DNA of 64,000 nt, from sequence record MT708547.1; one strand, written 5' to 3'. How positions within the stretch are numbered: position 1 is the stretch's first letter; each line of letters starts with the position of its first letter. Under the pieces are notes generated by a model, which had not been told where the DNA came from, searched no databases, and was given only the letters and a program-made list of their open reading frames with translations. The translations under genes were made by a program, and so were the position numbers. Below are positions 1 to 64,000 of the stretch, in pieces.

Positions 1-69
1 TATATTATTAGTGTAGTAGTACTTTCTGTTTTGGTTGGTATTGTATTACTGAAAGGTGTAACGTATACA

Positions 70-357
70 ATGTCTAAAATAGACAAGTACCAGGAAAATT
101 CAGTAATCGATTTGTTTATTGATTACCCAAAAAGCATCATTGCTTTTCTGTTTGTTATGGTACTGATTGGTTTTTATATGGTATCTCATCAAATTGGAGA
201 AATGTACACTTGTGCCATCCGAAGTAGTTCACAGAATGTAGAAACCGAATATAGTTGGTATTTTGATAAATGTCGCTTCAAAAATAAAGATGGTGCATGG
301 GTAGATATTGATCGTTTATTGGGTATGCCTGATGGCAAAGAACATGAACAACAATGA
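70..357 (+). CDS. hypothetical single-pass membrane protein
   Basis: ATG at 70 inside the track ORF; hydrophobic stretch SIIAFLFVMVLIGFYMV. Confidence 0.7.
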   Translation: MSKIDKYQENSVIDLFIDYPKSIIAFLFVMVLIGFYMVSHQIGEMYTCAIRSSSQNVETEYSWYFDKCRFKNKDGAWVDIDRLLGMPDGKEHEQQ

Positions 358-868
358 ACATAAATTCTTCATAGAGCCAGAAGATGAAATAGACTATTTT
401 GATGCAATAGACAGTACTGAAGATGGATATACACATATCAATATATATAGTAAAGGTAAAACTAAATTAGGACGCGATTTATCTAATTTTAGTCCCTATA
501 GTTTTACGCTTGAACCATATGGATGGTTTCCATCAGTAGAGTCATTTTATTTCTGGTTTTTAACTGGACAAAAACACCATGAGCTACGTAAGCTCTCTGG
601 GGCGGCAGCTAAGGCTGCTGCGGAAAAGTATACCAATGACAGGCTTGAGATGAATGAGGAGCGTCTTGGTGTGATACAGGCCGCTATTTGTGCCAAGATA
701 GTACAGAACCCCGACTTAGCAGAGCGTTTAAAGAAAAGTACATTAGCTTTTAAGCATTATTATTGTTATGGTACTAAAGTAATAAACGTGGAAGATGAAC
801 ATGGGTGGTTTGTTCAAACAATCGAAGATATAAGGACTGTATTAAAAGAAGGAGATGAACATGAATAA
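344..868 (+). CDS. NADAR-superfamily-like phage protein
   Basis: HINIYSKGKTKLGRDLSNF...FPSVESFYFW...LSGAAAK and VIQAAICAKIVQNPDLAERL resemble NADAR (YbiA-like) motifs; recognised from memory. Confidence 0.55.
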   Translation: MNNNEHKFFIEPEDEIDYFDAIDSTEDGYTHINIYSKGKTKLGRDLSNFSPYSFTLEPYGWFPSVESFYFWFLTGQKHHELRKLSGAAAKAAAEKYTNDRLEMNEERLGVIQAAICAKIVQNPDLAERLKKSTLAFKHYYCYGTKVINVEDEHGWFVQTIEDIRTVLKEGDEHE

Positions 869-2056
869 TACACAGTTTGAATCATTTGATATAGAGAGTA
901 TATTAAAACCAACTGATAACTGTACTGTACTTATGAATATGTACTGGATAGTCAAAGATGAAAAAGTCTTTAGATCATTGCGAACTAAAGTATGGCAATG
1001 CAATAAATTTGAGAGTGTAGTTAAACATGTAATCGAATCTTATCCTGGTTGTGAGGTTCGTTTTCTTGAATATGCTTATGTAAAGAAGGATTGATTATGA
1101 AATATTATATGGTAACGGAAGGTGATTCGAGTGGTATTCATTTTTTATGGTCTTATTATGAATTACTTGACTGTTGCACCGTAGAAGATGCAGAAGATTT
1201 ATACAGAGAAGAAAATGGATATTCACTGGATGCACCTTATGGATTGAGAATTTATAGTAAAGAAATTACAGAAAAAGAATATCATGATGGATTGCATTTT
1301 AACGATTATTATGGTGTTAGAACGCTAATTACCGAATTGATGTTTAAAAATAACATTTTCCCACTAAAAAGTTGGGCTTTAATGTTTGCAAATCCAAAAA
1401 AACCTGTTAGAATAGGGTTTCCTGGTTCACATCTAGTCTATCGTATGAATGATAAACGAGAGCTTAGCTACCAGTATGATTATGATTCACATAAGTTTGG
1501 TCTTCTACCAGCATTTAAAGGTTTGACAAATGAGTAAAGATTCATTAGAATTTATTTTACGTTGTGATTGTGGTGAAAAATCAGATCATGTAATTCACAT
1601 TGCACAATACGATCTAGACGAAGAGTACGGTGATAATAAACTTGGCACTTGTTTAATCAGTGCTCGTTTAGAACCATGTAAAACATGGTATGAACGTGTT
1701 TGGATTGGTATCAAATACATCTTTGGTTACAATAGTTATCAGTATATGGATACAATGGTTGATGTTGATATCCTACGTGAAGTAGTACAACAGTTAAAAG
1801 ATGAACGTTCAGAAGAAGACAAAAAAGCTTCTCGTGAAAAACGCTCAGAGGTTAAGGTTCTATGAGTGTGTTATTTGAAAAGAAATATTGTACTAAATGC
1901 TTGACAGCTTATACAATTCAGGGTATGATTTGTTGCTCAAACTGTCAAAGCACAGATGCTCAAACGTTTTTGGTTGATGATCGTTACACCGATTTAATTC
2001 AATTCAAAGCGAATCGAAATTTAAAACATTTTAGTGCTTTACACGACAAAGATTGA
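855..2056 (+). CDS. four overlapping hypothetical ORFs (855-1094, 1091-1537, 1530-1865, 1862-2056); the last is a CxxC...CxxC zinc ribbon
   Basis: Head-to-tail tiling with stop/start overlaps; YCTKC...CSNC in the last ORF. Confidence 0.7.
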
Positions 2057-2066
2057 ATGCTATAAT
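2038..2066 (+). promoter_or_regulatory. sigma70-like early promoter
   Basis: TTTACA-17-TATAAT upstream of AGGA and the ATG at 2102. Confidence 0.65.
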
Positions 2067-2101
2067 CATCTTAACTTAAACAAAAACAGGAATTACTTTA
2101 T

Positions 2102-2593
2102 ATGACTAACGTTAATACCAATCTAGTAACTGATATCAAAAAAGTTATTACTTCTCATCATTTCTTTGCACCAGAAAAACAACGAGTCATCTCTGATATC
2201 AAAGAAGATGAACTTAGTATTATTATTCGTTTTAAAGAACCTGGTGATGAAATTTCATCACAGTTCACTGTACTTCGTGGTAAATTCCGCGAAGAAGGCG
2301 TTGACAAGATCCCAGCTTACATTCTTTTTATTACACTTGGTAGTGTAATTAAGCTGGAAATTGATGAAAATCTGGAGCGTTCATATAAATTTATGCTTGC
2401 ACCAGTTACAGATGATGATAACGTTGAACTGGATTTCAAGAATGATTTCACTGAAGAAGAATTCTTTCAGCAAAGTACAATCCATGATTTCCGTTCAGTA
2501 ACTTATGAACACGTCGAACTTATCAAAGATATGATTGAACCAGTTACCAGTTACGAGAAATATCTCGATGGTCAAGCTGAAGGCAACGAATAA
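2102..2593 (+). CDS. hypothetical protein, FQxS-motif paralog family
   Basis: C-terminal FTEEEFFQQSTIHDF. Confidence 0.8.
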   Translation: MTNVNTNLVTDIKKVITSHHFFAPEKQRVISDIKEDELSIIIRFKEPGDEISSQFTVLRGKFREEGVDKIPAYILFITLGSVIKLEIDENLERSYKFMLAPVTDDDNVELDFKNDFTEEEFFQQSTIHDFRSVTYEHVELIKDMIEPVTSYEKYLDGQAEGNE

Positions 2594-2598
2594 AAATA

Positions 2599-2624
2599 AA
2601 TAACCCACTTCGGTGGGTTATTTT
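2599..2624 (+). terminator. intrinsic terminator
   Basis: AATAACCCAC-TTCG-GTGGGTTATT followed by T residues, right after the stop codon. Confidence 0.85.
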
Positions 2625-2643
2625 CTATATAAGGATATAAATT

Positions 2644-3201
2644 ATGTTAAAAGAAATTCAAAAATTAACAAATTCAATTGTAGATTTTCTTAAAGATAAA
2701 AATGGTTTTAGTACTGAAGTATCAAAACAGGGTGTTCAGTTAATCGTTAAAAGTCCTAATGGTACTGAAACTTTGTATGATGTTTATGAATTGCTTTTAT
2801 ATAAACTTAGTGCTAATAAACTAGGTGGTGATATTCAGTTAAACATTAATGATAGTACTGAGGGTAAGATTTTTGCAATTAACACGAATGTAAATTTTGA
2901 TATACATTCTAAAATCCTCGAAATTAATAATTCATTTGATGATTTCAAACACGACACCATTCGTGGTGTTTTTGTTAGTACTCAATTATCTGAAAGTACA
3001 AATCCGTTTTCGGTACTAACTATGTATAAAAATGGTACATGGGTTCGTTACGATTTAACACTGTCGGAATTACTGTACGCTTGTGTAAATGGGTATAAAT
3101 TACAATTGAACGATTCAGGTTTTGTATACAATGAATTACGTGAATTGTGCGAAAATGTAAAAAAAGAAATGAAGCAAGAAGAAAATACAATATCCAAATA
3201 A
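2644..3201 (+). CDS. hypothetical protein
   Basis: 185-aa ORF with AAGGA ribosome-binding site. Confidence 0.7.
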   Translation: MLKEIQKLTNSIVDFLKDKNGFSTEVSKQGVQLIVKSPNGTETLYDVYELLLYKLSANKLGGDIQLNINDSTEGKIFAINTNVNFDIHSKILEINNSFDDFKHDTIRGVFVSTQLSESTNPFSVLTMYKNGTWVRYDLTLSELLYACVNGYKLQLNDSGFVYNELRELCENVKKEMKQEENTISK

Positions 3202-3217
3202 TGAGGTAGATCTCTGT

Positions 3218-3640
3218 ATGACATTACATGAAGTACTGAATAGTTTCTTTGAATTGAATATTTCAGAAATGAAAACCAAACAAAATAGACACCAACATAG
3301 TGTTTGGTATGATGCCCAACCACAACCGTTTTTAATCAATTTTAAAGAAACAGAAACATACACAATAATGAGATTTCATCATTTTGATGGTGAAAATAAT
3401 TACAGGGTATCATATGATGCAGGAACTGATCGACTGATTTACACAGTAATGGGTACCATTTCATCAACCATTACGATTGGAAACTTCTCTTCTTATAAAT
3501 CAGAAGATAATTTTTTTCAGGATTCACTGATTAATGATTACAATGATTTATCATTCGAAGATATTGACAAAATGATGAATATGTTCTATAATGTAAAAAA
3601 TACAAGTTTATCCCTATTTGGTGAAGATGATGAAATTTGA
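3218..3640 (+). CDS. hypothetical protein, FQxS family
   Basis: SEDNFFQDSLINDY. Confidence 0.75.
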   Translation: MTLHEVLNSFFELNISEMKTKQNRHQHSVWYDAQPQPFLINFKETETYTIMRFHHFDGENNYRVSYDAGTDRLIYTVMGTISSTITIGNFSSYKSEDNFFQDSLINDYNDLSFEDIDKMMNMFYNVKNTSLSLFGEDDEI

Positions 3641-4067
3641 TTTAGAAAAATTTCTGGATTTGGATTTAGATTCATTTTATATCAGAAAGTTTATTTTTAA
3701 ACCACACACAAATGTGGTTGATTATGCTGTGATTGAACTACATGAATCGGATTATACAATTTGGTACGATGTTGATGATTGTATTCAACTAAAGGAATGT
3801 GATGAATGTAAAGGTTATGTTCTGTTGTATGACCTCAATACAAATGAAATTACATTAAAAACTTCACATTATGATGAATACGGTATTATAACAAGACGTG
3901 AATGTGTTGCATTTTCACATGATGATTACACAGAAGAATCATTTTTTATGATTAGTACCTTACATGATGTTGGGGAATTTACATTTGAAACTTTCGATAA
4001 ATTTAATAAAATTTTGAAAAAGATTAAATCAATGATCAAGGAAATTGAAAATGAACAGTCCAAGTAA
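3630..4067 (+). CDS. hypothetical protein, FQxS family
   Basis: YTEESFFMISTLHDV. Confidence 0.75.
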   Translation: MKFDLEKFLDLDLDSFYIRKFIFKPHTNVVDYAVIELHESDYTIWYDVDDCIQLKECDECKGYVLLYDLNTNEITLKTSHYDEYGIITRRECVAFSHDDYTEESFFMISTLHDVGEFTFETFDKFNKILKKIKSMIKEIENEQSK

Positions 4068-4464
4068 ATGTTATATTGTTATTCGTAATGATTTGGATAT
4101 GCCAGAAGGTAAATTTGGTGCACAAATCGGTCATGGCATCGACGCAGTATGGAAAGAGGTTTTGGTAGCCGGTACAATGGTGCGTGCTGCAAATATAGCC
4201 AATGAACAACCAAAAGAGCGTGATATCAAAATACAGGATGAAATTTCTAAATGGGTGAGTGACGGTAGTAGAAAGATTATTCTAAAAACAAAATCAGAAG
4301 ACGAATTACTGAAAATTTATAAAAAGGTATTGTCTGAAGGTTGTATTTGTACTAAAATTTATGATTATGGATTTAATTTTTTTGATGGTTTAACTTTAAC
4401 TGGTATTGTTGTACATCCATGTTCAGAAGAAATTAAAACATTAAAACGAGTACGCTTATGGTAA
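4051..4464 (+). CDS. pth2: peptidyl-tRNA hydrolase, Pth2 type
   Basis: KCYIVIRNDLDMPEGKFGAQIGH (family pattern K.V.VVR.DL.M..GK.AAQ..H), W...GSRKIILK, and IYDYG (I.DAG). Confidence 0.85.
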   Translation: MNSPSKCYIVIRNDLDMPEGKFGAQIGHGIDAVWKEVLVAGTMVRAANIANEQPKERDIKIQDEISKWVSDGSRKIILKTKSEDELLKIYKKVLSEGCICTKIYDYGFNFFDGLTLTGIVVHPCSEEIKTLKRVRLW

Positions 4465-4832
4465 ATGAACATTTAAAAGAATTATGTTCTTTATGGAAAT
4501 CATCTGATGTAAGATTTGAACCTGTACCCAAAAATAAAGATAACTGGCATAATTCTATTGTTATGGGGTCTGGTGGTTTTTTTCTTTTACCTATGGTACT
4601 AAAAGATAAAAAAATAGGTATTGTTGTTTTATACAATGATCTTATATATTATTTTTTGTACGAAGATGAAATTCAGTACGTACATAATAATATGACACAT
4701 ACATACAAAAGAGATACCACACATGAAGAACTATTCCAACTAAGTACTTTATACGATGAAGTAATTCAGTACGAAAACTTAATAGAAGTTTTTAACTTAT
4801 ATGATTCCGTAATGGAGGTAATTGAAAGATGA
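4458..4832 (+). CDS. hypothetical protein, FQxS family
   Basis: TTHEELFQLSTLYDE. Confidence 0.75.
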   Translation: MVNEHLKELCSLWKSSDVRFEPVPKNKDNWHNSIVMGSGGFFLLPMVLKDKKIGIVVLYNDLIYYFLYEDEIQYVHNNMTHTYKRDTTHEELFQLSTLYDEVIQYENLIEVFNLYDSVMEVIER

Positions 4833-5170
4833 TGAGTCATTGTAAATTCTGGCTTCCTGTTATGGTTGTTCTGTTTATTATTTTTACAGTAGTAAACTAT
4901 AAAATCCACAATTCTATCCCAAGACAGCCTACAGCAGAAGAATTAGCTATTCATCAAAATAGTGGTTTATATGCTGAAGTACTCAATAAAATCAAAAACA
5001 AATGTACTGGTATCAGTGATAATGAAAAGAATACATTTTATACATGTGAAGATGGTTCTAAAGTATCAGTGATTTACTGGAAACGTCAAGAAAGAACTGG
5101 GTATGTCACTCGTGATTTTGATAAGGATGGTAAATTAATTTCAATTTATGGACACCCAGATGATATCTAA
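4829..5170 (+). CDS. hypothetical membrane-anchored protein
   Basis: N-terminal hydrophobic segment FWLPVMVVLFIIFTVV. Confidence 0.7.
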   Translation: MMSHCKFWLPVMVVLFIIFTVVNYKIHNSIPRQPTAEELAIHQNSGLYAEVLNKIKNKCTGISDNEKNTFYTCEDGSKVSVIYWKRQERTGYVTRDFDKDGKLISIYGHPDDI

Positions 5171-5612
5171 AGAACAACATAAATTTTTATTCAAAATATT
5201 GAATTCTTATAAAGTTAATAAGTTCAGTACTAAACACGTTCACAATCCAAAAATTATTATTATCACAAGGCGATATATAGGAAATAACAGATTTGAAATA
5301 CACTTATATAAAGGAACTATTTCATTAGAAATTCAAAGATATGGTATTATTTTATTATTAATTGAGTATAATCCAATTTCTGACAATATGACATTATTAT
5401 TCAATGATAATGAACATTGTTCTGAAATCGTTTATCGTATAAACGATGTGTCGGAAATTCTTGAAGAAGATGGTTATTTTCAACAAAGTCTTGTACAAAA
5501 TCTTCCATTGGAATATAATGATTTTTGTAAAATGATGGATGATATCACAACCATCAAAAATTCAATGCTGGAACGTTTTGAGTTAACAGAGCAAGTGTGC
5601 GACAATGACTAA
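5160..5612 (+). CDS. hypothetical protein, FQxS family
   Basis: EEDGYFQQSLVQNL. Confidence 0.7.
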   Translation: MISKEQHKFLFKILNSYKVNKFSTKHVHNPKIIIITRRYIGNNRFEIHLYKGTISLEIQRYGIILLLIEYNPISDNMTLLFNDNEHCSEIVYRINDVSEILEEDGYFQQSLVQNLPLEYNDFCKMMDDITTIKNSMLERFELTEQVCDND

Positions 5613-6475
5613 AGTAGTTAGAAAGCGTAGAGTACTGGATAATGATGAATTCAAATCATTAGAGATTCATCGTCAATTGTTTCACCGTCTTTGTGCTGGT
5701 GAGAAACAAATTGTAGTTACTGAAACATATGAAGAACCAGAAAATATTTTCGGTAACTATTTCCCTGTATTCAATTTGTATATTAAACGCGGTCTATTGG
5801 AAGTAATTACAATAGATCAGTTACCGGAAGATGAACATGAATTTACTGTTATCAAATAAAGAACCATTAGATCGTGATGATGATTTTTATGATGAACGTT
5901 ATGGTGAATCGGAGGAATAAATGGGATTAGATATCTATAAATGTAAAATTAGTTCTACTAAACAAGAACATGGTTTTATTACATGTTCACAAGAAGAGAT
6001 TGATTCAAATAAATCAATTAAAGAACTATTCCAGAAATATAAAAATTATATCAATATCGGCACTGAAGAATACATTGATATTGAACAAAGTTTAATCAAA
6101 TTTAATCTTTCTGATGAATGGTTTTTATCTGGATATGAGTTCAATGAAGATGAGGATTCATATTATGCAGTATTTGATTGTACTCTACCATTGTTCGATT
6201 CCGTAAAAGTATTATATAATGAACTCATCACAAAAGATGAAAAAGTTTATACATTATATTACACAGAAATTGGCTATCAACGTAGAGATTATAAACCCGG
6301 AATCTATGCTGATCTTTGGGGATGTGACCATGAAGAACACGACGGATATTACAGCTTAAATGTTGTAACAGATAATTCAGTACTTGAACTTGTTAAAATG
6401 TATGCGAATGAAAATTCTCCACTTAGTCAATGGGTACTAAACGATAATGATGAATTTATTATCTTCGATTATTGA
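5605..6475 (+). CDS. hypothetical ORFs 5605-5859 and 5921-6475, plus a possible 29-aa acidic ORF at 5831-5920
   Basis: Tiling ORFs; GGAGG before the ATG at 5921. Confidence 0.65.
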
Positions 6476-6511
6476 GATTTCTAAATAAAATAAAACATAA
6501 CAAGGATGTTT

Positions 6512-7399
6512 ATGAAACCTATTACAGTACTGTCATTATTCAATGGGATGAGTGTTGGGTATATGGCACTAAAGAATGCTGGAATTCCAGTACAGAAATA
6601 TTACTCATCAGAAATTGATAAATTTGCTATTGCTGAATCACAAGCCAACTACCCTGATATTATTCAGTTAGGTGATATAACTAAATGGGAAGATTGGGAT
6701 ATCGACTGGGGTAGTATTGACCTACTTATTGGTGGAAGTCCTTGTACTGATGTAAGTTTTGCGGGAAAACAAGAGGGGTTAGTGAAACCAGATGAAAACG
6801 GTGATGGTGGAACACGAAGTGGTTTATTTTATATAATGATTGACATATTCAATCATATTAAATCGATAAATCCAGATTTAAATTTTTTATTTGAAAATGT
6901 CAAGATGAAAAAAGAACATCTTGAAGAATTTAATAATAATATAGGGGTTGATCCTGTTCTAATCAATTCTGAATTATATACTGCTCATTACAGACAGAGA
7001 TATTACTGGATTAGCTCAAATAAGCTAATTCTCAATCCCACCTACGAAGCCCCCGTACTTCAAGATATTATTGTTAATGCATATACTGACAGGAATAAAT
7101 CATATTGCATTGATGCCAATTACTGGAAAAAGGGGAACATTAAACAGTACTTACACAAATCAAGAAGACAGATTGTTTATCTAAGAGACGATCATGATTT
7201 ATTCAGTACTGAAGAAAAAATTAACACATTTAAACTTAATGTTGATTATCGACATTTAACAGTAGATGAAGTATGTTTATTACAGGGTGTACCTGTTGGA
7301 TTTTTTAAAGTAAGTAGTACAACACAAGCATACAAAATGCTAGGTAATGGATGGACATGTCCAGTTATTGAACATCTATTAAAGGAAATTTTCTTTTAA
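6512..7399 (+). CDS. dcm: DNA (cytosine-5) methyltransferase, orphan
   Basis: Motif I LSLFNG, EID, motif IV GGSPC, motif VI FENV, motif VIII RQRYYW, motif X YKMLGNGW; AAGGA 5 nt before the ATG at 6512. Confidence 0.92.
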   Translation: MKPITVLSLFNGMSVGYMALKNAGIPVQKYYSSEIDKFAIAESQANYPDIIQLGDITKWEDWDIDWGSIDLLIGGSPCTDVSFAGKQEGLVKPDENGDGGTRSGLFYIMIDIFNHIKSINPDLNFLFENVKMKKEHLEEFNNNIGVDPVLINSELYTAHYRQRYYWISSNKLILNPTYEAPVLQDIIVNAYTDRNKSYCIDANYWKKGNIKQYLHKSRRQIVYLRDDHDLFSTEEKINTFKLNVDYRHLTVDEVCLLQGVPVGFFKVSSTTQAYKMLGNGWTCPVIEHLLKEIFF

Positions 7400-7428
7400 T
7401 TAATAATTTAAAATGGAAAATAATATCA

Positions 7429-7638
7429 ATGATTAGTAAAGTATACCTTGATGAAAATATTTCTAACGAAAAGACACAATATGCAGTTTATGATTCCTTG
7501 ACTGATAAAGTACTAACAGAGAGTATTCATTCTTATAAAGCAGATGTTGAAGATTTTATGACACACAAATATGGTGCTGACTGGCGTACAACACATGCAT
7601 TATATAGTATTCGTGAAATTAAAATCGTAGTGTTATAA
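7429..7638 (+). CDS. hypothetical protein
   Basis: ORF followed by the hairpin AAAAAATCCAC-CACAT-GTGGATTTTTT. Confidence 0.6.
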   Translation: MISKVYLDENISNEKTQYAVYDSLTDKVLTESIHSYKADVEDFMTHKYGADWRTTHALYSIREIKIVVL

Positions 7639-7690
7639 ACAAAAAAATCCACCACATGTGGATTTTTTTCTATTTGAGATTAAATTAAAC

Positions 7691-8128
7691 ATGCATAATG
7701 AAGAAATAATTCATTTTCTTAAATTTTATTTAAAATGTATGAATGCTGTTCAAAAATTAATGGAATGTGAAATGATTAATGATTTCAATGATCATTTTGG
7801 ATATATAAGTACAGATTTATATCCCGTCCCTGTTCGTGCAAAATGGAATTATGATCAAGATGCATATGCAATGCAACTGGATTTTGATTTATTCGGACTT
7901 CCATCTAAATTTAATATAGGAACTATTTGTTTTGATAAAAATGATGGTTTGATTTTAATTTGTTATAACAATAAAACAGAAGTTGATTTAAAATACAGAG
8001 AATGGTTAACCGAAGAATCGTTTTTTCAGTCCTCGTTAATATATGATTTTGGTAGTACTGATTTACAGTACTGGAAAAAATGCATTGATTTATTTGAAAA
8101 GATTGAAGGAGTAATGACAGGTGTTTAA
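7691..8128 (+). CDS. hypothetical protein, FQxS family
   Basis: WLTEESFFQSSLIYDFGSTDLQYWKKCI, closest to 18752-19201. Confidence 0.8.
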   Translation: MHNEEIIHFLKFYLKCMNAVQKLMECEMINDFNDHFGYISTDLYPVPVRAKWNYDQDAYAMQLDFDLFGLPSKFNIGTICFDKNDGLILICYNNKTEVDLKYREWLTEESFFQSSLIYDFGSTDLQYWKKCIDLFEKIEGVMTGV

Positions 8129-8516
8129 AATAAAACTAATTTATACCACTGGTAATACATTCGAAACATGTGAAGTAGAAAGATTTATTAATTGCGAATG
8201 GGATACAGAAGAGAAAGCTATTCATGAAATGAATAAAATCCGAGAGCACTGGATTTTCAATAAAAAAATTAGTTCTACTCGTGATAAAGACACAAAGAAG
8301 AAATTGGTATCACAAGCTATTATGCAATCATGGTATAAACCTGGTAATTCTGAATATACTATGTTGCTAGTTGATAATGATGGAAATTCTTTTGAAATGT
8401 ATGCTGCATGGTTAGGGTATTTTGAAATTCTTCACAGTACTGAAGTAGTAAATGCAAACCAATTAGACAACTATATTGATTTCGATGAATTAAGATCAAA
8501 TATGGGATTGTGGTAA
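8121..8516 (+). CDS. hypothetical protein
   Basis: GTG start overlapping the previous stop; GGAG ribosome-binding site. Confidence 0.65.
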   Translation: MFKIKLIYTTGNTFETCEVERFINCEWDTEEKAIHEMNKIREHWIFNKKISSTRDKDTKKKLVSQAIMQSWYKPGNSEYTMLLVDNDGNSFEMYAAWLGYFEILHSTEVVNANQLDNYIDFDELRSNMGLW

Positions 8517-8950
8517 TGGATGGTCCAACTGTACTAAAAATCCTTCGTAAATTTAAACACCCAATGTTGTTCGGACGTTGGAAATCGTTAAAAGAAAATA
8601 AAAATACCGACGATCAAAAAAATATCAATTATAGATGGTATTGGGATTATTCAAAAGATTATGGTGATTCACTTTGTATAAAAATTAAATTCAATAATTA
8701 TAATAAATGGTCTAGAGATAAAAAATATATATATTCATATGATATTCACTTATCAAAGGAACATGTATTTATTTTTCATAGAAGTTACAACAAATTTTCA
8801 TTGAAACATGATGTACTATTTTCTATAAATGAATTATATGAAGATTTAGAAAGTGTATTATTTCAGCAATCATTATTGACTTCTACTGGTATGATGAGTA
8901 CCCAAGAAATTGAAGTACTTAAAGAATTAAAAGATATGTATTTTCCATAA
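8516..8950 (+). CDS. hypothetical protein, FQxS family
   Basis: LESVLFQQSLLTST. Confidence 0.7.
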   Translation: MDGPTVLKILRKFKHPMLFGRWKSLKENKNTDDQKNINYRWYWDYSKDYGDSLCIKIKFNNYNKWSRDKKYIYSYDIHLSKEHVFIFHRSYNKFSLKHDVLFSINELYEDLESVLFQQSLLTSTGMMSTQEIEVLKELKDMYFP

Positions 8951-8971
8951 TACAAATTGAGGATATAATAA

Positions 8972-13191
<4,220 letters not shown>

Positions 13192-13246
13192 TTTTTAGTG
13201 ATATAATATAAGCATCAGTAAAAAAACTGATAAACATGGCGTCTCA

Positions 13247-14349
<1,103 letters not shown>

Positions 14350-14382
14350 TATTAAGGAGACTACTAATAGTCTCCTTTATTT

Positions 14383-15281
<899 letters not shown>

Positions 15282-15283
15282 AT

Positions 15284-15490
15284 ATGCATGTAAAAATTAA
15301 CCCAGAAAAGAACTTTTATAATGAAGTATTCGGTTCTGAAGATTTAGTACGTCATTTTCCTGAATTAGAAACAACTGGCGTCGAAGTTTATTATGATGGT
15401 GACTTGTATCATATCATTAAAGATGGTAAACTAGCTGGAGATTGCTGTTTCTTTGATGAAGAAGAAATGGAACATCTTACCATTCTATAA
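15284..15490 (+). CDS. small acidic hypothetical protein
   Basis: 68-aa ORF with AGGA ribosome-binding site. Confidence 0.65.
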   Translation: MHVKINPEKNFYNEVFGSEDLVRHFPELETTGVEVYYDGDLYHIIKDGKLAGDCCFFDEEEMEHLTIL

Positions 15491-15493
15491 ATA
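15486..15493 (+). promoter_or_regulatory. T4-like late promoter box
   Basis: Exact TATAAATA at the start of a 500-nt ORF-free structured region. Confidence 0.45.
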
Positions 15494-15499
15494 AAAAAT

Positions 15500-16000
15500 G
15501 GAGGCGACTGTATTCAGTACTGAATCAATTGATCGTTGCGTAATCAGATTCAGTTAGCGTAGTATTAGCTGGGACGCGTACTTGTGATCCGCAACCACAA
15601 CGTACTTAAAATCCAACGCGTGGAGGGTAAGCATTCTGTACTGAATAGCAGAAGGGCTACAAAAACTTATACTTCAAAAAGGTTCGGGAAGTATTCGTAA
15701 TAAACCGTTTAATCGTCTTATCAGTACTATGAACAACCAATATATTTGTGGTGGATATTATTGGACTCAAGTAGATGATATTATCTTTGTACGCTTTCTA
15801 ACCAAAAGGTCAGATAATAAAAATGTAAGAAAATTTCAGTACTGATAGCTGGAACCTTACTATAGTAAAAAAAGACCTGATATGACTCGCTTAGGTCTTT
15901 AAATTATATAATGCGAGGGACGCTACGCCTTAGTTTAGGGCTAAATCGTAAGGATTGAGTACTAAACCGCCTTGAGAGTCCCAAGGCAACTTTTAATTTA
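15500..16000 (+). ncRNA. candidate structured non-coding RNA region
   Basis: No ORF of 60 aa or more; GC-richer; hairpins GTACTTGTG/CACAACGTAC, TCCA-ACGCG-TGGA, TTCTG/CAGAA, CCAATA/TATTGG, TTATCT/AGATAA, AAGACCT/AGGTCTT, GGGAC/GTCCC. Confidence 0.5.
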
Positions 16001-16103
16001 AACAAATTTGTACAAAACACAAAAAGGTGATATAATGATTCTATCTGAAGAAGATTGGGGTGTTTATCCTAAAGACGAATTTGATGGATTTTAATAAAAA
16101 ATC

Positions 16104-16133
16104 TTGAACAAAAACAAAATAATGTGATATAAT
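16104..16133 (+). promoter_or_regulatory. sigma70-like promoter driving RNA copy A
   Basis: TTGAAC-18-TATAAT with TGn; predicted start at about 16140, at the base of the RNA closing stem. Confidence 0.65.
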
Positions 16134-16136
16134 ATT

Positions 16137-16268
16137 AGTACTGAATGAGGATAGGTGCAGTTGGTGAGATACCTCATGAGAAATCATAGACACCGTAGAA
16201 AGCGAAGGGCTTGGTGAGCGACGGCAATAGACAAGCATAGTAGAGGCTTGAAGAACTCATTTAGTACT
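16137..16268 (+). ncRNA. unidentified structured RNA, copy A
   Basis: Closing stem AGTACTGAATGAG/CTCATTTAGTACT; shares GGATAGGT, GGCTTGGTGAGCGACGGCAA, TAGTAGARGC and GAA with 16867-16966. Confidence 0.7.
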
Positions 16269-16372
16269 TTTTTAATTTAAAGAATTGTGCACTAGTTGTT
16301 TTAAATCAGTAAAACACCGAAGATGCAAGTACTATGTAGTATGTCAAAATCAAATACAATAAGAGTATACAT

Positions 16373-16846
16373 ATGAAAGTCGAATTGGGAAGTACTATCA
16401 AAGCAGGTTATACTGTTTCAGTTACAACGTGGGAAAATGATGGAGATAATTATCAAACAAATGACATTGTAGGTTTATCTAAAGAAGATGCAAAAATGTT
16501 TATTGATACTTTACCCATTTTTAAATGCGTTCATAGTAAAAAGAAAGGTCTTGGAAACAAAGAACTTAATATTAACCAGTACTTGGGTAAGTTCGAAGAC
16601 CTAATCAATAACAATATTATCACAGTGTCATTTGCTGAAAAATATTTTGGTTATATTAACCCAAATAGTGATTATGATGAAGATGAACAACAAGACACGA
16701 TTATTGAAGCATTGTCTGAAATTCTAGGATATCCAGTTGAATACGATTATGGTTTTATCAGAGTCTTTGAAAAAGTTCAAGTACTCTACTTCGATGAAGA
16801 TACCGTAATTCCTTCAGGTTTGAAAGTAGACACCAGTACTTTATAA
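16373..16846 (+). CDS. hypothetical protein
   Basis: 157-aa ORF between the two RNA copies. Confidence 0.75.
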   Translation: MKVELGSTIKAGYTVSVTTWENDGDNYQTNDIVGLSKEDAKMFIDTLPIFKCVHSKKKGLGNKELNINQYLGKFEDLINNNIITVSFAEKYFGYINPNSDYDEDEQQDTIIEALSEILGYPVEYDYGFIRVFEKVQVLYFDEDTVIPSGLKVDTSTL

Positions 16847-16866
16847 CATATAAAATACAGAACAAA

Positions 16867-16966
16867 TACTGAATGAGGATAGGTCATTGTGACCGGATGA
16901 AGTGAAAGGCTTGGTGAGCGACGGCAAAACCCAACCGTAGTAGAAGCTCTAGGAACTTATTCAGTA
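16867..16966 (+). ncRNA. unidentified structured RNA, copy B
   Basis: Closing stem TACTGAATGAG/CTTATTCAGTA; same conserved core as copy A with a shorter P2. Confidence 0.7.
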
Positions 16967-16987
16967 CATTTTAATTTAAAGAATTAT

Positions 16988-17083
16988 GTGGGTGTGGCGG
17001 TATTGGTTGTACGCAAAGGTCTTAAAAACCTTCAGAGGGCTTAAAATGCATTCCTCTTGTGAGTTCGAATCTCATCACCCGTA
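16988..17083 (+). tRNA. trnL: tRNA-Leu(TAA)
   Basis: Acceptor GTGGGTG/CACCCGT; anticodon stem AAGGT/ACCTT with loop CTTAAAA; 26-nt variable arm; T arm GTGAG-TTCGAAT-CTCAT; A73; no encoded CCA. Confidence 0.9.
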
Positions 17084-17112
17084 CTCATTAAATAGTCAAT
17101 GGATTGACACAA

Positions 17113-17931
17113 ATGGCAAGAAAAGATATATTAGAACAAAAAGAATTAATATTAGATTTAATTTCCAAGAATACCGCAAAATCAACAATATGTAAGATTT
17201 TAAATTGTAAATCATCAACGTTAGATACGTATTTGAAAAAGATGGGTATTATATATAAAGGAAATCAATCTGGTAAAGGAACAAAGAAAGGAACACATTC
17301 AAAATATGTAGAAGCTTCACATTTTCTTAATAAAAATTCATCAATATCATCTAATCAATTAAAACTAAAATTATTGAGAGAAGGATATTTTGAACATAAA
17401 TGTTCAAAATGTGAATTGACAGAATGGATGGGTAAACGAATACCAATTGAATTGGAACACATAGATGGTGATAATACAAATAACGAATTATCAAATCTAT
17501 GTATGTTATGCCCAAATTGTCACGCACAAACCGATACATATAAAGGAAAAAATAAAAAATCAGTTCGTGAAAAGAAACATATACAAGAAATTTTAAATTT
17601 TGAAAATTCTTTTGAACGTTCAGAAATAAAAGATAAAGTTGGGAAGAAAATTAGAATTTCCAAAATTAAAAAATGTGAAGAATGTGGTAATGAATATAAA
17701 GGTAAAAATAAAAAATATTGTTCACGTGTTTGTATGCATTTATCACAAAAAAAATTTCTTTTGACATACGAAGAACTTAAAGAAATAATTTGGAAATATC
17801 CAAGAACAAAAATAGGAGAAATGTATGGTGTTTCTGATAATACTGTCTTGAAACGTTGTAAACTTCTTGATATAGAAGTTCCACCATTGGGATATTTCAT
17901 AAGTTCAAAATATAAAGATAATAATCAATAA
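17113..17931 (+). CDS. HNH homing endonuclease with Zn-finger and HTH domains
   Basis: KCSKC...IELEHIDGDNTNNELSNLCMLCPNCHAQT; C-terminal CEECG...YCSRVC and IGEMYGVSDNTV helix-turn-helix. Confidence 0.9.
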   Translation: MARKDILEQKELILDLISKNTAKSTICKILNCKSSTLDTYLKKMGIIYKGNQSGKGTKKGTHSKYVEASHFLNKNSSISSNQLKLKLLREGYFEHKCSKCELTEWMGKRIPIELEHIDGDNTNNELSNLCMLCPNCHAQTDTYKGKNKKSVREKKHIQEILNFENSFERSEIKDKVGKKIRISKIKKCEECGNEYKGKNKKYCSRVCMHLSQKKFLLTYEELKEIIWKYPRTKIGEMYGVSDNTVLKRCKLLDIEVPPLGYFISSKYKDNNQ

Positions 17932-17947
17932 TAAATATAATAACAAA

Positions 17948-18023
<76 letters not shown>

Positions 18024-18028
18024 AATTC

Positions 18029-18124
18029 AACAGGTAGTAACGCTCTTAGGTGTACATTAATATAGGAATAAGGGTTAACAGTACTGTACACAAACGAGTA
18101 ACCCCGAAAGACCCGAAACCTGTT
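18029..18124 (+). ncRNA. candidate pseudoknotted RNA downstream of tRNA-Gly
   Basis: AACAGGT/ACCTGTT and GTGTACA/TGTACAC stems; loop GGGTTA complementary to downstream TAACCC. Confidence 0.4.
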
Positions 18125-18134
18125 AAAGTTTTAC

Positions 18135-18184
18135 GGATGATTATAAATCTGAATTGACAGAAACAGCTAAAACTGTTATTATCC
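18135..18184 (+). ncRNA. 50-nt three-way-junction element, copy 1
   Basis: GGATGAT/ATTATCC, TCTG/CAGA, AACA/TGTT. Confidence 0.7.
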
Positions 18185-18395
18185 TATTTTATTCCACAAT
18201 CAGACGTATATGGTGTAAGTTACGTCGATGAAATCCAGAACAAGATCTCTGGTACTCTAGGAAGTGGTGAATGTTAACCTAGACGGGTTTGTTAATTGGA
18301 CGATAAGCAATTAATACTTGACTAGCAGGTTTAAACTAGAGGTGACTGTCCTTCACTAAACTGGAAAACCGGATGGATTTTTAATTAAAAAAGTG

Positions 18396-18424
18396 TTGAA
18401 CAAAATGTTCAATAATGATATAAT
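18396..18424 (+). promoter_or_regulatory. sigma70-like promoter with inverted repeat
   Basis: TTGAAC-aaaat-GTTCAA, 17-bp spacer, TGaTATAAT. Confidence 0.75.
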
Positions 18425-18515
18425 AATTATCAATGTAAGGCGTGGAACAATGTTTACATAAGTTACTTAGTAGCCTGTACGCCCCACGTCAAGGTAGCCG
18501 AAAGGCAAGTTTAAT

Positions 18516-18565
18516 GGGTGGTTATAAATCTGAATTGACAGAGACTATTAAAACAGTCACCATCC
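18516..18565 (+). ncRNA. 50-nt three-way-junction element, copy 2
   Basis: GGGTGGT/ACCATCC, TCTG/CAGA, GACT/AGTC. Confidence 0.7.
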
Positions 18566-18751
18566 AAATTTTAATTTAATAGTTTAGTATGAATAAAAAA
18601 CAAATACATAAACAATATGATGAAATTGCAGTGAAGGTTTTTCGTGGTGAATTAGGTTATAAACCATCTGTTAAATCTAAATATTCAAAATCTTCTTCAC
18701 TAAAATTCAATCATAAAATAGAGTTTAAATAGTACTGGACAATAATATATA

Positions 18752-19201
18752 ATGAATATCACTAATGTAAAAGATTTTTTAGAATATTTTATTAAGAATA
18801 CTCGTGCACGTGATGAATTAGAAAAGAATGGATTCATCCAAGGTTACGATTGCACTAATTTCTTTTATACTATTGATAAACATGAATATTATGTCGATGC
18901 AATTTTAATTGATGATGATGGGTATTGCGTTGGATTTTCGTTCGAAGATATATCACAAGATGCACCAATAAACTTTTATGCATTATATTATAATAAAAAA
19001 GATAATATTTTGAAATTAGGATTTACCAGTGACACGGATGAAGATGTTGTATTCAATTGTAACACATGGTTGGAACATGATTCATTCTTTCAAAGTACAT
19101 TAATTCATAACTTTATGACAACAGATTTAGAGTACTGGAAAACTTGTATAGAATTACTTAATGTAATTTATAATGAACAAGTCAAACAAAAATGGCAATA
19201 A
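18752..19201 (+). CDS. hypothetical protein, FQxS family (a 47-aa ORF at 18589-18732 precedes it)
   Basis: WLEHDSFFQSTLIHNFMTTDLEYWKTCI. Confidence 0.8.
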   Translation: MNITNVKDFLEYFIKNTRARDELEKNGFIQGYDCTNFFYTIDKHEYYVDAILIDDDGYCVGFSFEDISQDAPINFYALYYNKKDNILKLGFTSDTDEDVVFNCNTWLEHDSFFQSTLIHNFMTTDLEYWKTCIELLNVIYNEQVKQKWQ

Positions 19202-19266
19202 TCACAGAACGGTTCAGCATTTGGTAGTATGTTTGACTGAATAAAGCATAAACGTTTAAAAAAGTG

Positions 19267-19294
19267 TTGAACAAAAAGTTCAGTACTGTATAAT
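19267..19294 (+). promoter_or_regulatory. promoter for tRNA-Arg
   Basis: TTGAAC-aaaaa-GTTCAGTACTG-TATAAT. Confidence 0.7.
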
Positions 19295-19305
19295 TGACTT
19301 ACTAC

Positions 19306-19379
19306 GTCCCCTTAGTTCAGTTGGATAGAACAACTGCCTTCTAAGCAGTAGGTCACTGGTTCGAGTCCAGTAGGGGATA
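19306..19379 (+). tRNA. trnR: tRNA-Arg(TCT)
   Basis: GTCCCCT/AGGGGAT; D arm GTTC/GAAC; ACTGC-CTTCTAA-GCAGT; ACTGG-TTCGAGT-CCAGT. Confidence 0.92.
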
Positions 19380-19435
19380 TACCATACAATATGGGAATAG
19401 TTAGAAGATATTCCCAATTTTAATTTAAAAAAGTG

Positions 19436-19464
19436 TTGAACAAAAAGTTCAATAATGATATAAT
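19436..19464 (+). promoter_or_regulatory. promoter upstream of tRNA-Ser(GCT)
   Basis: TTGAAC-aaaaa-GTTCAA, 17-bp spacer, TGaTATAAT. Confidence 0.75.
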
Positions 19465-19529
19465 GGTATTATAAAAGATTGTAATACATAATATTAACTT
19501 TTAAGAACATAATTAAGTTATCATACACA

Positions 19530-19621
<92 letters not shown>

Positions 19622-19640
19622 TAAAATTCAATTAAAAAAT

Positions 19641-19771
<131 letters not shown>

Positions 19772-19779
19772 GATTTCAT

Positions 19780-19829
19780 GGATAGTTATAAAGTTGAATT
19801 AACAGCGACACTTAAAATTGTCACTATCC
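19780..19829 (+). ncRNA. 50-nt three-way-junction element, copy 3
   Basis: GGATAGT/ACTATCC, GTTG/CAGC, GACA/TGTC; starts 8 nt after the tRNA-Ser CCA. Confidence 0.7.
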
Positions 19830-19888
19830 AAATTTTAATTTAAATAGTACTTGACAAAAATATTCAGTACTGATACATAAAGAATATT

Positions 19889-20199
19889 GGCCCCTTAGCT
19901 CACGCTTTGGTTAGAGCAGACGACTCATCGATAAATGGTGACTTTCACAAGTAATTGTGATTGAAAAACTGGATGAATTCAGGGAAACCTTAACACATAA
20001 TGGTGATGGCAATCCTGAGCCAAGCCCAATAAGCGTATTGGGAAGGTGCAGAGACTAGGTGGTTCAGCACGATCTTGCTGTGTAATACACCAATAGCGTC
20101 CGGCATCCTTATAGGATGATGATATAGTCCTTTCTATAATGAAAATTATAGGTAAAAAGAATCGTTTGGTACTGTGTTCGACTCACAGAGGGGCCACCA
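19889..20199 (+). tRNA. ileX: tRNA-Ile2(CAT), ileX-like, split by a group I intron (exons 19889-19928 and 20160-20199)
   Basis: Spliced sequence GGCCCCT-TA-GCTC...GAGC-A-GACGA-CTCATAA-TCGTT-TGGTA-CTGTG-TTCGACT-CACAG-AGGGGCC-A-CCA, close to enterobacterial ileX (GGCCCCTTAGCTCA...AGGGGCCACCA). Confidence 0.88.
19929..20159 (+). mobile_element. group I self-splicing intron, 231 nt, ORF-less, probably IC3-like
   Basis: P AATTCAGGGAAAC (19976), Q AATCCTGAGC (20011), R GTGCAGAGACT (20046), S GATATAGTCC (20121); P1 exon UCAU pairs with GUGA giving a U-G splice-site pair; P7 GACTA/TAGTC; GNRA loops in P2 and P9; ends in G. Confidence 0.9.
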
Positions 20200-20204
20200 C
20201 ACAT

Positions 20205-20276
20205 TGTACTCTTCTCCTGTAAGGAGAATGACAAAAAGCTATCCGAAAGATAGAAAGCCTGAAATAACAGGGTACA
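20205..20276 (+). ncRNA. four-way-junction-like spacer element between tRNA-Ile2 and tRNA-Asn
   Basis: TGTAC/GTACA closing TTCTCC/GGAGAA, CTATC/GATAG and CCTG/CAGG hairpins. Confidence 0.4.
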
Positions 20277-20286
20277 TTTAATCAAT

Positions 20287-20369
20287 TGGTAGTTGGCAGA
20301 GCGGCTTTTGCGACGGACTGTTAATCCGTGTCAGAAATGACAAGACTGGTTCGACTCCAGTACTACCAG
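20287..20369 (+). tRNA. trnN: tRNA-Asn(GTT) with a long variable arm
   Basis: TGGTAGT/ACTACCA; ACGGA-CTGTTAA-TCCGT; 15-nt variable region GTCA-GAAA-TGAC-AAG; ACTGG-TTCGACT-CCAGT; G73. Confidence 0.85.
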
Positions 20370-20434
20370 CATATAAAAAATGAACTTCAGAACAATAAAT
20401 AATATCATAGAGGATATTATGAGGTCTGAAGTTC

Positions 20435-20980
20435 ATGGGAAGAAAGCAAACAGAAGAAACACGCAAAAAAATTTCTAATGCATTAAAAGCAAAAAATACA
20501 GTTTTACCCGAAAAAGAAATTATTGAAAAATACACAAACGGTATAGCTGTATATAAGTTAGCAAAAGAATACAAATGCCACAAAACAAGAATAAATTCTA
20601 TAATTGAAGCTAGTGGTGTTAAACGACCAATCGCTACAAATAAAAATAGATTTTGTGAAATTCATAAATGTAATTATGAAAAAAATCCACAAGGTAAGTG
20701 GAAATGTAATAAATGTGATATTCAACGTGTTTCTGATAGACGTAGAGAACTTAAATTACTTGCTGTGGAATATAAAGGTGGGTGTTGTGAAAAATGTGGA
20801 TATGATAAATGCATAGCTGCGTTAGAATTTCACCATTTAGATCCAAATGAAAAAGATTTTGGAATATCATCCAGTGGTCATACACGAAGTTTCGAAAAGT
20901 TAAAGATAGAACTTGATAAATGTATTATGGTTTGTGCTAATTGTCATCGTGAAATTCATGATGATGAAAGAAAAGAATAA
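20435..20980 (+). CDS. HNH homing endonuclease (NUMOD3-like N-terminus)
   Basis: GRKQTEETRKKIS; YKGGCCEKCGY...LEFHHLDPNEK...CIMVCANCHREIH. Confidence 0.9.
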   Translation: MGRKQTEETRKKISNALKAKNTVLPEKEIIEKYTNGIAVYKLAKEYKCHKTRINSIIEASGVKRPIATNKNRFCEIHKCNYEKNPQGKWKCNKCDIQRVSDRRRELKLLAVEYKGGCCEKCGYDKCIAALEFHHLDPNEKDFGISSSGHTRSFEKLKIELDKCIMVCANCHREIHDDERKE

Positions 20981-21024
20981 TGGGGTATGTATCCGAGAAC
21001 ACCTCATGACTTCCAACGCGTGGA

Positions 21025-21075
<51 letters not shown>

Positions 21076-21202
21076 TGTAATAATAGACACTCATTGCTGT
21101 AAACTGGAATGCAGTATACAATCCTTCAGATACAGAGTGTGACAATACGATGTTAAAGGTATCCTTTGACTGTCCAAATTAATTTAAATGGAGTACTGAA
21201 TA

Positions 21203-21403
21203 ATGTCCAAATATGTTAATCGTCAAAAACGAAAAGCACGTACTAAGGACGAAATTCTACAGTTGATACAAAAAAATCAAAAAGATGTAGTTATTGAAGA
21301 ATATATTTTTCAGTACGGTAATCAACAATCAATGGTACAAGAAAGTAATGGTAAGTATCATTCTGAGCATTACGATCTCATTAAACGAATTCTTTTGAAA
21401 TAA
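21203..21403 (+). CDS. small hypothetical protein
   Basis: GGAG ribosome-binding site, 66 aa. Confidence 0.6.
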   Translation: MSKYVNRQKRKARTKDEILQLIQKNQKDVVIEEYIFQYGNQQSMVQESNGKYHSEHYDLIKRILLK

Positions 21404-21554
21404 ACAATAATACTCATCATCTAATATCAGTACTGATGCGTATCAGCAGGTGGCTTGATGGGCAGTACTGACAGGATACATCGTTCTCCGGTGGCGGGTT
21501 CGGTGGATATACGTAAAGTCGTATTGGGTATACCAAATATAATAATAAAAATAT

Positions 21555-21637
21555 GTAATAATGTGATAGCTCAAATAGGTAGAGCGGGAGGCCAAAGTGC
21601 TGACTGGTTTGTGAGTTCAATTCTCACCCGTTATTAC
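21555..21637 (+). ncRNA. tRNA-like RNA or pseudo-tRNA with an aberrant anticodon arm
   Basis: D arm TA-GCTC-AAATAGGTA-GAGC; T arm GTGAG-TTCAATT-CTCAC; closing stem GTAATAATG/CGTTATTAC; middle arm GGCCA/TGGTT with a 10-nt loop. Confidence 0.65.
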
Positions 21638-21646
21638 TAAACTAGT

Positions 21647-21677
21647 AAGCTACCCTATGTTATTCGGGTAGCTTTTT
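21647..21677 (+). terminator. intrinsic terminator closing the RNA island
   Basis: AAGCTACCC/GGGTAGCTT followed by a T tract. Confidence 0.8.
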
Positions 21678-21703
21678 CTTTTTTTATAACAAGAGAGATT
21701 ATC

Positions 21704-22120
21704 ATGAGTAAAGTTACTTTACTGAATATTTTACAAGAATGCTATGAAAAACTTGAAAATTCCAATCCAAGTGTCATATTCAACTCATCATTTGATAATT
21801 ATTCTACTTCAAATTATAAAGCAAAAATTTTAGTATATAATCACTTTGATTTATCATCATTAAGTGATTGTAGTAACATTTACTTACACATTTGTGACTA
21901 CAATGATGATAGTGGGTATACTATGACGATTGATATTTACAAAGGATATTTTTATTATAAAAATAAAAAATTTGACAATTTTGAAAATTTATTCCCATTG
22001 ACTGAAGATACGATGTTTCAGTACTCAACACTTTATGACACATCATCCTTGACAATCGATGAGTTAAATTTTATAATGTCTATTAGTTTGGATATTCCAA
22101 TTTATGAAGCATCATTATAA
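21704..22120 (+). CDS. hypothetical protein, FQxS family
   Basis: LTEDTMFQYSTLYDT. Confidence 0.8.
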   Translation: MSKVTLLNILQECYEKLENSNPSVIFNSSFDNYSTSNYKAKILVYNHFDLSSLSDCSNIYLHICDYNDDSGYTMTIDIYKGYFYYKNKKFDNFENLFPLTEDTMFQYSTLYDTSSLTIDELNFIMSISLDIPIYEASL

Positions 22121-22137
22121 AATCTAGGAGCATTTTT

Positions 22138-22290
22138 ATGAAAATTAAGTGTTGTGTATGTGATTGTGAAATTGATGAAAAGCATGTATATGGCGAATGG
22201 GATGATTACTGCTCCGATTGCTGGGAATCTGAAGGACGTGATGCAGAACGATGGGAAGATGAGAGTGAGTGGGATGAGGATGAAGAATAA
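22138..22290 (+). CDS. 50-aa zinc-finger protein with a very acidic tail (not in the ORF track)
   Basis: AGGAG ribosome-binding site; MKIKCCVCDCEIDEKHVYGEWDDYCSDCWESEGRDAERWEDESEWDEDEE. Confidence 0.7.
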   Translation: MKIKCCVCDCEIDEKHVYGEWDDYCSDCWESEGRDAERWEDESEWDEDEE

Positions 22291-22386
22291 ACGTATGTTT
22301 AAAGTACTGTTTCTTCATGCGTTTTAATTTATAGAGGCTGATTCATTGAATCGGCCATTTTCTTTGTTAAAAAAAGAGATAAAAAT

Positions 22387-22794
22387 ATGAAAAAATTTCT
22401 TTCAAAAGAACACGAAGAAAATATTCTTAATGCATTGAGTGTATTTCCAGAGAGTGTCATAAGTAATAATAAGAATTCTACATATTATTATGGTAAAGGT
22501 AATTGGTTTTATTTTAGCGACAGTTCATATATGTGTGTATTAAATCTATGTACTGAAGAATATTCTTATTGTTTAAGGATCGATCCTCGTTATAAATTAA
22601 TCCTACTATGCGAAAAGAATGATGAATTTTATGAAAGTGAGATAGATGATACCGATTCATATATTAGTAATTTTTATCTCGAAGAAGATGTTTATTTTAT
22701 GGATAGTACTGTGAATGAAATTACTATTCCTTTTAGTATAATGAAACGTTCGCATGAATTTCTAAAATACAGCAGAGAAAAATTTCATGACTGA
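22387..22794 (+). CDS. hypothetical protein, FQxS family
   Basis: LEEDVYFMDSTVNEI. Confidence 0.7.
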   Translation: MKKFLSKEHEENILNALSVFPESVISNNKNSTYYYGKGNWFYFSDSSYMCVLNLCTEEYSYCLRIDPRYKLILLCEKNDEFYESEIDDTDSYISNFYLEEDVYFMDSTVNEITIPFSIMKRSHEFLKYSREKFHD

Positions 22795-23158
22795 TATAAA
22801 TGAAGTTATAGAGCATTTTTATAATTGGGTAATAACGGATCCAATAAAAACTGGATTAATTGAAAAATATAACTGCTCTATGTATTCTTATTGTTCAAAT
22901 AAAGCTACGATGTATAGTAAGGATGTTGATAATTATTTACTAATCACTGACGATGTAGTTTATGATGTATTTGACAATGAAATTGTCATTGATGGTGGTG
23001 ATGTTGATATTGTAAAATTACATGATATAGATTTCTCATGTACTGAATCGGCGGCGTTCCAATTAAGCACATTATATGATTTCCGATGCAGTACTGAAAG
23101 TATTGTATTATTATTGAAAATAGTACATATTTTAAGAAAAAAGAGAATGGTATTATAA
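22787..23158 (+). CDS. hypothetical protein, FQxS family
   Basis: CTESAAFQLSTLYDFRCST. Confidence 0.8.
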   Translation: MTDINEVIEHFYNWVITDPIKTGLIEKYNCSMYSYCSNKATMYSKDVDNYLLITDDVVYDVFDNEIVIDGGDVDIVKLHDIDFSCTESAAFQLSTLYDFRCSTESIVLLLKIVHILRKKRMVL

Positions 23159-23574
23159 TGGTGGAATTTAATGTTCAAGATTTTTATGATTTTGTAATGA
23201 AAGCAGAAAAGAATAATCGTGAATATATTAAAACAGTTGGGGGTAATATATATCAACACTACTGTTATTCTTTAACGGAGGGAATGGATGCATTTACAAA
23301 TTCAACTATGGACAATGTATTATATAATTTATTAATGCATAATTGTCATTATGTATTTGATGTTTACAGTAATCAAATAATTTATAAAATTATATTTTTT
23401 GATAAAAAACAAATTGAAAATACAATTAATTTGGATTGTTATGATTCTGAATCAAAAGAAGGATTTGCTTTTCAGTTATCAGTTTCATATGATTTCCCAT
23501 TTAGTACTGAAGATTATATTTTAATGTTAAAGATTGTTGATAAATTAAGACTAAACGAAAGGAATTTCAAATGA
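23158..23574 (+). CDS. hypothetical protein, FQxS family
   Basis: SKEGFAFQLSVSYDFPFSTEDYILMLKIV; tandem paralog of 22787-23158. Confidence 0.8.
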   Translation: MVEFNVQDFYDFVMKAEKNNREYIKTVGGNIYQHYCYSLTEGMDAFTNSTMDNVLYNLLMHNCHYVFDVYSNQIIYKIIFFDKKQIENTINLDCYDSESKEGFAFQLSVSYDFPFSTEDYILMLKIVDKLRLNERNFK

Positions 23575-25968
23575 ACATTACTAGTGTTAAACTAATTTTT
23601 GAAAACTGTGAAGCAATAGACATTCCTTTTAATGATATATTGTTTTTGCATATAGGGAAAGAATACAAAAAAACACATAGAACTTTTAATTCTTTGTCTA
23701 TAGAAACGGTTTTAAAAGAATTTGCTATTGCACTGAATAAGGATATTGAATGTAATTTCTGGAATAACCAGAGCATCGAAGAAAGACTTGCTATGCGTGA
23801 TATAACATGGGTAGAACTGTGCAATAATAATGAGAAAGTATCATATTATATTGAATGGCCTGAATACGATGAGTATTATAGTACTGCACAACGTTTGCAG
23901 TACACACCAGATGGTAATTTAATTTTTACCAGTTCTACTCAATCATTCATCAAAATCGAAACTGATGATATCGATCATATGGCTAAATCAATTGGGATGT
24001 ACGGACATGAAAAATGATAATGATGGGAATTTTATAAAAATTCATTTAAAAAGAACCTGGACAGATGTTGAATCAGGTGATATAATGAACGTAGAATATA
24101 GCACAGAAAAGATTTTAGTTAAAAACCAACTTAATGCAAATGATGAAGCAAATGATTTCATTGAAAAAAATGTTGGCGTTTATGTTCTTGATGGAATAGA
24201 ATATAAAACTGAACTCATCGAGAAGGATGTTATGCAAGATAAACAGGTCTTTTTAACTAAAGAACAAATGTTCGATTTTATTCTCAATAATACTGTGACA
24301 ATCATTCCAGATAACACCATCTGGACTGATGAAAATGGTAATAAAGTCAAAAAGAAATATACAGTATCGATTAATTCAACATCAATGAGTGGGTTTGACT
24401 TAGAAGATGCTATTAATTACTACGTAAACAATAGGAGTTCAATGAAATGATATTCATCATTGTCGCAGTTATTTGTTGTGTTACGGTTATTATCTGTAAA
24501 TCAATTCAGGTAAAAAGTTATCATAAAGCACTGGAGATGGAAAAGAATTTATATAGTACTGAAATTCTTTGTGAAGACCCTAATGCGAAAAAATCACCAT
24601 ATTCACTAACAAGAGAACTCCATGTAGAATCAGAAACATGGGGATGGACTGTAAACAGAAACGGTGAAAAAGTCAAAAGTTCAAATGGTTATTATCAAAT
24701 TCTCAACTTAGATAAAGCACAAGAACTGATGAATACTATGGAAAAAATTGATGGATACAAAATAACCAAATTTTAATCCAGGAGAAATATATATGGATAT
24801 TAGTAGTACTATAAAATTCTTGGCAGAGAATTTTGAAAAGATTATCACAAGGGGTGGTTTAATAGTTCACCCCAATACGAATATTATGTATCAAATTAGA
24901 TTTGACACTCAGTCTTATGATCAAGTACTTGTATTTTCCAAGTTCAATGATTATAAAGAAGTAGTGATGTTTTGTTGTACAGAATTTGGTGTATATATCA
25001 AAGATACTGAAACTCAAACAATTTCCCATTACTTTTACCATACATTAATGGGCACTGATTTATTTGGTCTTAAATTTAATGATTTGGCTAATTTGCATTA
25101 CATGTTCAAACACTATCCACACACTAACTAAGGAAGTACAATGAAAAATATTATTTTTAAAAACGTTGCGTTTGTAAAAGATCTATACACTGGTGCATAT
25201 GTATCTGGTAATAAACTAATTATCTCTGCTGGTAATGAATATGAAGTGCAATTTGAGTCCAGTGATAAGGCATTTGAAGGTTTAACTGAACTAGATAGTC
25301 TGTTGAATGCAGAAGAACATACCAAATCACCAAAAGCAAGTACTGTTTCTGATGAAATTACTTCTCTTTTGAACGGTATTAAAAACGGTTCAGTACTGAA
25401 TACTATTAACGGAATTAATGACAAACTTCGTAATAAAGTAAGTTCATTTAAAAACGATGCACAAGAAAAAGCAATGGAAATCGCATTTGAAAAACTATTT
25501 AAAGAAGGTTCACTTGCTATCGATAAAGCTATTTCTGATCTGGACAACGCTTTCAACGTTCTGTTCCCTGAAGATGAAACAGAAACACCAAAACAACAAA
25601 ATACAACTAGCACAAAACCCACTGAAAGCACAGAAAGTATTAAATCCAAAAAATTTAACATTGATGATATTTTTAGTACTCTAAATGTTGGTCAGGATCA
25701 AAGTGTACTAACTTTTGATAAAATCATGGCTTCTGATAAGATCATTGATGATATGACAAGTACTGAACTTCGTCGTATTATTGAGATTTTCATTGATGAA
25801 ATTGTGAATTCCGAAAAAGGTAAAGAGATGATTGATTCAATCAAAACCAATTTTGGTACAGCAGAAGTTGATGCCGCGATCCAGAAAATCAAAGATACTG
25901 CATATCAGGTTTGTATTGAAAATTCAAATCTAACATTTGCTGATGTGATGCAAAAATACTTCTTTTAA
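23571..25968 (+). CDS. hypothetical ORFs 23571-24017, about 24007-24450, 24447-24776, 24793-25131, 25141-25968
   Basis: Tiling ORFs with ribosome-binding sites; no domain recognised. Confidence 0.65.
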
Positions 25969-25988
25969 TGTATAAAATTTGATATAAT

Positions 25989-26016
25989 AAAAGCCTCCCT
26001 TCGTGGAGGCTTTTTT
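25989..26016 (+). terminator. intrinsic terminator
   Basis: AAAAGCCTCC-cttcgt-GGAGGCTTTTTT. Confidence 0.85.
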
Positions 26017-26106
26017 CGTTCTTTTTTAATTTAAATTGAGTCTTGACAAATAATACATTTTTATGTATAATAATCCTAATAATTAGAAAAGTATCAGGTG
26101 TGATTT

Positions 26107-26691
26107 ATGTTAAGTACTTTTAAGCGAGTTTATTTAAGAAACAACAAAATGCAAGTTCGTTTACACAAAGACGAAGCTGATTCGTTTATGGCTAAAGCTA
26201 TTGTTAAATCTGAATTGTACAAACGCCTTTCACCAAAAGAAAGCTCGCCATATGGATTTAATCACCCACACAGCCATTATGTTGGATTGGTGTGTGAACA
26301 CGCTGCTTATGTGTTGTTCACGGAACTGGAAGAAATGACTGGCATCAAATACTATATCGATCCAGCATTCCAGAATAGTAAAAGAGATGGTGAATGTGAT
26401 TTAATTGTTAACAATCTACGTATAGAAGTGAAGGGTATTAAGTACAAATCATGGACTAATTATGGTCCGTGTATCAGTACAAGACAATTGAAGAATATTG
26501 AGAAAAAGGCAGATATCATTCTGTGGGTTTTGTATAATGAAAAACGTCATGAATTTTCGTTTGAAGGTTTTAATTATGTAAAAGATGTACATACTGTACC
26601 AGTTAAAATTACTGGTGCTAAAGGTAAACCACAAATTAAAAATCATCCAGTTATTGATATTATTAAACCATTACAGGAATTACCAATATGA
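26107..26691 (+). CDS. putative PD-(D/E)xK nuclease-fold protein
   Basis: GLVCEHA...ECDLIVNNLRIEVKG fits the (G)xxxE...D...ExK pattern. Confidence 0.45.
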   Translation: MLSTFKRVYLRNNKMQVRLHKDEADSFMAKAIVKSELYKRLSPKESSPYGFNHPHSHYVGLVCEHAAYVLFTELEEMTGIKYYIDPAFQNSKRDGECDLIVNNLRIEVKGIKYKSWTNYGPCISTRQLKNIEKKADIILWVLYNEKRHEFSFEGFNYVKDVHTVPVKITGAKGKPQIKNHPVIDIIKPLQELPI

Positions 26692-29023
26692 TCAAATGTA
26701 ATATCGTAGTGTATAATTATGAGATTAATTCACGCGATGGAAGTGAAGAATTAGTGAATTCATATTTAGAATATGTAGTTAATTTTCCAGTACTACCGGC
26801 GATTGGTTCTGAATTGAAAATTTATACATACAATGAAAAAGTATATGTAGTACTGGATATTGAATACAGAACACGAATTATGGATTGTCATAATATTGAC
26901 AATCCAAGTACTATGGAAATTAATATCATTGTTAAGGAAGTATAATGAACCAACAATACATGATTAAAGTGGTTTTGTACAAAAATGATAATCAGAGAAC
27001 TAAAATCTGTTCTTCTTATGTTCAGTCATTGCCAAGAACCGGGGAACTTATTACAGTACTTAATGATAAATTCATTGTTGAACAGATTGAACACACACTG
27101 TATCCAATTAGTACAACTGATACAGTTTCATGGAATATGAATCAACATTCTGAATCTGGTATTGCTATTATTTGTACAAAAACATAAGGTGCCACAATAT
27201 ATGATGTATTTTATATTTCTGTACTTAATATGTCACCTTGTTATTGTTACTATTATGGACAGACATTCACACTTTGGATATAGTTATAAAGTTGCTAAGA
27301 TTTATGGTTTTAAATCATATTTTGTTGCACTATTTTATAGTTATATACTCGATCCAAAGTATATGGTATTGTCTCTTATACTACAAAAAGAAGCAAATAT
27401 TGATACTATTTCTAAAATAGAATTCGTGTGTAGACGATTTCTTAATTCAGATGATAAATGCTCCATTGATTTTCATTCGGATAAAATCATTTTTGTGTAT
27501 AAAGGTGTATTCACTTGTGGTATTGAATTAAATCAGGTATTAGGTGTAGTTGATATTTCATGGAATCATAATGTCATTATGCATCCAAGAACTATCAAGC
27601 TAATAGAAGCATGTAAAATAAAAGTTGACAGCGACACAAAGAGATGATATTATATAGAATAAACATATTAAAGAGGTGTATATGGATTCTTTAGCTACTC
27701 TATTCAAACTGAATACTTCAGAAAAAGAAGGTTATTTGAGTATCAGTGATCTTGAAAATACAAGTGAATATATTTTCAAAAATACAATCAAAATTAAAGC
27801 GAATAAGGATAAAAGCAATACACATTTCACAAAATGGATTGCTTATTGGGAGGGTGTTAATTTCGCAGTTGAAATGACAGTTCTACCAAAAGTATTAAGT
27901 ACCGGATTTGTTAAAGTTGTTATTATTGATAAAAATCTTCGACCAATTTCTGAAATTGGTGAATACCCGGTTAAGGGTACTAAAGTTTTTGGTACCATGA
28001 TCAATAATAAGTTCATGATCGAAAAAACAAAAACTCAATACATCAATCAGGTTATTTCTGAATTCGAGAACAAACCTAAACCAAAAACTAAATCAGAAAC
28101 CAATGAAGAATATGTTAATAAAATTAAAGAAGCATGGGGATTGAAATAATGTTAACTTTAAAAAATCTAAAGTACTTAATTATGATTAGTATTATCCTAT
28201 TCATCTCCAATGTACCTATGGATATTTTTAAATTTGGTGACACACGATTGGGTGCATTCATTGGTGTATACAGTTTAATATTCTGCATCATAACATTTGT
28301 GGTTGCGTTTGTTATGTTCATTGAAGATATGTATGATGATAAAGACTTTTATTTCGAATTTCTCGGAAAAGATAGTTATTCATTTATCTGGACATTCTCT
28401 ATTTTACCAGCATTAATTTATGCATTCTTTATCGCAGAGGGTGGTATCGCCTATGGAGTTATGGGTATCTTCTTATTTCTTTTCTGGGAAAGAATCAGAA
28501 CTATTCAAAACCGATATGCTCAAGAATATCGTGATGAAGAACTAAAAAATGAAGCAATGCGTAAGAATTATCCACCAGAAGAGGTAGAAATTAAATGAGT
28601 ACTTATTTGAAAATAACACTATTTGCTTTTATTGTATTTCTTATTCAGTTATATGGTATTCTTGTACATAACTACAATTTACCTTCATTTCTGAATGAAT
28701 CTTGGTATATTGGTTCTTTTTGGGTTACTGGAGCATTGGGTGTACTTGGGGTAATTCTGTCAATTGCAATAATCATTATTACAGCCGACGATGCAGACAA
28801 AGAAACTACTATTAAAATGTTCGGATTTGATGAACTTAGTCCGTGGATTTATAGTAGACCATTCCTTTTATTGGCTATCGTATTTGTACAACTAGGTTCT
28901 CTATGGGTTGCTGCTTTCTGTTTTAGTGTGTGGTCTTACCAAACTCTTCAGATTAGTGAACACCGTGACTATTTGATTGAAAAGCTAACAAAAGAGGCAG
29001 AAAAAGGCACCAAAAATCATTAA
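26688..29023 (+). CDS. hypothetical ORFs 26688-26945, 26945-27187, about 27201-27647, 27676-28149, and two related-looking multi-pass membrane proteins about 28149-28598 and 28595-29023
   Basis: Tiling ORFs; 3-4 hydrophobic segments in the last two. Confidence 0.65.
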
Positions 29024-29093
29024 TCATTGACAAATGTTCTTCACATGAGGTAATATCATTACCTCATTTTAATTCAAAAGAAGGAATGCAACC

Positions 29094-29396
29094 ATGAAAG
29101 ATATTCTCATTGCAGTTGATGGTAGTGCTAAAACAATATCAAAAGGTATGCGTCTCTCCGTAGCCAAAACCCTTAGTAATGTATGCCCTGATTCTAAAAT
29201 TTTATTTTGTCAAATTACAGACAAAAATATTATCGAATTAGATATTGATTTATTCTTTAAGTATGATCATCTTTTGTGTGGTACAAAAGCAGATATTGAT
29301 CTGATATATTCAATTGATGATTTTGATCATAAATTCCTTATCACAGATAACAGTAATATTGAAAGTTCTGAAAACCTCAATGTAATACTTTACTAA
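29094..29396 (+). CDS. hypothetical protein, possibly a degenerate vWA-like fold
   Basis: DILIAVDGSA...CGT...FLITD loosely resembles vWA MIDAS motifs. Confidence 0.3.
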   Translation: MKDILIAVDGSAKTISKGMRLSVAKTLSNVCPDSKILFCQITDKNIIELDIDLFFKYDHLLCGTKADIDLIYSIDDFDHKFLITDNSNIESSENLNVILY

Positions 29397-29416
29397 TCAA
29401 CTGGAGATATATTATA

Positions 29417-29872
29417 ATGCAAAAACTCAATGCATGGGTAGAGAATACCAGGATTTATCCACCCTCTGAAATGTTTTATCAGGCTGATTCAAAACAAGCA
29501 AAGGCCGAGAAACGCATTGTAAGCATCTGTGAAGAGCTTTATGTTTTTACCTGTACTACCCTAAGCGACATGAGAGCGGCCTACACAGAGCTTTCTATGG
29601 CGGTTAGAATGGGTATTTCGGATATGCGTCAGGTTTATGTAGAAGAAATTTGTGGAAAGACTGCATTTCATATTGATAATGCAGTAAAAGCATTAGACAC
29701 TATGCATAAACGAGATCCACTTCTACAGGCTTATTATAAAGAATGGTCATGTAAATCAAAGGATTTAAAAGATGAAATTAAATCTACACTGATCAATGCT
29801 TTTCCGGGTGTTGATAAATCCGTACTTTTATCAAACCTACAGTACTGGTACGATAAAGAGAGTGAAAAATGA
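29417..29872 (+). CDS. hypothetical protein
   Basis: GGAG ribosome-binding site, 151 aa. Confidence 0.7.
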   Translation: MQKLNAWVENTRIYPPSEMFYQADSKQAKAEKRIVSICEELYVFTCTTLSDMRAAYTELSMAVRMGISDMRQVYVEEICGKTAFHIDNAVKALDTMHKRDPLLQAYYKEWSCKSKDLKDEIKSTLINAFPGVDKSVLLSNLQYWYDKESEK

Positions 29873-30381
29873 CAACTGTTTACATCGATAAACGTTGTGG
29901 ATTAGCAATGACAGATTCAAGAGTTACATCTACAATAGAACGTGCTTTTCTTGGTGTCTTTCCATTGCAATCAAAAAATCAATACAGTAAAGTATTACAA
30001 AAATCAATGTACATACACGACCGATTATTTTTAAGTTGTGGTACAGTATCTGAGATTAACAAGGTACTAAGGTATTTGGTTGAACAAAAACCAATAGTAC
30101 CAAGTAGAAAAGATGGATGCCACTGTCTTTTACTTGATAAAGAGTATTGTATTAATTTTGTAATTCACAATGGTGTACTGAAAAAGTTTGTACAATTCAT
30201 TGATAAAAATTATGTATTCAGTATGGGTAGTGGTTCTTCTCATATGAGAAATACCTTTAATGATATCGGTTCATTAAAATTAAATAATATGTCATTATCG
30301 GAATACGTTATTGATGAATTCAGTAAAGTATCAGAAAAAGATATATATACTGATAATAATATTAATTTATACAAAATTTGA
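29869..30381 (+). CDS. HslV/proteasome-like N-terminal-threonine hydrolase
   Basis: MTT start, MTDSRVT, and late SMGSGS, typical of T1-like Ntn peptidases. Confidence 0.6.
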   Translation: MTTVYIDKRCGLAMTDSRVTSTIERAFLGVFPLQSKNQYSKVLQKSMYIHDRLFLSCGTVSEINKVLRYLVEQKPIVPSRKDGCHCLLLDKEYCINFVIHNGVLKKFVQFIDKNYVFSMGSGSSHMRNTFNDIGSLKLNNMSLSEYVIDEFSKVSEKDIYTDNNINLYKI

Positions 30382-30388
30382 TTAATTT

Positions 30389-30416
30389 AAAGACCAAATT
30401 GAATTTGGTCTTTTTT
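30389..30416 (+). terminator. intrinsic terminator
   Basis: AAAGACCAAATT/AATTTGGTCTTT followed by a T tract. Confidence 0.8.
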
Positions 30417-30444
30417 GTTTTATTACATATAAAAAGGATGAATA

Positions 30445-31341
30445 ATGAAAGAAGTTGATCTAAATGAACTAAGTGCTGAAATCATGGAAACATTATTTGA
30501 TGAATCTGATATTGAGCAATCAAAAAATATTAAGAGTACAAAAGATAATATCAGTCTCAAACATCCAACTGGTGTTACAAATGAAATGCTGTTAAATGAA
30601 ATACATAATGGTATTAATGTAAAACAAAATCGTGAATTACTTATCCGTTATAATTATCCACTAGCAGTCAGTATTGCTAAACGTTGTAAATGTTATATTC
30701 CAGAAGAAGATAAAATTTCTTATGCAGTAGAGGGTCTTTTGAATTCAATTCATAATTTTGATGTTACAAAAGGTGTATTATTCAGTACTTATGCCAGTGC
30801 TTCCATTTACATGACAGTGATGAACATGAGTAATGAACATAATAATTTAGTTTATATCCCCCGCCATGTAAGTGTACATAATGTTAATATTCGTAAATTT
30901 GCAAATGAATACGAAAAGAAACACGGCAAAAAATGCAAACCTGAACTTATTTCAAAAGAACTCGGAATTAATGTTGATACTGTTGAGTTGTGTTTGTCTT
31001 TCCAGGAAACCACATCTCTTGATACTCCAACTTCTGATGATAGTACTGCACTAATTGATACCATTGCCAGTGATTGTAACGTAGAACAAAATGACGTTGA
31101 TAGTATTGTTCTGGAATTGATGAATGAACTAGAACCAAAAGAAAAGGAAATCCTTTCCAGAATTTATGGTTTGAATGGATATGCACCAGAAACCTATGAT
31201 AGCTTGATTAGTACTGGATTTTATGATAAAAAGGGTAAACGTATTACTGTTCGCGGAACTTTACATTACAAATTCAGTACTGCACTTGAGAAACTAAAGC
31301 GTTTGGTTCGTCTAAAAGGATTAACTGCCAAAGATGTTTAA
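30445..31341 (+). CDS. RNA polymerase sigma factor, sigma70 family
   Basis: Region 2: RELLIRYNYPLAVSIAKR...EGLLNSIHNFDVTKGVLFSTYA; VYIPRH; region 3: SLDTP; region 4: LEPKEKEILSRIYGL. Confidence 0.85.
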   Translation: MKEVDLNELSAEIMETLFDESDIEQSKNIKSTKDNISLKHPTGVTNEMLLNEIHNGINVKQNRELLIRYNYPLAVSIAKRCKCYIPEEDKISYAVEGLLNSIHNFDVTKGVLFSTYASASIYMTVMNMSNEHNNLVYIPRHVSVHNVNIRKFANEYEKKHGKKCKPELISKELGINVDTVELCLSFQETTSLDTPTSDDSTALIDTIASDCNVEQNDVDSIVLELMNELEPKEKEILSRIYGLNGYAPETYDSLISTGFYDKKGKRITVRGTLHYKFSTALEKLKRLVRLKGLTAKDV

Positions 31342-31367
31342 ATTGATATTTTTTCTTTATTAAATAC

Positions 31368-31396
31368 TTGAACAAAATTTTTTACAGTGATATAAT
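31368..31396 (+). promoter_or_regulatory. sigma70-like promoter
   Basis: TTGAAC-17-TATAAT with TGn; no credible + strand ORF for about 700 nt downstream. Confidence 0.75.
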
Positions 31397-31399
31397 GTT

Positions 31400-32050
31400 T
31401 GTAATACATGGATGTTGGACATTCTTTTTGAAAAGAACGTATGGATAAAAACCCGATTAGCCGAAAATGTAACGCTACGGATGAGTATAACCAACATATA
31501 CGAGATGCAGAGGATACCCGAAAGGCGAGACGGCATCTAAAAGGATAGGAAATAGCACTACCTATCCCAAGCTTACATTAGGCTTGATAGATCGCAAATC
31601 TGGTTGAGTCCAGACAAATAAAGAGTGTAAGGGAGATTATTTTCTTTTAGATATTTTGGAAATAATCACAGTATTGAATTGCTTGAATAGTTCGGTACTG
31701 AAGTGCAAGTATGTTTAAACTTGTGACCGTTGCATGTGACTGCGATAAGGGGAAACCGGGCAACCCGCCTCTGCCTAATAAATTAAATTTATTAGAATTC
31801 GCAATTCAAGGAATTTCGACAGCTACGAGCTTCAAGGCTTAGCTTTTTTATTTCTCATCCCCTCCCTGTGGGGGATGAAAATATCTCGTGCAAACGCCTT
31901 CAAGTATTGAAATTCACGAAGTGAATTGAAATTACTTGTTCTGTAGTCAAACGACAGTGAGACGTGAGAACAAGTAATTTCTGCATGTATCAACGAAGTG
32001 ACAACGAGTTGATACATAGCACTTTAAAACATTATTGAATTCAATAATTA
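31400..32050 (+). ncRNA. candidate large structured ncRNA (about 650 nt, possibly two units)
   Basis: Hairpins GATGC/GCATC, GGATAGG/CCTATCC, AAGCTTA/TAGGCTT, TCTGG/CCAGA, GGG-GCAA-CCC, CATCCCC/GGGGATG, TTCAC-GAA-GTGAA, GAAATTACTTGTTCT/AGAACAAGTAATTTC, TGTATCAAC/GTTGATACA. Confidence 0.6.
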
Positions 32051-32092
32051 ATATTATTATGGTTATTGAAGAAATAAAATCGGAGTACTGAA

Positions 32093-34416
32093 ATGAACAC
32101 TATTATTTTTTTGATTATACTGAGTACTGGAACAACTACTACGGTAATTAAAGAAATGCCTTCTTTGGTACAATGTAAAGTAATTATGAATTCCGTTTAT
32201 ACACAACAAAAAGAAAAGCAAAAAGAAACAAGTAAAACGGATTACTATTGTTTGAATTCAACAACCAACACTAAGTACTATCCAGATGAGTGAGTTCACA
32301 TTTCTTTGTACTTTTTATTATTATACTTCTGCTACTTCAAAGAAGTATGTAAAAGAAGAAATAAACGTATATACCAGTTCAGTACAAAAAGCTATTTGCG
32401 AGATACATTTGTACTTAGTTTGTTGTGAAGTAATTGATATAGAATACATACCGTACAGGAATAAATCTAATGACTTTAAGACTAATTACTGAAGTAGATA
32501 AATCAGTAAGTGAATTATCAACTGAAGAATTGAATAAGTTGGACTGGAGTTCAGTCCCAAAATCACAACTTCTTTCTATTTCAGATGATCGTTTGATGAA
32601 ATGTCCCATCGACATTTTAACCCAAAGTTATTCTTGTGATAACTATAGCAATGATTTGTGTTTATATATACTCACTTCTAAAATAAAGAAGTGCAAAGAT
32701 TTTCGAAATGGTTATGCATTATATCATCTATTAAGTAATTTTTTTAATCCAGATTTTATCAAGAATAATAAAAAAGAAATTCTTGAAATGTTAAAACGAC
32801 ATGAAGAGATTCATAGTACTGTTACGTTTCCATCAGTTATTCAATACTTGATGAAACATGGAATCATTTCATTTTTTGATTTAAATATGACATTTGAAAC
32901 AATCAATGACACATGGGATGCCTTGGAATCCGATATTCCACAGGAAGATTGGATTAAATTAATCACACGTACAAATTACCTGTACTCAACACTCACTGAA
33001 CACCATTCAATACAGAATAATGTAATACCATTAAGTACTGAAAACTTATGGAAATGTGGGATTAAAATTAATCCAGTTGTTGATCTGTCGTGGGTTAAAA
33101 ATGGCACATATGAATGTGATGATGATTATGTAGACATTTTACTGGAAGATTTAATAGAACAATTAAATTGTACTTCAATCACATGGGATGAAGTGCTAGA
33201 AAAATTCAATACATATAAACTTGATAGGGACAACAATCCCCCTTATGGTGTTAATTTTATCAGTACTGTATGGGAACATCACATAATTGACACAAAGTTT
33301 GAATTGAACAGAGATGATTTTTTCAAGAAAAATTTACATCTTTACAAAACTATTGGATAAAAAGTCTTGACATGGAGTACTATTTGAGTAATAATACTCC
33401 TATCTTAATTTAATGAGGAAACACTGATGAAAACTCTATTACTTATTGTAGTCGTGGCTTTTGGTGCATGGTGGTTTTCTGAAAATTTCAGTATAACTTC
33501 AAAAAATGAACCACAACCTGTTCCACAAGAAGTACATACAGATTCTATTGGAACTAAGGTTGATAAAATAATTAAAGTAATTACGGAATAAATGTTATGG
33601 GATTAGATGTAACTGAAGCTCAAAGAATATTAGAAAACCTCAGAGAAATTAATTCAAAATTTGAACGTAATAATCTCTGTACTGAATGGGATAAAAAACT
33701 ACCCAATAGATTTAGTGAAATCACTAATGAAATTTTATTCAGTACTGGTTTAGTTTGGATTGAACATACTTCTCTATATAATGTTACGTATCGCCATGAA
33801 GGTTATGTTGTTGAATACAATGAATATCTGGATCAGGGTATGAAAGTACTCAAAATGTGGAGTACTGTTTATAACGAGCTAGTAATTATCTGGATTAATG
33901 ACAGTAATGGTGTTGACTTTGGTGATTTAGAAGAAAACACTACTAAGGTAGCACCGATTTTCGTTGGTTTGTCTGATAATATCATGTAAGTATTAAAAGA
34001 AAGGTTTTGACAATGAATGAAAAATTGGCTTTAATTTGGAAAAGTGGTTATGACTTTAAAGTAACACCAAAGGAACTTAGAGTATTTCGTACTGAATACT
34101 GTGAGTATCTTGATTTAGACCAGTATAATACCATTGTTCGTATTGAACACAATGGTGATGTTGAAGGTCATATCAGTGAAGTACTTGATAAAGCTATTTC
34201 AATTATTGGGGTAAAATGATGATTAGTTTTTATTTGGCAGTGATACTTATTAATGGTAATATCGAAAGAACACTAGGAAATGGGTTTTATAAAACCCCTG
34301 AAGAATGCTATACGACGACAAATTGGCCTCGTGATAGTGAAACTCGTGAAGAATTCAAATGCATCAAGGCTACTGGTGATTTTGTAAATTTCAAAGTTAT
34401 TGAGGTACAAAAATGA
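32093..34416 (+). CDS. hypothetical ORFs 32093-32293, 32286-32492, 32470-33360, 33427-33591 (membrane-anchored, not in the track), 33597-33989, about 34011-34219, 34216-34416
   Basis: Tiling ORFs with ribosome-binding sites. Confidence 0.6.
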
Positions 34417-34694
34417 TTCTTTCAAAAGAAGAACGTGATATTGTATTACACGCTTTATATTTTCTTGAGAATGAAAGTATGCATACGGATGCTTCTATGG
34501 CGTTGATTGAACGTCTTCAGAAAGAAGAAATGCCAAAGATTTATCGTATCCGTTATCTTGATGGGGCTGGTGGTGATCGTATTGCCATTGCTGAATCACG
34601 AGAAGAAGCAGAACAAATCTTCACTGATAATTATTTGAATCCTTTTTTGATGGAAGAAGTTTGTGAAGTGAAAAATGGCACTTTTATTGGTTGA
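34413..34694 (+). CDS. hypothetical protein, MILS-type paralog 1
   Basis: N-terminus MILSKEERDIVLHAL shared with 34862 and 35941. Confidence 0.7.
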   Translation: MILSKEERDIVLHALYFLENESMHTDASMALIERLQKEEMPKIYRIRYLDGAGGDRIAIAESREEAEQIFTDNYLNPFLMEEVCEVKNGTFIG

Positions 34695-34726
34695 CAAATA
34701 ATAAAAATACAGTATAATGTTTATAT

Positions 34727-34791
34727 CAAGACAAGAATGGTTCTATGTGTATCTGTGAATAAGCGGTAGTTCGATTCCCCTTCTTGTCTTG
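34727..34791 (+). ncRNA. small RNA, D-arm-deleted homolog of 36231-36318
   Basis: Follows TTGACA-16-TATAAT (34691-34718); 11-bp stem CAAGACAAGAA/TTCTTGTCTTG; T-loop-like GTTCGATTC; T tract after. Confidence 0.6.
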
Positions 34792-34861
34792 TCCTTTTTT
34801 AATTTAACAAAGTAACTATGTTTACTCCACATAATCAATCAGTTGTTATTGAGGTGCAGAA

Positions 34862-35104
34862 ATGATTCTTTCTAATGAAGAACGTAAAATTGTTTTGCAA
34901 GCAATGAGTCTTGTGCATTTAACTACTGAACAAGAGAGAGATTTGTTTGCTCGTCTTAAAGTCGGCAATGATTTAATTGAACGCAAAAAAGCCAGTGCTG
35001 CTCGCCATAGTCGTTTCAAAGAGCATATGCATACATTATATGGTCCTCTGTCACATTTACATAATCATGAATATTATGATTTTTGTAAAAAGAATGAATT
35101 TTGA
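34862..35104 (+). CDS. hypothetical protein, MILS-type paralog 2
   Basis: MILSNEERKIVLQAMSLVHLTTEQERDLFARLK...YGP..HLH. Confidence 0.75.
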   Translation: MILSNEERKIVLQAMSLVHLTTEQERDLFARLKVGNDLIERKKASAARHSRFKEHMHTLYGPLSHLHNHEYYDFCKKNEF

Positions 35105-35140
35105 GTGATAGTACCGAATCATTGAGATAGAATCTGTATC

Positions 35141-35220
35141 AAGACGGTAGCTCAAGGGAGAGCAGCAGGTAATAACGATAAGTTCACCTGTCAGCGTGGA
35201 TTAAAACACCACCCGTCGTC
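35141..35220 (+). ncRNA. tRNA-like RNA with a 15-nt anticodon-position loop
   Basis: Acceptor AAGACGG/CCGTCGT (6 of 7 pairs); D arm GCTC-AAGGGA-GAGC; stem GCAGGT/ACCTGT; degenerate T arm GTGG/CCAC. Confidence 0.6.
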
Positions 35221-35230
35221 ATTTAATTTA

Positions 35231-35928
35231 ATGAGGTATATTATGTTTACTCCAAACACATCAAATGTAGGTAAGCGTGTAGTACTGTTAGAAGATGTAT
35301 CAACACTTCGTGGGACTTTCAGTAAAGGTCACGAGATGACCATCATCGGAGAAACGTCACGTGGTTGGGATCTCGAAGATGATGATGGTAATCGCATTTT
35401 AGAAGCTGGGATGTTTGGTCATAAAGAATTTAAACTACTTGACTAAATTATTCAGTACTGAAGTATAATTTTTGTTGTCTTAACGTGAGGAAATAAAATA
35501 TGATTAAAGCTGGTGTATTTGCACTCGGTGTTATGGTTGGTGGTTTTGCTCATATGTTTTATGTTGATCATAAAGCACTTGAACCTGCACCATTTGTTGA
35601 AGTACAGAAGGAATCTGTTGGTAAATAAAAATTAAATCATCAAGGTAATATACATAGTGATTGACAAATAATAGCAGTGCTGCTAATATAAGAATAAGAC
35701 GGGGTGATAAATTAACATTAACCTTAATCGATCAACAGGTGGCTGCGGTTATCATCCCGTCTTTCCTTTTTAACAATGAGGTTTATCATGAGTAAAGATG
35801 TTCACGTTCCAGTACAAAATGGTATGTCAGCATGTGGTAAACGAGTAGATTTAACTGGTTGGGTACGTTCGATGATCACTTGTAAAAAATGCAAAAAAAC
35901 CAAAGAGTATTTTGATTTGGAAAAATAA
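35231..35928 (+). CDS. small ORFs 35231-35446, 35500-35628 (hydrophobic) and 35788-35928 (H/C...CxxC zinc-binding)
   Basis: GAGG ribosome-binding sites; the last two are below the track length cutoff. Confidence 0.6.
35696..35763 (+). ncRNA. promoter-driven small RNA closed by a 15-bp stem
   Basis: TTGACA-17-TAATAT (35661-35689), then AAGACGGGGTGATAA/TTATCATCCCGTCTT and a T tract. Confidence 0.55.
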
Positions 35929-35940
35929 CAAGGATTTAAT

Positions 35941-36186
35941 ATGATATTATCTAAAGAAGAACAAGAAATTGTTGCACAAGCAATGAGTCTTTTGCACTTA
36001 ACCACTGATAAAGAAAAAGATTTATTCAATCGTCTTAAAACTGGGGTTGATACAGTTCAACGTATAAAAGAGAGTAATGAACGTAAAATGAAATTCCATG
36101 CATCACTCATAGCTATGTATGGTCCAAATGCACATTTACATTATAATGATTATTATGAATACTGTGAAAAAAATGGTTTTTGGTGA
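35941..36186 (+). CDS. hypothetical protein, MILS-type paralog 3
   Basis: MILSKEEQEIVAQAMSLLHLTTDKEKDLFNRLK...YGPNAHLH. Confidence 0.75.
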   Translation: MILSKEEQEIVAQAMSLLHLTTDKEKDLFNRLKTGVDTVQRIKESNERKMKFHASLIAMYGPNAHLHYNDYYEYCEKNGFW

Positions 36187-36230
36187 AATAAAAGATTGAC
36201 AAATAATATTAGTACTGTATAATGTTTACA

Positions 36231-36318
36231 ATCAAGCCAAGATTAGTTCAATAGGTAGAACCCCGTTCTATGTGTATCTAAGAATAAGTGGTGGTTCTAT
36301 TCCCCATCTTGTCTTGAT
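36231..36318 (+). ncRNA. tRNA-like RNA with an aberrant anticodon arm
   Basis: Follows TTGACA-16-TATAAT (36196-36223); 12-bp closing stem with one mismatch; D arm TA-GTTC-AATAGGTA-GAAC; T-arm-like GGTGG-TTCTATT-CCCC. Confidence 0.65.
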
Positions 36319-36355
36319 TTCAGTGGTGAGCTTTAGTGATACATCTATTGACGAT

Positions 36356-36445
36356 GCGGGTGTGAGGGTGGCTACCTCAGCAGTGGCGAATTATGTAGCA
36401 ACTGTGTTGAAAGATGCTAAGACAGTTCGATTCTGTCCACCCGCC
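36356..36445 (+). ncRNA. class II tRNA-like RNA with a 16-nt anticodon-position loop
   Basis: Perfect acceptor GCGGGTG/CACCCGC; D arm GAGG/CCTC; GCAGT/ACTGT; 15-nt variable region; canonical T arm GACAG-TTCGATT-CTGTC. Confidence 0.7.
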
Positions 36446-36543
36446 GCACTAAAGGTAGGGTACTAAGTACCAGAAACTAACACGAGGCAGTCGGAATATA
36501 CGCCTACACCACAATTACTTTTAATTTAATTGAGGAACAAAAC

Positions 36544-37515
36544 ATGTCAGAATCACTTGTAAATAAAAACCCTCAAGGGTTTGTAATTATTGATCTGAAT
36601 CTTAACAGCGGGAGAATGTTCCAAAGTACTGATGCATGTATGCAATTTGACTTCCTCGGTTATGAAATTAGTGTTAGTACAGGTGGTTCAGTACTACAAG
36701 GTGGTTTTCTTCAGGAAATTTTAGTTACTGATCCAGAAGAACGTCCTCACTTCATTCAGGGTTCGGTGCAAGATGCTATTATGTTTGTTATTCAGCGTGA
36801 ACAAAATAGAAACTTTAATGAATTTACTAATGCAATGAGTAATAAGATTGAAGAAGTTTAAAGTTAATGTTAAGTACTTCACATTCTATAGTTTAGATCC
36901 AAATGATTGTCATCCAGGATTTTTTGAATGCACCCTAATCAGGGAGAATGAATGTGAAGTACTATACTTTATATATAAAATGTATAACAAAATAGTTGTT
37001 TATGATTATAGAAAAAGAAATCAAGAAACCTTATATTTCAATCAAACAATTATTGATTCCTACAGTATAGTTCTCACAGGAGAATATAAATGAAGTATTA
37101 TACTTTTGCATTGAAATATATTTCAGCATATTCACCTAATGTGGAAGGTAAATGTGTTATAAAAGCACAAGGAAATAATCCAATTGAAGCCATTATGAAA
37201 ATAATATCTACTAATTCATTCCCTGATAAAAATTCAACGTTTGTACTAATTACTTCAATTGTCATTCAATGATAATTTGGATATAGTATGAATATATATA
37301 CAGTAACTGGAATGAGTATAGCTCAATACCCTGAAACACTTCCTGTGGTTAGTGGTATTCCTTTATATACAATCACAAAAAAGTTTAGATTACAAATTTT
37401 AGCCAATAATGAAGTACATGCATATTATAAAGTTATAGAAGGATATAATGCTTATAATACTCATAATTGTTTTTATATGATTGATGATGTTAAAGTGAAG
37501 CGTGGGATTTGGTGA
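36544..37515 (+). CDS. hypothetical ORFs 36544-36861, 36848-37093, 37090-37272, 37288-37515
   Basis: Tiling ORFs. Confidence 0.6.
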
Positions 37516-37545
37516 TAACGTATTAATACAAAAAGAGAATACAAA

Positions 37546-38214
37546 ATGCTTGCTAATCTGAAATACATGATCAGTACTGAAGCACGTGATGAAAAAGGTT
37601 GCTACATTAAATCCGAAACCAAAACATTTGATGATCTTGGTATGAGTGGTGTTTTTCATGAATGTCATTTCGATCCATATCACCCATTTTGGTCTAAACA
37701 CCAGGAACCAGAGAAAGTACAAAATACTCGAATTTTTTGTGCATTACAAACAAATACACCTGGCATCATTGCGGCGTATAATGCGGATGATGTAATCGAC
37801 CACATGACGAATTATGAAGTAATCGATGAGCAACCAATGATTAGTCCAAGGGGTGAAGTTTATACACATCAAGATTTCTATTCAATGTTTAATGAAATGG
37901 AGAGGATCATTCTTCCTAGTGGTAAACAACGACCTGAATATATGAACTTGGTTGGTTCTTATGGTGTAGCCGATAACATTGAGCAAATTCTTCGTAAGTA
38001 TAAATCATTGTTAAATAGTCCAGATGAAGTTGTATTAACTATCCATCCAGTACTGAAAAAGGATCAACCAGAAAGTGGTGGTTGGCGTTGGCATAAATGG
38101 GGGTCATATATCGGCAATCACAAGATTAAGTGTGAATATTTGTATGATGAAGTTGGTATTGATAAAGTTTTGTGTTATAATTGGATCTACGTAAAACCCA
38201 AAAAAGGAATCTAA
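37546..38214 (+). CDS. hypothetical protein with a GWRWHKWG domain, paralog 1
   Basis: GSYGVADNIEQIL...QPESGGWRWHKWGSYIG shared with 48584-49171. Confidence 0.8.
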   Translation: MLANLKYMISTEARDEKGCYIKSETKTFDDLGMSGVFHECHFDPYHPFWSKHQEPEKVQNTRIFCALQTNTPGIIAAYNADDVIDHMTNYEVIDEQPMISPRGEVYTHQDFYSMFNEMERIILPSGKQRPEYMNLVGSYGVADNIEQILRKYKSLLNSPDEVVLTIHPVLKKDQPESGGWRWHKWGSYIGNHKIKCEYLYDEVGIDKVLCYNWIYVKPKKGI

Positions 38215-38486
38215 AAATGATTAATGTATTAGCATTGGTACTTATTTTGCTCTTTATTATGTTACCAACACTTATTTCCGTTACACGCAATACAGTAGAA
38301 ACTTCACTACGTGTATTTTTACTTAACTTTATGTTATTGGTTACTTCAATCATCGTTCCTTACAGTGAATCACTTATTGATGGTATCAGTAACATTTTAC
38401 TTGTTTGGTCTTTTTTGATTATGTTATCTTATATTCCAGACGAATCAGATCCAAAAGATTTAAGAAATGTTGTAAGATACGTGTGA
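38181..38486 (+). CDS. membrane protein (real start probably about 38217)
   Basis: Three hydrophobic segments. Confidence 0.6.
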   Translation: MDLRKTQKRNLKMINVLALVLILLFIMLPTLISVTRNTVETSLRVFLLNFMLLVTSIIVPYSESLIDGISNILLVWSFLIMLSYIPDESDPKDLRNVVRYV

Positions 38487-38499
38487 TTAAGGATTAATT

Positions 38500-38760
38500 G
38501 TGGCAAGTGGGTTTGTTGATGATGATGGTGTAAACAATACCATAGAAAGCACAGTACTTAATGCTATTGATTTTGCAAGAAGTAATTTATATTCAGGTGA
38601 ATCATTTAAGTACTGTACTGACTGCGGTGATGAAATACCAGAAAAACGTCGGGCAGTTCTTAATGGTGTAAAACGTTGTGTGAAATGTCAATCTAAGGTA
38701 GACAATTCATATAAAGAGTATTATAATAGACGTGGGTCAAAAGATTCACAATTACGTTAA
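38500..38760 (+). CDS. DksA/TraR-family C4 zinc-finger protein (YbiI-like)
   Basis: CTDCGDEIPEKRRAVLNGVKRCVKCQ and C-terminal NRRGSKDSQLR, characteristic of YbiI. Confidence 0.9.
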   Translation: MASGFVDDDGVNNTIESTVLNAIDFARSNLYSGESFKYCTDCGDEIPEKRRAVLNGVKRCVKCQSKVDNSYKEYYNRRGSKDSQLR

Positions 38761-38771
38761 AAGGAAACAAA

Positions 38772-39856
38772 ATGATTGGATTAATTTCGGTTGTACTTAC
38801 TATCCCATATATTATTATTGTGTGGGCGATGGTTTGCAGTTTGTTACAGGAAAATGGTTCACTGAAGGGGAGTAGATTTAATTATAAAGAAGATTTTCTA
38901 TTAGATTCTAATACAGTGTCCTTACTATACAAAATCGTTTGGATTTGGTTAGGAGCTACAGTACTGAATTTCTTTTTCCCTGTATTTGGAATTGTACTAT
39001 ATATTATTAATATTGTTATTATTCTGGTATCATTGTATTGGTTATACGAATGTTACAAAGCTGGAAAATTCAAAGTTTGGTTTAATAAAAAATAAAAATT
39101 ATAAATACCTTTGTATACTACCTACAAAGGTATTTTCTTTTTAGAGGATTTATTATGCATATAATACTAAGTTTAGTACTTAGTACTATTTTGCTATCCT
39201 TTCTACCTGCCAGTGTATCAGCTAACAATGGTTCATTGTGCTTGTCTAATGATGGTGAATGGTACGAAGTACGTTCCGATCCTGATAATCCAAATAACCT
39301 CACTATTGATGGTGAAGTCTTTTACATCCTACAGCAACAAACCCACCTTAATAAAAAAGTCTTGACATTTAAAAGTACCAGTGGTACACTGGCATTGTTA
39401 GTTCTGGTTGGTAATCCAGAAACTAAAAAGGTTTCAATTGACATGTTCCTCACATCTGAGATAAAATCAGTTAAAATTCAATGTAAATAAGGTATAACAA
39501 TGCTAGACAAAATTTTTGATATTTTGTTTTTAATTCCAGTTGTATCAACTGCTATTGTAGTTTTTACAATGCTTAGTTCAGTACTGATTGGTATCCTTTG
39601 TTTGGTAATGGGTAGTGATTCTGTATTGAGATTTAGTTCTAAATATTTTGTTTGGGGAGACGTGCCAGCATTTAATGCTACATTCGTCTCTTTTTTTCTT
39701 TTTATTTGTTCTCTCATGTTACATGAATTTGAATTGCTGAGTTCGATTTATATCGTAAGCTTCTATTCAATTTTTAGTATGTGTTGTCTGTGGTACATGA
39801 TCTACAGTATTGATGTTTGGTATACAAATTATGTTGAATATAAACACAAAAAATGA
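38772..39856 (+). CDS. membrane proteins 38772-39095 and 39500-39856 flanking a signal-peptide protein 39155-39490
   Basis: Hydrophobic segments; TATAAATA at 39100-39107 before 39155. Confidence 0.65.
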
Positions 39857-39866
39857 GAATAAAAAT

Positions 39867-40229
39867 ATGAAAACTATTATATTCTTTGTATTAATGATGA
39901 TTTGTAGTATCAGTGCACGTGCAGAACTTATTGTTGATATGGTATGTGTTAGTAATGATGGGGAATATCATACTTATAAGGTAGACAGAGATAACTTATT
40001 AACAATATTAATTGATAACATTCCATATGATTATGAAAAAAATACAACTATTGGTGATACTGATATTTCGAAATACACAAATACGAATAATAAATCCGAA
40101 TTGGCTTATATTTCAGTTGATGTATATGAAGATATGCGTACTAAACAACAATTTCCAGAAATTAAATTAGTACTAATGGAAAATGGTGCTAAAGTTGCTA
40201 AATTTGGAGGATTATGTCATGATAATTAA
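39867..40229 (+). CDS. signal-peptide protein, paralog of 39155-39490
   Basis: MKTIIFFVLMMICSISARA; CVSNDGEY versus CLSNDGEW. Confidence 0.7.
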   Translation: MKTIIFFVLMMICSISARAELIVDMVCVSNDGEYHTYKVDRDNLLTILIDNIPYDYEKNTTIGDTDISKYTNTNNKSELAYISVDVYEDMRTKQQFPEIKLVLMENGAKVAKFGGLCHDN

Positions 40230-40501
40230 TTTATCAATTATGTATGACTCTTTTAATTTAGGAAAAAGTACTGAAAACATTTATTATTCTGGTGGTGCAC
40301 ATTTATTTTTTGAAGATCATAAAATACCATATAAATTAATTGAAATTAATAATACTGATCGTATTCAATATCATGAAGATAAAAATAAAGTTAATGTTGA
40401 AATTGATAAATTGGAAGAATTAATTAAATTTATGAAAAAATATAATTGTAATATTGAATTAAAATCTGATTATGGTATAATTTATTTCAAGTGAGATCCA
40501 A

Positions 40502-41032
40502 ATGAAGCACTGGTCATATAAAAAAAGATTAAAGAAGAATAAATGGTATCCAAGATATGATTACATACCATGGATATCGAGTTTTGCAAGATTATCTGCT
40601 TTATCTAAAAAATGTACTATTAATAAATTTCAAGTAAGTGATATAAGCACTAAAGGTGTATATAAAGTAAAAGTTAACCCAAATGATGAAATTGGTATTT
40701 GTTTATTGAATTACAATGAATTTAGTATTAACTATATATCTTCTGCGGTGAAATATTTAAATATACTAAGTACTAATTATGAATTTTCAGATTTTTTTAC
40801 TGGAGGCCGCCGACGTATAATTTGTACTAAATCTTACGAAACTATTTCTAATGATGTAGATTTTTCAAATTTAACTGAAGAGGAATATTTTCAGTACAGT
40901 ACGTTATATGATAATCTTGATGATTTAGTCAAACTTAATACATTGTTTAAATGTATTGAAGAAAAAACCAAAGACAAATTTACATTAATGAATTTTCTAC
41001 GTGGAATTCAGAAATTTGAGGCTGAACAATGA
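40502..41032 (+). CDS. hypothetical protein, FQxS family
   Basis: FSNLTEEEYFQYSTLYDN. Confidence 0.8.
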   Translation: MKHWSYKKRLKKNKWYPRYDYIPWISSFARLSALSKKCTINKFQVSDISTKGVYKVKVNPNDEIGICLLNYNEFSINYISSAVKYLNILSTNYEFSDFFTGGRRRIICTKSYETISNDVDFSNLTEEEYFQYSTLYDNLDDLVKLNTLFKCIEEKTKDKFTLMNFLRGIQKFEAEQ

Positions 41033-42599
41033 AAACGGTACTCGTTTATCGAGTTGAACTGTGTTTTACTGCTATCAGTATTAGTGGTATGAATTATGCT
41101 CAACAAGGACCATATACTACATATGATGCATGGATGAGCAAAGACAATGGATATAAACCGTGTTTAGTTTCATACGATCCAATTAATCAGCCTGAACCTG
41201 AAAATGATGGATTAGAACATACATTTGCAGTAATTTATGGATTTCGTGATAAAAACCAAATGTTTGATTGGTTTTGTTGTGATATCGTCTCTTTACATTA
41301 TGCTGGATTTGTGTTAAGCGTATATGAAGTACCAATTGAAGATGTAAATTATGGTAGAAAACAGTTGAATTTTTATCCAAATGAGAGTAGACTTATCTCT
41401 GTAGAATCGTTGTTGGACATTGCAGAGGATTATTAATGAAAACTGTGACAATCAAAGAAATCCAAAATAATTGGCAAGATTTAATTGAATTTAAATATAA
41501 TTTTGAAGAATACAAGAAGGATACAGCGGCAAGAAATGCTTTAAATTCTGCATTTGGTTGTAAGTTAAAAGCAGCATTCTGTACTGTATATCCTGCTGTG
41601 ACAGTTGATAAAACAGGCATCGATTTTGGTGCAGCACGTATTATTTTCATTACAGAGAAAGGTGATGTAAGAATGATCTCTTCTTCTGAATGGGGTGGTA
41701 TCAGTACTAAATTAAATTAAAGGTATATTCCCATGAAACCAAATAATGTTATTGTTAATGTTCCTGAATTCCATAATGTTGTTGTGCAAGGAAAGGATTA
41801 TATGACATTGGGATGTTGTGGATATGAATTGTTTACAGTACTAAAAGACCATAAACAAGATGATCGTCATCATGTTATTGTACAAAATACTGGATATCTT
41901 TGTACTATTGATAATAGTCCAAATATGCTCGCAGAGAATCCAACAACAATTCAAAAATACTTAATTGAAAATCATGGTAATGACGCTGGTTTATTCTCTT
42001 TCAGTGACATGACCGAAGAAGAAGTAAATGGTTTTATTCCCCTTGATAAAAATAAAAATACACCTGTAGTATTTTTATACGAAGATGATGCATTCATTTA
42101 TCGTGACAAACTTTATATTCTCATCAATGGAGAAGAAAAGACTTTTCATGAAATTAGTGCTGATAAGAAATATATTTTTACTGTAGTACTCAATCGTATC
42201 AATGAAGTACTGATGGATTGATATTAAAAATGGTTGACTTTATGTCAACCATTTTGTTATTATACACATATATTAAGTCAATAAGGATTTATTTTAATGA
42301 AAAATAAATTAGTGCTTACTATCATTTTTTTAATTCCATCAATCCCTTCATATGCAGGTAAATTGAGTGAGCCAGTTTGTGAAGTACGAGTATGTAATAA
42401 AATTTCTCGTTTTTCTTTAGATATTATGTCACATATTAAAGATAAAATGGGTGAGAAATGTGATACTGTATTATTACCTAAATCAGAATCATATGTTGGT
42501 AATGTATTATCATCAGAAAGTCGTTGGTATCAAGGTAGTTCGATCAATCCGACAAAGAAATCTGTGACGAAAGTTGTAGAAGTACTTGAATGTCAATGA
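41029..42599 (+). CDS. hypothetical ORFs 41029-41436, 41436-41720, 41733-42221, 42297-42599 (signal peptide, Cys-containing); also about 40216-40494 upstream
   Basis: Tiling ORFs. Confidence 0.65.
42226..42263 (+). promoter_or_regulatory. terminator/promoter hairpin cassette 1
   Basis: AAAATGGTTGAC-ttta-tGTCAACCATTTT; TTGACT-18-TATTAT. Confidence 0.75.
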
Positions 42600-42617
42600 T
42601 TAATAATTAAAGCCATT

Positions 42618-42653
42618 AAAAAGGTTGACTTCGCCCAGCCTTTTTGCTATTGT
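42618..42653 (+). promoter_or_regulatory. terminator/promoter hairpin cassette 2
   Basis: AAAAAGGTTGACTTCGCCCAGCCTTTTT; TTGACT-17-TATTGT. Confidence 0.65.
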
Positions 42654-42660
42654 ATAAATA
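42653..42660 (+). promoter_or_regulatory. T4-like late promoter box
   Basis: Exact TATAAATA 37 nt before the ATG at 42698. Confidence 0.55.
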
Positions 42661-42697
42661 TACTCATAGGAATAGAATACTATAGAGGAATAATACA

Positions 42698-44392
42698 ATG
42701 CCTGGTCAATTCACTGACAAAAATGGCGGTAACATGGCAGGTCACAGCGACAAGTGGTCTGATAAGAACCGTCGCCCGAATTCATATCAAGCAGGTCAAG
42801 GTTCAAGAGGTTCACGAAATCAAGGTACTGGTCTTGCTGGTAAAGCAAATACTGTATCAAGTGATGAAGTAGATACTTCTAAAATGAATCCAGAAGAAAA
42901 GTTGCGTTATTTTAATAAACTTGGACTTCTTAATCCAACACAAAAACAGCAACTTGCTGATATTGATGCTAAAAAAGCACAATCCAGTACTGCAAATGTT
43001 GAACCAGTACAGAAACCTAGTACTGAACAACCTAAACCAGATGTTAATCCAGTAAAAGAATTATCTGATAAATTAGGTAAAATTTTCGCTAATAAACCAC
43101 AATTAATTCAGGGTATCGTGAAAGCATTACAATCTGTGCCGAAAGAACAATTAAAAGATAAAGCACAAGCTGTATTGAAAGCTATGAATAACAATACCAG
43201 TACTGAACCAACTGAAGTATTCAGTACTGTAATGCAAGCAATTGAAGGTTCTCCTGAAAAGGATGAAGATGATATTGATTTCGATGAAAAAGAACCAGTT
43301 AAATCTGAGCCAGAAGAAGGTTCTATTGACTGGATTCGTGAAATACATAAGTTTGTTTTTGATAAGTATTTTAATCAAGATTTTGATAGTTATAAATCTT
43401 ATATGGATTTACTAAAAAATAAACACGATGCTAATATTTTTCAGGATTATCTTGAAAAAATGGAAAAAAATCCAAAAATCAAACCATTGTATGATCTAGC
43501 TATGCATAAATTAAATGACTTCGATCCAGAAGAAGGTGAAGATTCTAAATTCATTAACATTGGTGACGCAGTATTCAGTATCATCAAAGATGGTGAAAAT
43601 GTACAACAAAGTTCTGGTGCTGAAGAAAGTGATGAGTACGCTCAAGATTATGAAAGAGAAGAAGAAAAAAGTCGTGATCTAGAACGTCAGTACAGTACTA
43701 TGTCAGAGAATGATTTTAGAAAAGATTTTCATTTCTTAGATAGTAAAGATGTAGAAGCATTAATTAAACAAGCTAAGCAATTCAAAAATTATCAATCAGC
43801 ACTATCAGCTATTGCTTCGGGTGTTGATAATAGCACAGATGGTGATAACAATGAAATTCTTTCTTCCATGTATGCTATCGCTGATGATTTAGGTAGTATG
43901 GGATTCGAATTGAAAGATAACGATAACAGTACTTCAGATAATAATGAATATGGTTTTGTTATGTCTCCAGAAGAATTATCATCTACTGGAAAACATAGTT
44001 ATAATAATGATCCAGAAGTATATCAACAGCCAACATTGGATGATGCCTTAGTACTTGCACGTAAACATGCAGCGGCTGCACGTAAAGAAGATTTTGATAA
44101 ATTCTTGAAATATGTAGCTGATGGTATGAAAGAACAGGGTACTAAACCAGCAATTATTAACAGAACTCTTAGTCATTATATGCATGAACTAAAAAATAAT
44201 GGTTTTAAATTTCAATCTGCACTAAATTCTATGGTAGATAATGCCGAGGCTTATGATCCAGATGATGATTATGGTACTGAATTTGACCACAACATAGCTT
44301 CATTTGAAGGTGGGATGGAAAACTACGATAAAGATCAATCAAAATATGAAGATCAAATAATTCACGTTTACAATCAATTACACGGAAAATAA
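42698..44392 (+). CDS. 564-aa acidic, low-complexity hypothetical protein; candidate virion/internal protein
   Basis: GAGGA ribosome-binding site; G/S/Q-rich N-terminus, D/E-rich body; late box upstream. Confidence 0.75.
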   Translation: MPGQFTDKNGGNMAGHSDKWSDKNRRPNSYQAGQGSRGSRNQGTGLAGKANTVSSDEVDTSKMNPEEKLRYFNKLGLLNPTQKQQLADIDAKKAQSSTANVEPVQKPSTEQPKPDVNPVKELSDKLGKIFANKPQLIQGIVKALQSVPKEQLKDKAQAVLKAMNNNTSTEPTEVFSTVMQAIEGSPEKDEDDIDFDEKEPVKSEPEEGSIDWIREIHKFVFDKYFNQDFDSYKSYMDLLKNKHDANIFQDYLEKMEKNPKIKPLYDLAMHKLNDFDPEEGEDSKFINIGDAVFSIIKDGENVQQSSGAEESDEYAQDYEREEEKSRDLERQYSTMSENDFRKDFHFLDSKDVEALIKQAKQFKNYQSALSAIASGVDNSTDGDNNEILSSMYAIADDLGSMGFELKDNDNSTSDNNEYGFVMSPEELSSTGKHSYNNDPEVYQQPTLDDALVLARKHAAAARKEDFDKFLKYVADGMKEQGTKPAIINRTLSHYMHELKNNGFKFQSALNSMVDNAEAYDPDDDYGTEFDHNIASFEGGMENYDKDQSKYEDQIIHVYNQLHGK

Positions 44393-44393
44393 T

Positions 44394-44430
44394 AAAAAGG
44401 GTTGACTTCGGTCAGCCCTTTTGTTATTAT
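44394..44430 (+). promoter_or_regulatory. terminator/promoter hairpin cassette 3
   Basis: AAAAGGGTTGAC-TTCG-GTCAGCCCTTTT; TTGACT-17-TATTAT. Confidence 0.8.
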
Positions 44431-44461
44431 ATATACATCCAAACAAAATAGGAATACTACA

Positions 44462-44854
44462 ATGTCTTTAATTAAATTGGAAACTCATATCGCTGCTATC
44501 GAATCCATGATGAAACAACTGGATGTTCTTGAACTGACAACTGATAGTCCAGTACTGAATCATTGTCTCAGTCTTGAAGATATGGGTGAATTGGGTAATG
44601 GTATTGAAGCAATTCGCCGTAATTTGAATAATGCTAAAGCATGGGCTGTTGAGCAATATAATACACAAGTGTTGCAATTATCGTACACTACCAACAAAGG
44701 TGATTTTGCTCGTTTTCATGGTACTAAAGATGAACTTCGTAAATTCTGGAATTCATCAAAAGATAATATGAAGTACGTTGAAATATATTACAACTATTCT
44801 CGTGCTCCAATATGTGGTGATAAAGCTGTTGGAATATTTTTATCCACAAATTAA
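44462..44854 (+). CDS. hypothetical protein
   Basis: ATG at 44462 with AGGA ribosome-binding site; the track start lies inside the hairpin. Confidence 0.7.
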   Translation: MSLIKLETHIAAIESMMKQLDVLELTTDSPVLNHCLSLEDMGELGNGIEAIRRNLNNAKAWAVEQYNTQVLQLSYTTNKGDFARFHGTKDELRKFWNSSKDNMKYVEIYYNYSRAPICGDKAVGIFLSTN

Positions 44855-44856
44855 TC

Positions 44857-44893
44857 AAAAAGGGTTGATTTCGGTCAGCCCTTTTGTTATCAT
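44857..44893 (+). promoter_or_regulatory. terminator/promoter hairpin cassette 4
   Basis: AAAAGGGTTGAT-TTCG-GTCAGCCCTTTT; TTGATT-17-TATCAT. Confidence 0.75.
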
Positions 44894-44931
44894 ATCAGTA
44901 CTGAATAGTTAATTTAAAAGGATATCACATC

Positions 44932-45483
44932 ATGATCGTATCTGTACAGCCATTTGTGCATGGAACTTTTGTTCTTAAAATTGAAAGTGGATACAAAATG
45001 GGTCAATTCGTTAGTAAACCAAAGCTTAAAGATACTGATATCGAATTTCCAGTAACATTCGGCACTGAAGCGTCTGCATTAAAATGGGCAATTGAAACTG
45101 GATATCAAATTTTCAAATACCATGATGAAGTTCTTCCTACTGAAGAAAAGAAAAAACTAGATACTAATGATTATAAAATCTTACACGCCGCCTTACAAAA
45201 AATAATGGAAGGCGAACGCAATGAAGATTATGGCATTTGTTATAATCTACAATCTAAAGTACTAAACTGTATTGAAAAACGATTCATTTATCAATTCCTC
45301 CAAGAATCACTAAAAAGTATTCTTGGTGGTAAATGTGGTCAATATCCAATTGAAGGGTCGTATGAAGATTTCAAACGAAACAATGAAAAATGGAATACAT
45401 TTACTGAATTCGGATTTAAGCGTTTAAATCTACTTAAATCAATGATTGAGCGTACTGAAAAACTTTCTTTGGGAGAAAAATAA
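44932..45483 (+). CDS. hypothetical protein with GIC...PIEG...KW...RLNLL domain, paralog 1
   Basis: Domain shared with 49655-50086 and 53390-53731. Confidence 0.8.
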   Translation: MIVSVQPFVHGTFVLKIESGYKMGQFVSKPKLKDTDIEFPVTFGTEASALKWAIETGYQIFKYHDEVLPTEEKKKLDTNDYKILHAALQKIMEGERNEDYGICYNLQSKVLNCIEKRFIYQFLQESLKSILGGKCGQYPIEGSYEDFKRNNEKWNTFTEFGFKRLNLLKSMIERTEKLSLGEK

Positions 45484-48400
45484 TGTCTAACTGTCCACAT
45501 TGTAATAAAGAATTAAAAATTGACTACTGTGTATATATGAATGTAGAGACTTATGGTAAATCCGCATTAGCAACATCTAAATGTTGTGGGCGTGCTGTGG
45601 TGGTTTCTCGTGTAGTCAACTTTGGTATCAGTGCTTATAATGGTGAACGAACTGAAGATGATTGGGGTAACAGTATTCTACCAAAATCTAATGTACCACA
45701 AAGCAATATCAACGATGAACTCGCCATCAATGTTGTTGAACTTCTAAAATCAGATAGACTATATGAAGCATTGGAAATTATTCGTGGTATTAAAAATCCA
45801 CTGACTGCTGGTTGGTTAGTACAAGAAGTATTAAATGAATTAAATGTTCCAAGTCGTACACAAACAAAAAACTGGCTAATTAATGCTCTTTATAATGGTA
45901 AATGATTATGTTTGAATTATACAGATTCGCTGGAATTGCTATTGTTTTGTTGGGATTTATGTATATTTTAATTTGTGGGATGCTTTTATTCTTTAAGCAC
46001 AGTACATTATTAAATAAAATAACTCCAGAAATAGAAGATGAAGCATTTAAAGATACCTTTATTATCTTCTTTGTTGTTTTTGGAATTGGTGTATTAATAC
46101 TTGATATTGGTATACCAACCGCATGTGCTAGTGCATTATTTTCTTCTATTATACTATCCGCCGTAATTATGTGCAAAATAATTGATATACTAATTAAAAT
46201 TCGTAATAAATTACCACAGAGGTAAAATATTTTACAAAATAGAACTTTTAGGTTCTATTTTTTTATAAAAAGGACTATAATTTTATGCTTATTAAAGAAA
46301 CTGGCAGTAAAGTTAATTTTATTGATGTAAACGATGTATACGTAGGATATGATATTAGTCAGTCCTGTTGTGAACACGCTGGTTGGTTTATTCATCCAAT
46401 GCAATGTGAATCACCATATATTGAGGAATATGGTGATTCATACAGTGGTATTGTTAATAAAGAATTTGATTTAAATGGATTTGTATTTGATACTAAGTTT
46501 GTTGAATACTCAACCAAAGATACAGATTCTGGTGCAATGGTTATTTTCCGCATGGTTAAAGGTAATAATCAATTGTTTTTGCATCTATTCAATGTCCATA
46601 ACGGATACTATGGTCATGGTTTTGATACCAATCTTCCATGTGGGAATGGTTGTTTGTAAGAAATTAATATTAAGGTTGACTTCGGTCAACCTTTTTGCTA
46701 TTATGTAATTACAATTGTATACCGAGGATATTTAATATGTTCGCATTGCAAAATAAAAATACTAAACAGATAATGAAAGTATCTTATTATTTCACGAATA
46801 GTGATGCAGGGGTAGAATTTGATTCACAGGGTGATTATTTTTATTTAGAAAATGATCGTGAAGAACTGGAAAAACTACTTGAATTCTATCGTGAAGAAGG
46901 TAAAATAACACAGTTTGATGATTATCCAGAATGTGGGGTAGGAGAGTTGGATGGTTACGAAATAGTTGAAATTGAATTGGTAGTTAAATGAAAACACATT
47001 AGGAATTATATCATGAAAAACATCATCAAAAAAAGATTCAGGCGGTTATTCTGTAGTACTGAACGGTATTATTATCGGTGACGCAACAACTATGAAAGAA
47101 GCACGCAATATGATTGCTCAATACAAACGTAAACTTAAATACTCAAATTTAGTTCATAAGTATACTAAATTTTCCAACGATTTTAAGTCGAAATAAAAAT
47201 ATGAAAATTCAATTAAGTACTACACTACAAGACACAGAAAACAAAGATAATATTGAGGTACAAATTTTAGTTGATGTATCAAAACATGACACAGTACTGA
47301 TTAATATTGATGGTAAAACTTTTAAGTTAACAGATATTGAACGTATCATTGATTGTGCTGATAAATTAGTTAATTTAAGTACCGAATTCAAAGAAGAATA
47401 TAGTGAAGAAGTATCTGATTTAAAATATTTTGATATTGATTTCTTTAATCAACAGGGTGAACACAATAAAGTAACGCTTTTAGCAAAAGATCCTGCTCAA
47501 GCTGTGGTATCTTTCTATGGTTCTGCTCATGCGGAACTCCACCCAAACTCTACAATTGTCAGCGTAATGCTGAAAAAATATTGACAGTATGGTTTTCTTT
47601 TGATATTATGTATACATGTTGAGTGTACTGAGGATTTAATCATGCATGGTGTATTGACTTCACAAAGTATGAAAGTTGTATTCAAAGGTGAAGATGAAAT
47701 CAGTTTAGAATCTGAGATTGTTCAAGAATGTCGCAGCTTTTCTGAGTTTAAAGACTTAGATATTCATACACACGGTGATTATTTTCATCACTATACAATC
47801 CAGTACAGTACTAATAGTATTGAACCGAAAAACTTTGCACCACAAATTATGAAAGCAGCACTGCTATTGATTTCAATTGCAACAAAACGTGGATTAGTAC
47901 TAGTTAATTTATAATAGTGTTTGACAAATCTTAATGACTGCGGTACTATATCTATGTACCGCAAAACAACAAATTTTAATCTAAGGATATAAACATGAAC
48001 GTTACTTTCCATAAAACTGCTAACCACAAACATGAAATTCACATCAATGGTTTTAAAGCTGGTCTTATTCAACTTCTATCACATCATCCTGATCATAAAG
48101 TTAATGAGGAACAGCGTATGGATTGGCGTGTATTCTTTTGGGGAAAATATCAACAATTCCAAATGGATTATCGTGCAGTAGGTATCTGGCCTCAGACTCG
48201 CGGTTGTAATAGTGATATCTCTCTGAATCAAATGAAAAAAGATTTGGAATTTCTTTTGCAAAATAATATCGATATTGTTCTTCCTAAAAAGTATTTTGAA
48301 GATAAAGGATATGTATTCGCCCATTTCAATGACGGTGATATCTATACTATTGATACTGAATATCAAGATAAATGGACAGAATATTTCCATATCGGAGGAA

Positions 48401-49171
48401 AACATCATCTGTTTGTATCTGAACACGAACTGACTGAACGCGTACAAAAAATGTTTGATTATGAAAAACGTAATTACGCTGGTAAACCCCACTTATTGAG
48501 TGAAAATAAAATCCTGGATATTGAATATCGTATGGTAAATGCAATGTTCGATACTTCTTATTATAATAGCATTAAGGATTAACATGTTAGTTAAACTACA
48601 TTTTGATTTAGAAAAAATGAATGCTGAAGGTGCCAGAAATGGCACCTCGTATGAAGTAATCGATCACGATGGAAAGTATGCTCATATTGTGAAAGTAGAT
48701 TATTCTCATTCATTGTGGAATGGTTTTGGTGCAGAAGGTGTTCATGATATTGATTTCTTAATTGAACATCAACCTGGTGTATATGAAACTCTAAGTGCAA
48801 ACTTTCATTTAGAGATCGAAGAAACACAAATGAAAATTTGTGATAAGGATAACATTACCACAAACGGTGAAGTACTTGGATACGAAGAATATGAACCGTA
48901 TAGTACTGAATTCTTACCAAGTTATGGTGTATGTGATAACATCGAACAAGTATTAGAACTCTATAAACCTTGTATTGACCATAGTACTAATAAATTTGTT
49001 ATTTCATTGACACCAATATATAAAAATACACAACCAGAATTACATGGCTGGCGTTGGCATAAATGGGGTGAGTATATTGGTACTCAAGAAATTACAACCG
49101 AATACATTGCTGACGAACCACTAATTGAAATGGTATATTGCTTCCATATCTATTGTGTAGAAGAAAAATAA
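45483..49171 (+). CDS. ORFs 45483-45905 (CPHC zinc ribbon), 45902-46225 (membrane, C-terminal IRNKLP), 46285-46659, about 46737-46991, 47201-47584, about 47630-47914, 47995-48582, 48584-49171 (GWRWHKWG paralog 2)
   Basis: Tiling ORFs with ribosome-binding sites; paralogy as noted. Confidence 0.65.
46672..46704 (+). promoter_or_regulatory. terminator/promoter hairpin cassette 5
   Basis: AAGGTTGAC-TTCG-GTCAACCTTTTT; TTGACT-17-TATTAT. Confidence 0.8.
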
Positions 49172-49172
49172 T

Positions 49173-49210
49173 AAAAGGGGTTGACTTTTGTCGACCCTTT
49201 TTGCTATAAT
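49173..49210 (+). promoter_or_regulatory. terminator/promoter hairpin cassette 6
   Basis: AAAAGGGGTTGAC-tttt-GTCGACCCTTT; TTGACT-18-TATAAT. Confidence 0.75.
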
Positions 49211-49242
49211 AAAATTATATTAATTAAAAGTGATAATCAATT

Positions 49243-49641
49243 ATGTCAAAACATCGTTCAGTACTTAAAGTAAAGAAAGAAGAAATTAAACCAGAAATGT
49301 TTGAAAATAAGAAAAGTTATGAATACTTTATGACTTTGTATTATGAATTCCGTTGGTTGGAATTATTACGTAAACAAGGTGCAATCATCTTTATGGATGG
49401 TGAACCTATGGATAAAAAAGAATTTTTCTCTTTTGGTATTGATGATGATGGAACTATGCCACGTCTTGGAACCAGTACTACTAATAATAGTATGACTGTG
49501 TATTGTGGTTTTACTTATGGTAACAAACCAAATACAGTATTCGTTTATAAGAAAGAGATCAATGAAGCATTAAAAAATATCACTTACGTAGAAAAGAAAG
49601 ATATTAAAAAATTCACTGCACAAAAATATTCATTTCAATAA
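49243..49641 (+). CDS. hypothetical protein
   Basis: First ORF after cassette 6. Confidence 0.7.
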   Translation: MSKHRSVLKVKKEEIKPEMFENKKSYEYFMTLYYEFRWLELLRKQGAIIFMDGEPMDKKEFFSFGIDDDGTMPRLGTSTTNNSMTVYCGFTYGNKPNTVFVYKKEINEALKNITYVEKKDIKKFTAQKYSFQ

Positions 49642-49654
49642 AGGAATAGAAAAT

Positions 49655-50086
49655 ATGTTCCAAAAAGAAACAGTACTTAAAAAATTAGATGAATGTATTG
49701 ATACTCTTCAATATCATATTTCTGAATCAAATAGTAATACTGAAATTTTAGATCATACTTCAGTACTTAATAAAAAAAAGAAAAAGAATTATAAATTGAT
49801 TCTTTCTGCTCTTGAAGAAATTAAAAGTGGGAACAGAAATGAACTTCATGGTATTTGTAACAACTTGTACTTCAAAGTGGATAATACCGATATGGTAGAG
49901 GAATTTATTAAGTATTCTTTTGATAGCATTTATGGAAGTAATCATGATTATCCAATTGAGGGTTCTCGATTCCACTATCAAATGAATAAAAACAAATGGG
50001 ATGAATCAACAGTACACGGTAAAAATAGATTAAATCTTTTGGACTCGATGATTCAGTACTGTAAAGGTCGATTGCTTTCTATTTAA
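49655..50086 (+). CDS. hypothetical protein, PIEG-domain paralog 2
   Basis: HGICNNL...DYPIEG...NKNKWD...HGKNRLNLL. Confidence 0.8.
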   Translation: MFQKETVLKKLDECIDTLQYHISESNSNTEILDHTSVLNKKKKKNYKLILSALEEIKSGNRNELHGICNNLYFKVDNTDMVEEFIKYSFDSIYGSNHDYPIEGSRFHYQMNKNKWDESTVHGKNRLNLLDSMIQYCKGRLLSI

Positions 50087-50147
50087 AAATATTAAAATAT
50101 ATGTATACTCTTTAAATTCTAAATATATTAAAAAGGGGATACATTAA

Positions 50148-50828
50148 ATGGTTAAATTATTAAAAACATTAGTTCTTATTACAATATTTTATATTCCATT
50201 TGCATTTGGTGATAATAATTGTAATGATAAGTTTCTTAATTCAACTCTACCTGATGTTAAATACAATCAACAAATTTGTTATACTAAATTTGTAGTACTA
50301 TACAATTACAATTATAAAATACCTATGGTAAGTGCTGAATTCTTAACGCCAGATGATATCAACGCATCAAGTAAATTGAAGAGAAAAGATGCATTCCATT
50401 CAGATAAATCCATTCCACCAGAATTTAATCAAACCGTAGCTATGTATAAAGGCACTGGATATGATAAAGGACATATGACACCAGCGGGTGATATGGATAA
50501 TGCATTTGATCAATCAGAAAGTTTTAGTTTAGCAAATATGACTCCCCAGACTAAAAAGTTAAATGAAATAGTATGGAGAGGAATCGAAGAAAAAGTACGA
50601 AATTTTATATTATCTGATGGTGCTGCCTATGTTATTACTGGTAGTATAGTTCAGAATGGTTCAAATAGACTTAATACTATTGTCATACCAGATTATATCT
50701 ATAAAGCAGTATACTTTGTTAATACAAAAAAATCCATTGTATATGTAGCAAAAAATGATAATTCAGGTGGAGAAGAGGAATTATCAGAAAAAGATTTTGA
50801 AGTGAAATATAAAATTAAACTTTTTTAA
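50148..50828 (+). CDS. DNA/RNA non-specific endonuclease (NucA/Serratia type), exported
   Basis: Signal peptide; YDKGHMTPAGD (DRGH motif); SFSLANMTPQ...LNEIVW. Confidence 0.92.
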   Translation: MVKLLKTLVLITIFYIPFAFGDNNCNDKFLNSTLPDVKYNQQICYTKFVVLYNYNYKIPMVSAEFLTPDDINASSKLKRKDAFHSDKSIPPEFNQTVAMYKGTGYDKGHMTPAGDMDNAFDQSESFSLANMTPQTKKLNEIVWRGIEEKVRNFILSDGAAYVITGSIVQNGSNRLNTIVIPDYIYKAVYFVNTKKSIVYVAKNDNSGGEEELSEKDFEVKYKIKLF

Positions 50829-50829
50829 T

Positions 50830-50868
50830 AAAAAGGGGTTGACTTAGGTCATCCCTTTTCGCTATAAT
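50830..50868 (+). promoter_or_regulatory. terminator/promoter hairpin cassette 7
   Basis: AAAAGGGGTTGAC-ttag-GTCATCCCTTTT; TTGACT-18-TATAAT. Confidence 0.75.
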
Positions 50869-50895
50869 CATTGAATCAATTAAAGGAGATACACA

Positions 50896-51336
50896 ATGAC
50901 TCGTATTAATTTAGTACATGTTAAAGAACTTGCAGATCAACATTTGATGGCTGAATACAGAGAGCTTCCACGTGTGTTTGGGGCAGTTCGTAAACATGTA
51001 CAAGATGGTAAGCGAGTTTCTGATTTCAAAATCAACCGTACTTACATCTTAGGTACAGGACATGTGACATTCTTCTATAACAAATTATTGTACTTGCAGA
51101 AGCGTCACATTGATATTGTAAATGAATGTTTACGCCGTGGAATGAAGATTCAAAACACCGACATAAACGACCTCAGTGGTATTCCTACAGCTTTCTGCAA
51201 TGATTATAACCCATTACCTCATGAGATTGAAATGTCCCGTTCTAGATTGATTGAGAAGATTCAGATGAAGCCTACCTGGTATAAGTTTACCAATGTGGAG
51301 TTTCCATCTTATTATATTACTATGTTGGATAAGTAA
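50896..51336 (+). CDS. denV: pyrimidine-dimer DNA glycosylase (endonuclease V)
   Basis: MTRINL...[17 protein letters not shown]...[13 protein letters not shown], matching T4 DenV. Confidence 0.95.
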
Positions 51337-51379
51337 TAAAATAGTATTTGAATAAAATAAATTAGGTGGTTTTTATACT

Positions 51380-53320
51380 ATGAAATTTAAAAAATTTGAT
51401 GGTACTGTCTATTCATGTGACGATATATACTGTAATCCGTCTTATCATGATGGATTTTTCATCAAAACAAAAGATCATGAAGTACTGAAAGTTTCCTTGC
51501 AGTGGGAAGAGGGTAGAACAAATAACTATAGATTTGTTCGTGGTGATATATTTTCATACACTCCAAAAGATATAATTTGGCCGGATAGTGTAGTTGAAAT
51601 AGAAATTAAATAAGGTGGAAATTATTATGCCATTTCTCCTTATGATACTGTACTATTTGATTATTGTTCCATCTTATAAGATTGGTGATTTAGTAGAATC
51701 CAGATTTGGTAATAAAGTTGGTACCGAGATTAAATGGATAGCTGTGCATCTTATTGTTCATTTAATAATCTTTTCGTTATTCATCGCATTACCATTATGG
51801 TTGTTTGGTGTAAAAATATTAATAATTGCAATTATTTTTTTAGTTCTGGAAGTAATCTGTTTCTATCTTATTCATAAACATAATTCAAAAAAATGAAAAA
51901 AGGGTTGACGAAAGTCAGCCCTTTTGCTATTATATATACATCCAAACAAAACAGGAATTTAATTTAATGAAACTTCAATTCGCCGCGGTCAGTGCTGGTT
52001 CCAAAACAATCACGATCAATTGTGGCTCTATGACTCGTGAATTTCTTGAAGAATATAATATCCCATATACAATGCACTATGATGATATCAAACTTGATAT
52101 CAATGCAGAAGCAGACGTAGATATCCGTTCTTTTGAAGATATAAACCACTTCTGCAAAAAATATTGTGCAAACATTACATTCGGTAATGGTACACCTGAA
52201 ATTGAATTCTACAGCCTCCATGAAGAAGATTTACCATTACATTGTTCATGGGATTACAAAGATATACCAGTACAACAATTGCGTGCAATGTATGCATCTT
52301 TTATCCAAGAATGTAGTGAAATCAACGGTAGTACCGAAATGAATGAAGATGAAAAAGAACAAATGAAACTCTTCGAGGAAACCATCGAATGGGTAAAAGG
52401 CCGAAATAAATGAAAGATTCAGTACTGAAATGTTCAGAAGGTGCTGATTGGTTAGTTGACAGACTACCAAATGCAGAGTATAATGCAATGAAAGCTGAGA
52501 TTGAATTGTGCGTTCATACTATCTTCCAGAAATACGGATATGGTAAAGAATTGCAAGATGCTTTCAATGAAACTATTCCAGTAAAATTAGAAAGAAGGAA
52601 ATGACAATGCATAAGGCACAAGAACTAAAACTTGGTATTCATCAACTTTGTACTCTTCGTTGTGAAAACCTTCGTGCTATCTATGAAGGGGATGTAAATG
52701 AAGTGCAGCGTTGTGAAACTGAAATCAGAATAAAAGAATATGAAGTCAACCGCTTAATTGATGAACTTTGTGGAGAAAAGAAATGAACGTATTTAAGTTA
52801 AAATTTTATGCAAACGATACCCGCCCATTAGGAAAGAAAGTAGATTATGATCTGTACTTTAATAGTACTGAGTTGGCATTAGAATACCTCAATACTAAAA
52901 TGCCAGGACACAAAGAAATCACAGAAGAAGTTGTTAAGCCGTGGTTCACTAATTACAATACTCGTACTTTTACGTGGGAAGGTAAACGTTATGATGAAAA
53001 TGGTGAATGGGATTATCCTGTGGAATTCACGGTTGAACTCGACAAAATTGAAGTAATTAAAACATTAGAGGAATAGTATGTGGTTGCTAATTTTTCCTGT
53101 ACTGACTGTTTTACTGACACTTTATTATTTTGTTCCACAACTAGCAGCGACAATATTTGTATTCGTTTTTTGTGGAACTATCTATAATATGTTGTTGGTA
53201 CTATTATGGTTAATTGGTATTCATATTGTACCACAAAAATATGAAAACCATTTTGCTGTTGTAATAATTGCTTTATTTGTAGTACTGAATGGTGCATGGA
53301 TCTGGGCTATTTGGTTTTAA
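51380..53320 (+). CDS. hypothetical ORFs 51380-51613, 51615-51896 (membrane), 51967-52413, 52410-52604, 52601-52786, about 52783-53076, 53078-53320 (membrane)
   Basis: Tiling ORFs. Confidence 0.65.
51896..51933 (+). promoter_or_regulatory. terminator/promoter hairpin cassette 8
   Basis: AAAAGGGTTGAC-GAAA-GTCAGCCCTTTT; TTGACG-17-TATTAT; downstream ATATACATCCAAACAAAA also follows cassette 3. Confidence 0.8.
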
Positions 53321-53324
53321 TAAT

Positions 53325-53360
53325 AAAATGGTTGACGAAAGTCAGCCTTTTTTCTATAAT
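53325..53360 (+). promoter_or_regulatory. terminator/promoter hairpin cassette 9
   Basis: GGTTGAC-GAAA-GTCAGCC followed by a T tract; TTGACG-17-TATAAT. Confidence 0.8.
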
Positions 53361-53389
53361 AACTATACTTTAATTTAACAGGACAAAAA

Positions 53390-53731
53390 ATGAATAGCAT
53401 TCATTCAGTACTGATTCGTTTGCGTGATAGCAAAGAATATGGTTTAAGTGACAGAAAGAAAACTCATGGTATTTGTGAGTTACTACGCTTCTATGTTCGT
53501 GACAACGAACGTTGTAATGATTTCATTAAAGCAGCCTTTATCCACATCTACGGGGCTTATCAGCCGTTCCCGATTGAGGGAGATAGCCGAGGATATCATA
53601 AGAATCTGGACAAGTGGAATCCACGTACACAGCACGGTAAAACACGTCTTGAATTGCTAGACAAGCTCATTACTTTTGCTGATATGACGGAAAATCTTAT
53701 GTTGATTGAATTAAATAATATCGGTATTTAA
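53390..53731 (+). CDS. hypothetical protein, PIEG-domain paralog 3
   Basis: HGICELL...FPIEG...NLDKWN...HGKTRLELL. Confidence 0.8.
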   Translation: MNSIHSVLIRLRDSKEYGLSDRKKTHGICELLRFYVRDNERCNDFIKAAFIHIYGAYQPFPIEGDSRGYHKNLDKWNPRTQHGKTRLELLDKLITFADMTENLMLIELNNIGI

Positions 53732-53733
53732 AG

Positions 53734-53770
53734 AAAAAGGGTTGACGAAAGTCAGCCTTTTTGCTAATAT
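53734..53770 (+). promoter_or_regulatory. terminator/promoter hairpin cassette 10
   Basis: AAAAAGGGTTGAC-GAAA-GTCAGCCTTTTT; TTGACG-17-TAATAT. Confidence 0.75.
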
Positions 53771-54077
53771 AATAATCATCTGAAAAACCATTTTAATTTG
53801 AGGTATATTATGTCACGTAAAGTTCTTATCAATCGTTTAGCTGAAGCCCTGAATTGCAAACCGCATGAGATTCCTCATGTTAATGAACTGACCAGTAATC
53901 AAATATACTGGATGATTCAACATGAACGTATGCATAAACGCTATGGTGATTTATATCGTTCAAAATGATCATATAAAAGATATAATAATTAATCCAGTAC
54001 TGACTATTGTGTTATCATATTTGTAGTATTCGAATTGATTTATTTTATAATAAACTCCGTTAAAAAATAAATTATAT

Positions 54078-54113
54078 AAAAGGGTTGACTTTGGTCAGCC
54101 CTTTTGTTATTAT
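54078..54113 (+). promoter_or_regulatory. terminator/promoter hairpin cassette 11
   Basis: AAAAGGGTTGAC-TTTG-GTCAGCCCTTTT; TTGACT-17-TATTAT. Confidence 0.8.
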
Positions 54114-54142
54114 ATTTGTATATTAAGTCAATGAGGTGTTGT

Positions 54143-55435
54143 ATTATGATTCGTTATGCTCTGCGTCATAGAACTTCCAAACAGTACGTTGGATTTCGTA
54201 CTGTGCCATGGGAATTTGGTACTGATATTCATTTGGATTTCGATGATGATTATATTTGGTTGAAAGAAGATCGCACATTAATGGATACACTTATTGAAAA
54301 TAGAAAGTCAAATGATGCATCGTTACAATTGAGTGATTCAGTACTGAAGGCGTTAAAAGATTATAAATTAGAAGTGATGGAAATTAATTTCCCAGATACT
54401 GATTGGTGGGATGATTAATGATTGTGAAAATACAATTTTAATTTCATAAACTAAATTATCTAAAGGTGAAATAATGCAATACTCTATCTATGCTCGTATG
54501 GGAGTTGATTATGAATGGAACAGACTTCGTACAGTGTACAATGAAGAGAAAGCAATTGAACTGAAAGAGTATTACGAACAAACATGGCGTATCGTTGAAA
54601 TTCGTAATGAAAGCAAATAAGCGTTGACAACATATATCAGTACTGTATAATATATACAATCTTAATCGAAAAAGGTAAAACAAAAATGAAAGTTACTCTG
54701 ACTGGTGGTACAATCAATGTAGCAACAATCAAATCAGTACTGGAAAACAATAGCCGAGTATATATTTCACTTCCAATTAATGATGTTTGTGAAATTTTAG
54801 TAACTCGTTTGGAATCACATTTTAACGGGTATATCAAACAAGATAGTATTGAAGTTAAATTCGCCGAACGAGATTGTGGTGAAATCCAGTGTATGGCAAC
54901 AGAATACTTTAACATCAATATGATGGAAAAAGCTGCAATGGCTGCCGTTGAGCGATATAATTCAGAAGATCCATGTGAATTTTCTAATTATTCAGTGGCA
55001 TTTGAAAATACATTTATTAAAGAATAACAAAATGAAGTCATACCTTTTCCTATAATATAGTATTACTAAAATAGAGAATATTGTATGAAACTCGATTATG
55101 AATTAATAAGCAAAACGTTTAAATTAATATATTTTATTTTTGGTTATAGTAAAAATTCTAATTTTTTTCCAATATTATTTGACCTTGATGAAAATGATAT
55201 TCACCAAGAATACAATAAAATATTGAATCGAGAGTTACATTTATCAATTAAAGAATTAGTAATTAATAAGTATATTCATTATAAAAATAAAAATTTTGAT
55301 GGATATTTGCAAATTATTGGATATGATTTTGATACATCGAAATTAATAGTAAAGGCACCTAATAATACGGGAATTTTCCAAATAACTTGGGCGAATTTAA
55401 AAATTTTTGACAGTATACCATCAAAAAAAGGTTGA
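54143..55435 (+). CDS. hypothetical ORFs about 54143-54418, 54686-55027, 55085-55435, plus sub-60-aa ORFs near 53810 and 54474
   Basis: Ribosome-binding sites; promoter TTGACA-16-TATAAT at 54624-54651. Confidence 0.6.
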
Positions 55436-55461
55436 CGAAAGTCAGCCTTTTTTGTTATAAT
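55423..55461 (+). promoter_or_regulatory. terminator/promoter hairpin cassette 12
   Basis: AAAAAAGGTTGAC-GAAA-GTCAGCCTTTTTT; TTGACG-18-TATAAT. Confidence 0.8.
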
Positions 55462-55488
55462 GTGTTTATTAAGAAAGGAGAAATAAAA

Positions 55489-55560
55489 ATGCATCCTCGT
55501 TTAGTTAGAAGTCAGAAAATCCAGAAAAACTTCGATTCAATGCTCGCAGTACTTACATAA
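55489..55560 (+). pseudogene. orphaned duplicate of the 5' end of the AAA+ ATPase gene (23 aa)
   Basis: AAGGAGAAATAAAA-ATG; MHPRLVRSQKIQKNFDSMLAVLT* versus MHPRQQRSLQIQKNFESMMAVLE at 56630. Confidence 0.8.
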
Positions 55561-56527
55561 TTTTTCCATATATTTTAACTACTTGTTCTGTACTGTTTTT
55601 TATAAGTTTGATCATATGTGATAAAGTTTCATAACAATTTTCATAATATGCAATTCTAATAAAATTATATCCTTTTCCAATTGCATAATTTGTTTTTATT
55701 GAATCTCTTAATTTCATTGATTCATAGTGTCTATATTCTTTATGAATAAATTCTTTATATTCAAAATGTTGTTCACCATCATATTCGATTAACAAGTTTA
55801 ATTCAGGAATATATCGATCAAATGGCAAAGGACGAATATTAATACAATCATCAAAACGTTTTTCTTTTTCAAATACAGAAAATAAAGGATCTATAATATC
55901 AACTAATTTATATGACTCTGTTGAATTGCATTCTGGACATTTCGTCCCCTGATGGATATAATGAAAGAAATTAGTACTACACCAATTATGACCAATATCA
56001 CATGTTAAATCTAGATATGTGTTATCAGTTCCTATATATACAAATGGTTTGTAAGTATACCCATATTCATTGCATTTATTAAGTACTAAATGTTCAGCTT
56101 CTTCTTGAGTATACATAATATTACCACTACATTTAGGACAACCGCTACCTCCAATAAATTCAGAAAATGTGGTACTGTTCCATTTATATCCACAATGACA
56201 AGTAATATACAAGTATGTCTTATCAGTACCTATATATTTGAATTTATCACATCTATAATTATTCATTAAACACTGCATACCAACTTTGAAATTTGCTTCT
56301 TCTTGTGAATATTTAGAAATACCTAAACATTTTCTACATTGAACACCTTTCTTTGATATAAATTTGGCATAAGTTGTTGTATCAGTATAACAACCACAAG
56401 GTAATGTAAGTTTCAAATATGTTTTAAGAGAACCAATATAAACAAAATCATATAGTATTATATTGTTGTTATAACATATTTCCATCACATTATTATAAGC
56501 AGTTTGTTCATCAATTTTGGATGGCAT
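55553..56527 (-). CDS. putative homing endonuclease: tandem CxxC zinc-ribbon repeats plus a DUF559/Vsr-like PD-(D/E)xK nuclease
   Basis: Repeated LxLxCxCGxxW.TT....GxxCPxC units; PLPFDRYIPELNLLIEYDGEQHF...RDSIKTNYA...FIRI; the only credible minus-strand gene in the window. Confidence 0.8.
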   Translation of the reverse strand: MPSKIDEQTAYNNVMEICYNNNIILYDFVYIGSLKTYLKLTLPCGCYTDTTTYAKFISKKGVQCRKCLGISKYSQEEANFKVGMQCLMNNYRCDKFKYIGTDKTYLYITCHCGYKWNSTTFSEFIGGSGCPKCSGNIMYTQEEAEHLVLNKCNEYGYTYKPFVYIGTDNTYLDLTCDIGHNWCSTNFFHYIHQGTKCPECNSTESYKLVDIIDPLFSVFEKEKRFDDCINIRPLPFDRYIPELNLLIEYDGEQHFEYKEFIHKEYRHYESMKLRDSIKTNYAIGKGYNFIRIAYYENCYETLSHMIKLIKNSTEQVVKIYGKIM

Positions 56528-56629
56528 TTTATTAAATCCTTTTAGATTTCTTTGTAAAAATGTATTTAGGTCTTGACTTTATTGGGGAATCATAGTAAGA
56601 TGTTCAACATACAGTTAAGGAGAAACAAA

Positions 56630-57400
56630 ATGCATCCACGCCAACAACGCAGTCTTCAAATCCAGAAAAATTTTGAATCAATGATGGCCGTACTGGAAAG
56701 TATGCTAGTTCCTAATAGCTCGATAAACAGTATGGTGATTTCAGGCAGTCCTGGTATTGGTAAAACCTACTCCCTGTCTAAACGTCTGGATAAAGCTCAT
56801 GCTCAAGCTGAATGTAATGTAACTACGGTTAGTGGTAAAATGACTACCCTAGCACTTTTCGAAGTACTGTACAAAAACCGGTTCAGTACTAATATTATTG
56901 TACTTGATGATATGGACAGTATTTTTGATTCAGAAGATGGTATGAATCTGCTCAAAGCAGTACTTGATACGTCAAAACGTACAGTATCATATATGTCATC
57001 TTCTAAGTACTTAAAAGATAATGGTATCCCAAGTACTTTTGATTTTTTTGGTAAAATTGTATTCATTACAAATAAAGATTTAACTCGTATTGCTGCATCC
57101 AAAAGCAAACAAGCACCACATTGTCAAGCTTTGATTTCTCGTTCAGTGTATATTGATCTTGAAATTCAAAGCAAAGAAGATATCATGATTCATATCGAAA
57201 ATGTTATGCTCAGTACTAATATTCTTGAAAAATATAATGTTAATCAAAATGGTAGTAACATGATTCTTAATTGGATGCTGAAACACCAGGAACGTCTACA
57301 GTCTCCATCATTACGTACACCTGTACTTATTAGTGCTCTGTATAATTCCAATCCATATGATTGGGAAGAAATTTGCGAAAATGTTTATCTGGAGAAATAA
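56630..57400 (+). CDS. AAA+ ATPase
   Basis: Walker A GSPGIGKT, Walker B IIVLDD, LLKAVLD; AAGGAG before the ATG at 56630; promoter TTGACT-17-TAAGAT at 56574. Confidence 0.85.
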   Translation: MHPRQQRSLQIQKNFESMMAVLESMLVPNSSINSMVISGSPGIGKTYSLSKRLDKAHAQAECNVTTVSGKMTTLALFEVLYKNRFSTNIIVLDDMDSIFDSEDGMNLLKAVLDTSKRTVSYMSSSKYLKDNGIPSTFDFFGKIVFITNKDLTRIAASKSKQAPHCQALISRSVYIDLEIQSKEDIMIHIENVMLSTNILEKYNVNQNGSNMILNWMLKHQERLQSPSLRTPVLISALYNSNPYDWEEICENVYLEK

Positions 57401-57714
57401 TGAAATACAAATGTACGGTGTATAAAGAAGGAATTGTATTCATTGAAGTCTATGTAGATGATGATATTTGGTTTGAAGTTGATGAATGTTTTGATACAAA
57501 TGTATACGTATCAAAAAATGGATATATCTATGAATATAATTTAAATCACGATTTTGGTTCAATGCAAGATGATGAACTATTTCAAATGAGTACTGTAATT
57601 TCTATTCCTTTTGATTTAAAAATCATTAGAGAAGCCCATAAACAATTCAGTACTATTATAAAAGAAAATTCATCATTATTGTATCATTATATTTTAGTAA
57701 CAGAGGACGAATAA
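57400..57714 (+). CDS. hypothetical protein, FQxS family
   Basis: QDDELFQMSTVISI. Confidence 0.7.
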   Translation: MKYKCTVYKEGIVFIEVYVDDDIWFEVDECFDTNVYVSKNGYIYEYNLNHDFGSMQDDELFQMSTVISIPFDLKIIREAHKQFSTIIKENSSLLYHYILVTEDE

Positions 57715-57844
57715 TGAAACCAGAACAATGGATCATCGATGATATGCGTGCTATGCGTAAGATTGAAAATAAATCATACGAAGAACAAGCATACTTAGAT
57801 CTTCTTCAATGGTATGTAAAAGTAATTCAATCTAAGGAATAATT

Positions 57845-60607
57845 ATGTTAGACTTTATGCTAAAAAGTGAACTATCACATACTATTGGGTATAGTATTGC
57901 AGTACTAATCGTATTCAGCTTTCTGTTTGAAAAAATCAATTGGCTATTCAAAACCAATATCTATAAAAAGTATTATAAAGTTAAAAGTTTTGACAGACAA
58001 TTCTTTTTGGGTATAATGTATACATTAACATTATATTGTAGTGTATTTGAAATTGGATTTGTACTGGCTGATTTACCATTTACTTTGTACTTTTTATTGT
58101 ATACAGTCTTTGTTATACCATTTTCTTTGTATATTTTTTGTACTAAAGTGTTCGATAAAATTATTGAATTCCGAAATAAACTACCAGACTGATATGGAGT
58201 AATATAAATGATTGAGTTTATATTCAAAAGTGATTTCGCATATAGTGTTGGGTATTGTATCTTTATTGCTATTATTTTTAATTACTTATTTGAGAAAATT
58301 AATTATTTTTTTAAGACTAATATTCACAAAAAGTATTATACAAACAAGAGCAGTAAAAGAAAAAACATTGAATTCACTCTGTATATTAGTACTATATATC
58401 TGGTAACAATTGAACTTCCTTCAGTACTAACTGATAAAAATGTAACAATGCTATTTTGTGTATATAGTGTAGTGATTATCTTCTTTTGTGTATATTATAC
58501 AATCAAAGCATTGAATCAAAAATTAACTGAATTCCATAATAAACTACCGGATTAATTAAAAATGAATGAATTTCTACGAAGTGAACTATTGTGCTCAGTA
58601 CTACAATGCTTTTTGTTGTTATTCATTGTGTACCATTTGTATATTTTAGTACTATGGTACTTTAAACGTAAATCGTATTTGACATTATGGCAAAACAATA
58701 AGTTAGCAGTTCCATTTCTTACTACTACAACAATAGCTTATGCTCTTTCCGGGATTTTCCTGTTTCCAGTAGATGATCCTGTAATGCAAGAAAGTGGGAT
58801 AGCAATTGCTAATCTTATTAGATCACTGTTCATTAGTGCATGGTTTTTCTTTGTATTAATCAGGTACTTAGTGCGTTTACGTACTAAAATCGAAGGGGCA
58901 TTCTAAAATGCTGGAGTACATTAATCTGTTTGATACATCATTTGTTATAGTTAGTACTTATTATATTTGTAGTACTATTTTTTACTTTCTGATGTGGTTC
59001 TTTAAACGTAAACTGGATAACTTCATTAAGCAATATTCGTTACAACTGGCATTACAATTGTATTACTGGATTGGATTTGGTTTAATGTATTTGCATTACT
59101 ATTTTGTATTATATAATATCCGTGAAAATAATACATTTATGCTTTATATGCTACAAATTATCGGTACTACAATCTATGTAGGTTATCTAATGTCGATTGT
59201 ATTGTCAAAATTAAGAAACAAAATCCCTGATATGAGGAATTAAAAAATGACATATATTTTTATTGCATTAGCAATGTATTACTGGATTTCGTGGACTGGA
59301 TATCTCTTTGCATTGAAATCTTTTGATTATTTCAGTGCTTCCTGTAAAGAAAGTTGGGGGTGGCATGTATTAGCAACTTCGTCAGTAACATACTGTGCTT
59401 ATGAAAGTATTACAGATAAAACATTCAATGATATAGTATTAAGTACAGTACTGATGTATTTGTGGGTGTTTGCATTTATTGTTCATATTTCACCTTTAAT
59501 TAGAGATAAAATTGTAAAATTTCATAATAAACAAAAGGAAAAACGTGCATGATCCTTACATTAAATTTACTGACATTTTTTAGTGTATTAACGTGTTTAA
59601 TCTTTATTGGAAAATTCTTTTGTGTTAAAATAGCAGAGAAGATTTATGATTCATGGGAAAATGAAATGGCTTTATGGGTTCCTATATTCTGGACTGGCAG
59701 TAATGTATTTTTAATTCCAGCCTGGATTGGTGCAACAAAGGAAATCGTCCCACTTTTTTTATTCAGTGCAGTATTCAGTGCTGGTTTTTGTTTAATGTAT
59801 GGGGTATTTGCATTGATTGTTGCATTAGTACCTGCATTAAAGAATCTGCATGTAAAAATTAAACTCAAGAAATCACAGGGTAAATTATGACTTACAGAGA
59901 TTATTTTTGTATATTCGAATTACTGGTTTTTACTTCAGGTAGTTTAGTATTATTATTGTATTATTTTTGTGTTGAGCCTTTTTACAAATTATTAAAACCA
60001 AAAACTGAAATGGGTGTATTTTGTTTATTTCAGTTTATGTATTACTATTTTCTGTCTATTCTTTCTGTTGTTGTAGAAGTAATTTTCGGAGGATTTGTTA
60101 ATGCAGACAAAATGCCGTCATACGAGTTGTTTACAATCTTCAATGTACTTATGATTGCTTTAATTGTGTTCGTTTCAATTCTTGCTGGAATTTACAAATT
60201 TTTTGTATTCCTTGGTAACAAACACAATGATATAGTACTAAAACGAAAAGGAACACTGACAGATGAACGTAATTGAAATAATTGTAGTTGCATACCACAT
60301 TTTAGCAGTACTTCTTATTTTATCTGTTCTCGTGGATTATGCATTAGGATTTGATAAGCTTAAATTTGTATATCAGTACTTTGATGATAATTTCGATAGT
60401 GATAATCCGGTACATGTATTTCTTGGATTAGAATTCATGTGTTTAATTCTTGTACTGTTTATCCCTATTATCGGTACAGGAGCATCTCTTTTCTTTATTA
60501 CTGCAATTACATTATTGTACTTCGTAGTAATAGTTCTCATTTTAGTACTGTATTCTGTTGCGTATGGAATAGAAACAATTAGAAATAAACGCCTGTCAAA
60601 AAAATAA
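57845..60607 (+). CDS. tandem array of eight small multi-pass membrane proteins (57845-58192, 58208-58555, 58562-58906, 58908-59243, 59247-59552, 59549-59890, 59887-60276, 60263-60607)
   Basis: Each 101-129 aa with about three hydrophobic helices; the first two are clear paralogs (LFEKINxxFKTNIxKKYY...EFxNKLPD). Confidence 0.8.
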
Positions 60608-60664
60608 AAAATAATTCCTGAACTTGACAATGCGGGATTTTTTATAAAATAATAGAGGCACAAA

Positions 60665-61252
60665 ATGAAACGCATAACTCGCAGCAAAAATGTGATCAGG
60701 GATAGATTTCGCAAGGTAAACATTATTAAGTACAGTACTATTGCATTAGCATTAAGTACTACATTCGTATTATCTGCTTGTGATGAACCGACTGACGTTC
60801 AAGTATATAAAACACTTGAACAATGCAAAACTTCTGGAAAAAATCCAGCACAATGCGAAGAAGATTACAAAAATGCCCTGAAACAAAGTGTCAGTACTGC
60901 ACCGCATTACAAATCACAAAGTGAATGCTATGCAGACTTCGATACAGTTTGTCAGGAAGGTCATTACAGTACTGGTGGTATGTTCTTCTATCCAATGATG
61001 ACGGGATTTCATAGTTCAGGTCAAGGATATCATTCACAACCTTTATATAGTCATAAAGGTAATTACGTTGATGCTGGTGGAAACAATTACGGTTCAACTT
61101 TTAGTACTACCACTAACAGAACTGTACCAAGATCCGGTCTAACACAAAAAGCACCAACCAGCACTATCACAAGAAGTGGATTTGGTAGTACTGTTTCAAG
61201 TCGTAGCTTTTCAAGTTCTCATAGTTCATCAAGCCATTCATTTGGTGGTTAA
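60665..61252 (+). CDS. DUF1190 (YgiB/YjfM-like) lipoprotein
   Basis: LSACDE lipobox; VYKTLEQC...CEEDYKNA...APHYKSQSECYADF; TITRSGFGSTV. Confidence 0.85.
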   Translation: MKRITRSKNVIRDRFRKVNIIKYSTIALALSTTFVLSACDEPTDVQVYKTLEQCKTSGKNPAQCEEDYKNALKQSVSTAPHYKSQSECYADFDTVCQEGHYSTGGMFFYPMMTGFHSSGQGYHSQPLYSHKGNYVDAGGNNYGSTFSTTTNRTVPRSGLTQKAPTSTITRSGFGSTVSSRSFSSSHSSSSHSFGG

Positions 61253-61269
61253 ACAATAAAGGAAAATAA

Positions 61270-61902
61270 ATGAAATATTCAAGCCTGAATCTTTATAATA
61301 ATCCAGCAGTCGCTACTCATGCAATCACTGGTAGTATCAATGATTCTTCTTATAAAGAATTCCGTGAGTTCATCAAGGCAGTACTGGAAAATAATCAAAA
61401 AATCGCCGACGAAGAACGTATTCATAAAGAAAAGGAAGAATTTAATAAAATTCATAACCCAGAAGCTAAACCCGAATTCTTTAGCCCTAAAACTAAAGTA
61501 CAACGTATTAATCTTATCGTAGATTCATATGGCGGTCAATGTTCTTCTATGACCAGTATTGTTGCACTAATGAATAGTTCTCCTATTCCTATTGATACAT
61601 ATTGCTTCGGTGCTGCCATGTCAGCAGGATTTATGATTTTTATTCATGGAAAAAATCGTTATGTAGGTAATGCAGCAGACCTTATGATGCATAGTTTAAG
61701 TACTGGTGTATATGATCACGCACCTGGTATTAAATCAAAAGCTGAACATCTGCTGAAAATCAATACAGTCTATCAACAAATGGTAGCAAATAAAACTGGC
61801 CTTACAATGGAATGGCTTAAAGAGCACGAAGAAAAGGATATGCACTTCCTTGCAGATGATTGTATTGAATACAAAATTGCAGATGCAATCATTGAGGAAT
61901 AA
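61270..61902 (+). CDS. clpP: ClpP-like protease subunit
   Basis: INLIVDSYGG; CFGAAMSAG (catalytic Ser); LMMH (catalytic His). Confidence 0.85.
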   Translation: MKYSSLNLYNNPAVATHAITGSINDSSYKEFREFIKAVLENNQKIADEERIHKEKEEFNKIHNPEAKPEFFSPKTKVQRINLIVDSYGGQCSSMTSIVALMNSSPIPIDTYCFGAAMSAGFMIFIHGKNRYVGNAADLMMHSLSTGVYDHAPGIKSKAEHLLKINTVYQQMVANKTGLTMEWLKEHEEKDMHFLADDCIEYKIADAIIEE

Positions 61903-61905
61903 TAT

Positions 61906-62511
61906 ATGACAATATTATTCAGTACTAAAGATCCGGTAGGCGATTCTAGTAATGTAGTTAGTAACTTCTACAATCATGTTCGTCGTAAGACACATCATGG
62001 TTCATGGGGTGCTGATAAACATGCACGTAAGCTATTCCCGAGGGGAAAAGCGTATGATCGTCTGTTTGAATTACAATTGGATTGTTGGAAAAACCGCTAC
62101 GATTATTTCTAAGAGAATACTATGACTACACAACTAACCGATGATGGTCCGATTACTGTACAAGTACTGTTTTCTTTTGTACAAGCTACCAAAGATGAAC
62201 TACCAGCACTCTTTGTTTGCACTGCGGAGTACTTAGAAGCTAACGAAGAGACTGACAATGACATTACGCCAGATCAATTCCATGATATCTTTGAAGCTGG
62301 TGAACCAAAAGATGAAGATGATTGCATCTTCTACTACGTCAAAGGTTCTACACGCTTCCGCTTCTATGACATGGGCTATGGTACATGGGGAATTGAAGAA
62401 TTGAAAGATGGTGAGTATGATTGCGTAGGTGCGGTTGATGAGAAAGCATTGATGGCTCTACTCGGACAAGCTGGCCTCGTAAAAGATGATTCATTGATCC
62501 AGTACTTCTAA
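61906..62511 (+). CDS. hypothetical ORFs 61906-62112 and 62122-62511 (very acidic)
   Basis: Ribosome-binding sites; the second is D/E-rich and visibly higher in GC. Confidence 0.7.
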
Positions 62512-62514
62512 AAT

Positions 62515-62550
62515 AAAGGGTTGACTTCGGTCAGCCTTTTTTGTTATTAT
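62515..62550 (+). promoter_or_regulatory. terminator/promoter hairpin cassette 13
   Basis: AAAGGGTTGAC-TTCG-GTCAGCCTTTTTT; TTGACT-18-TATTAT. Confidence 0.8.
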
Positions 62551-62580
62551 AACAGTACTATATCAAAGAGGTAATTAATA

Positions 62581-63180
62581 ATGAAAAAAGTCAAAAAATT
62601 ATACAAAGATTGGTACAACAAAATTAAACAACAACATTTAACAAAAAAACGTAACCCACAATATACCTATGTGTTTAACTGGACTTTCAAATCTTCTGAT
62701 AGTATGAAAAAGATTAAACCAGGTGATACATTCAAAACTGCTAAAGTACTAAAAGTATTTCTCAGAGCCAATAATATCTATCTCAATGAAGTAGGATGGA
62801 ATAATAGAGGGAAAATTACCTGCACTAATAAAATTAAATCAGCTACCTTTGATGTATATATTAAAGATATTCCGTGCTCAATTATGATAACCTTTGCCGG
62901 AGTATCTATAATCACCAATTATCATAAACATAAAAAAAATAATACATTAGAAAATTGTATTGCATATCATGCACCTAATGATATCTTTATACACAATTAC
63001 CAAAAACATAAAGAATTAAACATCGATTACAATAACTTAACAGAAGAAGAAATATTTCAACTAAGTACAGTACTTGATATCGATTTCTATAAAACCATCA
63101 AAAATATAGGAACAGAACTGTACAACACACAAAACCTAAACTGCAATAAACTCGTAGCAGTACTAAACAAATACAAATAA
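62581..63180 (+). CDS. hypothetical protein, FQxS family
   Basis: YNNLTEEEIFQLSTVLDI. Confidence 0.8.
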   Translation: MKKVKKLYKDWYNKIKQQHLTKKRNPQYTYVFNWTFKSSDSMKKIKPGDTFKTAKVLKVFLRANNIYLNEVGWNNRGKITCTNKIKSATFDVYIKDIPCSIMITFAGVSIITNYHKHKKNNTLENCIAYHAPNDIFIHNYQKHKELNIDYNNLTEEEIFQLSTVLDIDFYKTIKNIGTELYNTQNLNCNKLVAVLNKYK

Positions 63181-63318
63181 AACCAATGAAGGATTTAAGT
63201 AAATGATCATCCAAATCAATAGTTATAAAACAAAAGAAGAACTGACCACCATTATCATTAAAGCTATTCAAAAAGGGGAAAGTTCAAAATTCCATTAGAT
63301 AAAACAAGCAATCGTAAT

Positions 63319-63756
63319 ATGGTTATTTCTCAAATTGATAAAGATTTTGATATCAATATATGCTATATGGAAGAAACCAGTACAGATATCATCTACTCAG
63401 GTACTGAATCATTTAAACCAGACCAAATCATTACAGCAGCGGATAATTGCGTCCAACGTTATTTCAGTACTGAACCAAATAAAACAATCAGAGAACAACA
63501 AAAATATAATACACGAAATATGCAAGAAGTAGAAAAACATAGTAAAAACTTCCCCGGTGGTATGACCGTTAAAGAATTAAAAGAATTAATTAAAGATTGG
63601 CCTGAAACCAATCAGTACGGAGAAGATACTTTAGTCTATATCAGTACTGAATCAGATACGGATTGTACTGTACATTCTTCGTGGTGTTCATCAGTAAGAA
63701 CAGATGATAACGGTGTACTTGTATATGATCTGACACTTGATACAGAACAAAGATAA
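63319..63756 (+). CDS. hypothetical protein
   Basis: 145-aa ORF, the last in the window. Confidence 0.65.
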   Translation: MVISQIDKDFDINICYMEETSTDIIYSGTESFKPDQIITAADNCVQRYFSTEPNKTIREQQKYNTRNMQEVEKHSKNFPGGMTVKELKELIKDWPETNQYGEDTLVYISTESDTDCTVHSSWCSSVRTDDNGVLVYDLTLDTEQR

Positions 63757-63764
63757 TTAAAAAG

Positions 63765-63804
63765 ACTCCCCGTAAAACGTGATCAAACGGATTCTACGGG
63801 GAGT
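63765..63804. terminator. GC-rich inverted repeat (terminator or DNA hairpin)
   Basis: ACTCCCCGTA-20 nt-TACGGGGAGT. Confidence 0.55.
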
Positions 63805-63857
63805 ATAATATATTGGACGATATGTCCATTATAATAGACGATTTAATGGATATAGGT

Positions 63858-63990
63858 GATTCAGTACTGATAATAATGAATAGGAATTGATAAGAATAGT
63901 ATAGTACTAATAATAATGAGTAGGAATTGATAAGAATGATTCAGTACTATTAAGAATGATTAAGTACTATTCAGTACTATTCAGTACTGA
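63858..63990. repeat. iteron-like tandem repeat with six AGTACT sites phased at multiples of 10 bp
   Basis: Units of 40, 40, 20, 10 and 10 nt; AGTACT starts at 63863, 63903, 63943, 63963, 63973, 63983. Confidence 0.85.
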
Positions 63991-64000
63991 TATGCCACTA

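Follow-up and report, generated by a model that had tools for sequence, protein, structure and literature searches.

The hexamer AGTACT is 12- to 14-fold over-represented in the 347-kb genome of Klebsiella phage Muenster, a jumbo phage of the RaK2/121Q-like enterobacterial clade, and in its last 64 kb (64,000 nucleotides of record MT708547.1, hereafter the window). The excess is selected at the DNA level, is dyad-symmetric, occupies fixed positions in promoters and recurs in other jumbo phages. We infer, with a probability of roughly 0.55, that AGTACT is recognized by a dimeric DNA-binding protein and combines an operator function at immediate-early promoters with a genome-wide role that depends on site density. 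No published description of this phenomenon was found in the literature.

Over-representation of AGTACT and selection on DNA

AGTACT occurs 193 times in the window, compared with 13.8 ± 3.6 in 100 dinucleotide-preserving shuffles (largest count, 23), and 949 times in the whole genome, compared with 79 expected (observed/expected 11.95), a mean spacing of one per ~365 bp; in a ranking of all 4096 hexamers by over-representation, AGTACT, CAGTAC and GTACTG take the first three places. The strong over-representation claimed in an initial annotation of the window, of which the counts (10 in positions 1-6000 and 38 in 57500-64000) are exact, is real and stronger than was reported. An order-4 Markov model predicts 172 copies in the window, a proximity to the observed number that arises solely from the enrichment of its sub-words AGTAC and GTACT. 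The same annotation called such enrichment the opposite of the norm for 6-bp palindromes, which is true within this genome: 13 other palindromic hexamers have no copies (11-80 expected), the median observed/expected ratio of the other 63 is 0.58, and AGTACT is over-represented where restriction-site avoidance would make it under-represented.

When synonymous codons were permuted such that each protein and the codon usage of each gene were kept, 250 ± 12 copies of AGTACT were obtained in coding sequences genome-wide versus 778 observed (z = 43), and 48 ± 6 versus 158 in the window. The enrichment thus persists under a codon-preserving shuffle, the control by which the initial annotation had proposed that it be judged, and an artefact of codon or amino acid usage is rejected. 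The copies inside open reading frames (82% of the total) occupy all three frames (AGT-ACT, 422; xxA-GTA-CTx, 265; xAG-TAC-Txx, 91), different frames having been noted in the initial annotation. The codon pair AGT-ACT is expected only 133 times, and the excess has raised the counts of Ser-Thr (872 versus 489) and Val-Leu (820 versus 517) dipeptides. In comparison with phage K64-1, 2.2% of synonymous third positions are changed inside sites and 4.0% for the same codons elsewhere (odds ratio 0.55, p = 0.0025). Gains and losses of sites are balanced (59 versus 46), and single sites are weakly conserved and turn over; sites in the terminal repeat are conserved at 91.6%, compared with 79.6% for all hexamer windows there. 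The dyad-symmetric flanks shared by intergenic sites and by sites in each frame, the survival of the codon shuffle and the halved synonymous change indirectly support a signal that acts on DNA rather than on codons or RNA.

Eight of the nine classes of one-mismatch variants are enriched 1.3- to 3.6-fold, the exception being AGGACT/AGTCCT (0.57), and such mild enrichment is as expected for weaker sites. It is unlike the precursor depletion by which VSP repair would be recognized, and a mutational or repair drive, in which VSP-like correction by a phage Vsr-fold endonuclease turns near-matches into AGTACT with no binding function, is very unlikely. The genome does encode at least five Vsr-like or EDxHD endonucleases, the turnover and weak individual constraint of the sites would suit such a drive, and so would their lower number in recently acquired genes, the high-GC tail-fibre genes that appear to be recent acquisitions being depleted in AGTACT, which agrees with the binding-site reading too; but the drive leaves unexplained the exact 20-bp promoter pairs, the phased arrays and the abrupt change of density at the boundary of the repeat that are described below.

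Symmetry, promoters and the terminal repeat

The core extends to a dyad-symmetric 12-bp consensus, TTCAGTACTGAA, with TTC/GAA flanks identical on both sides, whichever the reading frame, and between genes as well. Enrichment is steeper for the extended palindrome than for the core, with 237 copies of CAGTACTG (3.0 expected) and 35 of TTCAGTACTGAA (0.04 expected) genome-wide. Among the window sites, C precedes the core in 48% and G follows it in 50%, and the extended form that the initial annotation had found to be frequent, CAGTACTG, accounts for 49 of the 193. The spacing of sites has a sharp spike at 20 bp (24 pairs), and phased arrays have a period of 10 bp; the exact 20-bp pairs on promoters and the 10-bp phasing indirectly support a geometry suited to recognition by a dimeric protein. 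Type IIA topoisomerases, too, have a geometry that fits a dyad-symmetric site centred on 4 bp, and subunits of a T4-like topoisomerase II are encoded, but it is highly improbable that AGTACT is the preferred cleavage or binding site of the phage type II topoisomerase (a 4-bp stagger centred on GTAC) and so aids the untangling of a long genome: type II topoisomerases are not strict about sequence, at odds with an exact hexamer in 12-fold excess, and the placement in promoters would be left unexplained.

Table 1. Features of the window associated with AGTACT (positions in the window)
Feature	Position	Strand	Remarks
193 dispersed AGTACT sites, consensus TTCAGTACTGAA	1..64000	.	Mostly in genes, three frames
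Sigma70-like promoter, TTGAAC-N9-AGTACTG-TATAAT	19267..19294	+	12 bp upstream of tRNA-Arg (19306)
Sigma70-like promoter, TTGAAC-N9-AGTACTGA-TATAAT	19643..19671	+	Upstream of tRNA-Ser (19684)
Two-site promoter, AGTAC-TTGACA-N9-AGTACT	19846..19871	+	Sole copy outside the terminal repeat; in tRNA cluster
Promoter-like, TTGACT-N9-AGTACT-N4-TATAAT	35439..35469	+	
Perfect-consensus sigma70 promoter, TTGACA-N9-AGTACTG-TATAAT	36196..36223	+	Site directly abuts -10 element
Perfect-consensus sigma70 promoter, TTGACA-N9-AGTACTG-TATAAT	54624..54651	+	Site directly abuts -10 element
Operon with raised coding-site density (about 5-6/kb)	56600..63760	+	Left shoulder of high-density domain
Six-site intergenic AGTACT array	63857..63988	.	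Nested tandem repeats with periods of 40, 20 and 10 bp

Nearly all of the 20-bp pairs are promoters: 21 belong to σ70-type promoters of the terminal repeat (AGTAC-TTGACA-N9-AGTACTG-TATAAT), and one is the two-site promoter of the window (Table 1). In these 22 promoters, site 1 runs into the upstream edge of TTGACA, and site 2 abuts TATAAT; the distance from site to -10 element varies by 1-2 bp, whereas the spacing of the pair is constant. A site lies against the -10 element in 10 of the 13 perfect-consensus sigma70 promoters in the repeat, versus 2 of 17 elsewhere, and one site is found in a few putative promoters outside the repeat, those of the tRNA genes in the window among them. The two sites of a pair, separated by two helical turns, would lie over the upstream end of the -35 element and over the spacer beside the -10 element, and a protein bound to them would therefore exclude host RNA polymerase, as is characteristic of the dyad-symmetric operators of repressors; the operator pair would time or shut off immediate-early transcription from the 20-kb terminal repeat.

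The fixed positions relative to the -35 and -10 elements in 22 promoters could also mean that AGTACT is an intrinsic promoter element for RNA polymerase or for a phage sigma factor or appropriator, with intragenic copies as by-products or cryptic promoters. An RpoD-like sigma factor is encoded in the window, and where the -10 element is CATAAT, the last T of the site and the flanking G fall at the TG position of an extended -10 element; more generally, the CTG flank of site 2 could double as this 'TG' where the -10 element is one base further. This explanation is nonetheless unlikely, given that most sites (82%) lie inside genes, where neither a -35 nor a -10 signal adjoins them and the flanks are dyad-symmetric rather than promoter-like, that 15 of the 17 perfect sigma70 promoters outside the repeat have no site, and that it is the spacing of the pair and not the distance to the -10 element that is held constant.

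The density of AGTACT in the window is flat (about 2.6/kb) up to ~56,600 and about 6/kb thereafter (44 sites in 7.4 kb). Immediately after position 64000, according to the record, begins a 20,030-bp direct terminal repeat with 6-11 sites/kb (about 8/kb), beyond which the density drops sharply; genome-wide it is about 2.5/kb. The denser locus that had been predicted just to the right of the window is this repeat, and the rise toward the right end is borne out, but as a step from a plateau and not as the gradient that had been described. The high-density domain begins at a rightward operon (Table 1) encoding an AAA+ ATPase, small membrane-protein paralogues, a lipoprotein, a ClpP-like protein and hypothetical proteins, and continues into the repeat. 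The reported absence of AGTACT from the two HNH genes of the window is correct (3.4 expected), but is weak as evidence, since no depletion is seen across homing-endonuclease genes as a group (21 copies versus 25 expected).

The last three sites of the intergenic array, TTCAGTACT(A/G), are in 10-bp phase, and the array stops 12 bp before the left boundary of the repeat, which is bracketed by sites in Muenster (with two more just inside), in K64-1 and in fENko-Kae01. After the right boundary there are near-variant repeats alone, TTCTGTAC(T/A), in Muenster. Together with the conservation of terminus-proximal sites in K64-1 and an AAA+ ATPase with weak matches to initiator clades at the start of the boundary-adjacent operon, these arrays might indicate that the primary role of AGTACT is at the genome end, where it would be read by machinery that cuts concatemers, duplicates the repeat, or starts packaging or replication, with density climbing toward that locus. 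Phased palindromic-hexamer repeats likewise lie on both sides of the cut at the pac site of phage P1, where clusters of the TGATCA/G hexamer act via Dam methylation; these are confined to pac, whereas AGTACT is found genome-wide and its boundary arrays are only partly conserved. A primary role at the genome end is unlikely: the right boundary in fENko-Kae01 has no site, the copy number of the array differs between close relatives, about 950 dispersed copies make a poor signal for unique cutting or for an origin, the fold of the AAA+ protein is generic and lacks a DNA-binding domain, and the termini are those of the PhageTerm annotation of the record. Of the functions suggested in the initial annotation, replication and packaging are less well supported than transcriptional control, the strongest anatomical link being to immediate-early sigma70-type promoters, while the boundary arrays leave room for a function at the genome end. 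The terminal repeat resembles the pre-early region of phage T5 in its length, tiny genes, and strong host-type promoters and terminators; the Muenster promoters differ in sharing a hexamer, no shared hexamer operator having been reported for T5 to our knowledge.

Dispersed copies and candidate readers

A repressor of early promoters would not in itself account for the copies, about 800, that lie inside middle and late genes; their spacing is near-random and slightly even. Each intragenic site is weakly selected while the set as a whole is maintained, which implies a density-dependent function. Candidate roles of the dispersed copies, which are densest in the ~27 kb around the genome end that is expressed first, are to roadblock or silence transcription by host polymerase, or to coat, organise or mark the phage chromosome. 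It is tentatively suggested that, in a clade of enterobacterial jumbo phages, a single phage-encoded dimer reads all of the about 950 copies as a form of sequence-addressed 'phage chromatin', both switching off early promoters and marking, coating or organising the chromosome as self, and, just as tentatively, that the attendant selection has been strong enough to reshape phage protein sequences. AGTACT is expected about once per 6 kb in the GC-rich host by a rough estimate from base composition, compared with once per ~365 bp in the phage. Shielding from nucleases and silencing of stray host-polymerase transcription on AT-rich DNA are examples of what such a structure might do.

A self-mark might instead be epigenetic, with AGTACT modified by an enzyme of the phage. 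Among the phage genes are those for a Mom-family enzyme and for two methylases, one of the Dam family and one of C5 type, and a dense site amid purged palindromes would be safe if modified. Uses that can be named for such a mark are protection against a phage or host nuclease and recognition during packaging or repair. ScaI-type methylases modify N4 of cytosine, and none is found among the genome annotations; the published sequence context of Mu Mom does not fit CAGTA; and the fixed 20-bp promoter pairs would be left unexplained. RaK2 is reported to be resistant to many restriction enzymes (RaK2 paper), which favours modification, but the C5 enzyme resembles Dnmt3 and RaK2 is reported to carry methylated CpG (RaK2 paper), a dinucleotide that AGTACT does not contain. 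Modification as the explanation of the excess is, on balance, rather unlikely.

For the preferred reading, a sequence-specific dimeric protein that would recognize AGTACT as the core of TTCAGTACTGAA and is most likely phage-encoded and common to the RaK2/121Q-like clade, several known systems offer partial parallels. The stoperators of cluster A mycobacteriophages combine an early-promoter operator with dispersed copies, through which one repressor (gp71 of L5) damps transcription genome-wide. AGTACT is similarly placed at early-promoter operators and dispersed through the genome; stoperators, however, are asymmetric 13-mers, about 25-35 per genome, intergenic and oriented with transcription in temperate phages, whereas AGTACT is palindromic, present in about 950 copies with 778 of the 949 in open reading frames, and belongs to a lytic jumbo phage. 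Proteins p6 of phi29 and TF1 of SPO1 bind genome-wide, load preferentially near genome ends and repress early promoters, traits that match the density map and promoter overlap in Muenster. They recognize DNA shape or a modified base and not an exact hexamer, and we know of no single over-represented word in their genomes, in contrast to the one exact hexamer of Muenster. Chi, KOPS and DNA uptake sequences resemble AGTACT as words above chance in all frames, with effects on peptides, individually dispensable and collectively maintained, but are asymmetric, oriented with replication and read by known machines, whereas AGTACT is palindromic, viral and fixed in promoters.

The host nucleoid-occlusion factor SlmA, a dimeric helix-turn-helix protein, has dispersed sites that are also 12-bp palindromes with a central AGTACT, GTGAGTACTCAC, in which positions 1, 2, 4 and 5 are G, T, A and G and position 3 is a purine; for SlmA, the G at position 1 is strongly preferred and the purine is a requirement (PMC3020112). 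Phage DNA might hijack SlmA to block cell division, DNA-bound SlmA being an antagonist of FtsZ (PMC3020112), and besides having an identical central hexamer, the phage and SlmA sites agree at positions 2 (T) and 11 (A). The phage consensus, however, has T and C at positions 1 and 3; there are two full SlmA sites in 347 kb, and GTR flanks are found on 20 of 1,898 half-sites versus about 56 expected from base composition. SlmA sites are absent from promoters and number about 50 per 4.6 Mb (PMC3020112), whereas AGTACT occurs once per 365 bp and is carried by at least 22 two-site and several single-site promoters. SlmA as the reader is excluded by the flanks of TTCAGTACTGAA, and hijacking is the least probable of these explanations, near to refuted. 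For the annotated DNA-binding candidates (one H-NS-like, one resembling sigma region 4) and for the conserved early proteins, family searches returned nothing informative that would point to a reader. The phage-encoded binding protein proposed in the initial annotation accordingly gains from the DNA-level signal, the dimer geometry and the denser locus, but not from a gradient or an identified protein.

Jumbo phages and genome statistics

Jumbo-phage contigs related to fENko-Kae01 (which has a terminal repeat of 19.7 kb with 50 genes), Munch, SE_PL and others contain 64-86 copies of AGTACT per 9-14 kb and two-site promoters with different spacer sequences; the two-site design thus recurs in divergent enterobacterial jumbo phages. 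RaK2-like jumbo phages are under development against Klebsiella although over half of their genes and their entire regulation are uncharacterised; a single word that occurs once per 365 bp, defines a class of immediate-early promoters and is conserved across genera offers a handle on jumbo-phage regulation. Digestion of Muenster DNA with ScaI is expected to be all-or-none, giving about 950 fragments or leaving the DNA uncut according to its modification state. AGTACT is a rare example from a virus of a DNA word on which selection has left a visible mark in protein composition, and demonstrates that a genome can be rich in one palindrome while others have been purged from it completely, a point that matters wherever oligonucleotide statistics are used to infer restriction pressure or host range.

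AGTACT along the genome

Megablast placed window 30000-36000 at 312,937-318,937 of Klebsiella phage Muenster (MT708547.1; 346,937 bp; RaK2-like, genus Alcyoneusvirus) with 100% identity, and comparison with the whole record identified the window as exactly 282,938-346,937. Record 1-20,030 is annotated as a 'terminal repeat region predicted by PhageTerm' and is present once; because the repeat is direct and terminal and the record gives one copy, window position 64000 abuts a copy of the 20-kb repeat in the virion or concatemer.

The window contains 193 copies of the palindrome AGTACT, where dinucleotide-preserving shuffles give 13.8 +/- 3.6 (at most 23), and the whole genome contains 949 (79 expected); the hand counts of 10 and 38 in the initial annotation were exact on recount. 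AGTACT, CAGTAC and GTACTG rank highest among all 4096 hexamers in the window, and the order-4 Markov expectation is high only because the pentamers embedded in AGTACT are themselves enriched. Enrichment is steeper for longer versions of the site: CAGTACTG is observed 237 times (3.0 expected), TCAGTACTGA 78 times (0.35) and TTCAGTACTGAA 35 times (0.04). Thirteen other palindromic hexamers have zero copies in the 347-kb genome, with 11-80 expected of each: CTTAAG (80), GCATGC (31), CTGCAG (26), TGCGCA, TCCGGA, AGGCCT, CCTAGG, GAGCTC, CGATCG, GCTAGC, CGTACG, TCGCGA and AGCGCT. The median ratio of observed to expected copies in the genome is 0.58 for the 63 palindromic hexamers other than AGTACT, which is the single strongly selected exception in a genome otherwise purging palindromes. 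The complete absence of these 13 is a strong footprint of restriction avoidance, and restriction systems of Klebsiella could be compared with it.

Bins of 5 kb contain about 7-19 AGTACT genome-wide (about 1 expected), with a dip at 100-120 kb, in the tail-fibre genes, and 27-47 in the terminal repeat. At 1-kb resolution, density in the window is even to about 56,000 and then 5-6/kb across the last operon, where every copy is intragenic; it is 6-11/kb in the repeat and drops to about 2.5/kb precisely at record 20,030. The enrichment had been described as graded; there is no gradient, but density is indeed higher at the genome end, forming a ~27-kb plateau across it, and the profile of the close relative K64-1 is the same. 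Within the repeat, sites number 14.6 per kb of non-coding and 4.5 per kb of coding DNA (2.75 and 2.4 in the rest of the genome). Outside the repeat, spacing is near Poisson and slightly even (CV 0.83-0.93, with close pairs below expectation and 70 genes lacking AGTACT versus 89 expected). Eight paralogous small-protein genes lie inside the high-density shoulder (Table).

Tail-fibre genes, high-GC ones especially, are poor in the site (30 versus 50, P = 0.0014), and homing-endonuclease genes are not depleted (21 versus 25 expected), so depletion in mobile genes generally was dropped as a proposal. The earlier remark that two HNH genes of the window lack AGTACT holds for that pair (0 versus 3.4 expected) but does not extend to homing endonucleases overall. 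Five homing-endonuclease genes have a Vsr fold (Table), and one of these separates two topoisomerase II subunit genes.

Coding tests, flanks and selection

ORFs were called afresh for frame counts (560 genes, 90% coding), and the 778 AGTACT within genes fall in every frame: 422 as AGT-ACT, 265 as xxA-GTA-CTx and 91 as xAG-TAC-Txx. The excess outlasts a codon-preserving shuffle, which the initial annotation had named as one refuting test: shuffling synonymous codons per gene leaves 250 +/- 12 copies in the genome (z = 43) and 48 +/- 6 in window genes (158 observed). Shuffling codon order leaves 127 +/- 11, and the two shuffles rule out a codon or amino-acid artefact. The synonymous null is itself inflated because proteins are bent toward site-encoding dipeptides, Ser-Thr occurring 872 times (489 expected; Thr-Ser 500) and Val-Leu 820 times (517 expected; Leu-Val 472), while the codon pair AGT-ACT is expected only 133 times from codon usage.

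The flanks prefer T, T and C at -3, -2 and -1 and G, A and A on the opposite side, whichever frame a site is read in and also between genes, with near-equal counts on the two sides and slight information outside +/-3 bp. Such strand-symmetric flanks would be the pattern expected of a homodimeric DNA-binding protein, and not of an RNA signal or peptide constraint. A repeat-family or assembly artefact is ruled out, since flanks are barely informative past +/-3 bp and the pattern recurs in independent genomes and metagenome contigs.

Alignment of Muenster with K64-1 (97.9% identity across 307 kb) allowed selection to be examined. Both phages have 826 of 885 aligned AGTACT, with 59 found only in Muenster and 46 only in K64-1. 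Synonymous third positions of AGT, ACT, GTA and TAC have changed in 2.2% of cases within sites versus 4.0% where these codons lie outside sites (OR 0.55, p = 0.0025). A VSP-like repair drive toward AGTACT is disfavoured by its one-mismatch variants, which are 1.3-3.6-fold enriched, not depleted. The pattern suggests many individually weak sites held at a set density and accumulating with time in resident DNA.

Promoters, genome ends and relatives

Distances between sites show one sharp spike, at 20 bp (24 pairs), of which the repeat accounts for 21 and the window for one (Table), all of the form aaa-AGTAC-TTGACA-N9-AGTACTG-TATAAT and all directed into the downstream gene. Site 1 extends into the upstream edge of the -35 element and site 2 occupies the spacer as far as the -10 hexamer; a few pairs spaced by 22 bp follow the same logic, and pair spacing stays constant while the gap between site 2 and the -10 element differs by a base among promoters. 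Record 9697-9735 is one of the two-site promoters of the repeat. Perfect TTGACA-N16-18-TATAAT matches number 31 in the genome, 30 of them oriented with transcription, and AGTACT abuts the -10 element in 10 of 13 in the repeat and 2 of 17 elsewhere, both of these in the window. Perfect promoters lacking AGTACT include those at window 3564, 9507 and 22049. Site-bearing promoters are concentrated in the repeat, and AGTACT therefore marks a distinct class, the repeat's immediate-early promoters. One near-consensus single-site promoter precedes tRNA-Arg by 12 bp, and another stands shortly before tRNA-Ser. The two-site promoter in the window is followed by a tRNA-like sequence (ggccccttagctcac...) with no ARAGORN call and no Muenster annotation; RaK2 has a 'tRNA-OTHER' listed in the matching region. 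The perfect AGTACT promoter at window 36196 belongs to a 406-bp segment that contigs of a wastewater relative (run X9) replace with 33 unrelated bases still ending in a TATAAT-like sequence. A module present three times consists of a terminator hairpin (GGGTTGACTTCGGTCAGCCC) with a -35-like TTGACT in its stem, then a TATTAT/TATCAT -10-like element, which in two copies is followed by AGTACT close to where transcription is predicted to begin; these modules look like combined terminator-promoter units.

Coordinates of features in the window and elsewhere in the record
Feature	Coordinates	Strand	Remarks
C5-cytosine methylase	window 6512-7399	+	
tRNA cluster	window 16988-20370		Leu, Gly, Arg, Ser, Ser, Asn; broken by two HNH endonuclease genes
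Two-site promoter	window 19846/19866		
Segment replaced in wastewater relative	window 35915-36322		includes AGTACT promoter 36196
Perfect promoters with AGTACT at -10, outside repeat	window 36196-36223, 54624-54651		
Hairpin modules	window 44860-44900, 54076-54113, 62515-62560		
Endonuclease	window 55553-56527	-	lone minus-strand gene
AAA+ ATPase	window 56630-57400		first gene of high-density operon
Eight paralogous small-protein genes	window 57845-60607	+	2-3 transmembrane helices
Non-coding left end of repeat	record about 160-1400		1.3 kb, just right of window
Near-variants outside right repeat boundary	record 20,054-20,150		TTCTGTACTG, TTCTGTACAC, TTCTGTGCAC
Vsr-fold homing-endonuclease genes	record 81616-82623, 141793-143796, 241828-243456, 245879-247612, 265772-267481		EDxHD or Hef-like

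The final 130 bp of the window are a nested tandem array, at 63857-63988, with periods of 40, 20 and 10 bp and six AGTACT, the last three, TTCAGTACT(A/G), in 10-bp phase; the array ends 12 bp short of the annotated repeat boundary, and two further AGTACT lie within the repeat's first 90 bp. Past the right boundary are near-variants TTCTGTAC(T/A) phased at ~10 bp. K64-1 has four sites in its terminal array versus six, and retains the ~60 bp at the terminus, with TTCAGTACTGA on either side. The divergent relative fENko-Kae01, whose 19.7-kb repeats were mapped by PhageTerm, has AGTACT bracketing its left repeat boundary, as in Muenster, and none at its right boundary. A role for AGTACT at genome ends, as in recognition of an end or origin, is possible but not consistently supported. 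The left end of the repeat also contains several Fur-box-like elements (AATGATAATGATTCTCATTT) with ACAGTACTGA after each of them, as well as AAAAATCTGGAT in three copies and TTTACAAATCTTTACAAAA as a recurring element; these may be iron-responsive or decoy sites.

The surroundings of the capsid gene in two uncultivated relatives (80% protein identity) are 3-3.5-fold enriched in AGTACT (25 versus 7 and 18 versus 5.7). At 60-65% capsid identity, AGTACT is not enriched in any of about 45 loci, and among them no other word is conspicuous that would indicate a co-evolving pair of protein and site. A search of IMG/VR with AGTACTTGACA-N9-AGTACTG found RaK2 together with three further jumbo-phage contigs. 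In their early regions the two-site promoters recur with other spacers, and AGTACT numbers 64-86 per 9-14 kb. At about 80% identity, these contigs match DNA from the terminal repeat or left end of fENko-Kae01, of Salmonella phages Munch, SE_PL and 7t3, and of jumbo phages of E. coli, Erwinia, Yersinia and Serratia. Public sequencing runs yielded just contigs or unrelated RNA, and no phage reads. In the searchable literature, which included papers on RaK2, fENko-Kae01 and SlmA, a review of jumbo phages and a marine methylome study, neither AGTACT enrichment nor the two-site promoter design was found mentioned for these phages.

Candidate binding proteins and the role of the site

The methylase of the window is ruled out as the reader of AGTACT: it is a Dnmt3-like C5 (CpG-type) enzyme, with the catalytic domains of mammalian Dnmt3A/3B as nearest solved relatives (E about 3e-22), which agrees with the methylated CpG reported for RaK2. 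Dam-family and Mom-family modification enzymes are also encoded in the genome. Hijacking of the host protein SlmA, whose site is GTGAGTACTCAC with G strongly preferred at position 1 and a purine needed at position 3 (PMC3020112), is ruled out by flank specificity, the phage sites having T and C at these positions and the genome only 2 full SlmA sites. The AAA+ ATPase has weak, sub-threshold matches to Orc1/Cdc6 and Hda, but its predicted structure (pLDDT 93) has a generic AAA+ fold (TM 0.4-0.55 to DnaA domain III, Orc1, RuvB, RFC and ClpX) with no DNA-binding domain. The N-terminal domain of one early protein from the repeat is of H-NS type; early proteins conserved among the divergent early regions match solely DUF or unknown-function PHROG families. 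Divergent from the high-density operon is an endonuclease gene with an HHpred match to the modification-dependent AbaSI/PvuRts1I-like family, which could be a weapon against competitor phages containing hydroxymethylcytosine.

Modification, end or origin recognition, repair drive and SlmA hijacking, like an intrinsic promoter element or topoisomerase sites, each account for part of the observations and fail on another part. Word statistics, selection at the DNA level, the symmetry of the site, the geometry of promoters and arrays, the plateau and cross-genus conservation are demonstrated; the best-supported reading is a dyad-symmetric predicted protein-binding site, which would serve as an immediate-early operator with a density-dependent genome-wide role. 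A candidate protein would bind AGTACT and repress these promoters, and the ~800 intragenic copies may act in roadblock or silencing, coating or self-marking. Two-site promoters and dense sites occur in divergent relatives, which makes the AGTACT system a trait of the clade.

Follow-up and report, generated by a model that had tools for sequence, protein, structure and literature searches.

The 17 open reading frames (ORFs) that carry a common C-terminal motif in the right-hand 64 kb of the Klebsiella jumbo phage Muenster (RaK2-like), the stretch of DNA analysed here and referred to in full as the window, are best explained as copies of one protein of ~140 aa, a single domain that has multiplied specifically within the enterobacterial jumbo phages of the RaK2/121Q/GAP32/CBB group and whose paralogues would act as binders directed at host proteins. 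We assign this whole explanation, fold and function together, a probability of roughly 55%. The view that the ORFs are paralogues of one family, which a constant C-terminal element defines and which is extremely divergent elsewhere, is borne out, while the idea that a constant docking motif has been joined to unrelated variable domains is not.

Family members in the window

All 17 ORFs named in the initial annotation proved real, each being open on the + strand and each having the motif in its C-terminal part. They are as follows:

2102..2593, + strand, 163 aa, motif FTEEEFFQQSTIHDF; matches phrog_23322 at 1e-77
3218..3640, + strand, 140 aa, motif KSEDNFFQDSLINDY; best structural model in the family
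3630..4067, + strand, 145 aa, motif YTEESFFMISTLHDV; matches phrog_24510 at 2e-69
4458..4832, + strand, 124 aa, motif TTHEELFQLSTLYDE; found by motif and profile searches
5160..5612, + strand, 150 aa (154 aa if the ATG at 5148 is used), motif LEEDGYFQQSLVQNL
7691..8128, + strand, 145 aa, motif LTEESFFQSSLIYDF; paralogous to ORF 18752 over its full length
8516..8950, + strand, 144 aa, degenerate motif DLESVLFQQSLLTST; basic, pI 9.0
14383..14793, + strand, 136 aa, motif RSDDEYFQLLTSEDV; start codon uncertain
14790..15281, + strand, 163 aa, motif TDEDEIFMQSTVQDK; matches phrog_22160 at 7e-78
18752..19201, + strand, 149 aa, motif LEHDSFFQSTLIHNF; within the tRNA island, matches phrog_21500 at 5e-66
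21704..22120, + strand, 138 aa, motif LTEDTMFQYSTLYDT; matches phrog_17453 at 1e-47
22387..22794, + strand, 135 aa, motif LEEDVYFMDSTVNEI; first in a run of three abutting members
22787..23158, + strand, 123 aa, motif CTESAAFQLSTLYDF; matches phrog_27994
23158..23574, + strand, 138 aa, motif SKEGFAFQLSVSYDF
40502..41032, + strand, 176 aa, motif LTEEEYFQYSTLYDN; basic N-terminal extension, pI 9.0
57400..57714, + strand, 104 aa (the shortest), motif MQDDELFQMSTVISI; immediately 3' of a P-loop NTPase gene
62581..63180, + strand, 199 aa, motif LTEEEIFQLSTVLDI; basic N-terminal extension, pI 9.6

Start codons are uncertain for ORFs 3630, 5160, 14383 and 14790, which have alternative starts within ~12 codons, and the true start of ORF 14790 is probably the ATG four codons in. 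The start of ORF 3630 overlaps the end of ORF 3218, and ORF 62581 lies two genes downstream of a ClpP-like gene. Comparison by phmmer aligned ORF 7691 with ORF 18752 at 5e-16 over residues 6–138, and ORF 22787 with ORF 23158 at 1e-8 over most of the length of ORF 22787, while the N-terminal part of ORF 57400 clusters with that of ORF 3630. For ORF 2102, tblastn found counterparts in 121Q-like phages that are ~46% identical across 94% of its length, and relatives of its N-terminal subfamily occur on other phage contigs. In PHROGs, individual window members are matched end to end at 1e-47 to 1e-78 and cross-matches are confined to the C-terminal 40 residues. The family is spread there over at least 13 groups with no assigned function (phrog_23322, 24510, 21500, 17453, 22160, 27994 and others) without being recognized as one.

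The C-terminal motif

In the 17 window ORFs the motif reads T-E-E-x-[FY]-F-Q-x-S-[TL]-h-x-D. The literal consensus given initially fits only 8 of them, and all 17 are fitted once it is relaxed at one or two positions; its distance from the C-terminus, first put at 25–40 aa, is slightly wider when measured from the invariant F (29–58, median ~39). A loose regular expression for the motif matched 14 of the 166 + strand ORFs of the window and none of the 82 on the − strand, compared with a mean of 0.07 matches in 500 residue shuffles, and the motif was absent from the other reading frames of the window. Six polar residues of the motif are conserved at 2.2–4.3 bits, whereas the remainder of the protein averages ~10% column identity. 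On the short helix that holds most of the motif (αB), the variable residues line up at i, i+4 and i+8 in one stripe, which leaves the greater part of the circumference of this helix constrained. Patterns such as T-E-E and S/T-x-x-E/D are commonplace as helix caps. With six strongly conserved polar residues in 13 positions, the motif has more than capping usually needs, which would fit a conserved functional surface, in line with the hub idea of the initial annotation, or a ligand site.

The string E-x-x-[YF]-F-Q followed by x-S also resembles the consensus of potyviral NIa (TEV) and picornaviral 3C proteases, and if a protease of phage or host origin cut behind the Gln, the C-terminal helix would be freed. 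The sole Protein Data Bank sequences touched by the family profile are indeed expression tags with a TEV site, DYDIPTTENLYFQGS, at an E value of 1.6, which is not significant. Substrates of the NIa/3C type have S or G at P1', while in the phage proteins the position following Q varies and the Ser is conserved at the next one, P2'. In addition, a Peptidase_C3 search of the genome gave no match, the control of that search being uninformative, and AlphaFold predicts a well-packed helix here (pLDDT > 90), which would make the segment a poor protease substrate. A proteolytic site is therefore exceedingly improbable.

The shared fold and the divergent N-terminal parts

Two members, ORFs 3218 and 7691, were modelled with AlphaFold. 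The model of ORF 3218 has a mean pLDDT of 95.7 and a pTM of 0.87, and consists of a helix (residues 3–11), seven strands, a helix at 96–103 that contains the motif and a further helix at 113–133. ORF 7691 was modelled with a mean pLDDT of 73.9, residues 31–70 being weak (pLDDT 53–57). The order of elements is identical in the two models, and conserved alignment columns map to equivalent elements, the first helix (αA) being 9 residues long in one and 22 in the other. The helix described as following the motif is present in both, as H113–133 in ORF 3218 and H125–143 in ORF 7691. The 3218 model can be superposed over the full length on database models of paralogues from different subfamilies and of Yersinia-phage and GAP32 homologues, with TM scores of 0.67–0.83, rmsd of 2.4–3.3 Å and 14–23% identity. 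For instance, H6X3Z4 and H6X421, assigned by length and accession order as the RaK2 orthologues of ORFs 3630 and 14790, give TM 0.69 and TM 0.75 (rmsd 2.5 Å), respectively.

The homologues span 80–225 aa with the motif always at the same place in the domain, and among those found it is never fused to another domain type. The modular architecture proposed at first fails on this fixed position, the full-length superposition, the shared element order and the column mapping; one shared full-length fold is found, though without a known function. These models make it very probable that there is one fold and that the motif is integral to the domain. The predicted layout common to all members is αA, a six- or seven-strand antiparallel β-meander, the short αB, a turn and a long amphipathic αC. 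In this arrangement, T/S caps αB, E-E-x-[FY]-F-Q-x-S forms αB itself and [TL]-h-x-D-h the turn, with a second [TS]-x-E cap starting αC and with the strands carrying conserved aromatics, mostly Tyr. Judging from the helical periodicity of conservation and the analogy with p32 described below, the invariant Phe and its hydrophobic neighbours may pack αB onto the sheet, and the conserved polar residues may either cap helices and bond sheet tyrosines or make a small conserved surface patch or subunit contact.

The N-terminal parts had been described as unrelated-looking, which is correct at the sequence level. Neither leave-one-out N-terminal HMMs nor profile–profile comparison of N-terminal subfamilies gave significant results, and single-linkage clustering resolved 127 N-terminal parts into 95 components. 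N-terminal alignment columns do hold conserved aromatics above shuffled controls, with Y in 63 of 79 and Y/F in 72 of 83 sequences. Orthologues of the N-terminal subfamilies occur on separate phage contigs, which indicates that individual paralogues are maintained. The sheet face and loops have presumably diverged past sequence recognition, and each paralogue would thus show a different, usually acidic, surface.

Comparison with p32/gC1qR/Mam33

The closest solved fold to the ORF 3218 model is p32/gC1qR, with Z of 6.6–6.9 over 106–108 aligned residues; Mam33 and p22 follow at Z 5.3–5.7, the p32 family occupies the top ranks, and the ORF 7691 model also matches Mam33. Over the p32 family as a whole, Z ranges from 5.3 to 6.9 with 106–109 of 140 residues aligned, the best match (Z 6.9) having an rmsd of 4.9 Å over 106 residues, and Foldseek E values are 0.2–0.5. 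The match thus falls short of a superposition clearly above background, taken as Z of at least 8 or a Foldseek E value of at most 1e-3; below Z 8, kinship cannot be told apart from a similar arrangement. The published topology of p32 runs from a single N-terminal helix through seven consecutive antiparallel strands to a pair of C-terminal helices (PMC5828189). The order of elements in p32/gC1qR/C1QBP/Mam33 (Pfam MAM33, PF02330), including one short and one long C-terminal helix, is identical to that of the phage family, and both are small and strongly acidic proteins. However, the p32 proteins are single-copy eukaryotic proteins of the mitochondrial matrix, while the phage family has 10 to 45 copies and its proteins are 30–60 residues shorter, with rmsd of 4.3–4.9 Å. 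None of 84 family members matched MAM33 (PF02330) in sequence, and when the Muenster and 121Q genomes were searched with PF02330, neither they nor the control gave a match. To our knowledge, MAM33 lacks the TEExFFQxS motif.

In the p32 trimer, αA of one monomer pairs with αB of the adjacent one (PMC5828189), and the phage proteins could likewise form a trimeric ring in which αA and the conserved αB make the subunit contact, so that the motif would be an assembly interface and might allow mixed rings. The common topology, the top structural rank of the p32 family, the moderately conserved hydrophobic positions of the N-terminal helix and the many abutting or overlapping genes (e.g., 3218/3630 and 22387/22787/23158) are consistent with such oligomers. 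The Z score of only 6.9, a structural alignment that covers model residues 14–139 and thus leaves out αA, and the very different αA lengths argue against them, and we consider them quite unlikely. That ~40 paralogues assemble into mixed p32-like rings through a common αA/αB interface, sequestering many host proteins such as defence nucleases and nucleoid or other basic proteins on combinatorial, multivalent acidic surfaces, is very unlikely; if true, it would be a combinatorial assembly undescribed for phages.

A single-domain version of the docking idea would have the exposed polar face of αB and the turn (E-E, Q, S, D) bind one common partner, e.g., a host or phage protease, unfoldase or RNA polymerase, while the variable sheet recruits a different target in each paralogue. 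The conservation of the six polar residues and the constrained circumference of αB speak for such a hub, and the window encodes both a ClpP-like protease (61270–61902) and a sigma factor (30445–31341). [quoted passage not shown] On balance, a common hub is unlikely. F-box and BC-box adaptors similarly have a short constant element in very divergent proteins, but there the motif is joined to unrelated domains, whereas in the Muenster family it sits inside one conserved fold at a fixed position.

Family size and distribution

Copies in the genome and its relatives were counted by profile searches, along the lines that the initial annotation had proposed, and the family was found in Muenster both inside and outside the window and in related phages. 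Profile searches of the window at E ≤ 1e-3 returned exactly the 17 ORFs and no others, and 17–24 further copies lie outside it; the first count of at least 17 dispersed paralogues thus grows to ~34–41 in the Muenster genome, or ~7% of its genes. At E ≤ 1e-3, the counts are 34 for Muenster, 45 for coliphage 121Q, 23 for Salmonella phage Munch and 10 for Kaldavass, while GAP32, CBB and two jumbo phages from metagenomes have 8–12 each. Among 1.8 billion proteins, 85 clusters (50% identity) match, with representatives all of 81–219 aa whose matches cover most of the family profile, and the motif is at the same relative position in 88 of 89 retrieved proteins. Members with a known source come from jumbo-phage contigs, mostly of ~350 kb, and a strict DNA pattern of the motif is nearly confined in IMG/VR to contigs of 345–378 kb.

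Expansions of this kind have parallels in the zinc-ribbon family of phage G (~35 copies) and the head paralogues of phiKZ, which also comprise tens of divergent small-domain copies in tandem runs but differ from the Muenster family in fold, motif and phage clade. A comparative survey of jumbo phages lists no such expansion for RaK2-like phages, and the RaK2 paper reports that ~10% of products are paralogues, with nothing further on the family. No published description of the family was found in the literature, and Pfam has no model for it.

Expression and proposed role

The family genes lie amid dense host-type sigma-70 promoters, of which 31 near-consensus copies are on the coding strand and 2 on the other strand, compared with 3.65 in shuffles. 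The promoter consensus suggests early transcription by the RNA polymerase of the host. According to annotation, as distinct from raw proteomics, all 14 RaK2 orthologues examined (ORF184, 186, 187, 189, 191, 196, 198, 213, 214, 218, 223 and 226–228) are hypothetical and none is a virion protein, and together with the promoter content this suggests that the products stay in the cytoplasm.

The family members could instead be internal proteins packaged in the head and injected with the DNA, like the internal proteins of T4 or the inner-body paralogues of phiKZ, with the motif as a capsid-targeting or processing signal. An inner-body-like 'bubblegram' has been reported for relatives including 121Q (PMC7247149), and the head proteins of phiKZ have been described as a family of paralogues (bioRxiv 10.1101/2025.11.23.690004). 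Packaging is highly improbable, as none of the 14 orthologues is annotated as virion structural while their neighbour ORF182 is, and the genes lie behind sigma-70-type promoters and not among head genes.

A pI below 5.5 is found in 80% of 127 members and in 45% of the other window ORFs. An 'acidic mimic' cannot apply to all, as four of the 17 members in the window are basic. Under the preferred reading, the paralogues would bind or inhibit different host proteins stoichiometrically. The targets could be defence or housekeeping proteins, and possibly basic proteins that bind nucleic acids, as these are the kind of partner bound by acidic proteins of the p32 type. This functional part, i.e., early, cytoplasmic and host-directed binding, is tentative, at somewhat less than even odds. 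As the genes occupy a seemingly early, host-directed part of the genome, an 'arsenal' of binders on one scaffold, serving host takeover or counter-defence, is a reasonable guess. The family thus appears to be an undescribed one whose ~40 highly divergent copies make up ~7% of the genes of one giant phage.

Family membership in the window and beyond

All 17 ORFs that the initial annotation had grouped as dispersed paralogs by a C-terminal EExxFQxSTxxD motif are open and carry the motif (17/17), and the list is complete for the window, as a family profile recovers exactly those 17 ORFs. The invariant Phe of the motif lies 29–58 residues from the C-terminus in these ORFs. Motif matches are confined to the + strand coding frames of the window: a loose pattern of the motif occurs in 14 of 166 + strand ORFs and 0 of 82 − strand ORFs, against a mean of 0.07 in 500 shuffles, and the literal consensus of the annotation occurs in 8 window ORFs against 0 in shuffles. 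At 100% identity, the window corresponds to the final 64,000 bases of the genome of Klebsiella phage Muenster (MT708547.1; 346,937 bp), a RaK2/K64-1-like jumbo myovirus of the genus Alcyoneusvirus, with window position equal to record position minus 282,937. Its G+C content is about 31%, nearly all of its genes lie on the + strand, and it abuts the genome terminus, because a 20-kb terminal repeat is predicted at the left end of the record.

Counting with a profile HMM in the whole genome and its relatives, as had been proposed with the annotation, gave 34 places in Muenster, 45 in coliphage 121Q, 23 in Salmonella phage Munch and 10 in Erwinia phage Kaldavass (all at E ≤ 1e-3); at the same threshold, there are 12 copies in the record taken as Cronobacter phage GAP32 (358,663 bp), 10 in the one taken as Pectobacterium phage CBB (378,379 bp), and 8 and 12 in two metagenomic jumbo phages. 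An ORF-level search of Muenster record 18–52 kb found 24 members at E ≤ 1e-2, and EExFFQxS[TL] was seen on inspection in all 24; from the two counts, there are therefore about 40 family copies among Muenster's 567 genes. T4 has no member at an E of 1 or better. When the 17-member profile was run against 1.84 billion representative proteins, 85 clusters were matched, all of 81–219 aa and with most of the profile covered, and h-T-E-E-x-[FY]-F-Q-x-S-[TL]-h-x-D was at the same relative position in 88 of 89 fetched proteins. Wherever the source of a member is known, it is a jumbo-phage genome or a long metagenomic contig, with several paralogues per contig. A word-index protein search returned close relatives only, and a tblastn search of the phage collection with P0049, a distant representative, gave no match. 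A strict back-translated DNA pattern matched only 11 stretches in IMG/VR, 10 of them in contigs of 345–378 kb. One jumbo-phage contig of 372,173 bp contains a single strict DNA match but zero family members at E ≤ 1e-3; either this match is due to chance or the phage is a relative without the family.

One fold behind divergent N-terminal parts

The N-terminal parts had been described as unrelated-looking, which effectively holds by sequence but not by structure. A few full-length paralogue pairs are recognizable, ORFs 7691/18752 (5e-16) and 22787/23158 (1e-8; ORFs are named by window start). Leave-one-out HMMs of the N-terminal parts, trained on 17 or 84 sequences, did not recover held-out members significantly; single-linkage clustering divided 127 N-terminal parts into 95 components; and hhalign found no match among the five largest N-terminal subfamilies (top probability 24%). 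Because these sequence tests were null, N-terminal homology rests on structure, not on sequence. In alignments whose N-terminal residues were shuffled, the N-terminal columns are less conserved than in the real alignment.

Two members, ORFs 3218 and 7691, were folded by AlphaFold. The model of ORF 3218, built from an 84-sequence alignment, has a mean pLDDT of 95.7 and a pTM of 0.87, and consists of three helices and seven strands.

Secondary-structure elements of the AlphaFold model of ORF 3218 (residues)
3–11, N-terminal helix (αA)
19–23, first strand
28–32, second strand
38–44, third strand
49–56, fourth strand
61–67, fifth strand
72–78, sixth strand
83–88, seventh strand
96–103, short motif helix (αB)
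113–133, long C-terminal helix (αC)

The model of ORF 7691, from a different subfamily, has the identical element order at a mean pLDDT of 73.9 (53–57 across residues 31–70). Conserved alignment columns map to equivalent elements of both models, namely an aromatic pair in an early strand, the Y-D ending the third-from-last strand, and hydrophobic positions in the last strands. The ORF 3218 model also superposes over its full length on BFVD models of other members, all at 14–23% identity: TM is 0.69 and 0.75 for two RaK2 paralogues, the presumed orthologues of ORFs 3630 and 14790 (BFVD accessions were assigned to RaK2 ORFs from length and accession order), and reaches 0.83 for homologues from GAP32, a Yersinia phage and others. 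A full-length match at such identity indicates one fold that has diverged past sequence recognition, and the earlier proposal of a modular family, with the motif attached to different domains, is thus replaced by a single shared fold. The ESM Atlas gave no usable match by features, and its structural neighbours of ORF 3218 are meaningless because the Atlas' own model of this ORF is poor (pLDDT 0.43).

The motif within the fold

Conservation of the motif is highest at F (4.7 bits), followed by Q (4.25), S (3.7), E (3.4), D (3.3), E (2.9) and [TL] (2.7). In both AlphaFold models, a T/S stands directly before αB, E-E-x-[FY]-F-Q-x-S forms αB, [TL]-h-x-D-h forms the turn after it, and αC, which is long and amphipathic, begins with a second [TS]-x-E cap. 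The variable positions of αB are i, i+4 and i+8 (x95, x99, x103). From this pattern of conservation, we read the hydrophobic face of αB as packing on the sheet against conserved tyrosines, which would leave a single narrow stripe free to vary. The conserved polar residues may find their bonding partners inside the molecule or may make up a small exposed patch. The motif position is constant within one domain across members, and this constant place argues against a portable docking peptide. The idea that the constant motif binds one common partner while variable parts engage different targets can be recast for a single domain, and the very strong conservation of six polar residues speaks for it; it ranks first among the alternatives considered here, although we regard it as unlikely.

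The family consensus d-l-T-E-E-x-Y-F-Q-x-S (e.g., window 40877–40906) resembles the TEV protease site tag DYDIPTTENLYFQGS. TEV-site tags were the sole matches of the family profile among Protein Data Bank sequences (E 1.6), which would favor reading the motif as a protease site, the third-ranked alternative; however, the conserved Ser does not fall in register, the models show the segment as a well-packed helix, and no match to Peptidase_C3 (3C-type protease) was found in the genome, in a search whose control was uninformative. The likeness is probably a coincidence.

Closest solved structures

Foldseek against the PDB gave no match at an E of 1e-3 or better. In exhaustive structural alignment of the ORF 3218 model, gC1qR/p32, a eukaryotic mitochondrial matrix protein (Pfam MAM33, PF02330), came first with Z 6.9, an rmsd of 4.9 Å and 106 aligned residues, followed by Mam33, Trypanosoma p22, a Leishmania p32 homologue and p32-like subunits of the mitoribosome (Z 5.0–5.7). 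When the top 1000 Foldseek hits were re-aligned, four p32 entries led (Z 6.6–6.9), and the weaker ORF 7691 model also matches Mam33 (Z 4.2). [quoted passage not shown] The element order is identical to that of the ORF 3218 model, but the structural scores are too low to claim kinship and there is no sequence link; a MAM33 profile had no match in the Muenster and 121Q genomes, with an uninformative control. The fold is therefore described as p32-like in architecture, and the family is not filed under MAM33. A p32-like oligomer, with αA and αB as the subunit contact and mixed assemblies possible, draws on this likeness and ranks second among the alternatives, as a distinctly improbable one.

Genomic setting and expression

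Near-consensus sigma-70 promoters (TTGACA, 16–18 nt spacer, TATAAT, at least 11 of 12 matches) number 31 on the coding (+) strand of the window, ten of them perfect, against 2 on the other strand and 3.65 in shuffles, and several lie directly upstream of family members. This density is a signature of host-polymerase, hence early, transcription, and judged from sequence the whole 64 kb looks like early DNA transcribed by the host polymerase. The gene for the phage's own sigma factor lies mid-window.

Members form tandem, often overlapping runs beside genes for PTH2 peptidyl-tRNA hydrolase, DNA methyltransferase, and ADP-ribosyl-glycohydrolase or -transferase. Muenster and the two distant relatives examined all have a PTH2 gene interleaved with members; a DNA methyltransferase gene is shared by Muenster and one of these relatives, and an ADP-ribosylglycohydrolase gene by the relatives. 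This recurring context, seen in the window at 4045–4464 and 6506–7399, points to a conserved early-gene neighbourhood. In Muenster record 38.2–50.5 kb, tandem longer members (165–225 aa, with N-terminal extensions) flank a putative ADP-ribosyltransferase gene (48161–48571). Orthologues of the N-terminal subfamilies are found on distinct phage contigs, so each paralogue is maintained in its own right. What looks like a second multigene family lies at window 57845–60607, where eight genes in tandem (CPT_Muenster_554–561; about 115 aa each) are annotated as encoding putative membrane proteins; three transmembrane segments are given for seven of them and two for the other.

A pI below 5.5 is found in 80% of 127 members and in 45% of other ORFs. 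The window also contains four basic members, two of these (40502–41032 and 62581–63180; pI 9.0 and 9.6) with a lysine/arginine-rich N-terminal extension of 50–60 aa. The fourth-ranked alternative, that the members are packaged internal proteins, is contradicted by RaK2 virion annotation, in which 0 of 14 orthologues in the region examined, but one neighbouring gene, are virion proteins.

Proposed role and significance

Taking acidity, promoters, virion annotation, gene context and paralogue maintenance together, we infer that the family consists of early, cytoplasmic, mostly acidic putative binders of host components, in which each paralogue would present a different surface on one common scaffold. 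Of the original interpretation as an adaptor or anti-defence arsenal, the idea of one family, plausibly a host-directed arsenal, is retained, and its modularity gives way to one full-length fold.

No Pfam model matches the family, and PHROGs distributes its members among 13 or more groups, all of unknown function, with cross-hits confined to the C-terminal 40 residues. The RaK2 genome paper reported about 10% of products as paralogues and nothing further on the family; a survey of 224 jumbo-phage genomes listed other expansions, this family being absent; and the recent reviews and genome papers searched do not mention it. The family thus appears to have been undescribed until now, and, being large and clearly delimited, it adds to the multigene families already known from giant phages. 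Jumbo phages of the RaK2, K64-1 and 121Q types are under development against Klebsiella and E. coli with more than 80% of their genes unannotated, and about 7% of gene content (34–45 genes per genome), scattered until now, is merged into one family. The confident fold model and diagnostic motif provide annotators with a single profile and pose a tractable experimental question: one scaffold, many surfaces, and the partner of each surface. Should the members prove to be binders that serve host takeover or counter-defence, a wealth of new inhibitors of enterobacterial proteins could be drawn from the family.

Follow-up and report, generated by a model that had tools for sequence, protein, structure and literature searches.

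A predicted family of large pseudoknotted RNAs in RaK2-like jumbo phages and in integrase islands of bacterial chromosomes

Introduction

Complex conserved folds of large RNAs are rare, and RNase P, group I and group II introns, GOLLD, ROOL and OLE have each opened new biochemistry. GOLLD and ROOL are large phage-associated RNAs of unknown function (PMC5737381; 10.1101/2024.12.08.627333). They measure 500-800 nt, are carried by phages, contain many helices with pseudoknots and have no ORF. The non-coding 6S RNA, about 185 nt long, forms one extended hairpin opened in its centre by a bubble that resembles an open promoter. A catalogue of ~10,000 viral RNA candidates, whose mean length is 67 nt, does not mention an RNA of the kind described here (PMC10690425), and the lncRNAs of phage PA5oct have been defined by RNA-seq (PMC7318152).

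Phage T4 uses at least five origins that fire early. At oriF and oriG the RNA made from a promoter persists as an R-loop, from which the leading strand is primed in one direction, and a plasmid bearing either origin is replicated in infected cells (PMC3016281). T4 origins require an A+T-rich unwinding element and no specific RNA fold. Virulent phages have minimal satellites, PICMI among them, which carry defence genes and are packaged as concatemers; they are small and possess an integrase and a CI-like repressor (PMC10803314). Structured RNAs located just past early promoters, HK022 put and lambda nut, act in cis and measure ~70 nt. RNA II of ColE1, a promoter-driven folded RNA of ~550 nt, is also cis-acting, and its correct folding decides hybridisation at the origin and priming.

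The locus that we compare with these systems lies in the final 64 kb (64,000 nucleotides, hereafter the window) of the record of Klebsiella phage Muenster (MT708547.1, Alcyoneusvirus, 346,937 bp); window positions are obtained by subtracting 282,937 from record positions. An earlier note, made from the sequence of the window, had drawn attention to a highly structured, ORF-free region following a sigma gene and had proposed a new large ncRNA. We consider it extremely likely that this region represents a real family of structured RNAs. To judge from the sequences, the family is made of undescribed large (~500-680 nt) pseudoknotted RNA genes, each with its own sigma70-type promoter. One such gene is called RNA unit below.

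Architecture of the RNA unit of phage Muenster

The RNA unit is preceded by a sigma-like gene (30445-31341; Pfam Sigma70_r2/r3) and followed by a small gene starting at 32093. A motif scan located on the + strand a -35-like box, TTGAAC (31368-31373), and, at a spacing of 17 nt, an extended -10 element, TG-n-TATAAT (31388-31396). With 10 of 12 consensus sigma70 matches in addition to the extended -10 TG, the consensus promoter of the earlier note is borne out as a near-consensus one, and transcription would start near 31403. A T-G-(A/G)-A-A-C box followed after ~15 nt by TGnTATAAT stands ahead of nearly every copy examined, island copies included, with a few -10 variants; the -10 region of the third Muenster copy reads TATGTAATATAAT. 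The same promoter class was given as 'divergent RpoD-like' in the CBB genome paper (PMC5259590).

The 666 nt from 31395 to 32060 fold on the + strand with -198.5 kcal/mol vs -146.0 +/- 7.8 for dinucleotide shuffles (z = -6.8), and the same stretch folded on the - strand gives z = -5.4. All elements described hereafter are on the + strand. The 5' domain (31403-31628), supported by covariation in 52 copies, begins with the long-range helix P1 (31412-18 / 31491-97), drawn around two hairpins (31421-40 and 31457-78) and enclosing an invariant GAUGAG (31480-85). It continues with two covarying helices, P2 (31504-08 / 31533-37) and P3 (31543-49 / 31561-67), then with a hairpin (31569-85), an invariant GAUAG (31586-90) and a last hairpin (31599-31614).

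The core domain (31629-31820) starts with an invariant AAGGGAG (31629-35) and comprises the hairpins P5 (31635-67) and P6 (31669-78 / 31691-700), the loop of P6 (31682-88) pairing with 31804-10 in the covarying pseudoknot P11. Helix P7 (31706-10 / 31719-23) is followed by an invariant GACCGU. Helix P8 (31729-33 / 31760-64) crosses both P12 (31741-45 / 31799-803) and P9 (31748-52 / 31768-72), forming a second pseudoknot, and hairpin P10 (31775-95) has a 10-bp stem (31775-84 / 31786-95). A terminator-like hairpin (31821-44) with a U run (31844-53) comes next. It is optional in the family, being present in some paralogues and not in others, and the conserved blocks resume 3' of it; it may stop part of the transcripts.

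All copies possess the C-run/G-run hairpin P14 (31856-62 / 31871-77), whose G-run is invariant and leads into AUGAAAAU, and a conserved single-stranded block after it (31878-31906). The 3' domain (31907-32050) contains a hairpin (31911-17 / 31921-27) closed by a C-GAA-G loop (31917-21), a composite hairpin with a perfect 15-bp stem (31928-42 / 31967-81), a 10-bp hairpin (31985-94 / 32008-17) whose loop carries the motif ACGAAGUGA, and an AT-rich palindrome (32031-48). Hairpins such as the earlier note had described are present, among them the perfect 15-bp stem, two 10-bp stems and the C-GAA-G loop, and the claim of a highly structured region agrees both with the departure from shuffled sequences and with the recurrence of the unit, with compensatory changes, in every related phage.

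The description of the region as ORF-free stands in the sense that no ORF is conserved, and has to be qualified in that GenBank annotates a 43-aa hypothetical CDS within the unit (CPT_Muenster_491, 31711-31842, + strand). Its ATG falls in the P7 loop, which is missing in 33 of the 52 family members, and its frame is not kept, the open length at the homologous place ranging from 0 to 68 codons across copies. Because of this start codon and this unkept frame, the CDS is very likely spurious as far as sequence comparison can tell. The longest + strand ORF of each copy has 24 to 75 codons, at a position never common to the copies, and a protein-coding reading of the unit was rejected for want of a conserved open frame. 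CPT_Muenster_135 (record positions 54469-54600), also within a copy of the unit, is probably a mis-call too. Similar small CDSs are annotated over the unit in several related phage records, and such 'hypothetical proteins' are probably spurious and call for a correction of the annotation.

Conservation of the fold

A blind search for stacked column pairs in an alignment of 52 sequences recovered nine helices (P1, P2, P3, P4, P8, P9, P11, P12 and P14), with 88-100% standard pairing and up to six pair types per position. Stacks with at least eight extra pair types numbered seven in the antiparallel register and none in the parallel-register control. In P1, P2 and P3, 88-100% of the pairs are standard and each position has 2-6 pair types; in P11 and P12, 100% are standard, with 2-3 pair types at nearly every position. 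A covariance model, R1, was restricted to a core of 109 nt, and 59 copies were aligned to it. Its pairs are formed in 96.2% of cases vs 76.3% in shuffles, none of 500 shuffles reaching 96.2%, and sliding the partners lowers pairing to 39-56%. Both sides have changed in 15 of the 17 pairs, and P8 and P9 are each 100% paired in the 59 copies. The variable hairpins (the two inside P1, P5, the P6 stem, P7 and P10) were judged by eye with partial counts.

The strand that carries the fold can be read from the wobble pairs: one P9 position has 30-32 G.U pairs, and the varying 5' strand of P14 forms U.G wobbles against its fixed G-run, so that the fold lies on the + strand. Two pseudoknots follow from the crossing of P9 and P12 by P8 and from the pairing of the P6 loop with a distant strand in P11. 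Together with the absence of any Rfam match, covariation across 59 copies on the + strand strongly supports the earlier proposal of a new large ncRNA. Two further candidate features were rejected. RNAalifold suggested that GAUAG pairs at long range with the loop of P13, a small hairpin just before the terminator-like one, but this pairing fails in Muenster and partly in 121Q; two repeated CGUCAG-like blocks varying in concert proved to be an alignment artefact for Muenster.

Unpaired junction motifs are invariant (GAUGAG, GAUAG, AAGGGAG, GACCGU, ACCCGC and the G-run with AUGAAAAU). A module of ~33 nt, made of an AAAUUUG / CAAAUUU stem and a conserved 17-nt loop with the palindromes GUAC and GAUC, is carried by 36 of the 52 members. 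In 20 copies it caps P5 and in 17 it caps P10, a single one of the 52 having it at both places, and the window copy lacks it. From its sequence, the module could be a tertiary receptor or make a kissing-loop contact; a peripheral element that changes place between adjacent helices is typical of RNAs under selection for their three-dimensional shape.

The 3' domain, the last 150 nt, has one architecture in all copies. C-GAA-G (22 cases) and C-GUA-G (8 cases) are the commonest apical loops predicted there; CGAAG was observed 44 times vs 5.9 expected in 8 kb of 3' domains, and C-GNA-G loops are 7-fold enriched. The sequence C-GNA-G is a recipe for unusually stable DNA mini-hairpins. The C-GAA-G mini-hairpin is a trait of the family, and the 3' third belongs to the RNA unit. 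This third could act as RNA or as displaced + strand DNA, and the alternative raised in the earlier note, an ncRNA combined with a DNA hairpin element such as an origin, may hold. The RNA strand of this domain is purine-rich (0.55-0.58) with positive GC skew.

Comparison with known RNA classes

Rfam 15 was searched with the whole window at gathering score, with 31200-32200 at E<=10 and with six other copies at gathering score, and no family matched the unit. As a positive control, a group I intron and five tRNAs were detected by the same search in other parts of the window; the tRNA matches belong to a cluster at 16988-20151, and the intron is complete (19903-20151, 104 bits). The cmscan that the earlier note had proposed leaves the window copy outside every family even at E<=10, the only entry listed, mt-tmRNA, scoring 18 bits vs a cut-off of 65, which is chance level. 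A full-text search of the literature found no description of this RNA.

No covariance-model match to GOLLD or ROOL (RF01998 and RF03087) was obtained, either in 31200-32200 at E<=10 or in the six other copies at gathering score. The unit resembles them in its size range, its many helices with pseudoknots, its carriage by phages and its lack of an ORF; it differs in its enterobacterial jumbo-phage hosts, its 3-5 diverged and evenly spaced copies, its conserved promoter and its copies in integrase islands. Like 6S RNA (RF00013) it is non-coding, and the window copy adjoins a sigma-factor gene, but there is no 6S match at E<=10, and the unit is multi-branched, contains two pseudoknots and reaches at least 500 nt. 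The other copies do not lie near sigma genes and have unrelated neighbours, and a special tie to the sigma gene, or a 6S-like action, was rejected for that reason. No group I intron (RF00028) occurs at the unit, which has its own promoter and interrupts no gene. ARAGORN detected no tRNA or tmRNA gene in 31200-32200, and RNase P RNA gave no Rfam match at E<=10. The strings AUGACUG and ACAGAG..CCCGCUU of the unit, which we take to resemble RNase P strings by eye, had no support from any model; the same applies to hammerhead-like strings that were also seen by eye.

Copies in jumbo phages

With the copy of Pectobacterium phage CBB as query, blastn found 72 phage records with one to five matching places each, from phages of Escherichia, Klebsiella, Salmonella, Erwinia, Yersinia, Serratia, Cronobacter, Pectobacterium and Xanthomonas. 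A full-length unit was recovered by nhmmer at all 41 places fetched. Full matches to R1 number exactly five in each of seven complete RaK2-like genomes, three in RaK2 and three in Muenster.

The second Muenster copy (record positions 54,156-54,837) is 88% identical to the window copy. When these two (copies A/B: 54156-54837 of the record and 31389-32078 of the window) are compared, the -10 box is common to both, the 5' 200 nt are only ~65% identical with islands of identity, and the 3' 450 nt are 100% identical up to ~32078 except for a GG indel in a loop. This distribution of identity indicates recent gene conversion between A and B, with a sharp boundary near 31627. The same pattern is seen in RaK2. 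The third Muenster copy (~129,100-129,700 of the record) is more diverged and longer, with a core of ~600 nt, and has an orthologue in RaK2.

In the five-copy genomes the gaps between copies measure 44-86 kb. If the copies were placed at random on a circle, their smallest gap would be this large with a probability of 0.0003-0.02 per genome; because of the synteny of the genomes these tests are not independent. The three copies of Alcyoneusvirus are unevenly spaced. In a tree the copies group by genome position across genomes and genera, which makes them old paralogues and positional orthologues. All copies within one genome are co-oriented, most of them among same-strand genes. The paralogue class called '174k' has opposite-strand genes on both sides, and a strong bidirectional terminator closes it ~150 nt past CGUCAG, a conserved block close to the 3' end of the core. 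This paralogue would be a stand-alone RNA of ~680 nt, which argues against a mere leader; copy 4 of 121Q is likewise located between minus-strand genes. The mean G+C content is 0.38-0.47 in the unit vs 0.33 in its flanks and 0.30-0.36 in the 3' domain, where no clear A+T-rich trough is seen. A GC-skew switch was looked for at the unit and none was found.

Copies in bacterial islands

A pattern scan of one genome per species yielded four chromosomes, those of Serratia fonticola, Serratia sp. 2723, Silvania hatchlandensis and an Enterobacteriaceae MAG, each with one full-length copy, which scores ~80 bits with R1 and covers nhmmer positions 7-512. Among the neighbouring genes are those of large serine recombinases and of CI-like HTH/S24 repressors and two ParB/RepB-like genes. 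In Serratia sp. 2723 (1269-4762 of the examined stretch) a Hachiman pair, HamA and a DEAD/ResIII helicase, lies near the copy; in the Enterobacteriaceae MAG (2125-6593 of the examined stretch) an nSTAND3 NTPase, a small resolvase and a tyrosine integrase are present. Two tandem rof genes of 87 aa (Pfam ROF) adjoin the copy of Serratia fonticola (4775-5490 of the examined stretch), and this pair may be a duplication left by integration.

The unit was also detected in two of 5,426 complete E. coli genomes. In strain LR-29-1 it occupies a 1.4-kb ORF-free gap of a ~10.8-kb island adjoining ffs and shares 81% identity with the stand-alone paralogue that Serratia phage BF carries. Island copies are rare (1 of 151 sampled Enterobacterales, that one being the query centre itself), and none of 72,556 plasmids matched the unit.

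The promoter is kept in the island copies, and every helix is maintained by compensatory pairs of their own. Some islands are just a few kb long, and neither a primase nor a Rep gene was recognised in them. Their integrases are unrelated in type, serine or tyrosine, and the unit and the gene beside it often converge. The unit entered islands at least twice, and chromosomal islands with defence genes have captured it independently. The islands resemble PICMI and other minimal satellites in their small size, integrase, CI-like repressor and defence cargo, and differ from PICMI in that no primase or Rep gene was recognised, their common element being the RNA unit (PMC10803314).

Possible functions

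Our tentative preference goes to the RNA unit as a cis-acting origin transcript that satellites have copied. The unit would work in cis as a replication-start module: its RNA would be synthesised early by the host RNA polymerase, the folded 5' and core domains would hold or recruit a phage factor, and the 3' part would remain hybridised to the template as an R-loop, with the displaced + strand locked into stable C-GNA-G mini-hairpins. Five co-directional forks would then each copy ~70 kb. Satellite-like integrase islands, some with defence genes, would carry one copy and thereby be amplified by an infecting phage.

The way in which the copies are spaced and oriented along the genome suggests a positional role, and an origin-like cis role fits the even spacing of the copies as well as their capture by islands. 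A role in cis is supported by the gaps of 44-86 kb, by positional orthologues across genera and by the co-orientation of all copies, which holds even for the paralogue surrounded by opposite-strand genes. The islands argue the same way, since each has one full copy with the fold kept and no replication gene was recognised. The purine-rich 3' domain, its positive GC skew and the 7-fold enrichment of C-GNA-G support an origin weakly. Other features weaken it: the unit is richer in G+C than its flanks with no clear unwinding element downstream, the GC skew does not change at the element, and Alcyoneusvirus has three unevenly spaced copies. The three-dimensional look of the fold, the invariant junctions and the swappable module exceed what a primer needs and are rather those of a ribozyme or an RNP RNA. 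Islands might just as well use the RNA as a decoy or a sensor.

Among described origins, T4 oriF and oriG share with the unit a sigma70-type -10 promoter, which in the unit is predicted to drive a non-coding transcript as it does at T4-type origins, several sites per genome and the capacity to be borrowed by other DNA, which in T4 is that of plasmids; they are ~100 bp long and without common sequence, whereas the unit has ~650 nt under strong selection for RNA structure. ColE1 RNA II is similar as a promoter-driven folded RNA of comparable length, but the two are not related in sequence and no antisense RNA I partner was seen for the unit. To our knowledge, RNA II has no pseudoknotted core and is present as one copy per replicon. 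A bolder form of the origin proposal, which we regard as rather unlikely, would make a large RNA with ribozyme-grade tertiary structure the origin-defining element itself. Such a new class of origin would rely on an RNA made in cis at five sites, evenly spaced and all in one orientation, along a phage genome of 350 kb and would be pirated by minimal satellite or defence islands, for which the RNA unit and an integrase would suffice to be amplified by the jumbo phage.

A trans-acting 'ornate' RNA in the manner of GOLLD, ROOL or OLE, with a compact three-dimensional body and perhaps multimeric or part of an RNP, is a doubtful but serious competitor, nearly as likely as a cis origin. It would serve as scaffold, cage, cofactor or anti-defence decoy, its several copies giving dosage or hetero-assemblies, and an island with a version of its own would thereby hijack or jam the phage factor binding this RNA. 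The two pseudoknots, the invariant junctions and the P5/P10 swap, all indicative of selection on three-dimensional shape, speak for it, as do the discrete paralogue set among opposite-strand genes, with its strong terminator ~150 nt past the CGUCAG block, and the precedent of GOLLD and ROOL, which are also large and phage-associated (PMC5737381; 10.1101/2024.12.08.627333). Yet a trans-acting RNA leaves even spacing, fixed orientation and positional orthology unexplained, satellites normally copy cis sites and not trans factors already supplied by their helper, and no known large RNA in Rfam 15 is similar to the unit in sequence or model.

The unit could also be a cis-acting transcription element: as a put-like processive antiterminator or a leader, it would act on the very RNA polymerase that transcribes it and let this enzyme read through terminators in long blocks of co-oriented genes. 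Its place directly after a strong promoter, the same-strand genes downstream of most copies, the internal terminator-like hairpin past which the conserved RNA continues in some copies, and a spacing of about one per 70 kb among mostly co-oriented genes would suit such a role, and put and nut are likewise structured cis-acting RNAs just past early promoters. We nevertheless hold it to be improbable. The '174k' class, between opposite-strand genes and closed by a strong bidirectional terminator, leads nothing and is not positioned upstream of terminators to be overridden; copy 4 of 121Q stands between minus-strand genes, and island units are often convergent with the neighbouring gene. With ~650 nt vs ~70 nt, the unit also has about ten times the length of the known put RNA. 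Slightly less probable still, in our estimation, is an element acting as DNA, be it a site of recombination or attachment, one related to packaging, or a MITE-like mobile repeat, with an incidental RNA fold. Multiple copies, the vicinity of integrases in islands, the long perfect inverted repeats of the 3' third and the identical 450-nt 3' part of Muenster copies A/B, a sign of recent gene conversion, could be so understood. A DNA site, however, has no need of pairing kept through G.U on the + strand only, or of long-range and pseudoknotted helices; the copies are ancient positional orthologues and not recent insertions, no terminal repeats or target duplications were seen, and the island integrases belong to unrelated types.

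The RNA unit is experimentally accessible, being present in cultured jumbo phages of E. coli, Klebsiella, Salmonella, Serratia and Erwinia, and the natural series of three to five paralogues per genome makes its function testable. If it marks replication starts, as we tentatively propose, it would identify the origins of RaK2-like jumbo phages together with a new route of exploitation by satellites; if it acts in trans, it would provide a new ornate RNA in a tractable host.

Distant and environmental sequences

The core model R1 did not match the genome of Pseudomonas phage PA5oct. With nhmmer, a weak match (E 0.012) was obtained between the P14 C/G hairpin block and the 3' end of PA5oct ncRNA004. 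This 619-nt RNA (1117-1735 of the examined stretch) ends in a C-run/G-run hairpin and a similar tail; on sequence grounds it may be a very distant relative, or the match may be due to chance.

Among public sequencing runs, the only ones with the sequence were wastewater libraries labelled RNA-Seq and kept as contigs. These contigs span in fragments the whole 5.9-kb neighbourhood, the stretch by which the runs had been selected. RaK2-like phage sequence at 95-100% identity occurs in wastewater libraries of at least five studies, and one variant contig (31586-31821) carries 14 substitutions and 7 indels in the core.

Follow-up and report, generated by a model that had tools for sequence, protein, structure and literature searches.

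How can a conserved gene of a jumbo phage come to possess two starts with a nuclease gene lodged between them? This question is raised by a locus of the Klebsiella jumbo phage Muenster, which we analysed within a stretch of 64,000 nt from MT708547.1, hereafter called the window. A preceding interpretation based on the letters alone (the sequence-only reading) had described the locus as an endonuclease gene inserted into the 5' end of an AAA+ ATPase gene, the damage being repaired by a duplicated promoter, RBS and N-terminus.

Architecture of the locus

The described layout was recovered in all its elements, namely a stranded gene start (the stub), a nuclease gene on the minus strand, a second RBS and start, and the full NTPase ORF (Table 1). 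The stub comprises an RBS (AAGGAG, 55475-55480) and an ATG at 55489, which opens an ORF of 23 codons (55489-55560), 22 of them native; it is without annotation in the public record. Upstream of it lies a TG-extended promoter (TTGACG, 18 nt, TATAAT; 11/12 match) as part of a type of cassette that occurs at least ten times within the window, at an expected number of 0. This cassette is entered as a "terminator" in the annotation of MT708547, and its promoter now aims into the stub and, in antisense direction, into the nuclease gene. The complement of the nuclease stop codon, TTA, occupies 55553-55555, such that its first base is the last base of AGTACT. On the other side of the nuclease gene, the intergenic region contains the RBS of the nuclease gene (approximately 56537-56540) and that of the NTPase gene (AAGGAG, 56617-56622), together with weak, divergent promoter-like sites on the plus strand (TTGACT, 17 nt, TAAGAT; 9/12) and the minus strand (TTAACT, 18 nt, TATGAT; 9/12). 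With regard to the proposed duplication, RBS and gene start are indeed present twice, but the two promoters are dissimilar in sequence. Over about 79 nt, the two gene starts share approximately 75% identity (for the corresponding pair in a second contig, blastn gave E = 4e-8), and they differ at 18 of 66 coding nucleotides and 6 of 22 residues. An assembly artefact was ruled out, since several studies independently yielded contigs that run across the junction.

Table 1 Features of the nuclease-NTPase locus of phage Muenster (positions refer to the window).
Feature	Position	Strand	Remarks
Resident terminator-hairpin/early-promoter cassette	55430-55461	+	GGTTGAC..GTCAGCC, T-run, TATAAT
Stub (resident RBS, ATG, first 65 nt of NTPase gene)	55475-55560	+	
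AGTACT, left junction	55548-55553	strand-neutral	homology to empty allele stops after last base
Nuclease gene CPT_Muenster_550, 324 aa	55553-56527	-	intact ORF
Imported intergenic region, both RBSs	56528-56629	strand-neutral	without similarity to resident promoter cassette
Foreign 5' part of NTPase gene, gene nt 1-204	56630-56833	+	
Right-hand crossover interval, Muenster	56834-56896	+	after gene nt 204, before nt 228 or 267
Hybrid P-loop NTPase gene CPT_Muenster_551, 256 aa, ATG 56630	56630-57400	+	

The left gene start is the resident one

Comparison with nuclease-free relatives, a check suggested by the sequence-only reading, defined the empty site in K64-1, RaK2 and three more (phiKp_21, RCIP0023 and OU509535), with a flank identity of 96%. 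The promoter, the RBS and the first 65 nt of the NTPase gene of these relatives correspond exactly to the left stub, up to AGTACT. In the case of K64-1, the left copy is 100% identical over 122 nt, from the -35 hexamer through AGTACT, and this identity ends at 55553, which agrees with the previous placement of the end of similarity at an AGTACT site at the nuclease stop codon. The left gene start, formerly suspected to be a relic, is the resident start left stranded, and the duplication was seen in no relative without the nuclease. In run X13, the empty allele has 55553 joined to 56749, with 54 other letters between; the empty-allele contig has a depth of 1454 and the nuclease contig one of 5.5, and this minor nuclease contig could be cross-sample carry-over.

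The right gene start is foreign

Compared to K64-1, the right copy shows 52 differences in gene nt 9-204, leading to 15 amino-acid changes, and 5 differences across the remaining 567 nt. This foreign patch is 77% identical to K64-1, extends about 140 nt past the duplicated part and then ends abruptly. In the hybrid NTPase, residues 1-68 are foreign (78% identity to K64-1; no other homologue exceeds 61%) and residues 69-256 are resident, the protein being 100% identical to K64-1 in this part. The AGTACT at gene nt 60 reads CGTACT in the foreign copy. Because the mismatches cluster in gene nt 9-204, the insert consists of the nuclease gene, a new promoter and RBS, and approximately 204 nt of the NTPase gene of a donor. 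The right start had been read as a recoded, cleavage-resistant replacement; its arrival together with the nuclease is borne out, but its 15 amino-acid changes mark it as a foreign allele and not as a product of silent recoding. A distant blastn search of 50,697 phage records with the foreign patch yielded 77.6% identity at best, an IMG/VR pattern scan with the nuclease found no relative, and no stub-free donor was found in the public runs, where the stub is present in every contig covering the left junction.

The distribution of the mismatches also decides on a simpler scenario, in which the gene start was duplicated in tandem in place, the right copy diverged and the nuclease gene landed between the copies. 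The direct orientation of the two copies of RBS and gene start fits such an event, but the left copy is unchanged relative to K64-1 while the right one is 77% identical, the divergence continues beyond the duplicated part up to an abrupt stop, the promoters are unrelated, and nuclease-free relatives show no duplication. This scenario was rejected on the mismatch profile and we regard it as extremely improbable.

The gene affected has a match to phrog_1250 (E = 2e-102) and encodes a Walker A motif, GSPGIGKT. The scores against AAA-type Pfam families remained below the cut-offs (PF00004: 21.0, cut-off 21.2; AAA_22: 23.1, cut-off 27), those against Orc1/Cdc6 and Hda far below, and a PDB sequence search found no relative. 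"P-loop NTPase, AAA-like" (phrog_1250) is a safer name than the "AAA+ ATPase" used previously.

The nuclease combines zinc-ribbon repeats with a predicted Vsr-like domain

The nuclease matches phrog_559 (E = 1.6e-39) and comprises three zinc-ribbon repeats of about 67 aa (residues ~1-200) followed by a predicted Vsr-like PD-(D/E)XK domain (residues 202-324). In the AlphaFold2 model (pLDDT 92.5), the fold became visible only through an exhaustive structural search, in which residues 202-324 were aligned to Vsr with a Z score of 11.3 (rmsd 2.5, 110 aligned residues) and the nuclease domain to the catalytic domain of I-Bth0305I with a Z score of 8.9; Foldseek alone returned nothing at E <= 0.001. 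At the sequence level, no Pfam match was above threshold (DUF5889: 17.4 bits, cut-off 27.1; DUF4379: 16.3, cut-off 24.5), NCBIfam gave no match, and the PDB sequence search produced chance-level matches to Tdp1 only. Since no curated family matched above threshold, we class the nuclease as Vsr-like by fold and motif, on structural grounds only. Among 32 homologues, residues D237, E248, H254, D275 and K278 are invariant and D250 is at least 90% conserved, and the protein is presumably an active nuclease. Phrog_559, with its zinc-ribbon repeats and Vsr-like domain, is a very widespread and biochemically uncharacterised family of phage nucleases, for which the Muenster enzyme offers a testable member. 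Members of this family are often mislabelled HNH.

The nuclease lineage is faithful to one locus

The six closest nuclease homologues (44-55% identity), which represent five lineages, all adjoin the 5' side of a homologue of the NTPase gene, the adjoining NTPase homologues being 48-70% identical. When each NTPase start was searched against its own locus by tblastn and blastn, no stub was detected in ECO103, L007, L009, L012 and L013. Because these five other lineages are without a stub, the duplication is not intrinsic to this nuclease lineage. KP13-7 harbours another nuclease at the same locus, which also begins exactly with its stop codon and is not related to the Muenster nuclease by BLASTP (E = 1.6). 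A nuclease with the hallmarks of a free-standing homing endonuclease, an empty site, a co-conversion tract and a single target together favour the intron-less homing element that the sequence-only reading had considered.

The cassette occurs in a second background

Cassette and stub are also found in contig L006 and in contigs of runs X6, X7 and X14. Muenster and L006 differ at 2 of the 1427 nt of the cassette and at 96 of the 4021 nt compared in the flanks (Fisher p = 1e-10), corresponding to divergences of 0.14% and 2.4%, respectively; the stub shows 0 differences and the nuclease protein is 100% identical in the two phage backgrounds. The right-hand crossover of L006 is located earlier, between gene nt 177 and 186 (56806-56815), and the X7 and X6 contigs also differ at 56827/56833. 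The cassette being near-identical in two backgrounds with its right end elsewhere, it has moved between them as a unit. The island of low divergence could be due to general phage recombination instead of conversion driven by the nuclease.

Taken further, the cassette might now be a mere passenger with an inactive or irrelevant nuclease, its sharing and the ends of the patch resulting from ordinary recombination among co-infecting jumbo phages. In line with such recombination, the window is a mosaic relative to K64-1; its 64 kb contain approximately 10 replacements or indels, of which many lie at repeated promoter cassettes. The nuclease ORF is nevertheless intact, with a natural C-terminus, and its product identical in the two backgrounds, the catalytic-type residues are conserved, divergence falls at least tenfold over precisely the extent of the cassette, and the lineage keeps to one locus although the identity of the NTPase goes down to 48%. 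In view of this evidence, we consider a mere passenger unlikely.

AGTACT and the junctions

The sequence-only reading had also suggested that AGTACT may be connected with recombination. Within the 64-kb window, the alignment of Muenster with K64-1 is interrupted by 10 breaks, whose 20 junctions were all surveyed; AGTACT was touched by two junctions compared to about 0.4 expected (Poisson p ~0.07): in addition to the left junction, one further junction (62501-62506) straddles this word. The other 18 junctions are 28-404 nt away from the nearest AGTACT, and several of the 20 fall at repeated promoter/terminator cassettes. A general link is not borne out by these numbers. For the cassette itself, AGTACT, a hyper-abundant palindrome of this phage clade, might be a preferred break or recombination site that fixed the position of the join. 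The left junction stops exactly at this word, which is 14-fold over-represented (193 versus 13.8), and the right-hand crossover interval of Muenster lies just before or across another copy at 56863. Against this, an excess of two over about 0.4 is weak, the crossover of L006 does not lie at an AGTACT, and AGTACT, being the commonest hexamer, is also the likeliest chance microhomology. We judge a directing role of AGTACT very unlikely; this more exciting idea is not supported.

Proposed origin and spread of the cassette

In our opinion, the locus is likely to go back to a free-standing homing-endonuclease cassette from a diverged donor, which was joined one-sidedly into the start of the NTPase gene and spread by homing, the diverged start probably being protective. 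According to this proposal, the nuclease lineage would always reside 5' of a single P-loop NTPase gene that is conserved in RaK2/121Q-like jumbo phages, and would have entered a K64-1/RaK2-like genome from an unsampled donor of approximately 23% divergence. The founding event would have been a double-strand break in the resident gene start followed by one-sided illegitimate repair. On the right side, a homologous crossover would have taken place inside the NTPase gene, the right end copying the donor leftwards through the nuclease gene; on the left side, the unresected end would have captured the new strand at nt 65/66 of the resident gene, guided by no homology or by a microhomology of a few bases, thereby stranding the resident promoter, RBS and 22 codons. 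The cut may be placed within nt ~40-205 of the resident gene, the junction at nt 65/66 being the best guess. As a stub-free donor was not found, this event is reconstructed and not observed. The left junction coincides precisely with the stop codon that naturally ends the nuclease gene; for an illegitimate join this is remarkably neat and counts against it, although the unrelated KP13-7 nuclease begins with its stop codon just as exactly. Since the flanks on both sides match nuclease-free relatives, the cassette could have spread by ordinary homing from then on, and at least two genomic backgrounds now carry it, with conversion ending at different points on the right. Carriers are probably shielded from their own nuclease by the diverged gene start.

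In addition to this origin by one-sided joining, the stub may have been retained as functional, either because its strong early promoter still feeds the NTPase gene by read-through or because antisense RNA restrains the nuclease. The better promoter match of the stub (11/12 versus 9/12 for the imported promoter), the lack of a plus-strand terminator-like site from 55461 to 56630 and the absence of differences between Muenster and L006 would be in line with such a function. Conservation of the stub proves nothing in this respect, however, because the stub is needed anyway as left homology arm and is identical in nuclease-free relatives. A search of the public runs returned 0 RNA runs, and we rate a function as rather unlikely. 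Only tentatively, and with some doubt, we also put forward that the cassette may represent a third way, besides introns and inteins, into essential coding sequence. Such an element would cut at its own seat (nt 65/66), restore the gene with a replacement start, promoter and RBS, and be doubly immune, as its insertion divides the old site and the new copy has a diverged sequence.

Comparison with known systems

With I-Bth0305I and other Vsr-like homing endonucleases, the Muenster nuclease shares the predicted Vsr-like PD-(D/E)XK fold and a conserved acidic/histidine core. I-Bth0305I (EDxHD) is, in contrast, intron-encoded, has another DNA-binding region and is only 12-17% identical in sequence, whereas the nuclease domain of the Muenster enzyme follows three zinc-ribbon repeats of the DUF4379/DUF723/CapR type.

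Intronless homing in T4-like phages (SegB to SegG, MobE; PMC2988022) likewise involves free-standing nuclease genes that are intergenic and present or absent among close relatives, a flanking co-conversion tract inherited from the donor as well, and a carrier allele that differs from the target allele. In T4, however, both junctions are homologous, no part of a gene is duplicated, and the Seg and Mob enzymes are of the GIY-YIG or HNH type; the Muenster cassette has one non-homologous junction, inside the target gene. A precedent for this junction may be the one-sided illegitimate repair at microhomology during T4 intron homing (Parker et al. 1999, as summarised in PMC2988022). There, the element was still acquired when only one flank of the break was homologous, as we propose for the founding event in Muenster, albeit, according to that summary, in an engineered laboratory system.

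Our literature search for duplication of a gene end by a homing endonuclease in phages found no case, which is weak evidence of absence. The locus would be a clean natural example of a homing endonuclease entering coding sequence without intron or intein by means of a substitute gene end. Mapping of the cut site and phage crosses can be designed without difficulty, since the empty site is known, the cassette occurs in a second background and the target locus is conserved. The locus further demonstrates that a conserved jumbo-phage protein can owe its first 68 residues to a foreign source; such patches mislead phylogenies and annotation.

The closest analogue appears to be the mORF "gene hybrids" of fungal mitochondria, of which the Muenster layout is a mirror image at the 5' end; such hybrids were described for atp6 of Allomyces macrogynus (Paquin et al. 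1994) and for atp6, atp9, cox2 and nad3 of Glomus (Beaudet et al. 2013, PMC3630166). In both cases, an endonuclease ORF resides inside a conserved gene, a foreign, diverged gene end is in use, and the native end is stranded beyond the ORF. In the fungal hybrids, the native end is near-identical to close relatives and the inserted copy 64-81% identical (PMC3630166); the respective figures for Muenster are 100% and 77%. The systems differ in that the fungal elements replace the carboxy-terminal (3') end, which is often fused in frame to the mORF, and encode LAGLIDADG or GIY-YIG enzymes, whereas in Muenster, a bacteriophage with a Vsr-like nuclease encoded divergently on the opposite strand, it is the 5' end that is replaced, and the cassette must for this reason bring its own promoter and RBS.

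Organisation of the nuclease locus in Muenster

The Klebsiella phage Muenster is a RaK2-like Alcyoneusvirus (MT708547, 346,937 bp); the window covers the final 64 kb of its genome, and window positions correspond to record positions minus 282,937. In the public record, the minus-strand gene CPT_Muenster_550 is labelled "putative endonuclease" and CPT_Muenster_551 "P-loop NTPase"; the stranded resident ribosome binding site (RBS) and gene start between genes 549 and 550, hereafter referred to as the stub, carry no annotation there. Every element of the layout described in the sequence-only reading was found in the window (see table). The two copies of the NTPase gene start share about 75% identity over about 79 nt (E = 4e-8 for the equivalent pair in L006, a contig from a plant-associated metagenome), and the duplication is limited to the RBS and the coding start, the two promoters being unrelated. 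The stranded resident early promoter (55432-55461; 11/12 to consensus) faces rightwards, antisense across the whole nuclease gene and towards the NTPase gene, and no terminator-like site was found on the plus strand from 55461 rightwards to 56630. Antisense control or read-through expression from this promoter is possible; a search for public RNA runs returned none.

Features of the Muenster nuclease locus (window positions)
Feature	Position	Strand	Remarks
Resident terminator-hairpin/promoter cassette	55430-55461
Resident RBS	55475-55480
Resident ATG	55489		followed by 22 NTPase codons into a stop at 55560
Nuclease ORF	55553-56527	minus	324 codons
Intergenic region	after nuclease ORF		102 nt; contains second AAGGAG (56617-56622)
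Complete NTPase ORF	56630-57400

The empty site is defined by the nuclease-free relatives K64-1, RaK2, phiKp_21, RCIP0023 and OU509535, in which the flanks match to about 96% and 1.1 kb is absent; in K64-1, the promoter cassette and NTPase gene come directly after the upstream gene. In a three-way alignment, the left copy of Muenster shows no difference from K64-1 between the start of the -35 hexamer and the end of AGTACT at 55553. From there, the K64-1 gene reads on, and in Muenster the complement of the nuclease stop codon follows.

Foreign origin of the right-hand gene start

A site-by-site comparison of Muenster with K64-1 gave 52 differences in nt 9-204 of the NTPase gene and only 5 in the other 567 nt. 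Since 15 of the differing codons change the residue and 22 are silent, this is not the silent recoding suggested in the sequence-only reading. The right copy represents a patch of foreign sequence. The divergence extends about 140 nt beyond the duplicated part and then stops abruptly, which excludes a duplication in place followed by drift. Among phage records, the best match to the patch is 77.6%. In NTPase residues 1-68, the protein identity is 78% to K64-1 and no higher than 61% to any other homologue; the donor was therefore an unsampled relative of the RaK2 group. The imported unit (55554 to ~56833) extends from the nuclease gene across the intergenic region into the NTPase gene, of which it includes about 204 nt.

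The nuclease has a Vsr-like catalytic domain

The nuclease matches PHROG 559 (E = 1.6e-39) and PHROG 9084 ("homing endonuclease"), and Pfam gave sub-threshold matches only. In the AlphaFold2 model, which is of high confidence (pLDDT 92.5), residues ~1-200 form three repeats of a helix and a zinc-ribbon hairpin, all of them with conserved cysteines, and the C-terminal part folds into an alpha/beta domain. In an exhaustive structure search, residues 202-324 matched the Vsr endonuclease (Z 11.3, rmsd 2.5, 110 aligned residues) and the catalytic domain of the homing endonuclease I-Bth0305I (Z 8.9). D237, E248, H254, D275 and K278 are invariant in 32 homologues, and D250 is conserved in at least 90%. 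Since the C-terminus aligns with the C-termini of relatives, the ORF ends at the junction with its natural stop codon.

The cassette occurs in other backgrounds

L006 shares with Muenster the nuclease (100% protein identity), the stub and the left junction. Muenster and L006 differ at 2 positions in 1427 nt at 55388-56814, compared to 96 in 4021 nt of flanks (Fisher p = 1e-10). The flanks of L006 depart from Muenster at 55117, 55229, 55360, 55369 and 55387, and because the empty-site phage dominating the public sequencing run X13 has other letters at these very positions, L006 resembles the X13-type background with the cassette added, and Muenster a K64-1-like background with the same addition. 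The two also differ in where the patch ends on the right: L006 has this boundary between gene nt 177 and 186, Muenster after nt 204. Contigs from runs X7 and X6 differ again at 56827/56833. The junction between stub and nuclease is also covered by contigs from X6 (wastewater), X7 and X14, and a single X6 contig spans 54906-57041. The empty allele in X13 (depth ~1454) joins 55553 to 56749 via 54 letters which are exactly gene nt 66-119. The same run holds a 1126-nt nuclease contig (55625-56750) at a depth of 5.5, and the coexisting alleles may reflect a mixture of phages in the sample or carry-over from one library to another. Taken together, these observations are evidence that the cassette is mobile as a unit, and it has recently been shared between backgrounds.

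The nuclease stays at the NTPase locus

The closest nuclease homologues (44-55% identity) are from five other phage lineages, i.e. E. coli phage ECO103 4-12-1 and contigs L007/L008, L009, L012 and L013. In all five, the nuclease gene lies directly 5' of a homologue of the NTPase (255-257 aa, 48-70% identity), divergently oriented in four and co-directional in L012. None of the five has a stub; the duplication is therefore not inherent to the element and arose when the Muenster-type copy entered a K64-1-like background.

The spot upstream of the NTPase gene is a general hotspot for nuclease genes across genera. At the same intergenic spot, phage KP13-7 carries a minus-strand gene for a 304-aa endonuclease (2426-3340 of sequence L003, phrog_681) without BLASTP similarity to the Muenster nuclease (E = 1.6). 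The KP13-7 insert starts exactly at the stop-codon complement, right after the terminator T-run, and supplies its own promoter for the NTPase gene. Further endonuclease genes occupy this upstream region in 121Q-like phages: in 121Q itself, a gene for a 487-aa CapR-domain endonuclease (600-2063 of sequence L005) lies just upstream of the NTPase gene, and the 472-aa co-directional homologue of L012 (2501-3919) substitutes for 121Q positions ~534-2422. Elsewhere in the window, a further polymorphic nuclease locus lies beside apparent tRNA genes: 19928-20979 is a replacement relative to K64-1 (sequence L010, 21578-22810), where K64-1 has the annotated HNH endonuclease gp275 and Muenster a different sequence.

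AGTACT and recombination

AGTACT occurs 193 times in the window compared to 13.8 expected copies (14-fold over-represented), with six copies in the 355 nt at 56863-57217 and a tandem array at the window end (63863-63988; spacings 40, 40, 20, 10 and 10 nt). The imported 1.3-kb cassette has two copies only (55973, 56082), none of them in the foreign gene start. The full window was compared with the matching 70 kb of K64-1, which gave 10 breaks with 20 junctions; two of these junctions touch AGTACT (the left nuclease junction and 62501-62506; ~0.4 expected, p ~0.07). Because of this p-value, and because AGTACT, as the commonest hexamer in these genomes, is the likeliest chance microhomology, we do not follow the suggested link between this motif and recombination. 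From the proposed homing element, what stands is that it brought a replacement gene start; its recoding and the role of AGTACT do not. At least four junctions lie at the repeated GGTTGAC-N4-GTCAGCC hairpin promoter/terminator cassettes, of which the window has at least 10 copies against an expectation of none. Several Muenster/K64-1 replacements and indels start or stop at such a cassette (46653-46691, 53328-53757, 54082-54120 and 62506-62536), and the cassettes appear to be where crossovers for module exchange usually fall.

Proposed mechanism of acquisition

These data establish how the locus is built, that the patch is foreign, that an empty site exists, which fold the nuclease has, that its lineage keeps to this locus and that backgrounds have recently shared the cassette; the following route is our proposal. 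The enzyme would cut nuclease-free alleles in the NTPase gene start. All conversion tracts include gene nt 1-177, and the crossovers lie at the first stretch of good identity past the densely diverged part, which would place the cut at or left of nt ~177. The founding event would require one non-homologous junction, most simply by one-sided repair: the right end would invade the donor gene and copy leftwards through promoter and nuclease gene, and the barely resected left end, at nt 65/66, would then be joined to the product. For the T4 td intron, such acquisition from one side by way of microhomology has been demonstrated (Parker et al. 1999, as summarised in PMC2988022). Once formed, the cassette has perfect homology arms to nuclease-free relatives, on the left the upstream gene, the promoter and 65 nt, and on the right the gene from about nt 205, and could home conventionally. 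With the old site interrupted and the new copy diverged, the carrier is predicted to be protected.

Comparison with known systems

Literature searches found no phage report of a comparable gene-end duplication. The closest analogue is the "gene hybrid" of fungal mitochondrial endonuclease mORFs, in which an endonuclease ORF is inserted together with a foreign carboxy-terminal gene part, so that the native end is left stranded downstream; sister taxa have near-identical versions of this native end, compared to 64-81% identity for the inserted one (PMC3630166, which cites Allomyces atp6 as a case; Paquin et al. 1994). Muenster is the mirror image at the 5' end, which is why its cassette needs its own promoter and RBS, and it differs further in its location in a phage and in its Vsr-like enzyme. 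Intronless homing in T4 (PMC2988022) likewise involves a free-standing gene and a co-conversion tract, but no such duplication. The main value of the Muenster case is that it lets one test, in a natural and well-controlled setting, how coding sequence is invaded by free-standing endonucleases.

Follow-up and report, generated by a model that had tools for sequence, protein, structure and literature searches.

A phased AGTACT array next to the predicted left end of the Klebsiella phage Muenster genome may form a platform at a terminus-cutting site

A tandem array of AGTACT sites at the end of the genome record of Klebsiella phage Muenster stops 12 bases before the predicted start of the packaged DNA, and this position makes it more likely that the array helps to mark or cut the genome end than that it starts replication. 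The explanation we favor, which we hold tentatively and at slightly less than even probability, assigns the array to the outer flank of the left terminus site, where it would serve as a protein platform that positions the cut. The observations on which we draw are the position of the array relative to the mapped end, its conservation, its phasing, the uniqueness of the site and a cut word that is common to both edges of the terminal repeat in four phage lineages.

The window, that is, the whole stretch of 64,000 nucleotides analyzed here, corresponds to record positions 282,938-346,937, the final 64 kb of MT708547, and its last 1.5 kb is 100% identical to the end of the Muenster record (MT708547.1; 346,937 bp), which represents a jumbo phage of the genus Alcyoneusvirus. 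The record contains a feature at 1-20,030 labeled 'terminal repeat region predicted by PhageTerm', and according to the genome announcement, the sequence had been reopened so as to match a 20,030-bp direct terminal repeat (DTR) (PMC8407769). Because the record was reopened at the PhageTerm DTR, in circular or concatemeric DNA the packaged genome is predicted to have its left end directly after window position 64000. The ends of Muenster were taken from the record and the paper, as a PhageTerm prediction, and those of its relatives were likewise taken from records and papers; according to these sources, Muenster possesses exact direct terminal repeats with fixed ends. Its 20-kb DTR is filled with early genes. 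The DTRs reported for Muenster, and those mapped independently with homologous ends in related phages, are as follows.

Muenster: 20,030 bp, PhageTerm (record; PMC8407769)
vB_Ec-M-J: 21,525 bp, annotated in the record
BF17: about 20.5 kb, PhageTerm (PMC10059673)
fEgEco12: 20,993 bp, PhageTerm and restriction digests (PMC13070987)
fENko-Kae01: 19,736 bp, annotated in the record
CBB: 22,456 bp, doubled read depth and pulsed-field gel electrophoresis, PFGE (PMC5259590)

Between the last gene and the window edge, the following features were found (window coordinates), and the predicted left DTR end, record position 1, directly follows the last of them, just beyond the window.

63319..63756, plus strand: last coding sequence, CPT_Muenster_567, 145 aa, hypothetical (ORF list and record annotation)
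63765..63804, plus strand: GC-rich hairpin (fold, inverted repeat and conservation in seven relatives)
63857..63988, no strand assigned: AGTACT tandem array of 10-bp units (hexamer positions and Tandem Repeats Finder)
63979..64000, plus strand: left terminal box, comprising the last AGTACT unit and a 12-bp word ending in CACTA (record feature, paper and conservation)

The sequence-only reading from which this study started had placed the end of coding at 63756, a 10-bp GC-rich inverted repeat after it, and AGTACT sites at 63863, 63903, 63943, 63963, 63973 and 63983. All of this proved accurate: the open reading frame at 63319-63756 is confirmed by the ORF list and the annotation, the inverted repeat folds strongly, and every AGTACT coordinate is exact. 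CPT_Muenster_567 belongs to no Pfam family, and its sole PHROG match is a PHROG of unknown function. Farther upstream in the window, at 57845-60607, eight small tandem genes (CPT_Muenster_554-561), annotated as membrane proteins with 2-3 passes, are probably a paralogous family. The hairpin has arms of 10 bp each (63765-63774 and 63795-63804; 13 nt at 92% when extended) and a 20-nt loop that encloses a 3-bp inner stem, and the corresponding RNA fold has an energy of -26.7 kcal/mol (z -4.7). Among the seven relatives the stems are invariant and the variation is confined to loop bases. The tail is A/U-rich and has no clean U-run, and a simple terminator scan of the plus strand did not call the hairpin at 63765-63804. 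It is probably a transcription stop or an RNA-end structure for the upstream genes.

The array itself holds six AGTACT palindromes in a span of 126 bp, with degenerate units of the AAGAATG type between them, and Tandem Repeats Finder resolves nested periods of 40, 20 and 10 bp. The purine-rich repeats that had been described around the sites are indeed present, as degenerate 10-bp units belonging to the AGTACT array itself. The phasing arises by construction, the array being a tandem repeat, and not by chance. The placement of all sites on roughly one helical face holds for the four proximal sites, which are spaced by 10.0 bp, and fails over 120 bp, because an exact 10.0-bp spacing drifts by about half a turn over this distance relative to 10.5 bp per turn. 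The repeats had also been described as running to the window edge; instead, the array ends at 63988 and the final 12 bases are a separate conserved word, and neither the record from position 1 onward nor the contiguous RaK2 sequence is repetitive. No hexamer is more frequent in the window than AGTACT (193 copies versus 13.8 expected), which occurs 949 times in the whole genome. The array is the densest 130-bp AGTACT cluster of the 346,937-bp genome, with 6 sites versus 4 in the next best, which bears out the earlier supposition that it is the most special AGTACT site of this phage. The further supposition that it is a site of protein assembly is probably correct. A resemblance of CAGTACTG to a LexA box was also considered and was dropped, as the array yields no CTG-N10-CAG arrangement.

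We compared all seven available Alcyoneusvirus sequences, namely Muenster, RaK2, K64-1, RCIP0023, OU509535, KP13-7 and phiKp_21. Each of them has the array, bounded by the same hairpin on one side and by the same terminal word on the other. Its presence in all seven genomes rules out an assembly artifact, a concern that had been raised along with the original observation. The number of AGTACT copies ranges from 4 to 7 and their arrangement differs too; the distance to the cut nonetheless equals 8 mod 10 for every AGTACT site in all seven genomes (138, 98, 58, 38, 28 and 18 bp in Muenster; 98, 48, 28 and 18 bp in K64-1). This constant phase could reflect slippage in 10-bp units as well as selection. 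In the seven-genome alignment, inspected by eye and uncounted, the AGTACT hexamers are intact and the 4-nt spacers are variable, and the left terminal box is invariant.

Conservation of the terminal sequence extends beyond the genus. The last 22 bp before the cut (CACTA/AGT junction), including the AGTACT at -18, are identical in the Asteriusvirus genomes 121Q, G17 and SD-2_S15, and the left terminal box of vB_Ec-M-J shows one or two differences from that of Muenster. Apart from these 22 bp, just one element, of 140 bp, can be aligned between the genera in the 1.5-kb non-coding region. A search of IMG/VR with the terminal-box pattern returned RaK2 and 121Q only and added no diversity. The position of the array at the left DTR boundary is conserved in four phage lineages. 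Strict 10-bp spacing is an elaboration of Alcyoneusvirus: AGTACT sites of the other lineages have spacings of 21, 23, 35, 42 and 44-60 bp, which are not helically regular, and the nearest AGTACT lies 18-27 bp from the cut, a distance that is not constant.

Both DTR edges were extracted from Muenster, vB_Ec-M-J, fEgEco12, fENko-Kae01 and CBB, five phages that represent four lineages, and were read from outside to inside. RCTA or RCTAA is present at the edge in all 10 DTR boundaries, and AG comes next in 8 of the 10. The inward reading gives the same word at both edges; the word is thus oriented, one strand carrying it at the left edge and the other strand at the right. The left junctions are of two non-alignable types, one ending in GATATGYCACTA (Alcyoneusvirus and Asteriusvirus) and one ending in CCCCTTCCGCTA (fENko-Kae01 and CBB), and the right junctions are a third sequence type. 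Because these types cannot be aligned with one another, the common CTA (frequency 0.012 in Muenster) is not explained by descent from one sequence.

The two edges can also be compared in their flanks. Within 140 bp outside the left edge, AGTACT occurs 6, 2, 3, 3 and 4 times in the five phages, and within 140 bp outside the right edge, 1, 0, 0, 0 and 1 times; the left flanks thus total 18 sites in 700 bp, versus about 5.5 expected at the high density of the DTR itself. The left cut of Muenster has its nearest AGTACT at 18 bp and the right cut at 28 bp, distances that differ by one helical turn. The 28-bp boxes that span the Muenster edges are both unique in the genome, and the left junction box has no second genome match at up to 7 mismatches; the bare core, by contrast, has 168 copies, so that specificity must come from the flanks. 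The right edge has a repeat array of its own, situated as follows.

Record 20072-20139 (L011 72-139), just outside the DTR right edge: 5.8 copies of the 12-bp unit ATTCTGTACACT

The core of this unit, TGTAC, is one change from AGTAC, and its copy number varies among the relatives. Short-repeat arrays are therefore present on both outer DTR flanks, in 10-bp units on the left and in 12-bp units on the right, and the left array, ending 12 bp from the cut, is conserved together with the cut. Inside the left end, AAGTCG or AAGTCT is found at +13 to +18 in Muenster, vB_Ec-M-J and CBB (three lineages); this word may mean that the left end is recognized on both sides of the cut.

The beginning of the DTR has further features that merit description. 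A perfect consensus sigma-70 promoter (TTGACA, 17 bp, TATAAT) is located at record 272-300 and is followed, at record 300-1290 (L010), by about 1 kb that contains no ORFs, is 92-94% conserved in relatives and looks structured; an Rfam search of record 1-2000 gave no match. The 13-bp palindromic word AATGATTCTCATT occurs there in both orientations (record 787-905, 1073-1097, 1306-1324 and 2422-2446; L010). It has Fur-box arms, the best 19-bp Fur consensus matches of the genome cluster in this region with 3-4 mismatches, and several copies directly precede TAC and AGTACTG. The AATGATTCTCATT copies may serve as iron-regulated early promoters, as a decoy for Fur or as an operator of the phage.

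Several other explanations of the array have to be weighed. The array might be a loading center or high-affinity sink for a putative AGTACT reader that acts on early transcription or on the marking of the early domain, in which case it would stand at the upstream edge of an AGTACT-dense domain and would lie near the terminus for the sole reason that the early region is the DTR; we regard this as possible but unlikely. The distribution of the hexamer speaks for it: AGTACT density is 70 and 87 per 10 kb in the DTR versus about 25 elsewhere, an approximately 3-fold difference, precisely at the DTR right edge it drops from 17 sites per 2 kb to 4, and the array is the densest cluster of all. So does the placement of AGTACT in sigma-70-like promoters, at -8/-7 from the -10 hexamer in 28 of 304 and at -27/-28 in 13. 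These fixed positions suggest that the putative reader is probably linked to transcription as well, which keeps the loading center in contention. However, the array lies outside the DTR, so that virion DNA carries the left early-region copy without it; the density changes stepwise, with no gradient falling off from the array; our sigma-70 scan found no strong promoter in the array or adjoining it and its count was not above that of shuffles; a search for ParB_N (PF02195) in six frames of the whole record gave no match at E up to 0.1, so that no ParB-type protein was found; and the last unit of the array is fused to a terminal word that is conserved across genera. As for the promoter positions themselves, where AGTACT lies just upstream of the -10 hexamer the following G supplies TG, as in an extended -10 (examples at L010 1205-1265 and 1445-1490), and the second position abuts the -35 hexamer. 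A quite different explanation is that the array is a neutral variable-number tandem repeat, an abundant word amplified by replication slippage in a gene-free spacer. The nested 40/20/10-bp periods are typical of slippage, and near-identical phages differ in copy number by multiples of 10 bp; nevertheless, we consider neutrality improbable, because the array is retained in seven of seven relatives, AGTACT clusters in the same outer-left flank across lineages whose flanks cannot be aligned, and, as judged by eye, the hexamers have stayed intact while the spacers have varied.

The sequence-only reading had itself interpreted the phased sites as a replication origin or a parS-like center. An iteron-type origin has one argument in its favor, the clustering of phased repeats in a non-coding region, and appears very improbable. 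There is no DnaA-box cluster (one match, 1 kb away, versus 0.5 expected per 3 kb), the IHF consensus is absent nearby, and an AT content of 0.70-0.82 versus the genome mean of 0.68 reveals no distinct AT-rich unwinding element; the flanking ORFs, which have no Pfam family and match only PHROGs of unknown function, include no recognizable initiator. Moreover, the units are of 10 bp with a 6-bp palindromic core, unlike direct iterons of 17-22 bp, and the phage has UvsX, gp32 and other recombination and replication genes of the T4 type. GC skew, which had been proposed as a check, is uninformative here, its cumulative curve being a featureless, monotonic ramp that follows gene orientation, without an inflection at the array. 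The parS-like interpretation agrees with the clustered palindromes and, for the ParB-parS type, lacks its protein, since the genome gave no ParB_N match. We find it scarcely credible that the array acts as a weak promoter, or as an UP-like element, from which transcription would cross the junction and enter the right-hand DTR copy: two sigma-70-like matches, with 9-10 of 12 positions, do overlap the array (63847-63874 and 63887-63914), but the number of matches does not exceed that in shuffles (5 versus 4.2), indels in relatives shift or abolish the matches, and a perfect consensus promoter is available 272 bp downstream, inside the DTR.

We therefore return to the platform at the terminus-cutting site, for which the following course of events can be envisaged. 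In replicating concatemeric or circular DNA, the order would be the last gene, the hairpin, about 130 bp of phased AGTACT sites, the 12-bp word ending in CACTA, the cut and the 20-kb DTR. A phage DNA-binding factor would bind the phased AGTACT sites cooperatively; this factor might be a so far unrecognized small terminase subunit or, alternatively, the putative genome-wide AGTACT reader acting as a specificity factor. The factor would then place the T4-type large terminase, or an accessory nickase, to cut after RCTA, 12 bp beyond the last AGTACT unit, and a second cut would be made at the DTR right edge, where the same core word is inverted and is again accompanied by an external repeat array. 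Protein binding, the identity of the binder and a requirement of the array for cutting are what we infer from the arrangement of the site. The inverted cut word, together with arrays on both outer flanks, would suit a duplication of the DTR by staggered nicks and strand displacement.

Several findings count against the platform. The array and the DNA packaged with that end fall on opposite sides of the left cut, 122 kb separate the terminase gene from the site, no more than one AGTACT accompanies the right edge, lineages outside Alcyoneusvirus keep neither helically regular spacing nor a fixed distance to the cut, the 8 mod 10 phase could stem from 10-bp slippage alone, and the presence of AGTACT at fixed positions in sigma-70-type promoters points to a transcription-linked reader. 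The large terminase is of the T4 type (record 223604-226273; L056 202-2871; 889 aa); residues 294-349 form a LAGLIDADG domain that precedes the T4-type ATPase match, and this segment may be an intein or a homing-endonuclease insertion. The gene immediately before it (record 222937-223617) is a candidate for the small subunit. A search for a small terminase of the T4 gp16 type (PF11053) gave no match, and Pfam and PHROGs searches of the terminase-adjacent ORFs yielded nothing informative.

It is also conceivable, albeit decidedly doubtful in our judgment, that the AGTACT mark and end formation are coupled: the reader would nucleate on the array and recruit a site-specific nickase or terminase that cuts 5'-RCTA/AG-3' on opposite strands at the DTR edges, and strand displacement from the two 3' ends would then duplicate the DTR. 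If true, this scheme would represent the Watson/T7-type duplication scaled up about 125-fold, with no genome copy wasted. The T4 terminase contacts the late sigma factor, and by analogy, a variant of the coupled scheme can be proposed in which the reader is a phage sigma-type factor; such a reader, if true, would explain the occurrence of AGTACT at fixed promoter positions.

The site can be set beside known systems. Dunn and Studier in 1983 and Chung, Nardone and Hinkle in 1990 reportedly described in T7 an exact terminal repeat, outer short-repeat arrays (SRL/SRR) and a hairpin-forming inverted repeat nearby. Muenster similarly has an exact DTR, short tandem arrays outside both edges and an inverted repeat near the junction, and in both phages the ends are made at fixed nucleotides. 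Unlike T7, however, Muenster has a repeat of 20 kb rather than 160 bp and a large terminase of the T4 type rather than the T7 type, and its repeat unit is a 6-bp palindrome that also occurs about 950 times genome-wide. The pac site of P1 is said, following Sternberg and Coulby, to consist of seven TGATCA/G hexamers on both sides of the cut that are read by the PacA/PacB pacase; P1 packages by the headful mechanism, producing permuted ends, and its hexamers work through Dam methylation. Muenster resembles P1 pac in having a cluster of a short, near-palindromic hexamer beside a predicted terminase cut and differs from it in that the ends are exact and the cluster is on one side only. A P1-type pac site was thus rejected for Muenster, since headful packaging with permuted ends does not agree with the exact ends given by the records and papers.

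Small terminases also act at sites with phased, DNA-wrapping repeats, such as the R-sites of lambda cosB with IHF and pacL/pacR of SPP1. The Muenster sites, like those of lambda cosB and SPP1 pac, lie about one helical turn apart beside a predicted nicking site, and with its length of about 130 bp the array could wrap around an oligomeric ring, as at small-terminase sites. In contrast to lambda cosB and SPP1 pac, Muenster has no small terminase recognizable in a gp16-type search and no IHF site, and in contrast to lambda cosB, its array is on the non-packaged side of the left cut. With plasmid iteron origins and parC/parS the array shares phased short repeats in a non-coding stretch; it differs from them in that Muenster has no initiator family, no DnaA-box cluster and no ParB_N, is a lytic phage and carries the array at the genome end.

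To our knowledge, the recognition and duplication of very long exact terminal repeats, such as those of T5 and SPO1 and the 20-kb repeats of RaK2-like phages, is an unsolved problem. In the literature on the RaK2-like clade that we examined, only the repeat lengths are reported, and neither the array nor the cut word nor the AGTACT excess turned up in our literature searches. What the present analysis contributes is a cut word defined at the nucleotide level, the conserved phase and the four-lineage comparison. In each of the four lineages a single nucleotide can be given as the position of the cut, and the terminal features supply a simple rule for finding the correct start of an arbitrarily opened RaK2-like genome record. 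The inverted cut word, the unique 28-bp boxes and the flanking arrays together provide a concrete, mutable target for packaging studies. In addition, the array ties the AGTACT excess of the clade to one defined site, and the reader protein could be recovered by DNA pull-down.
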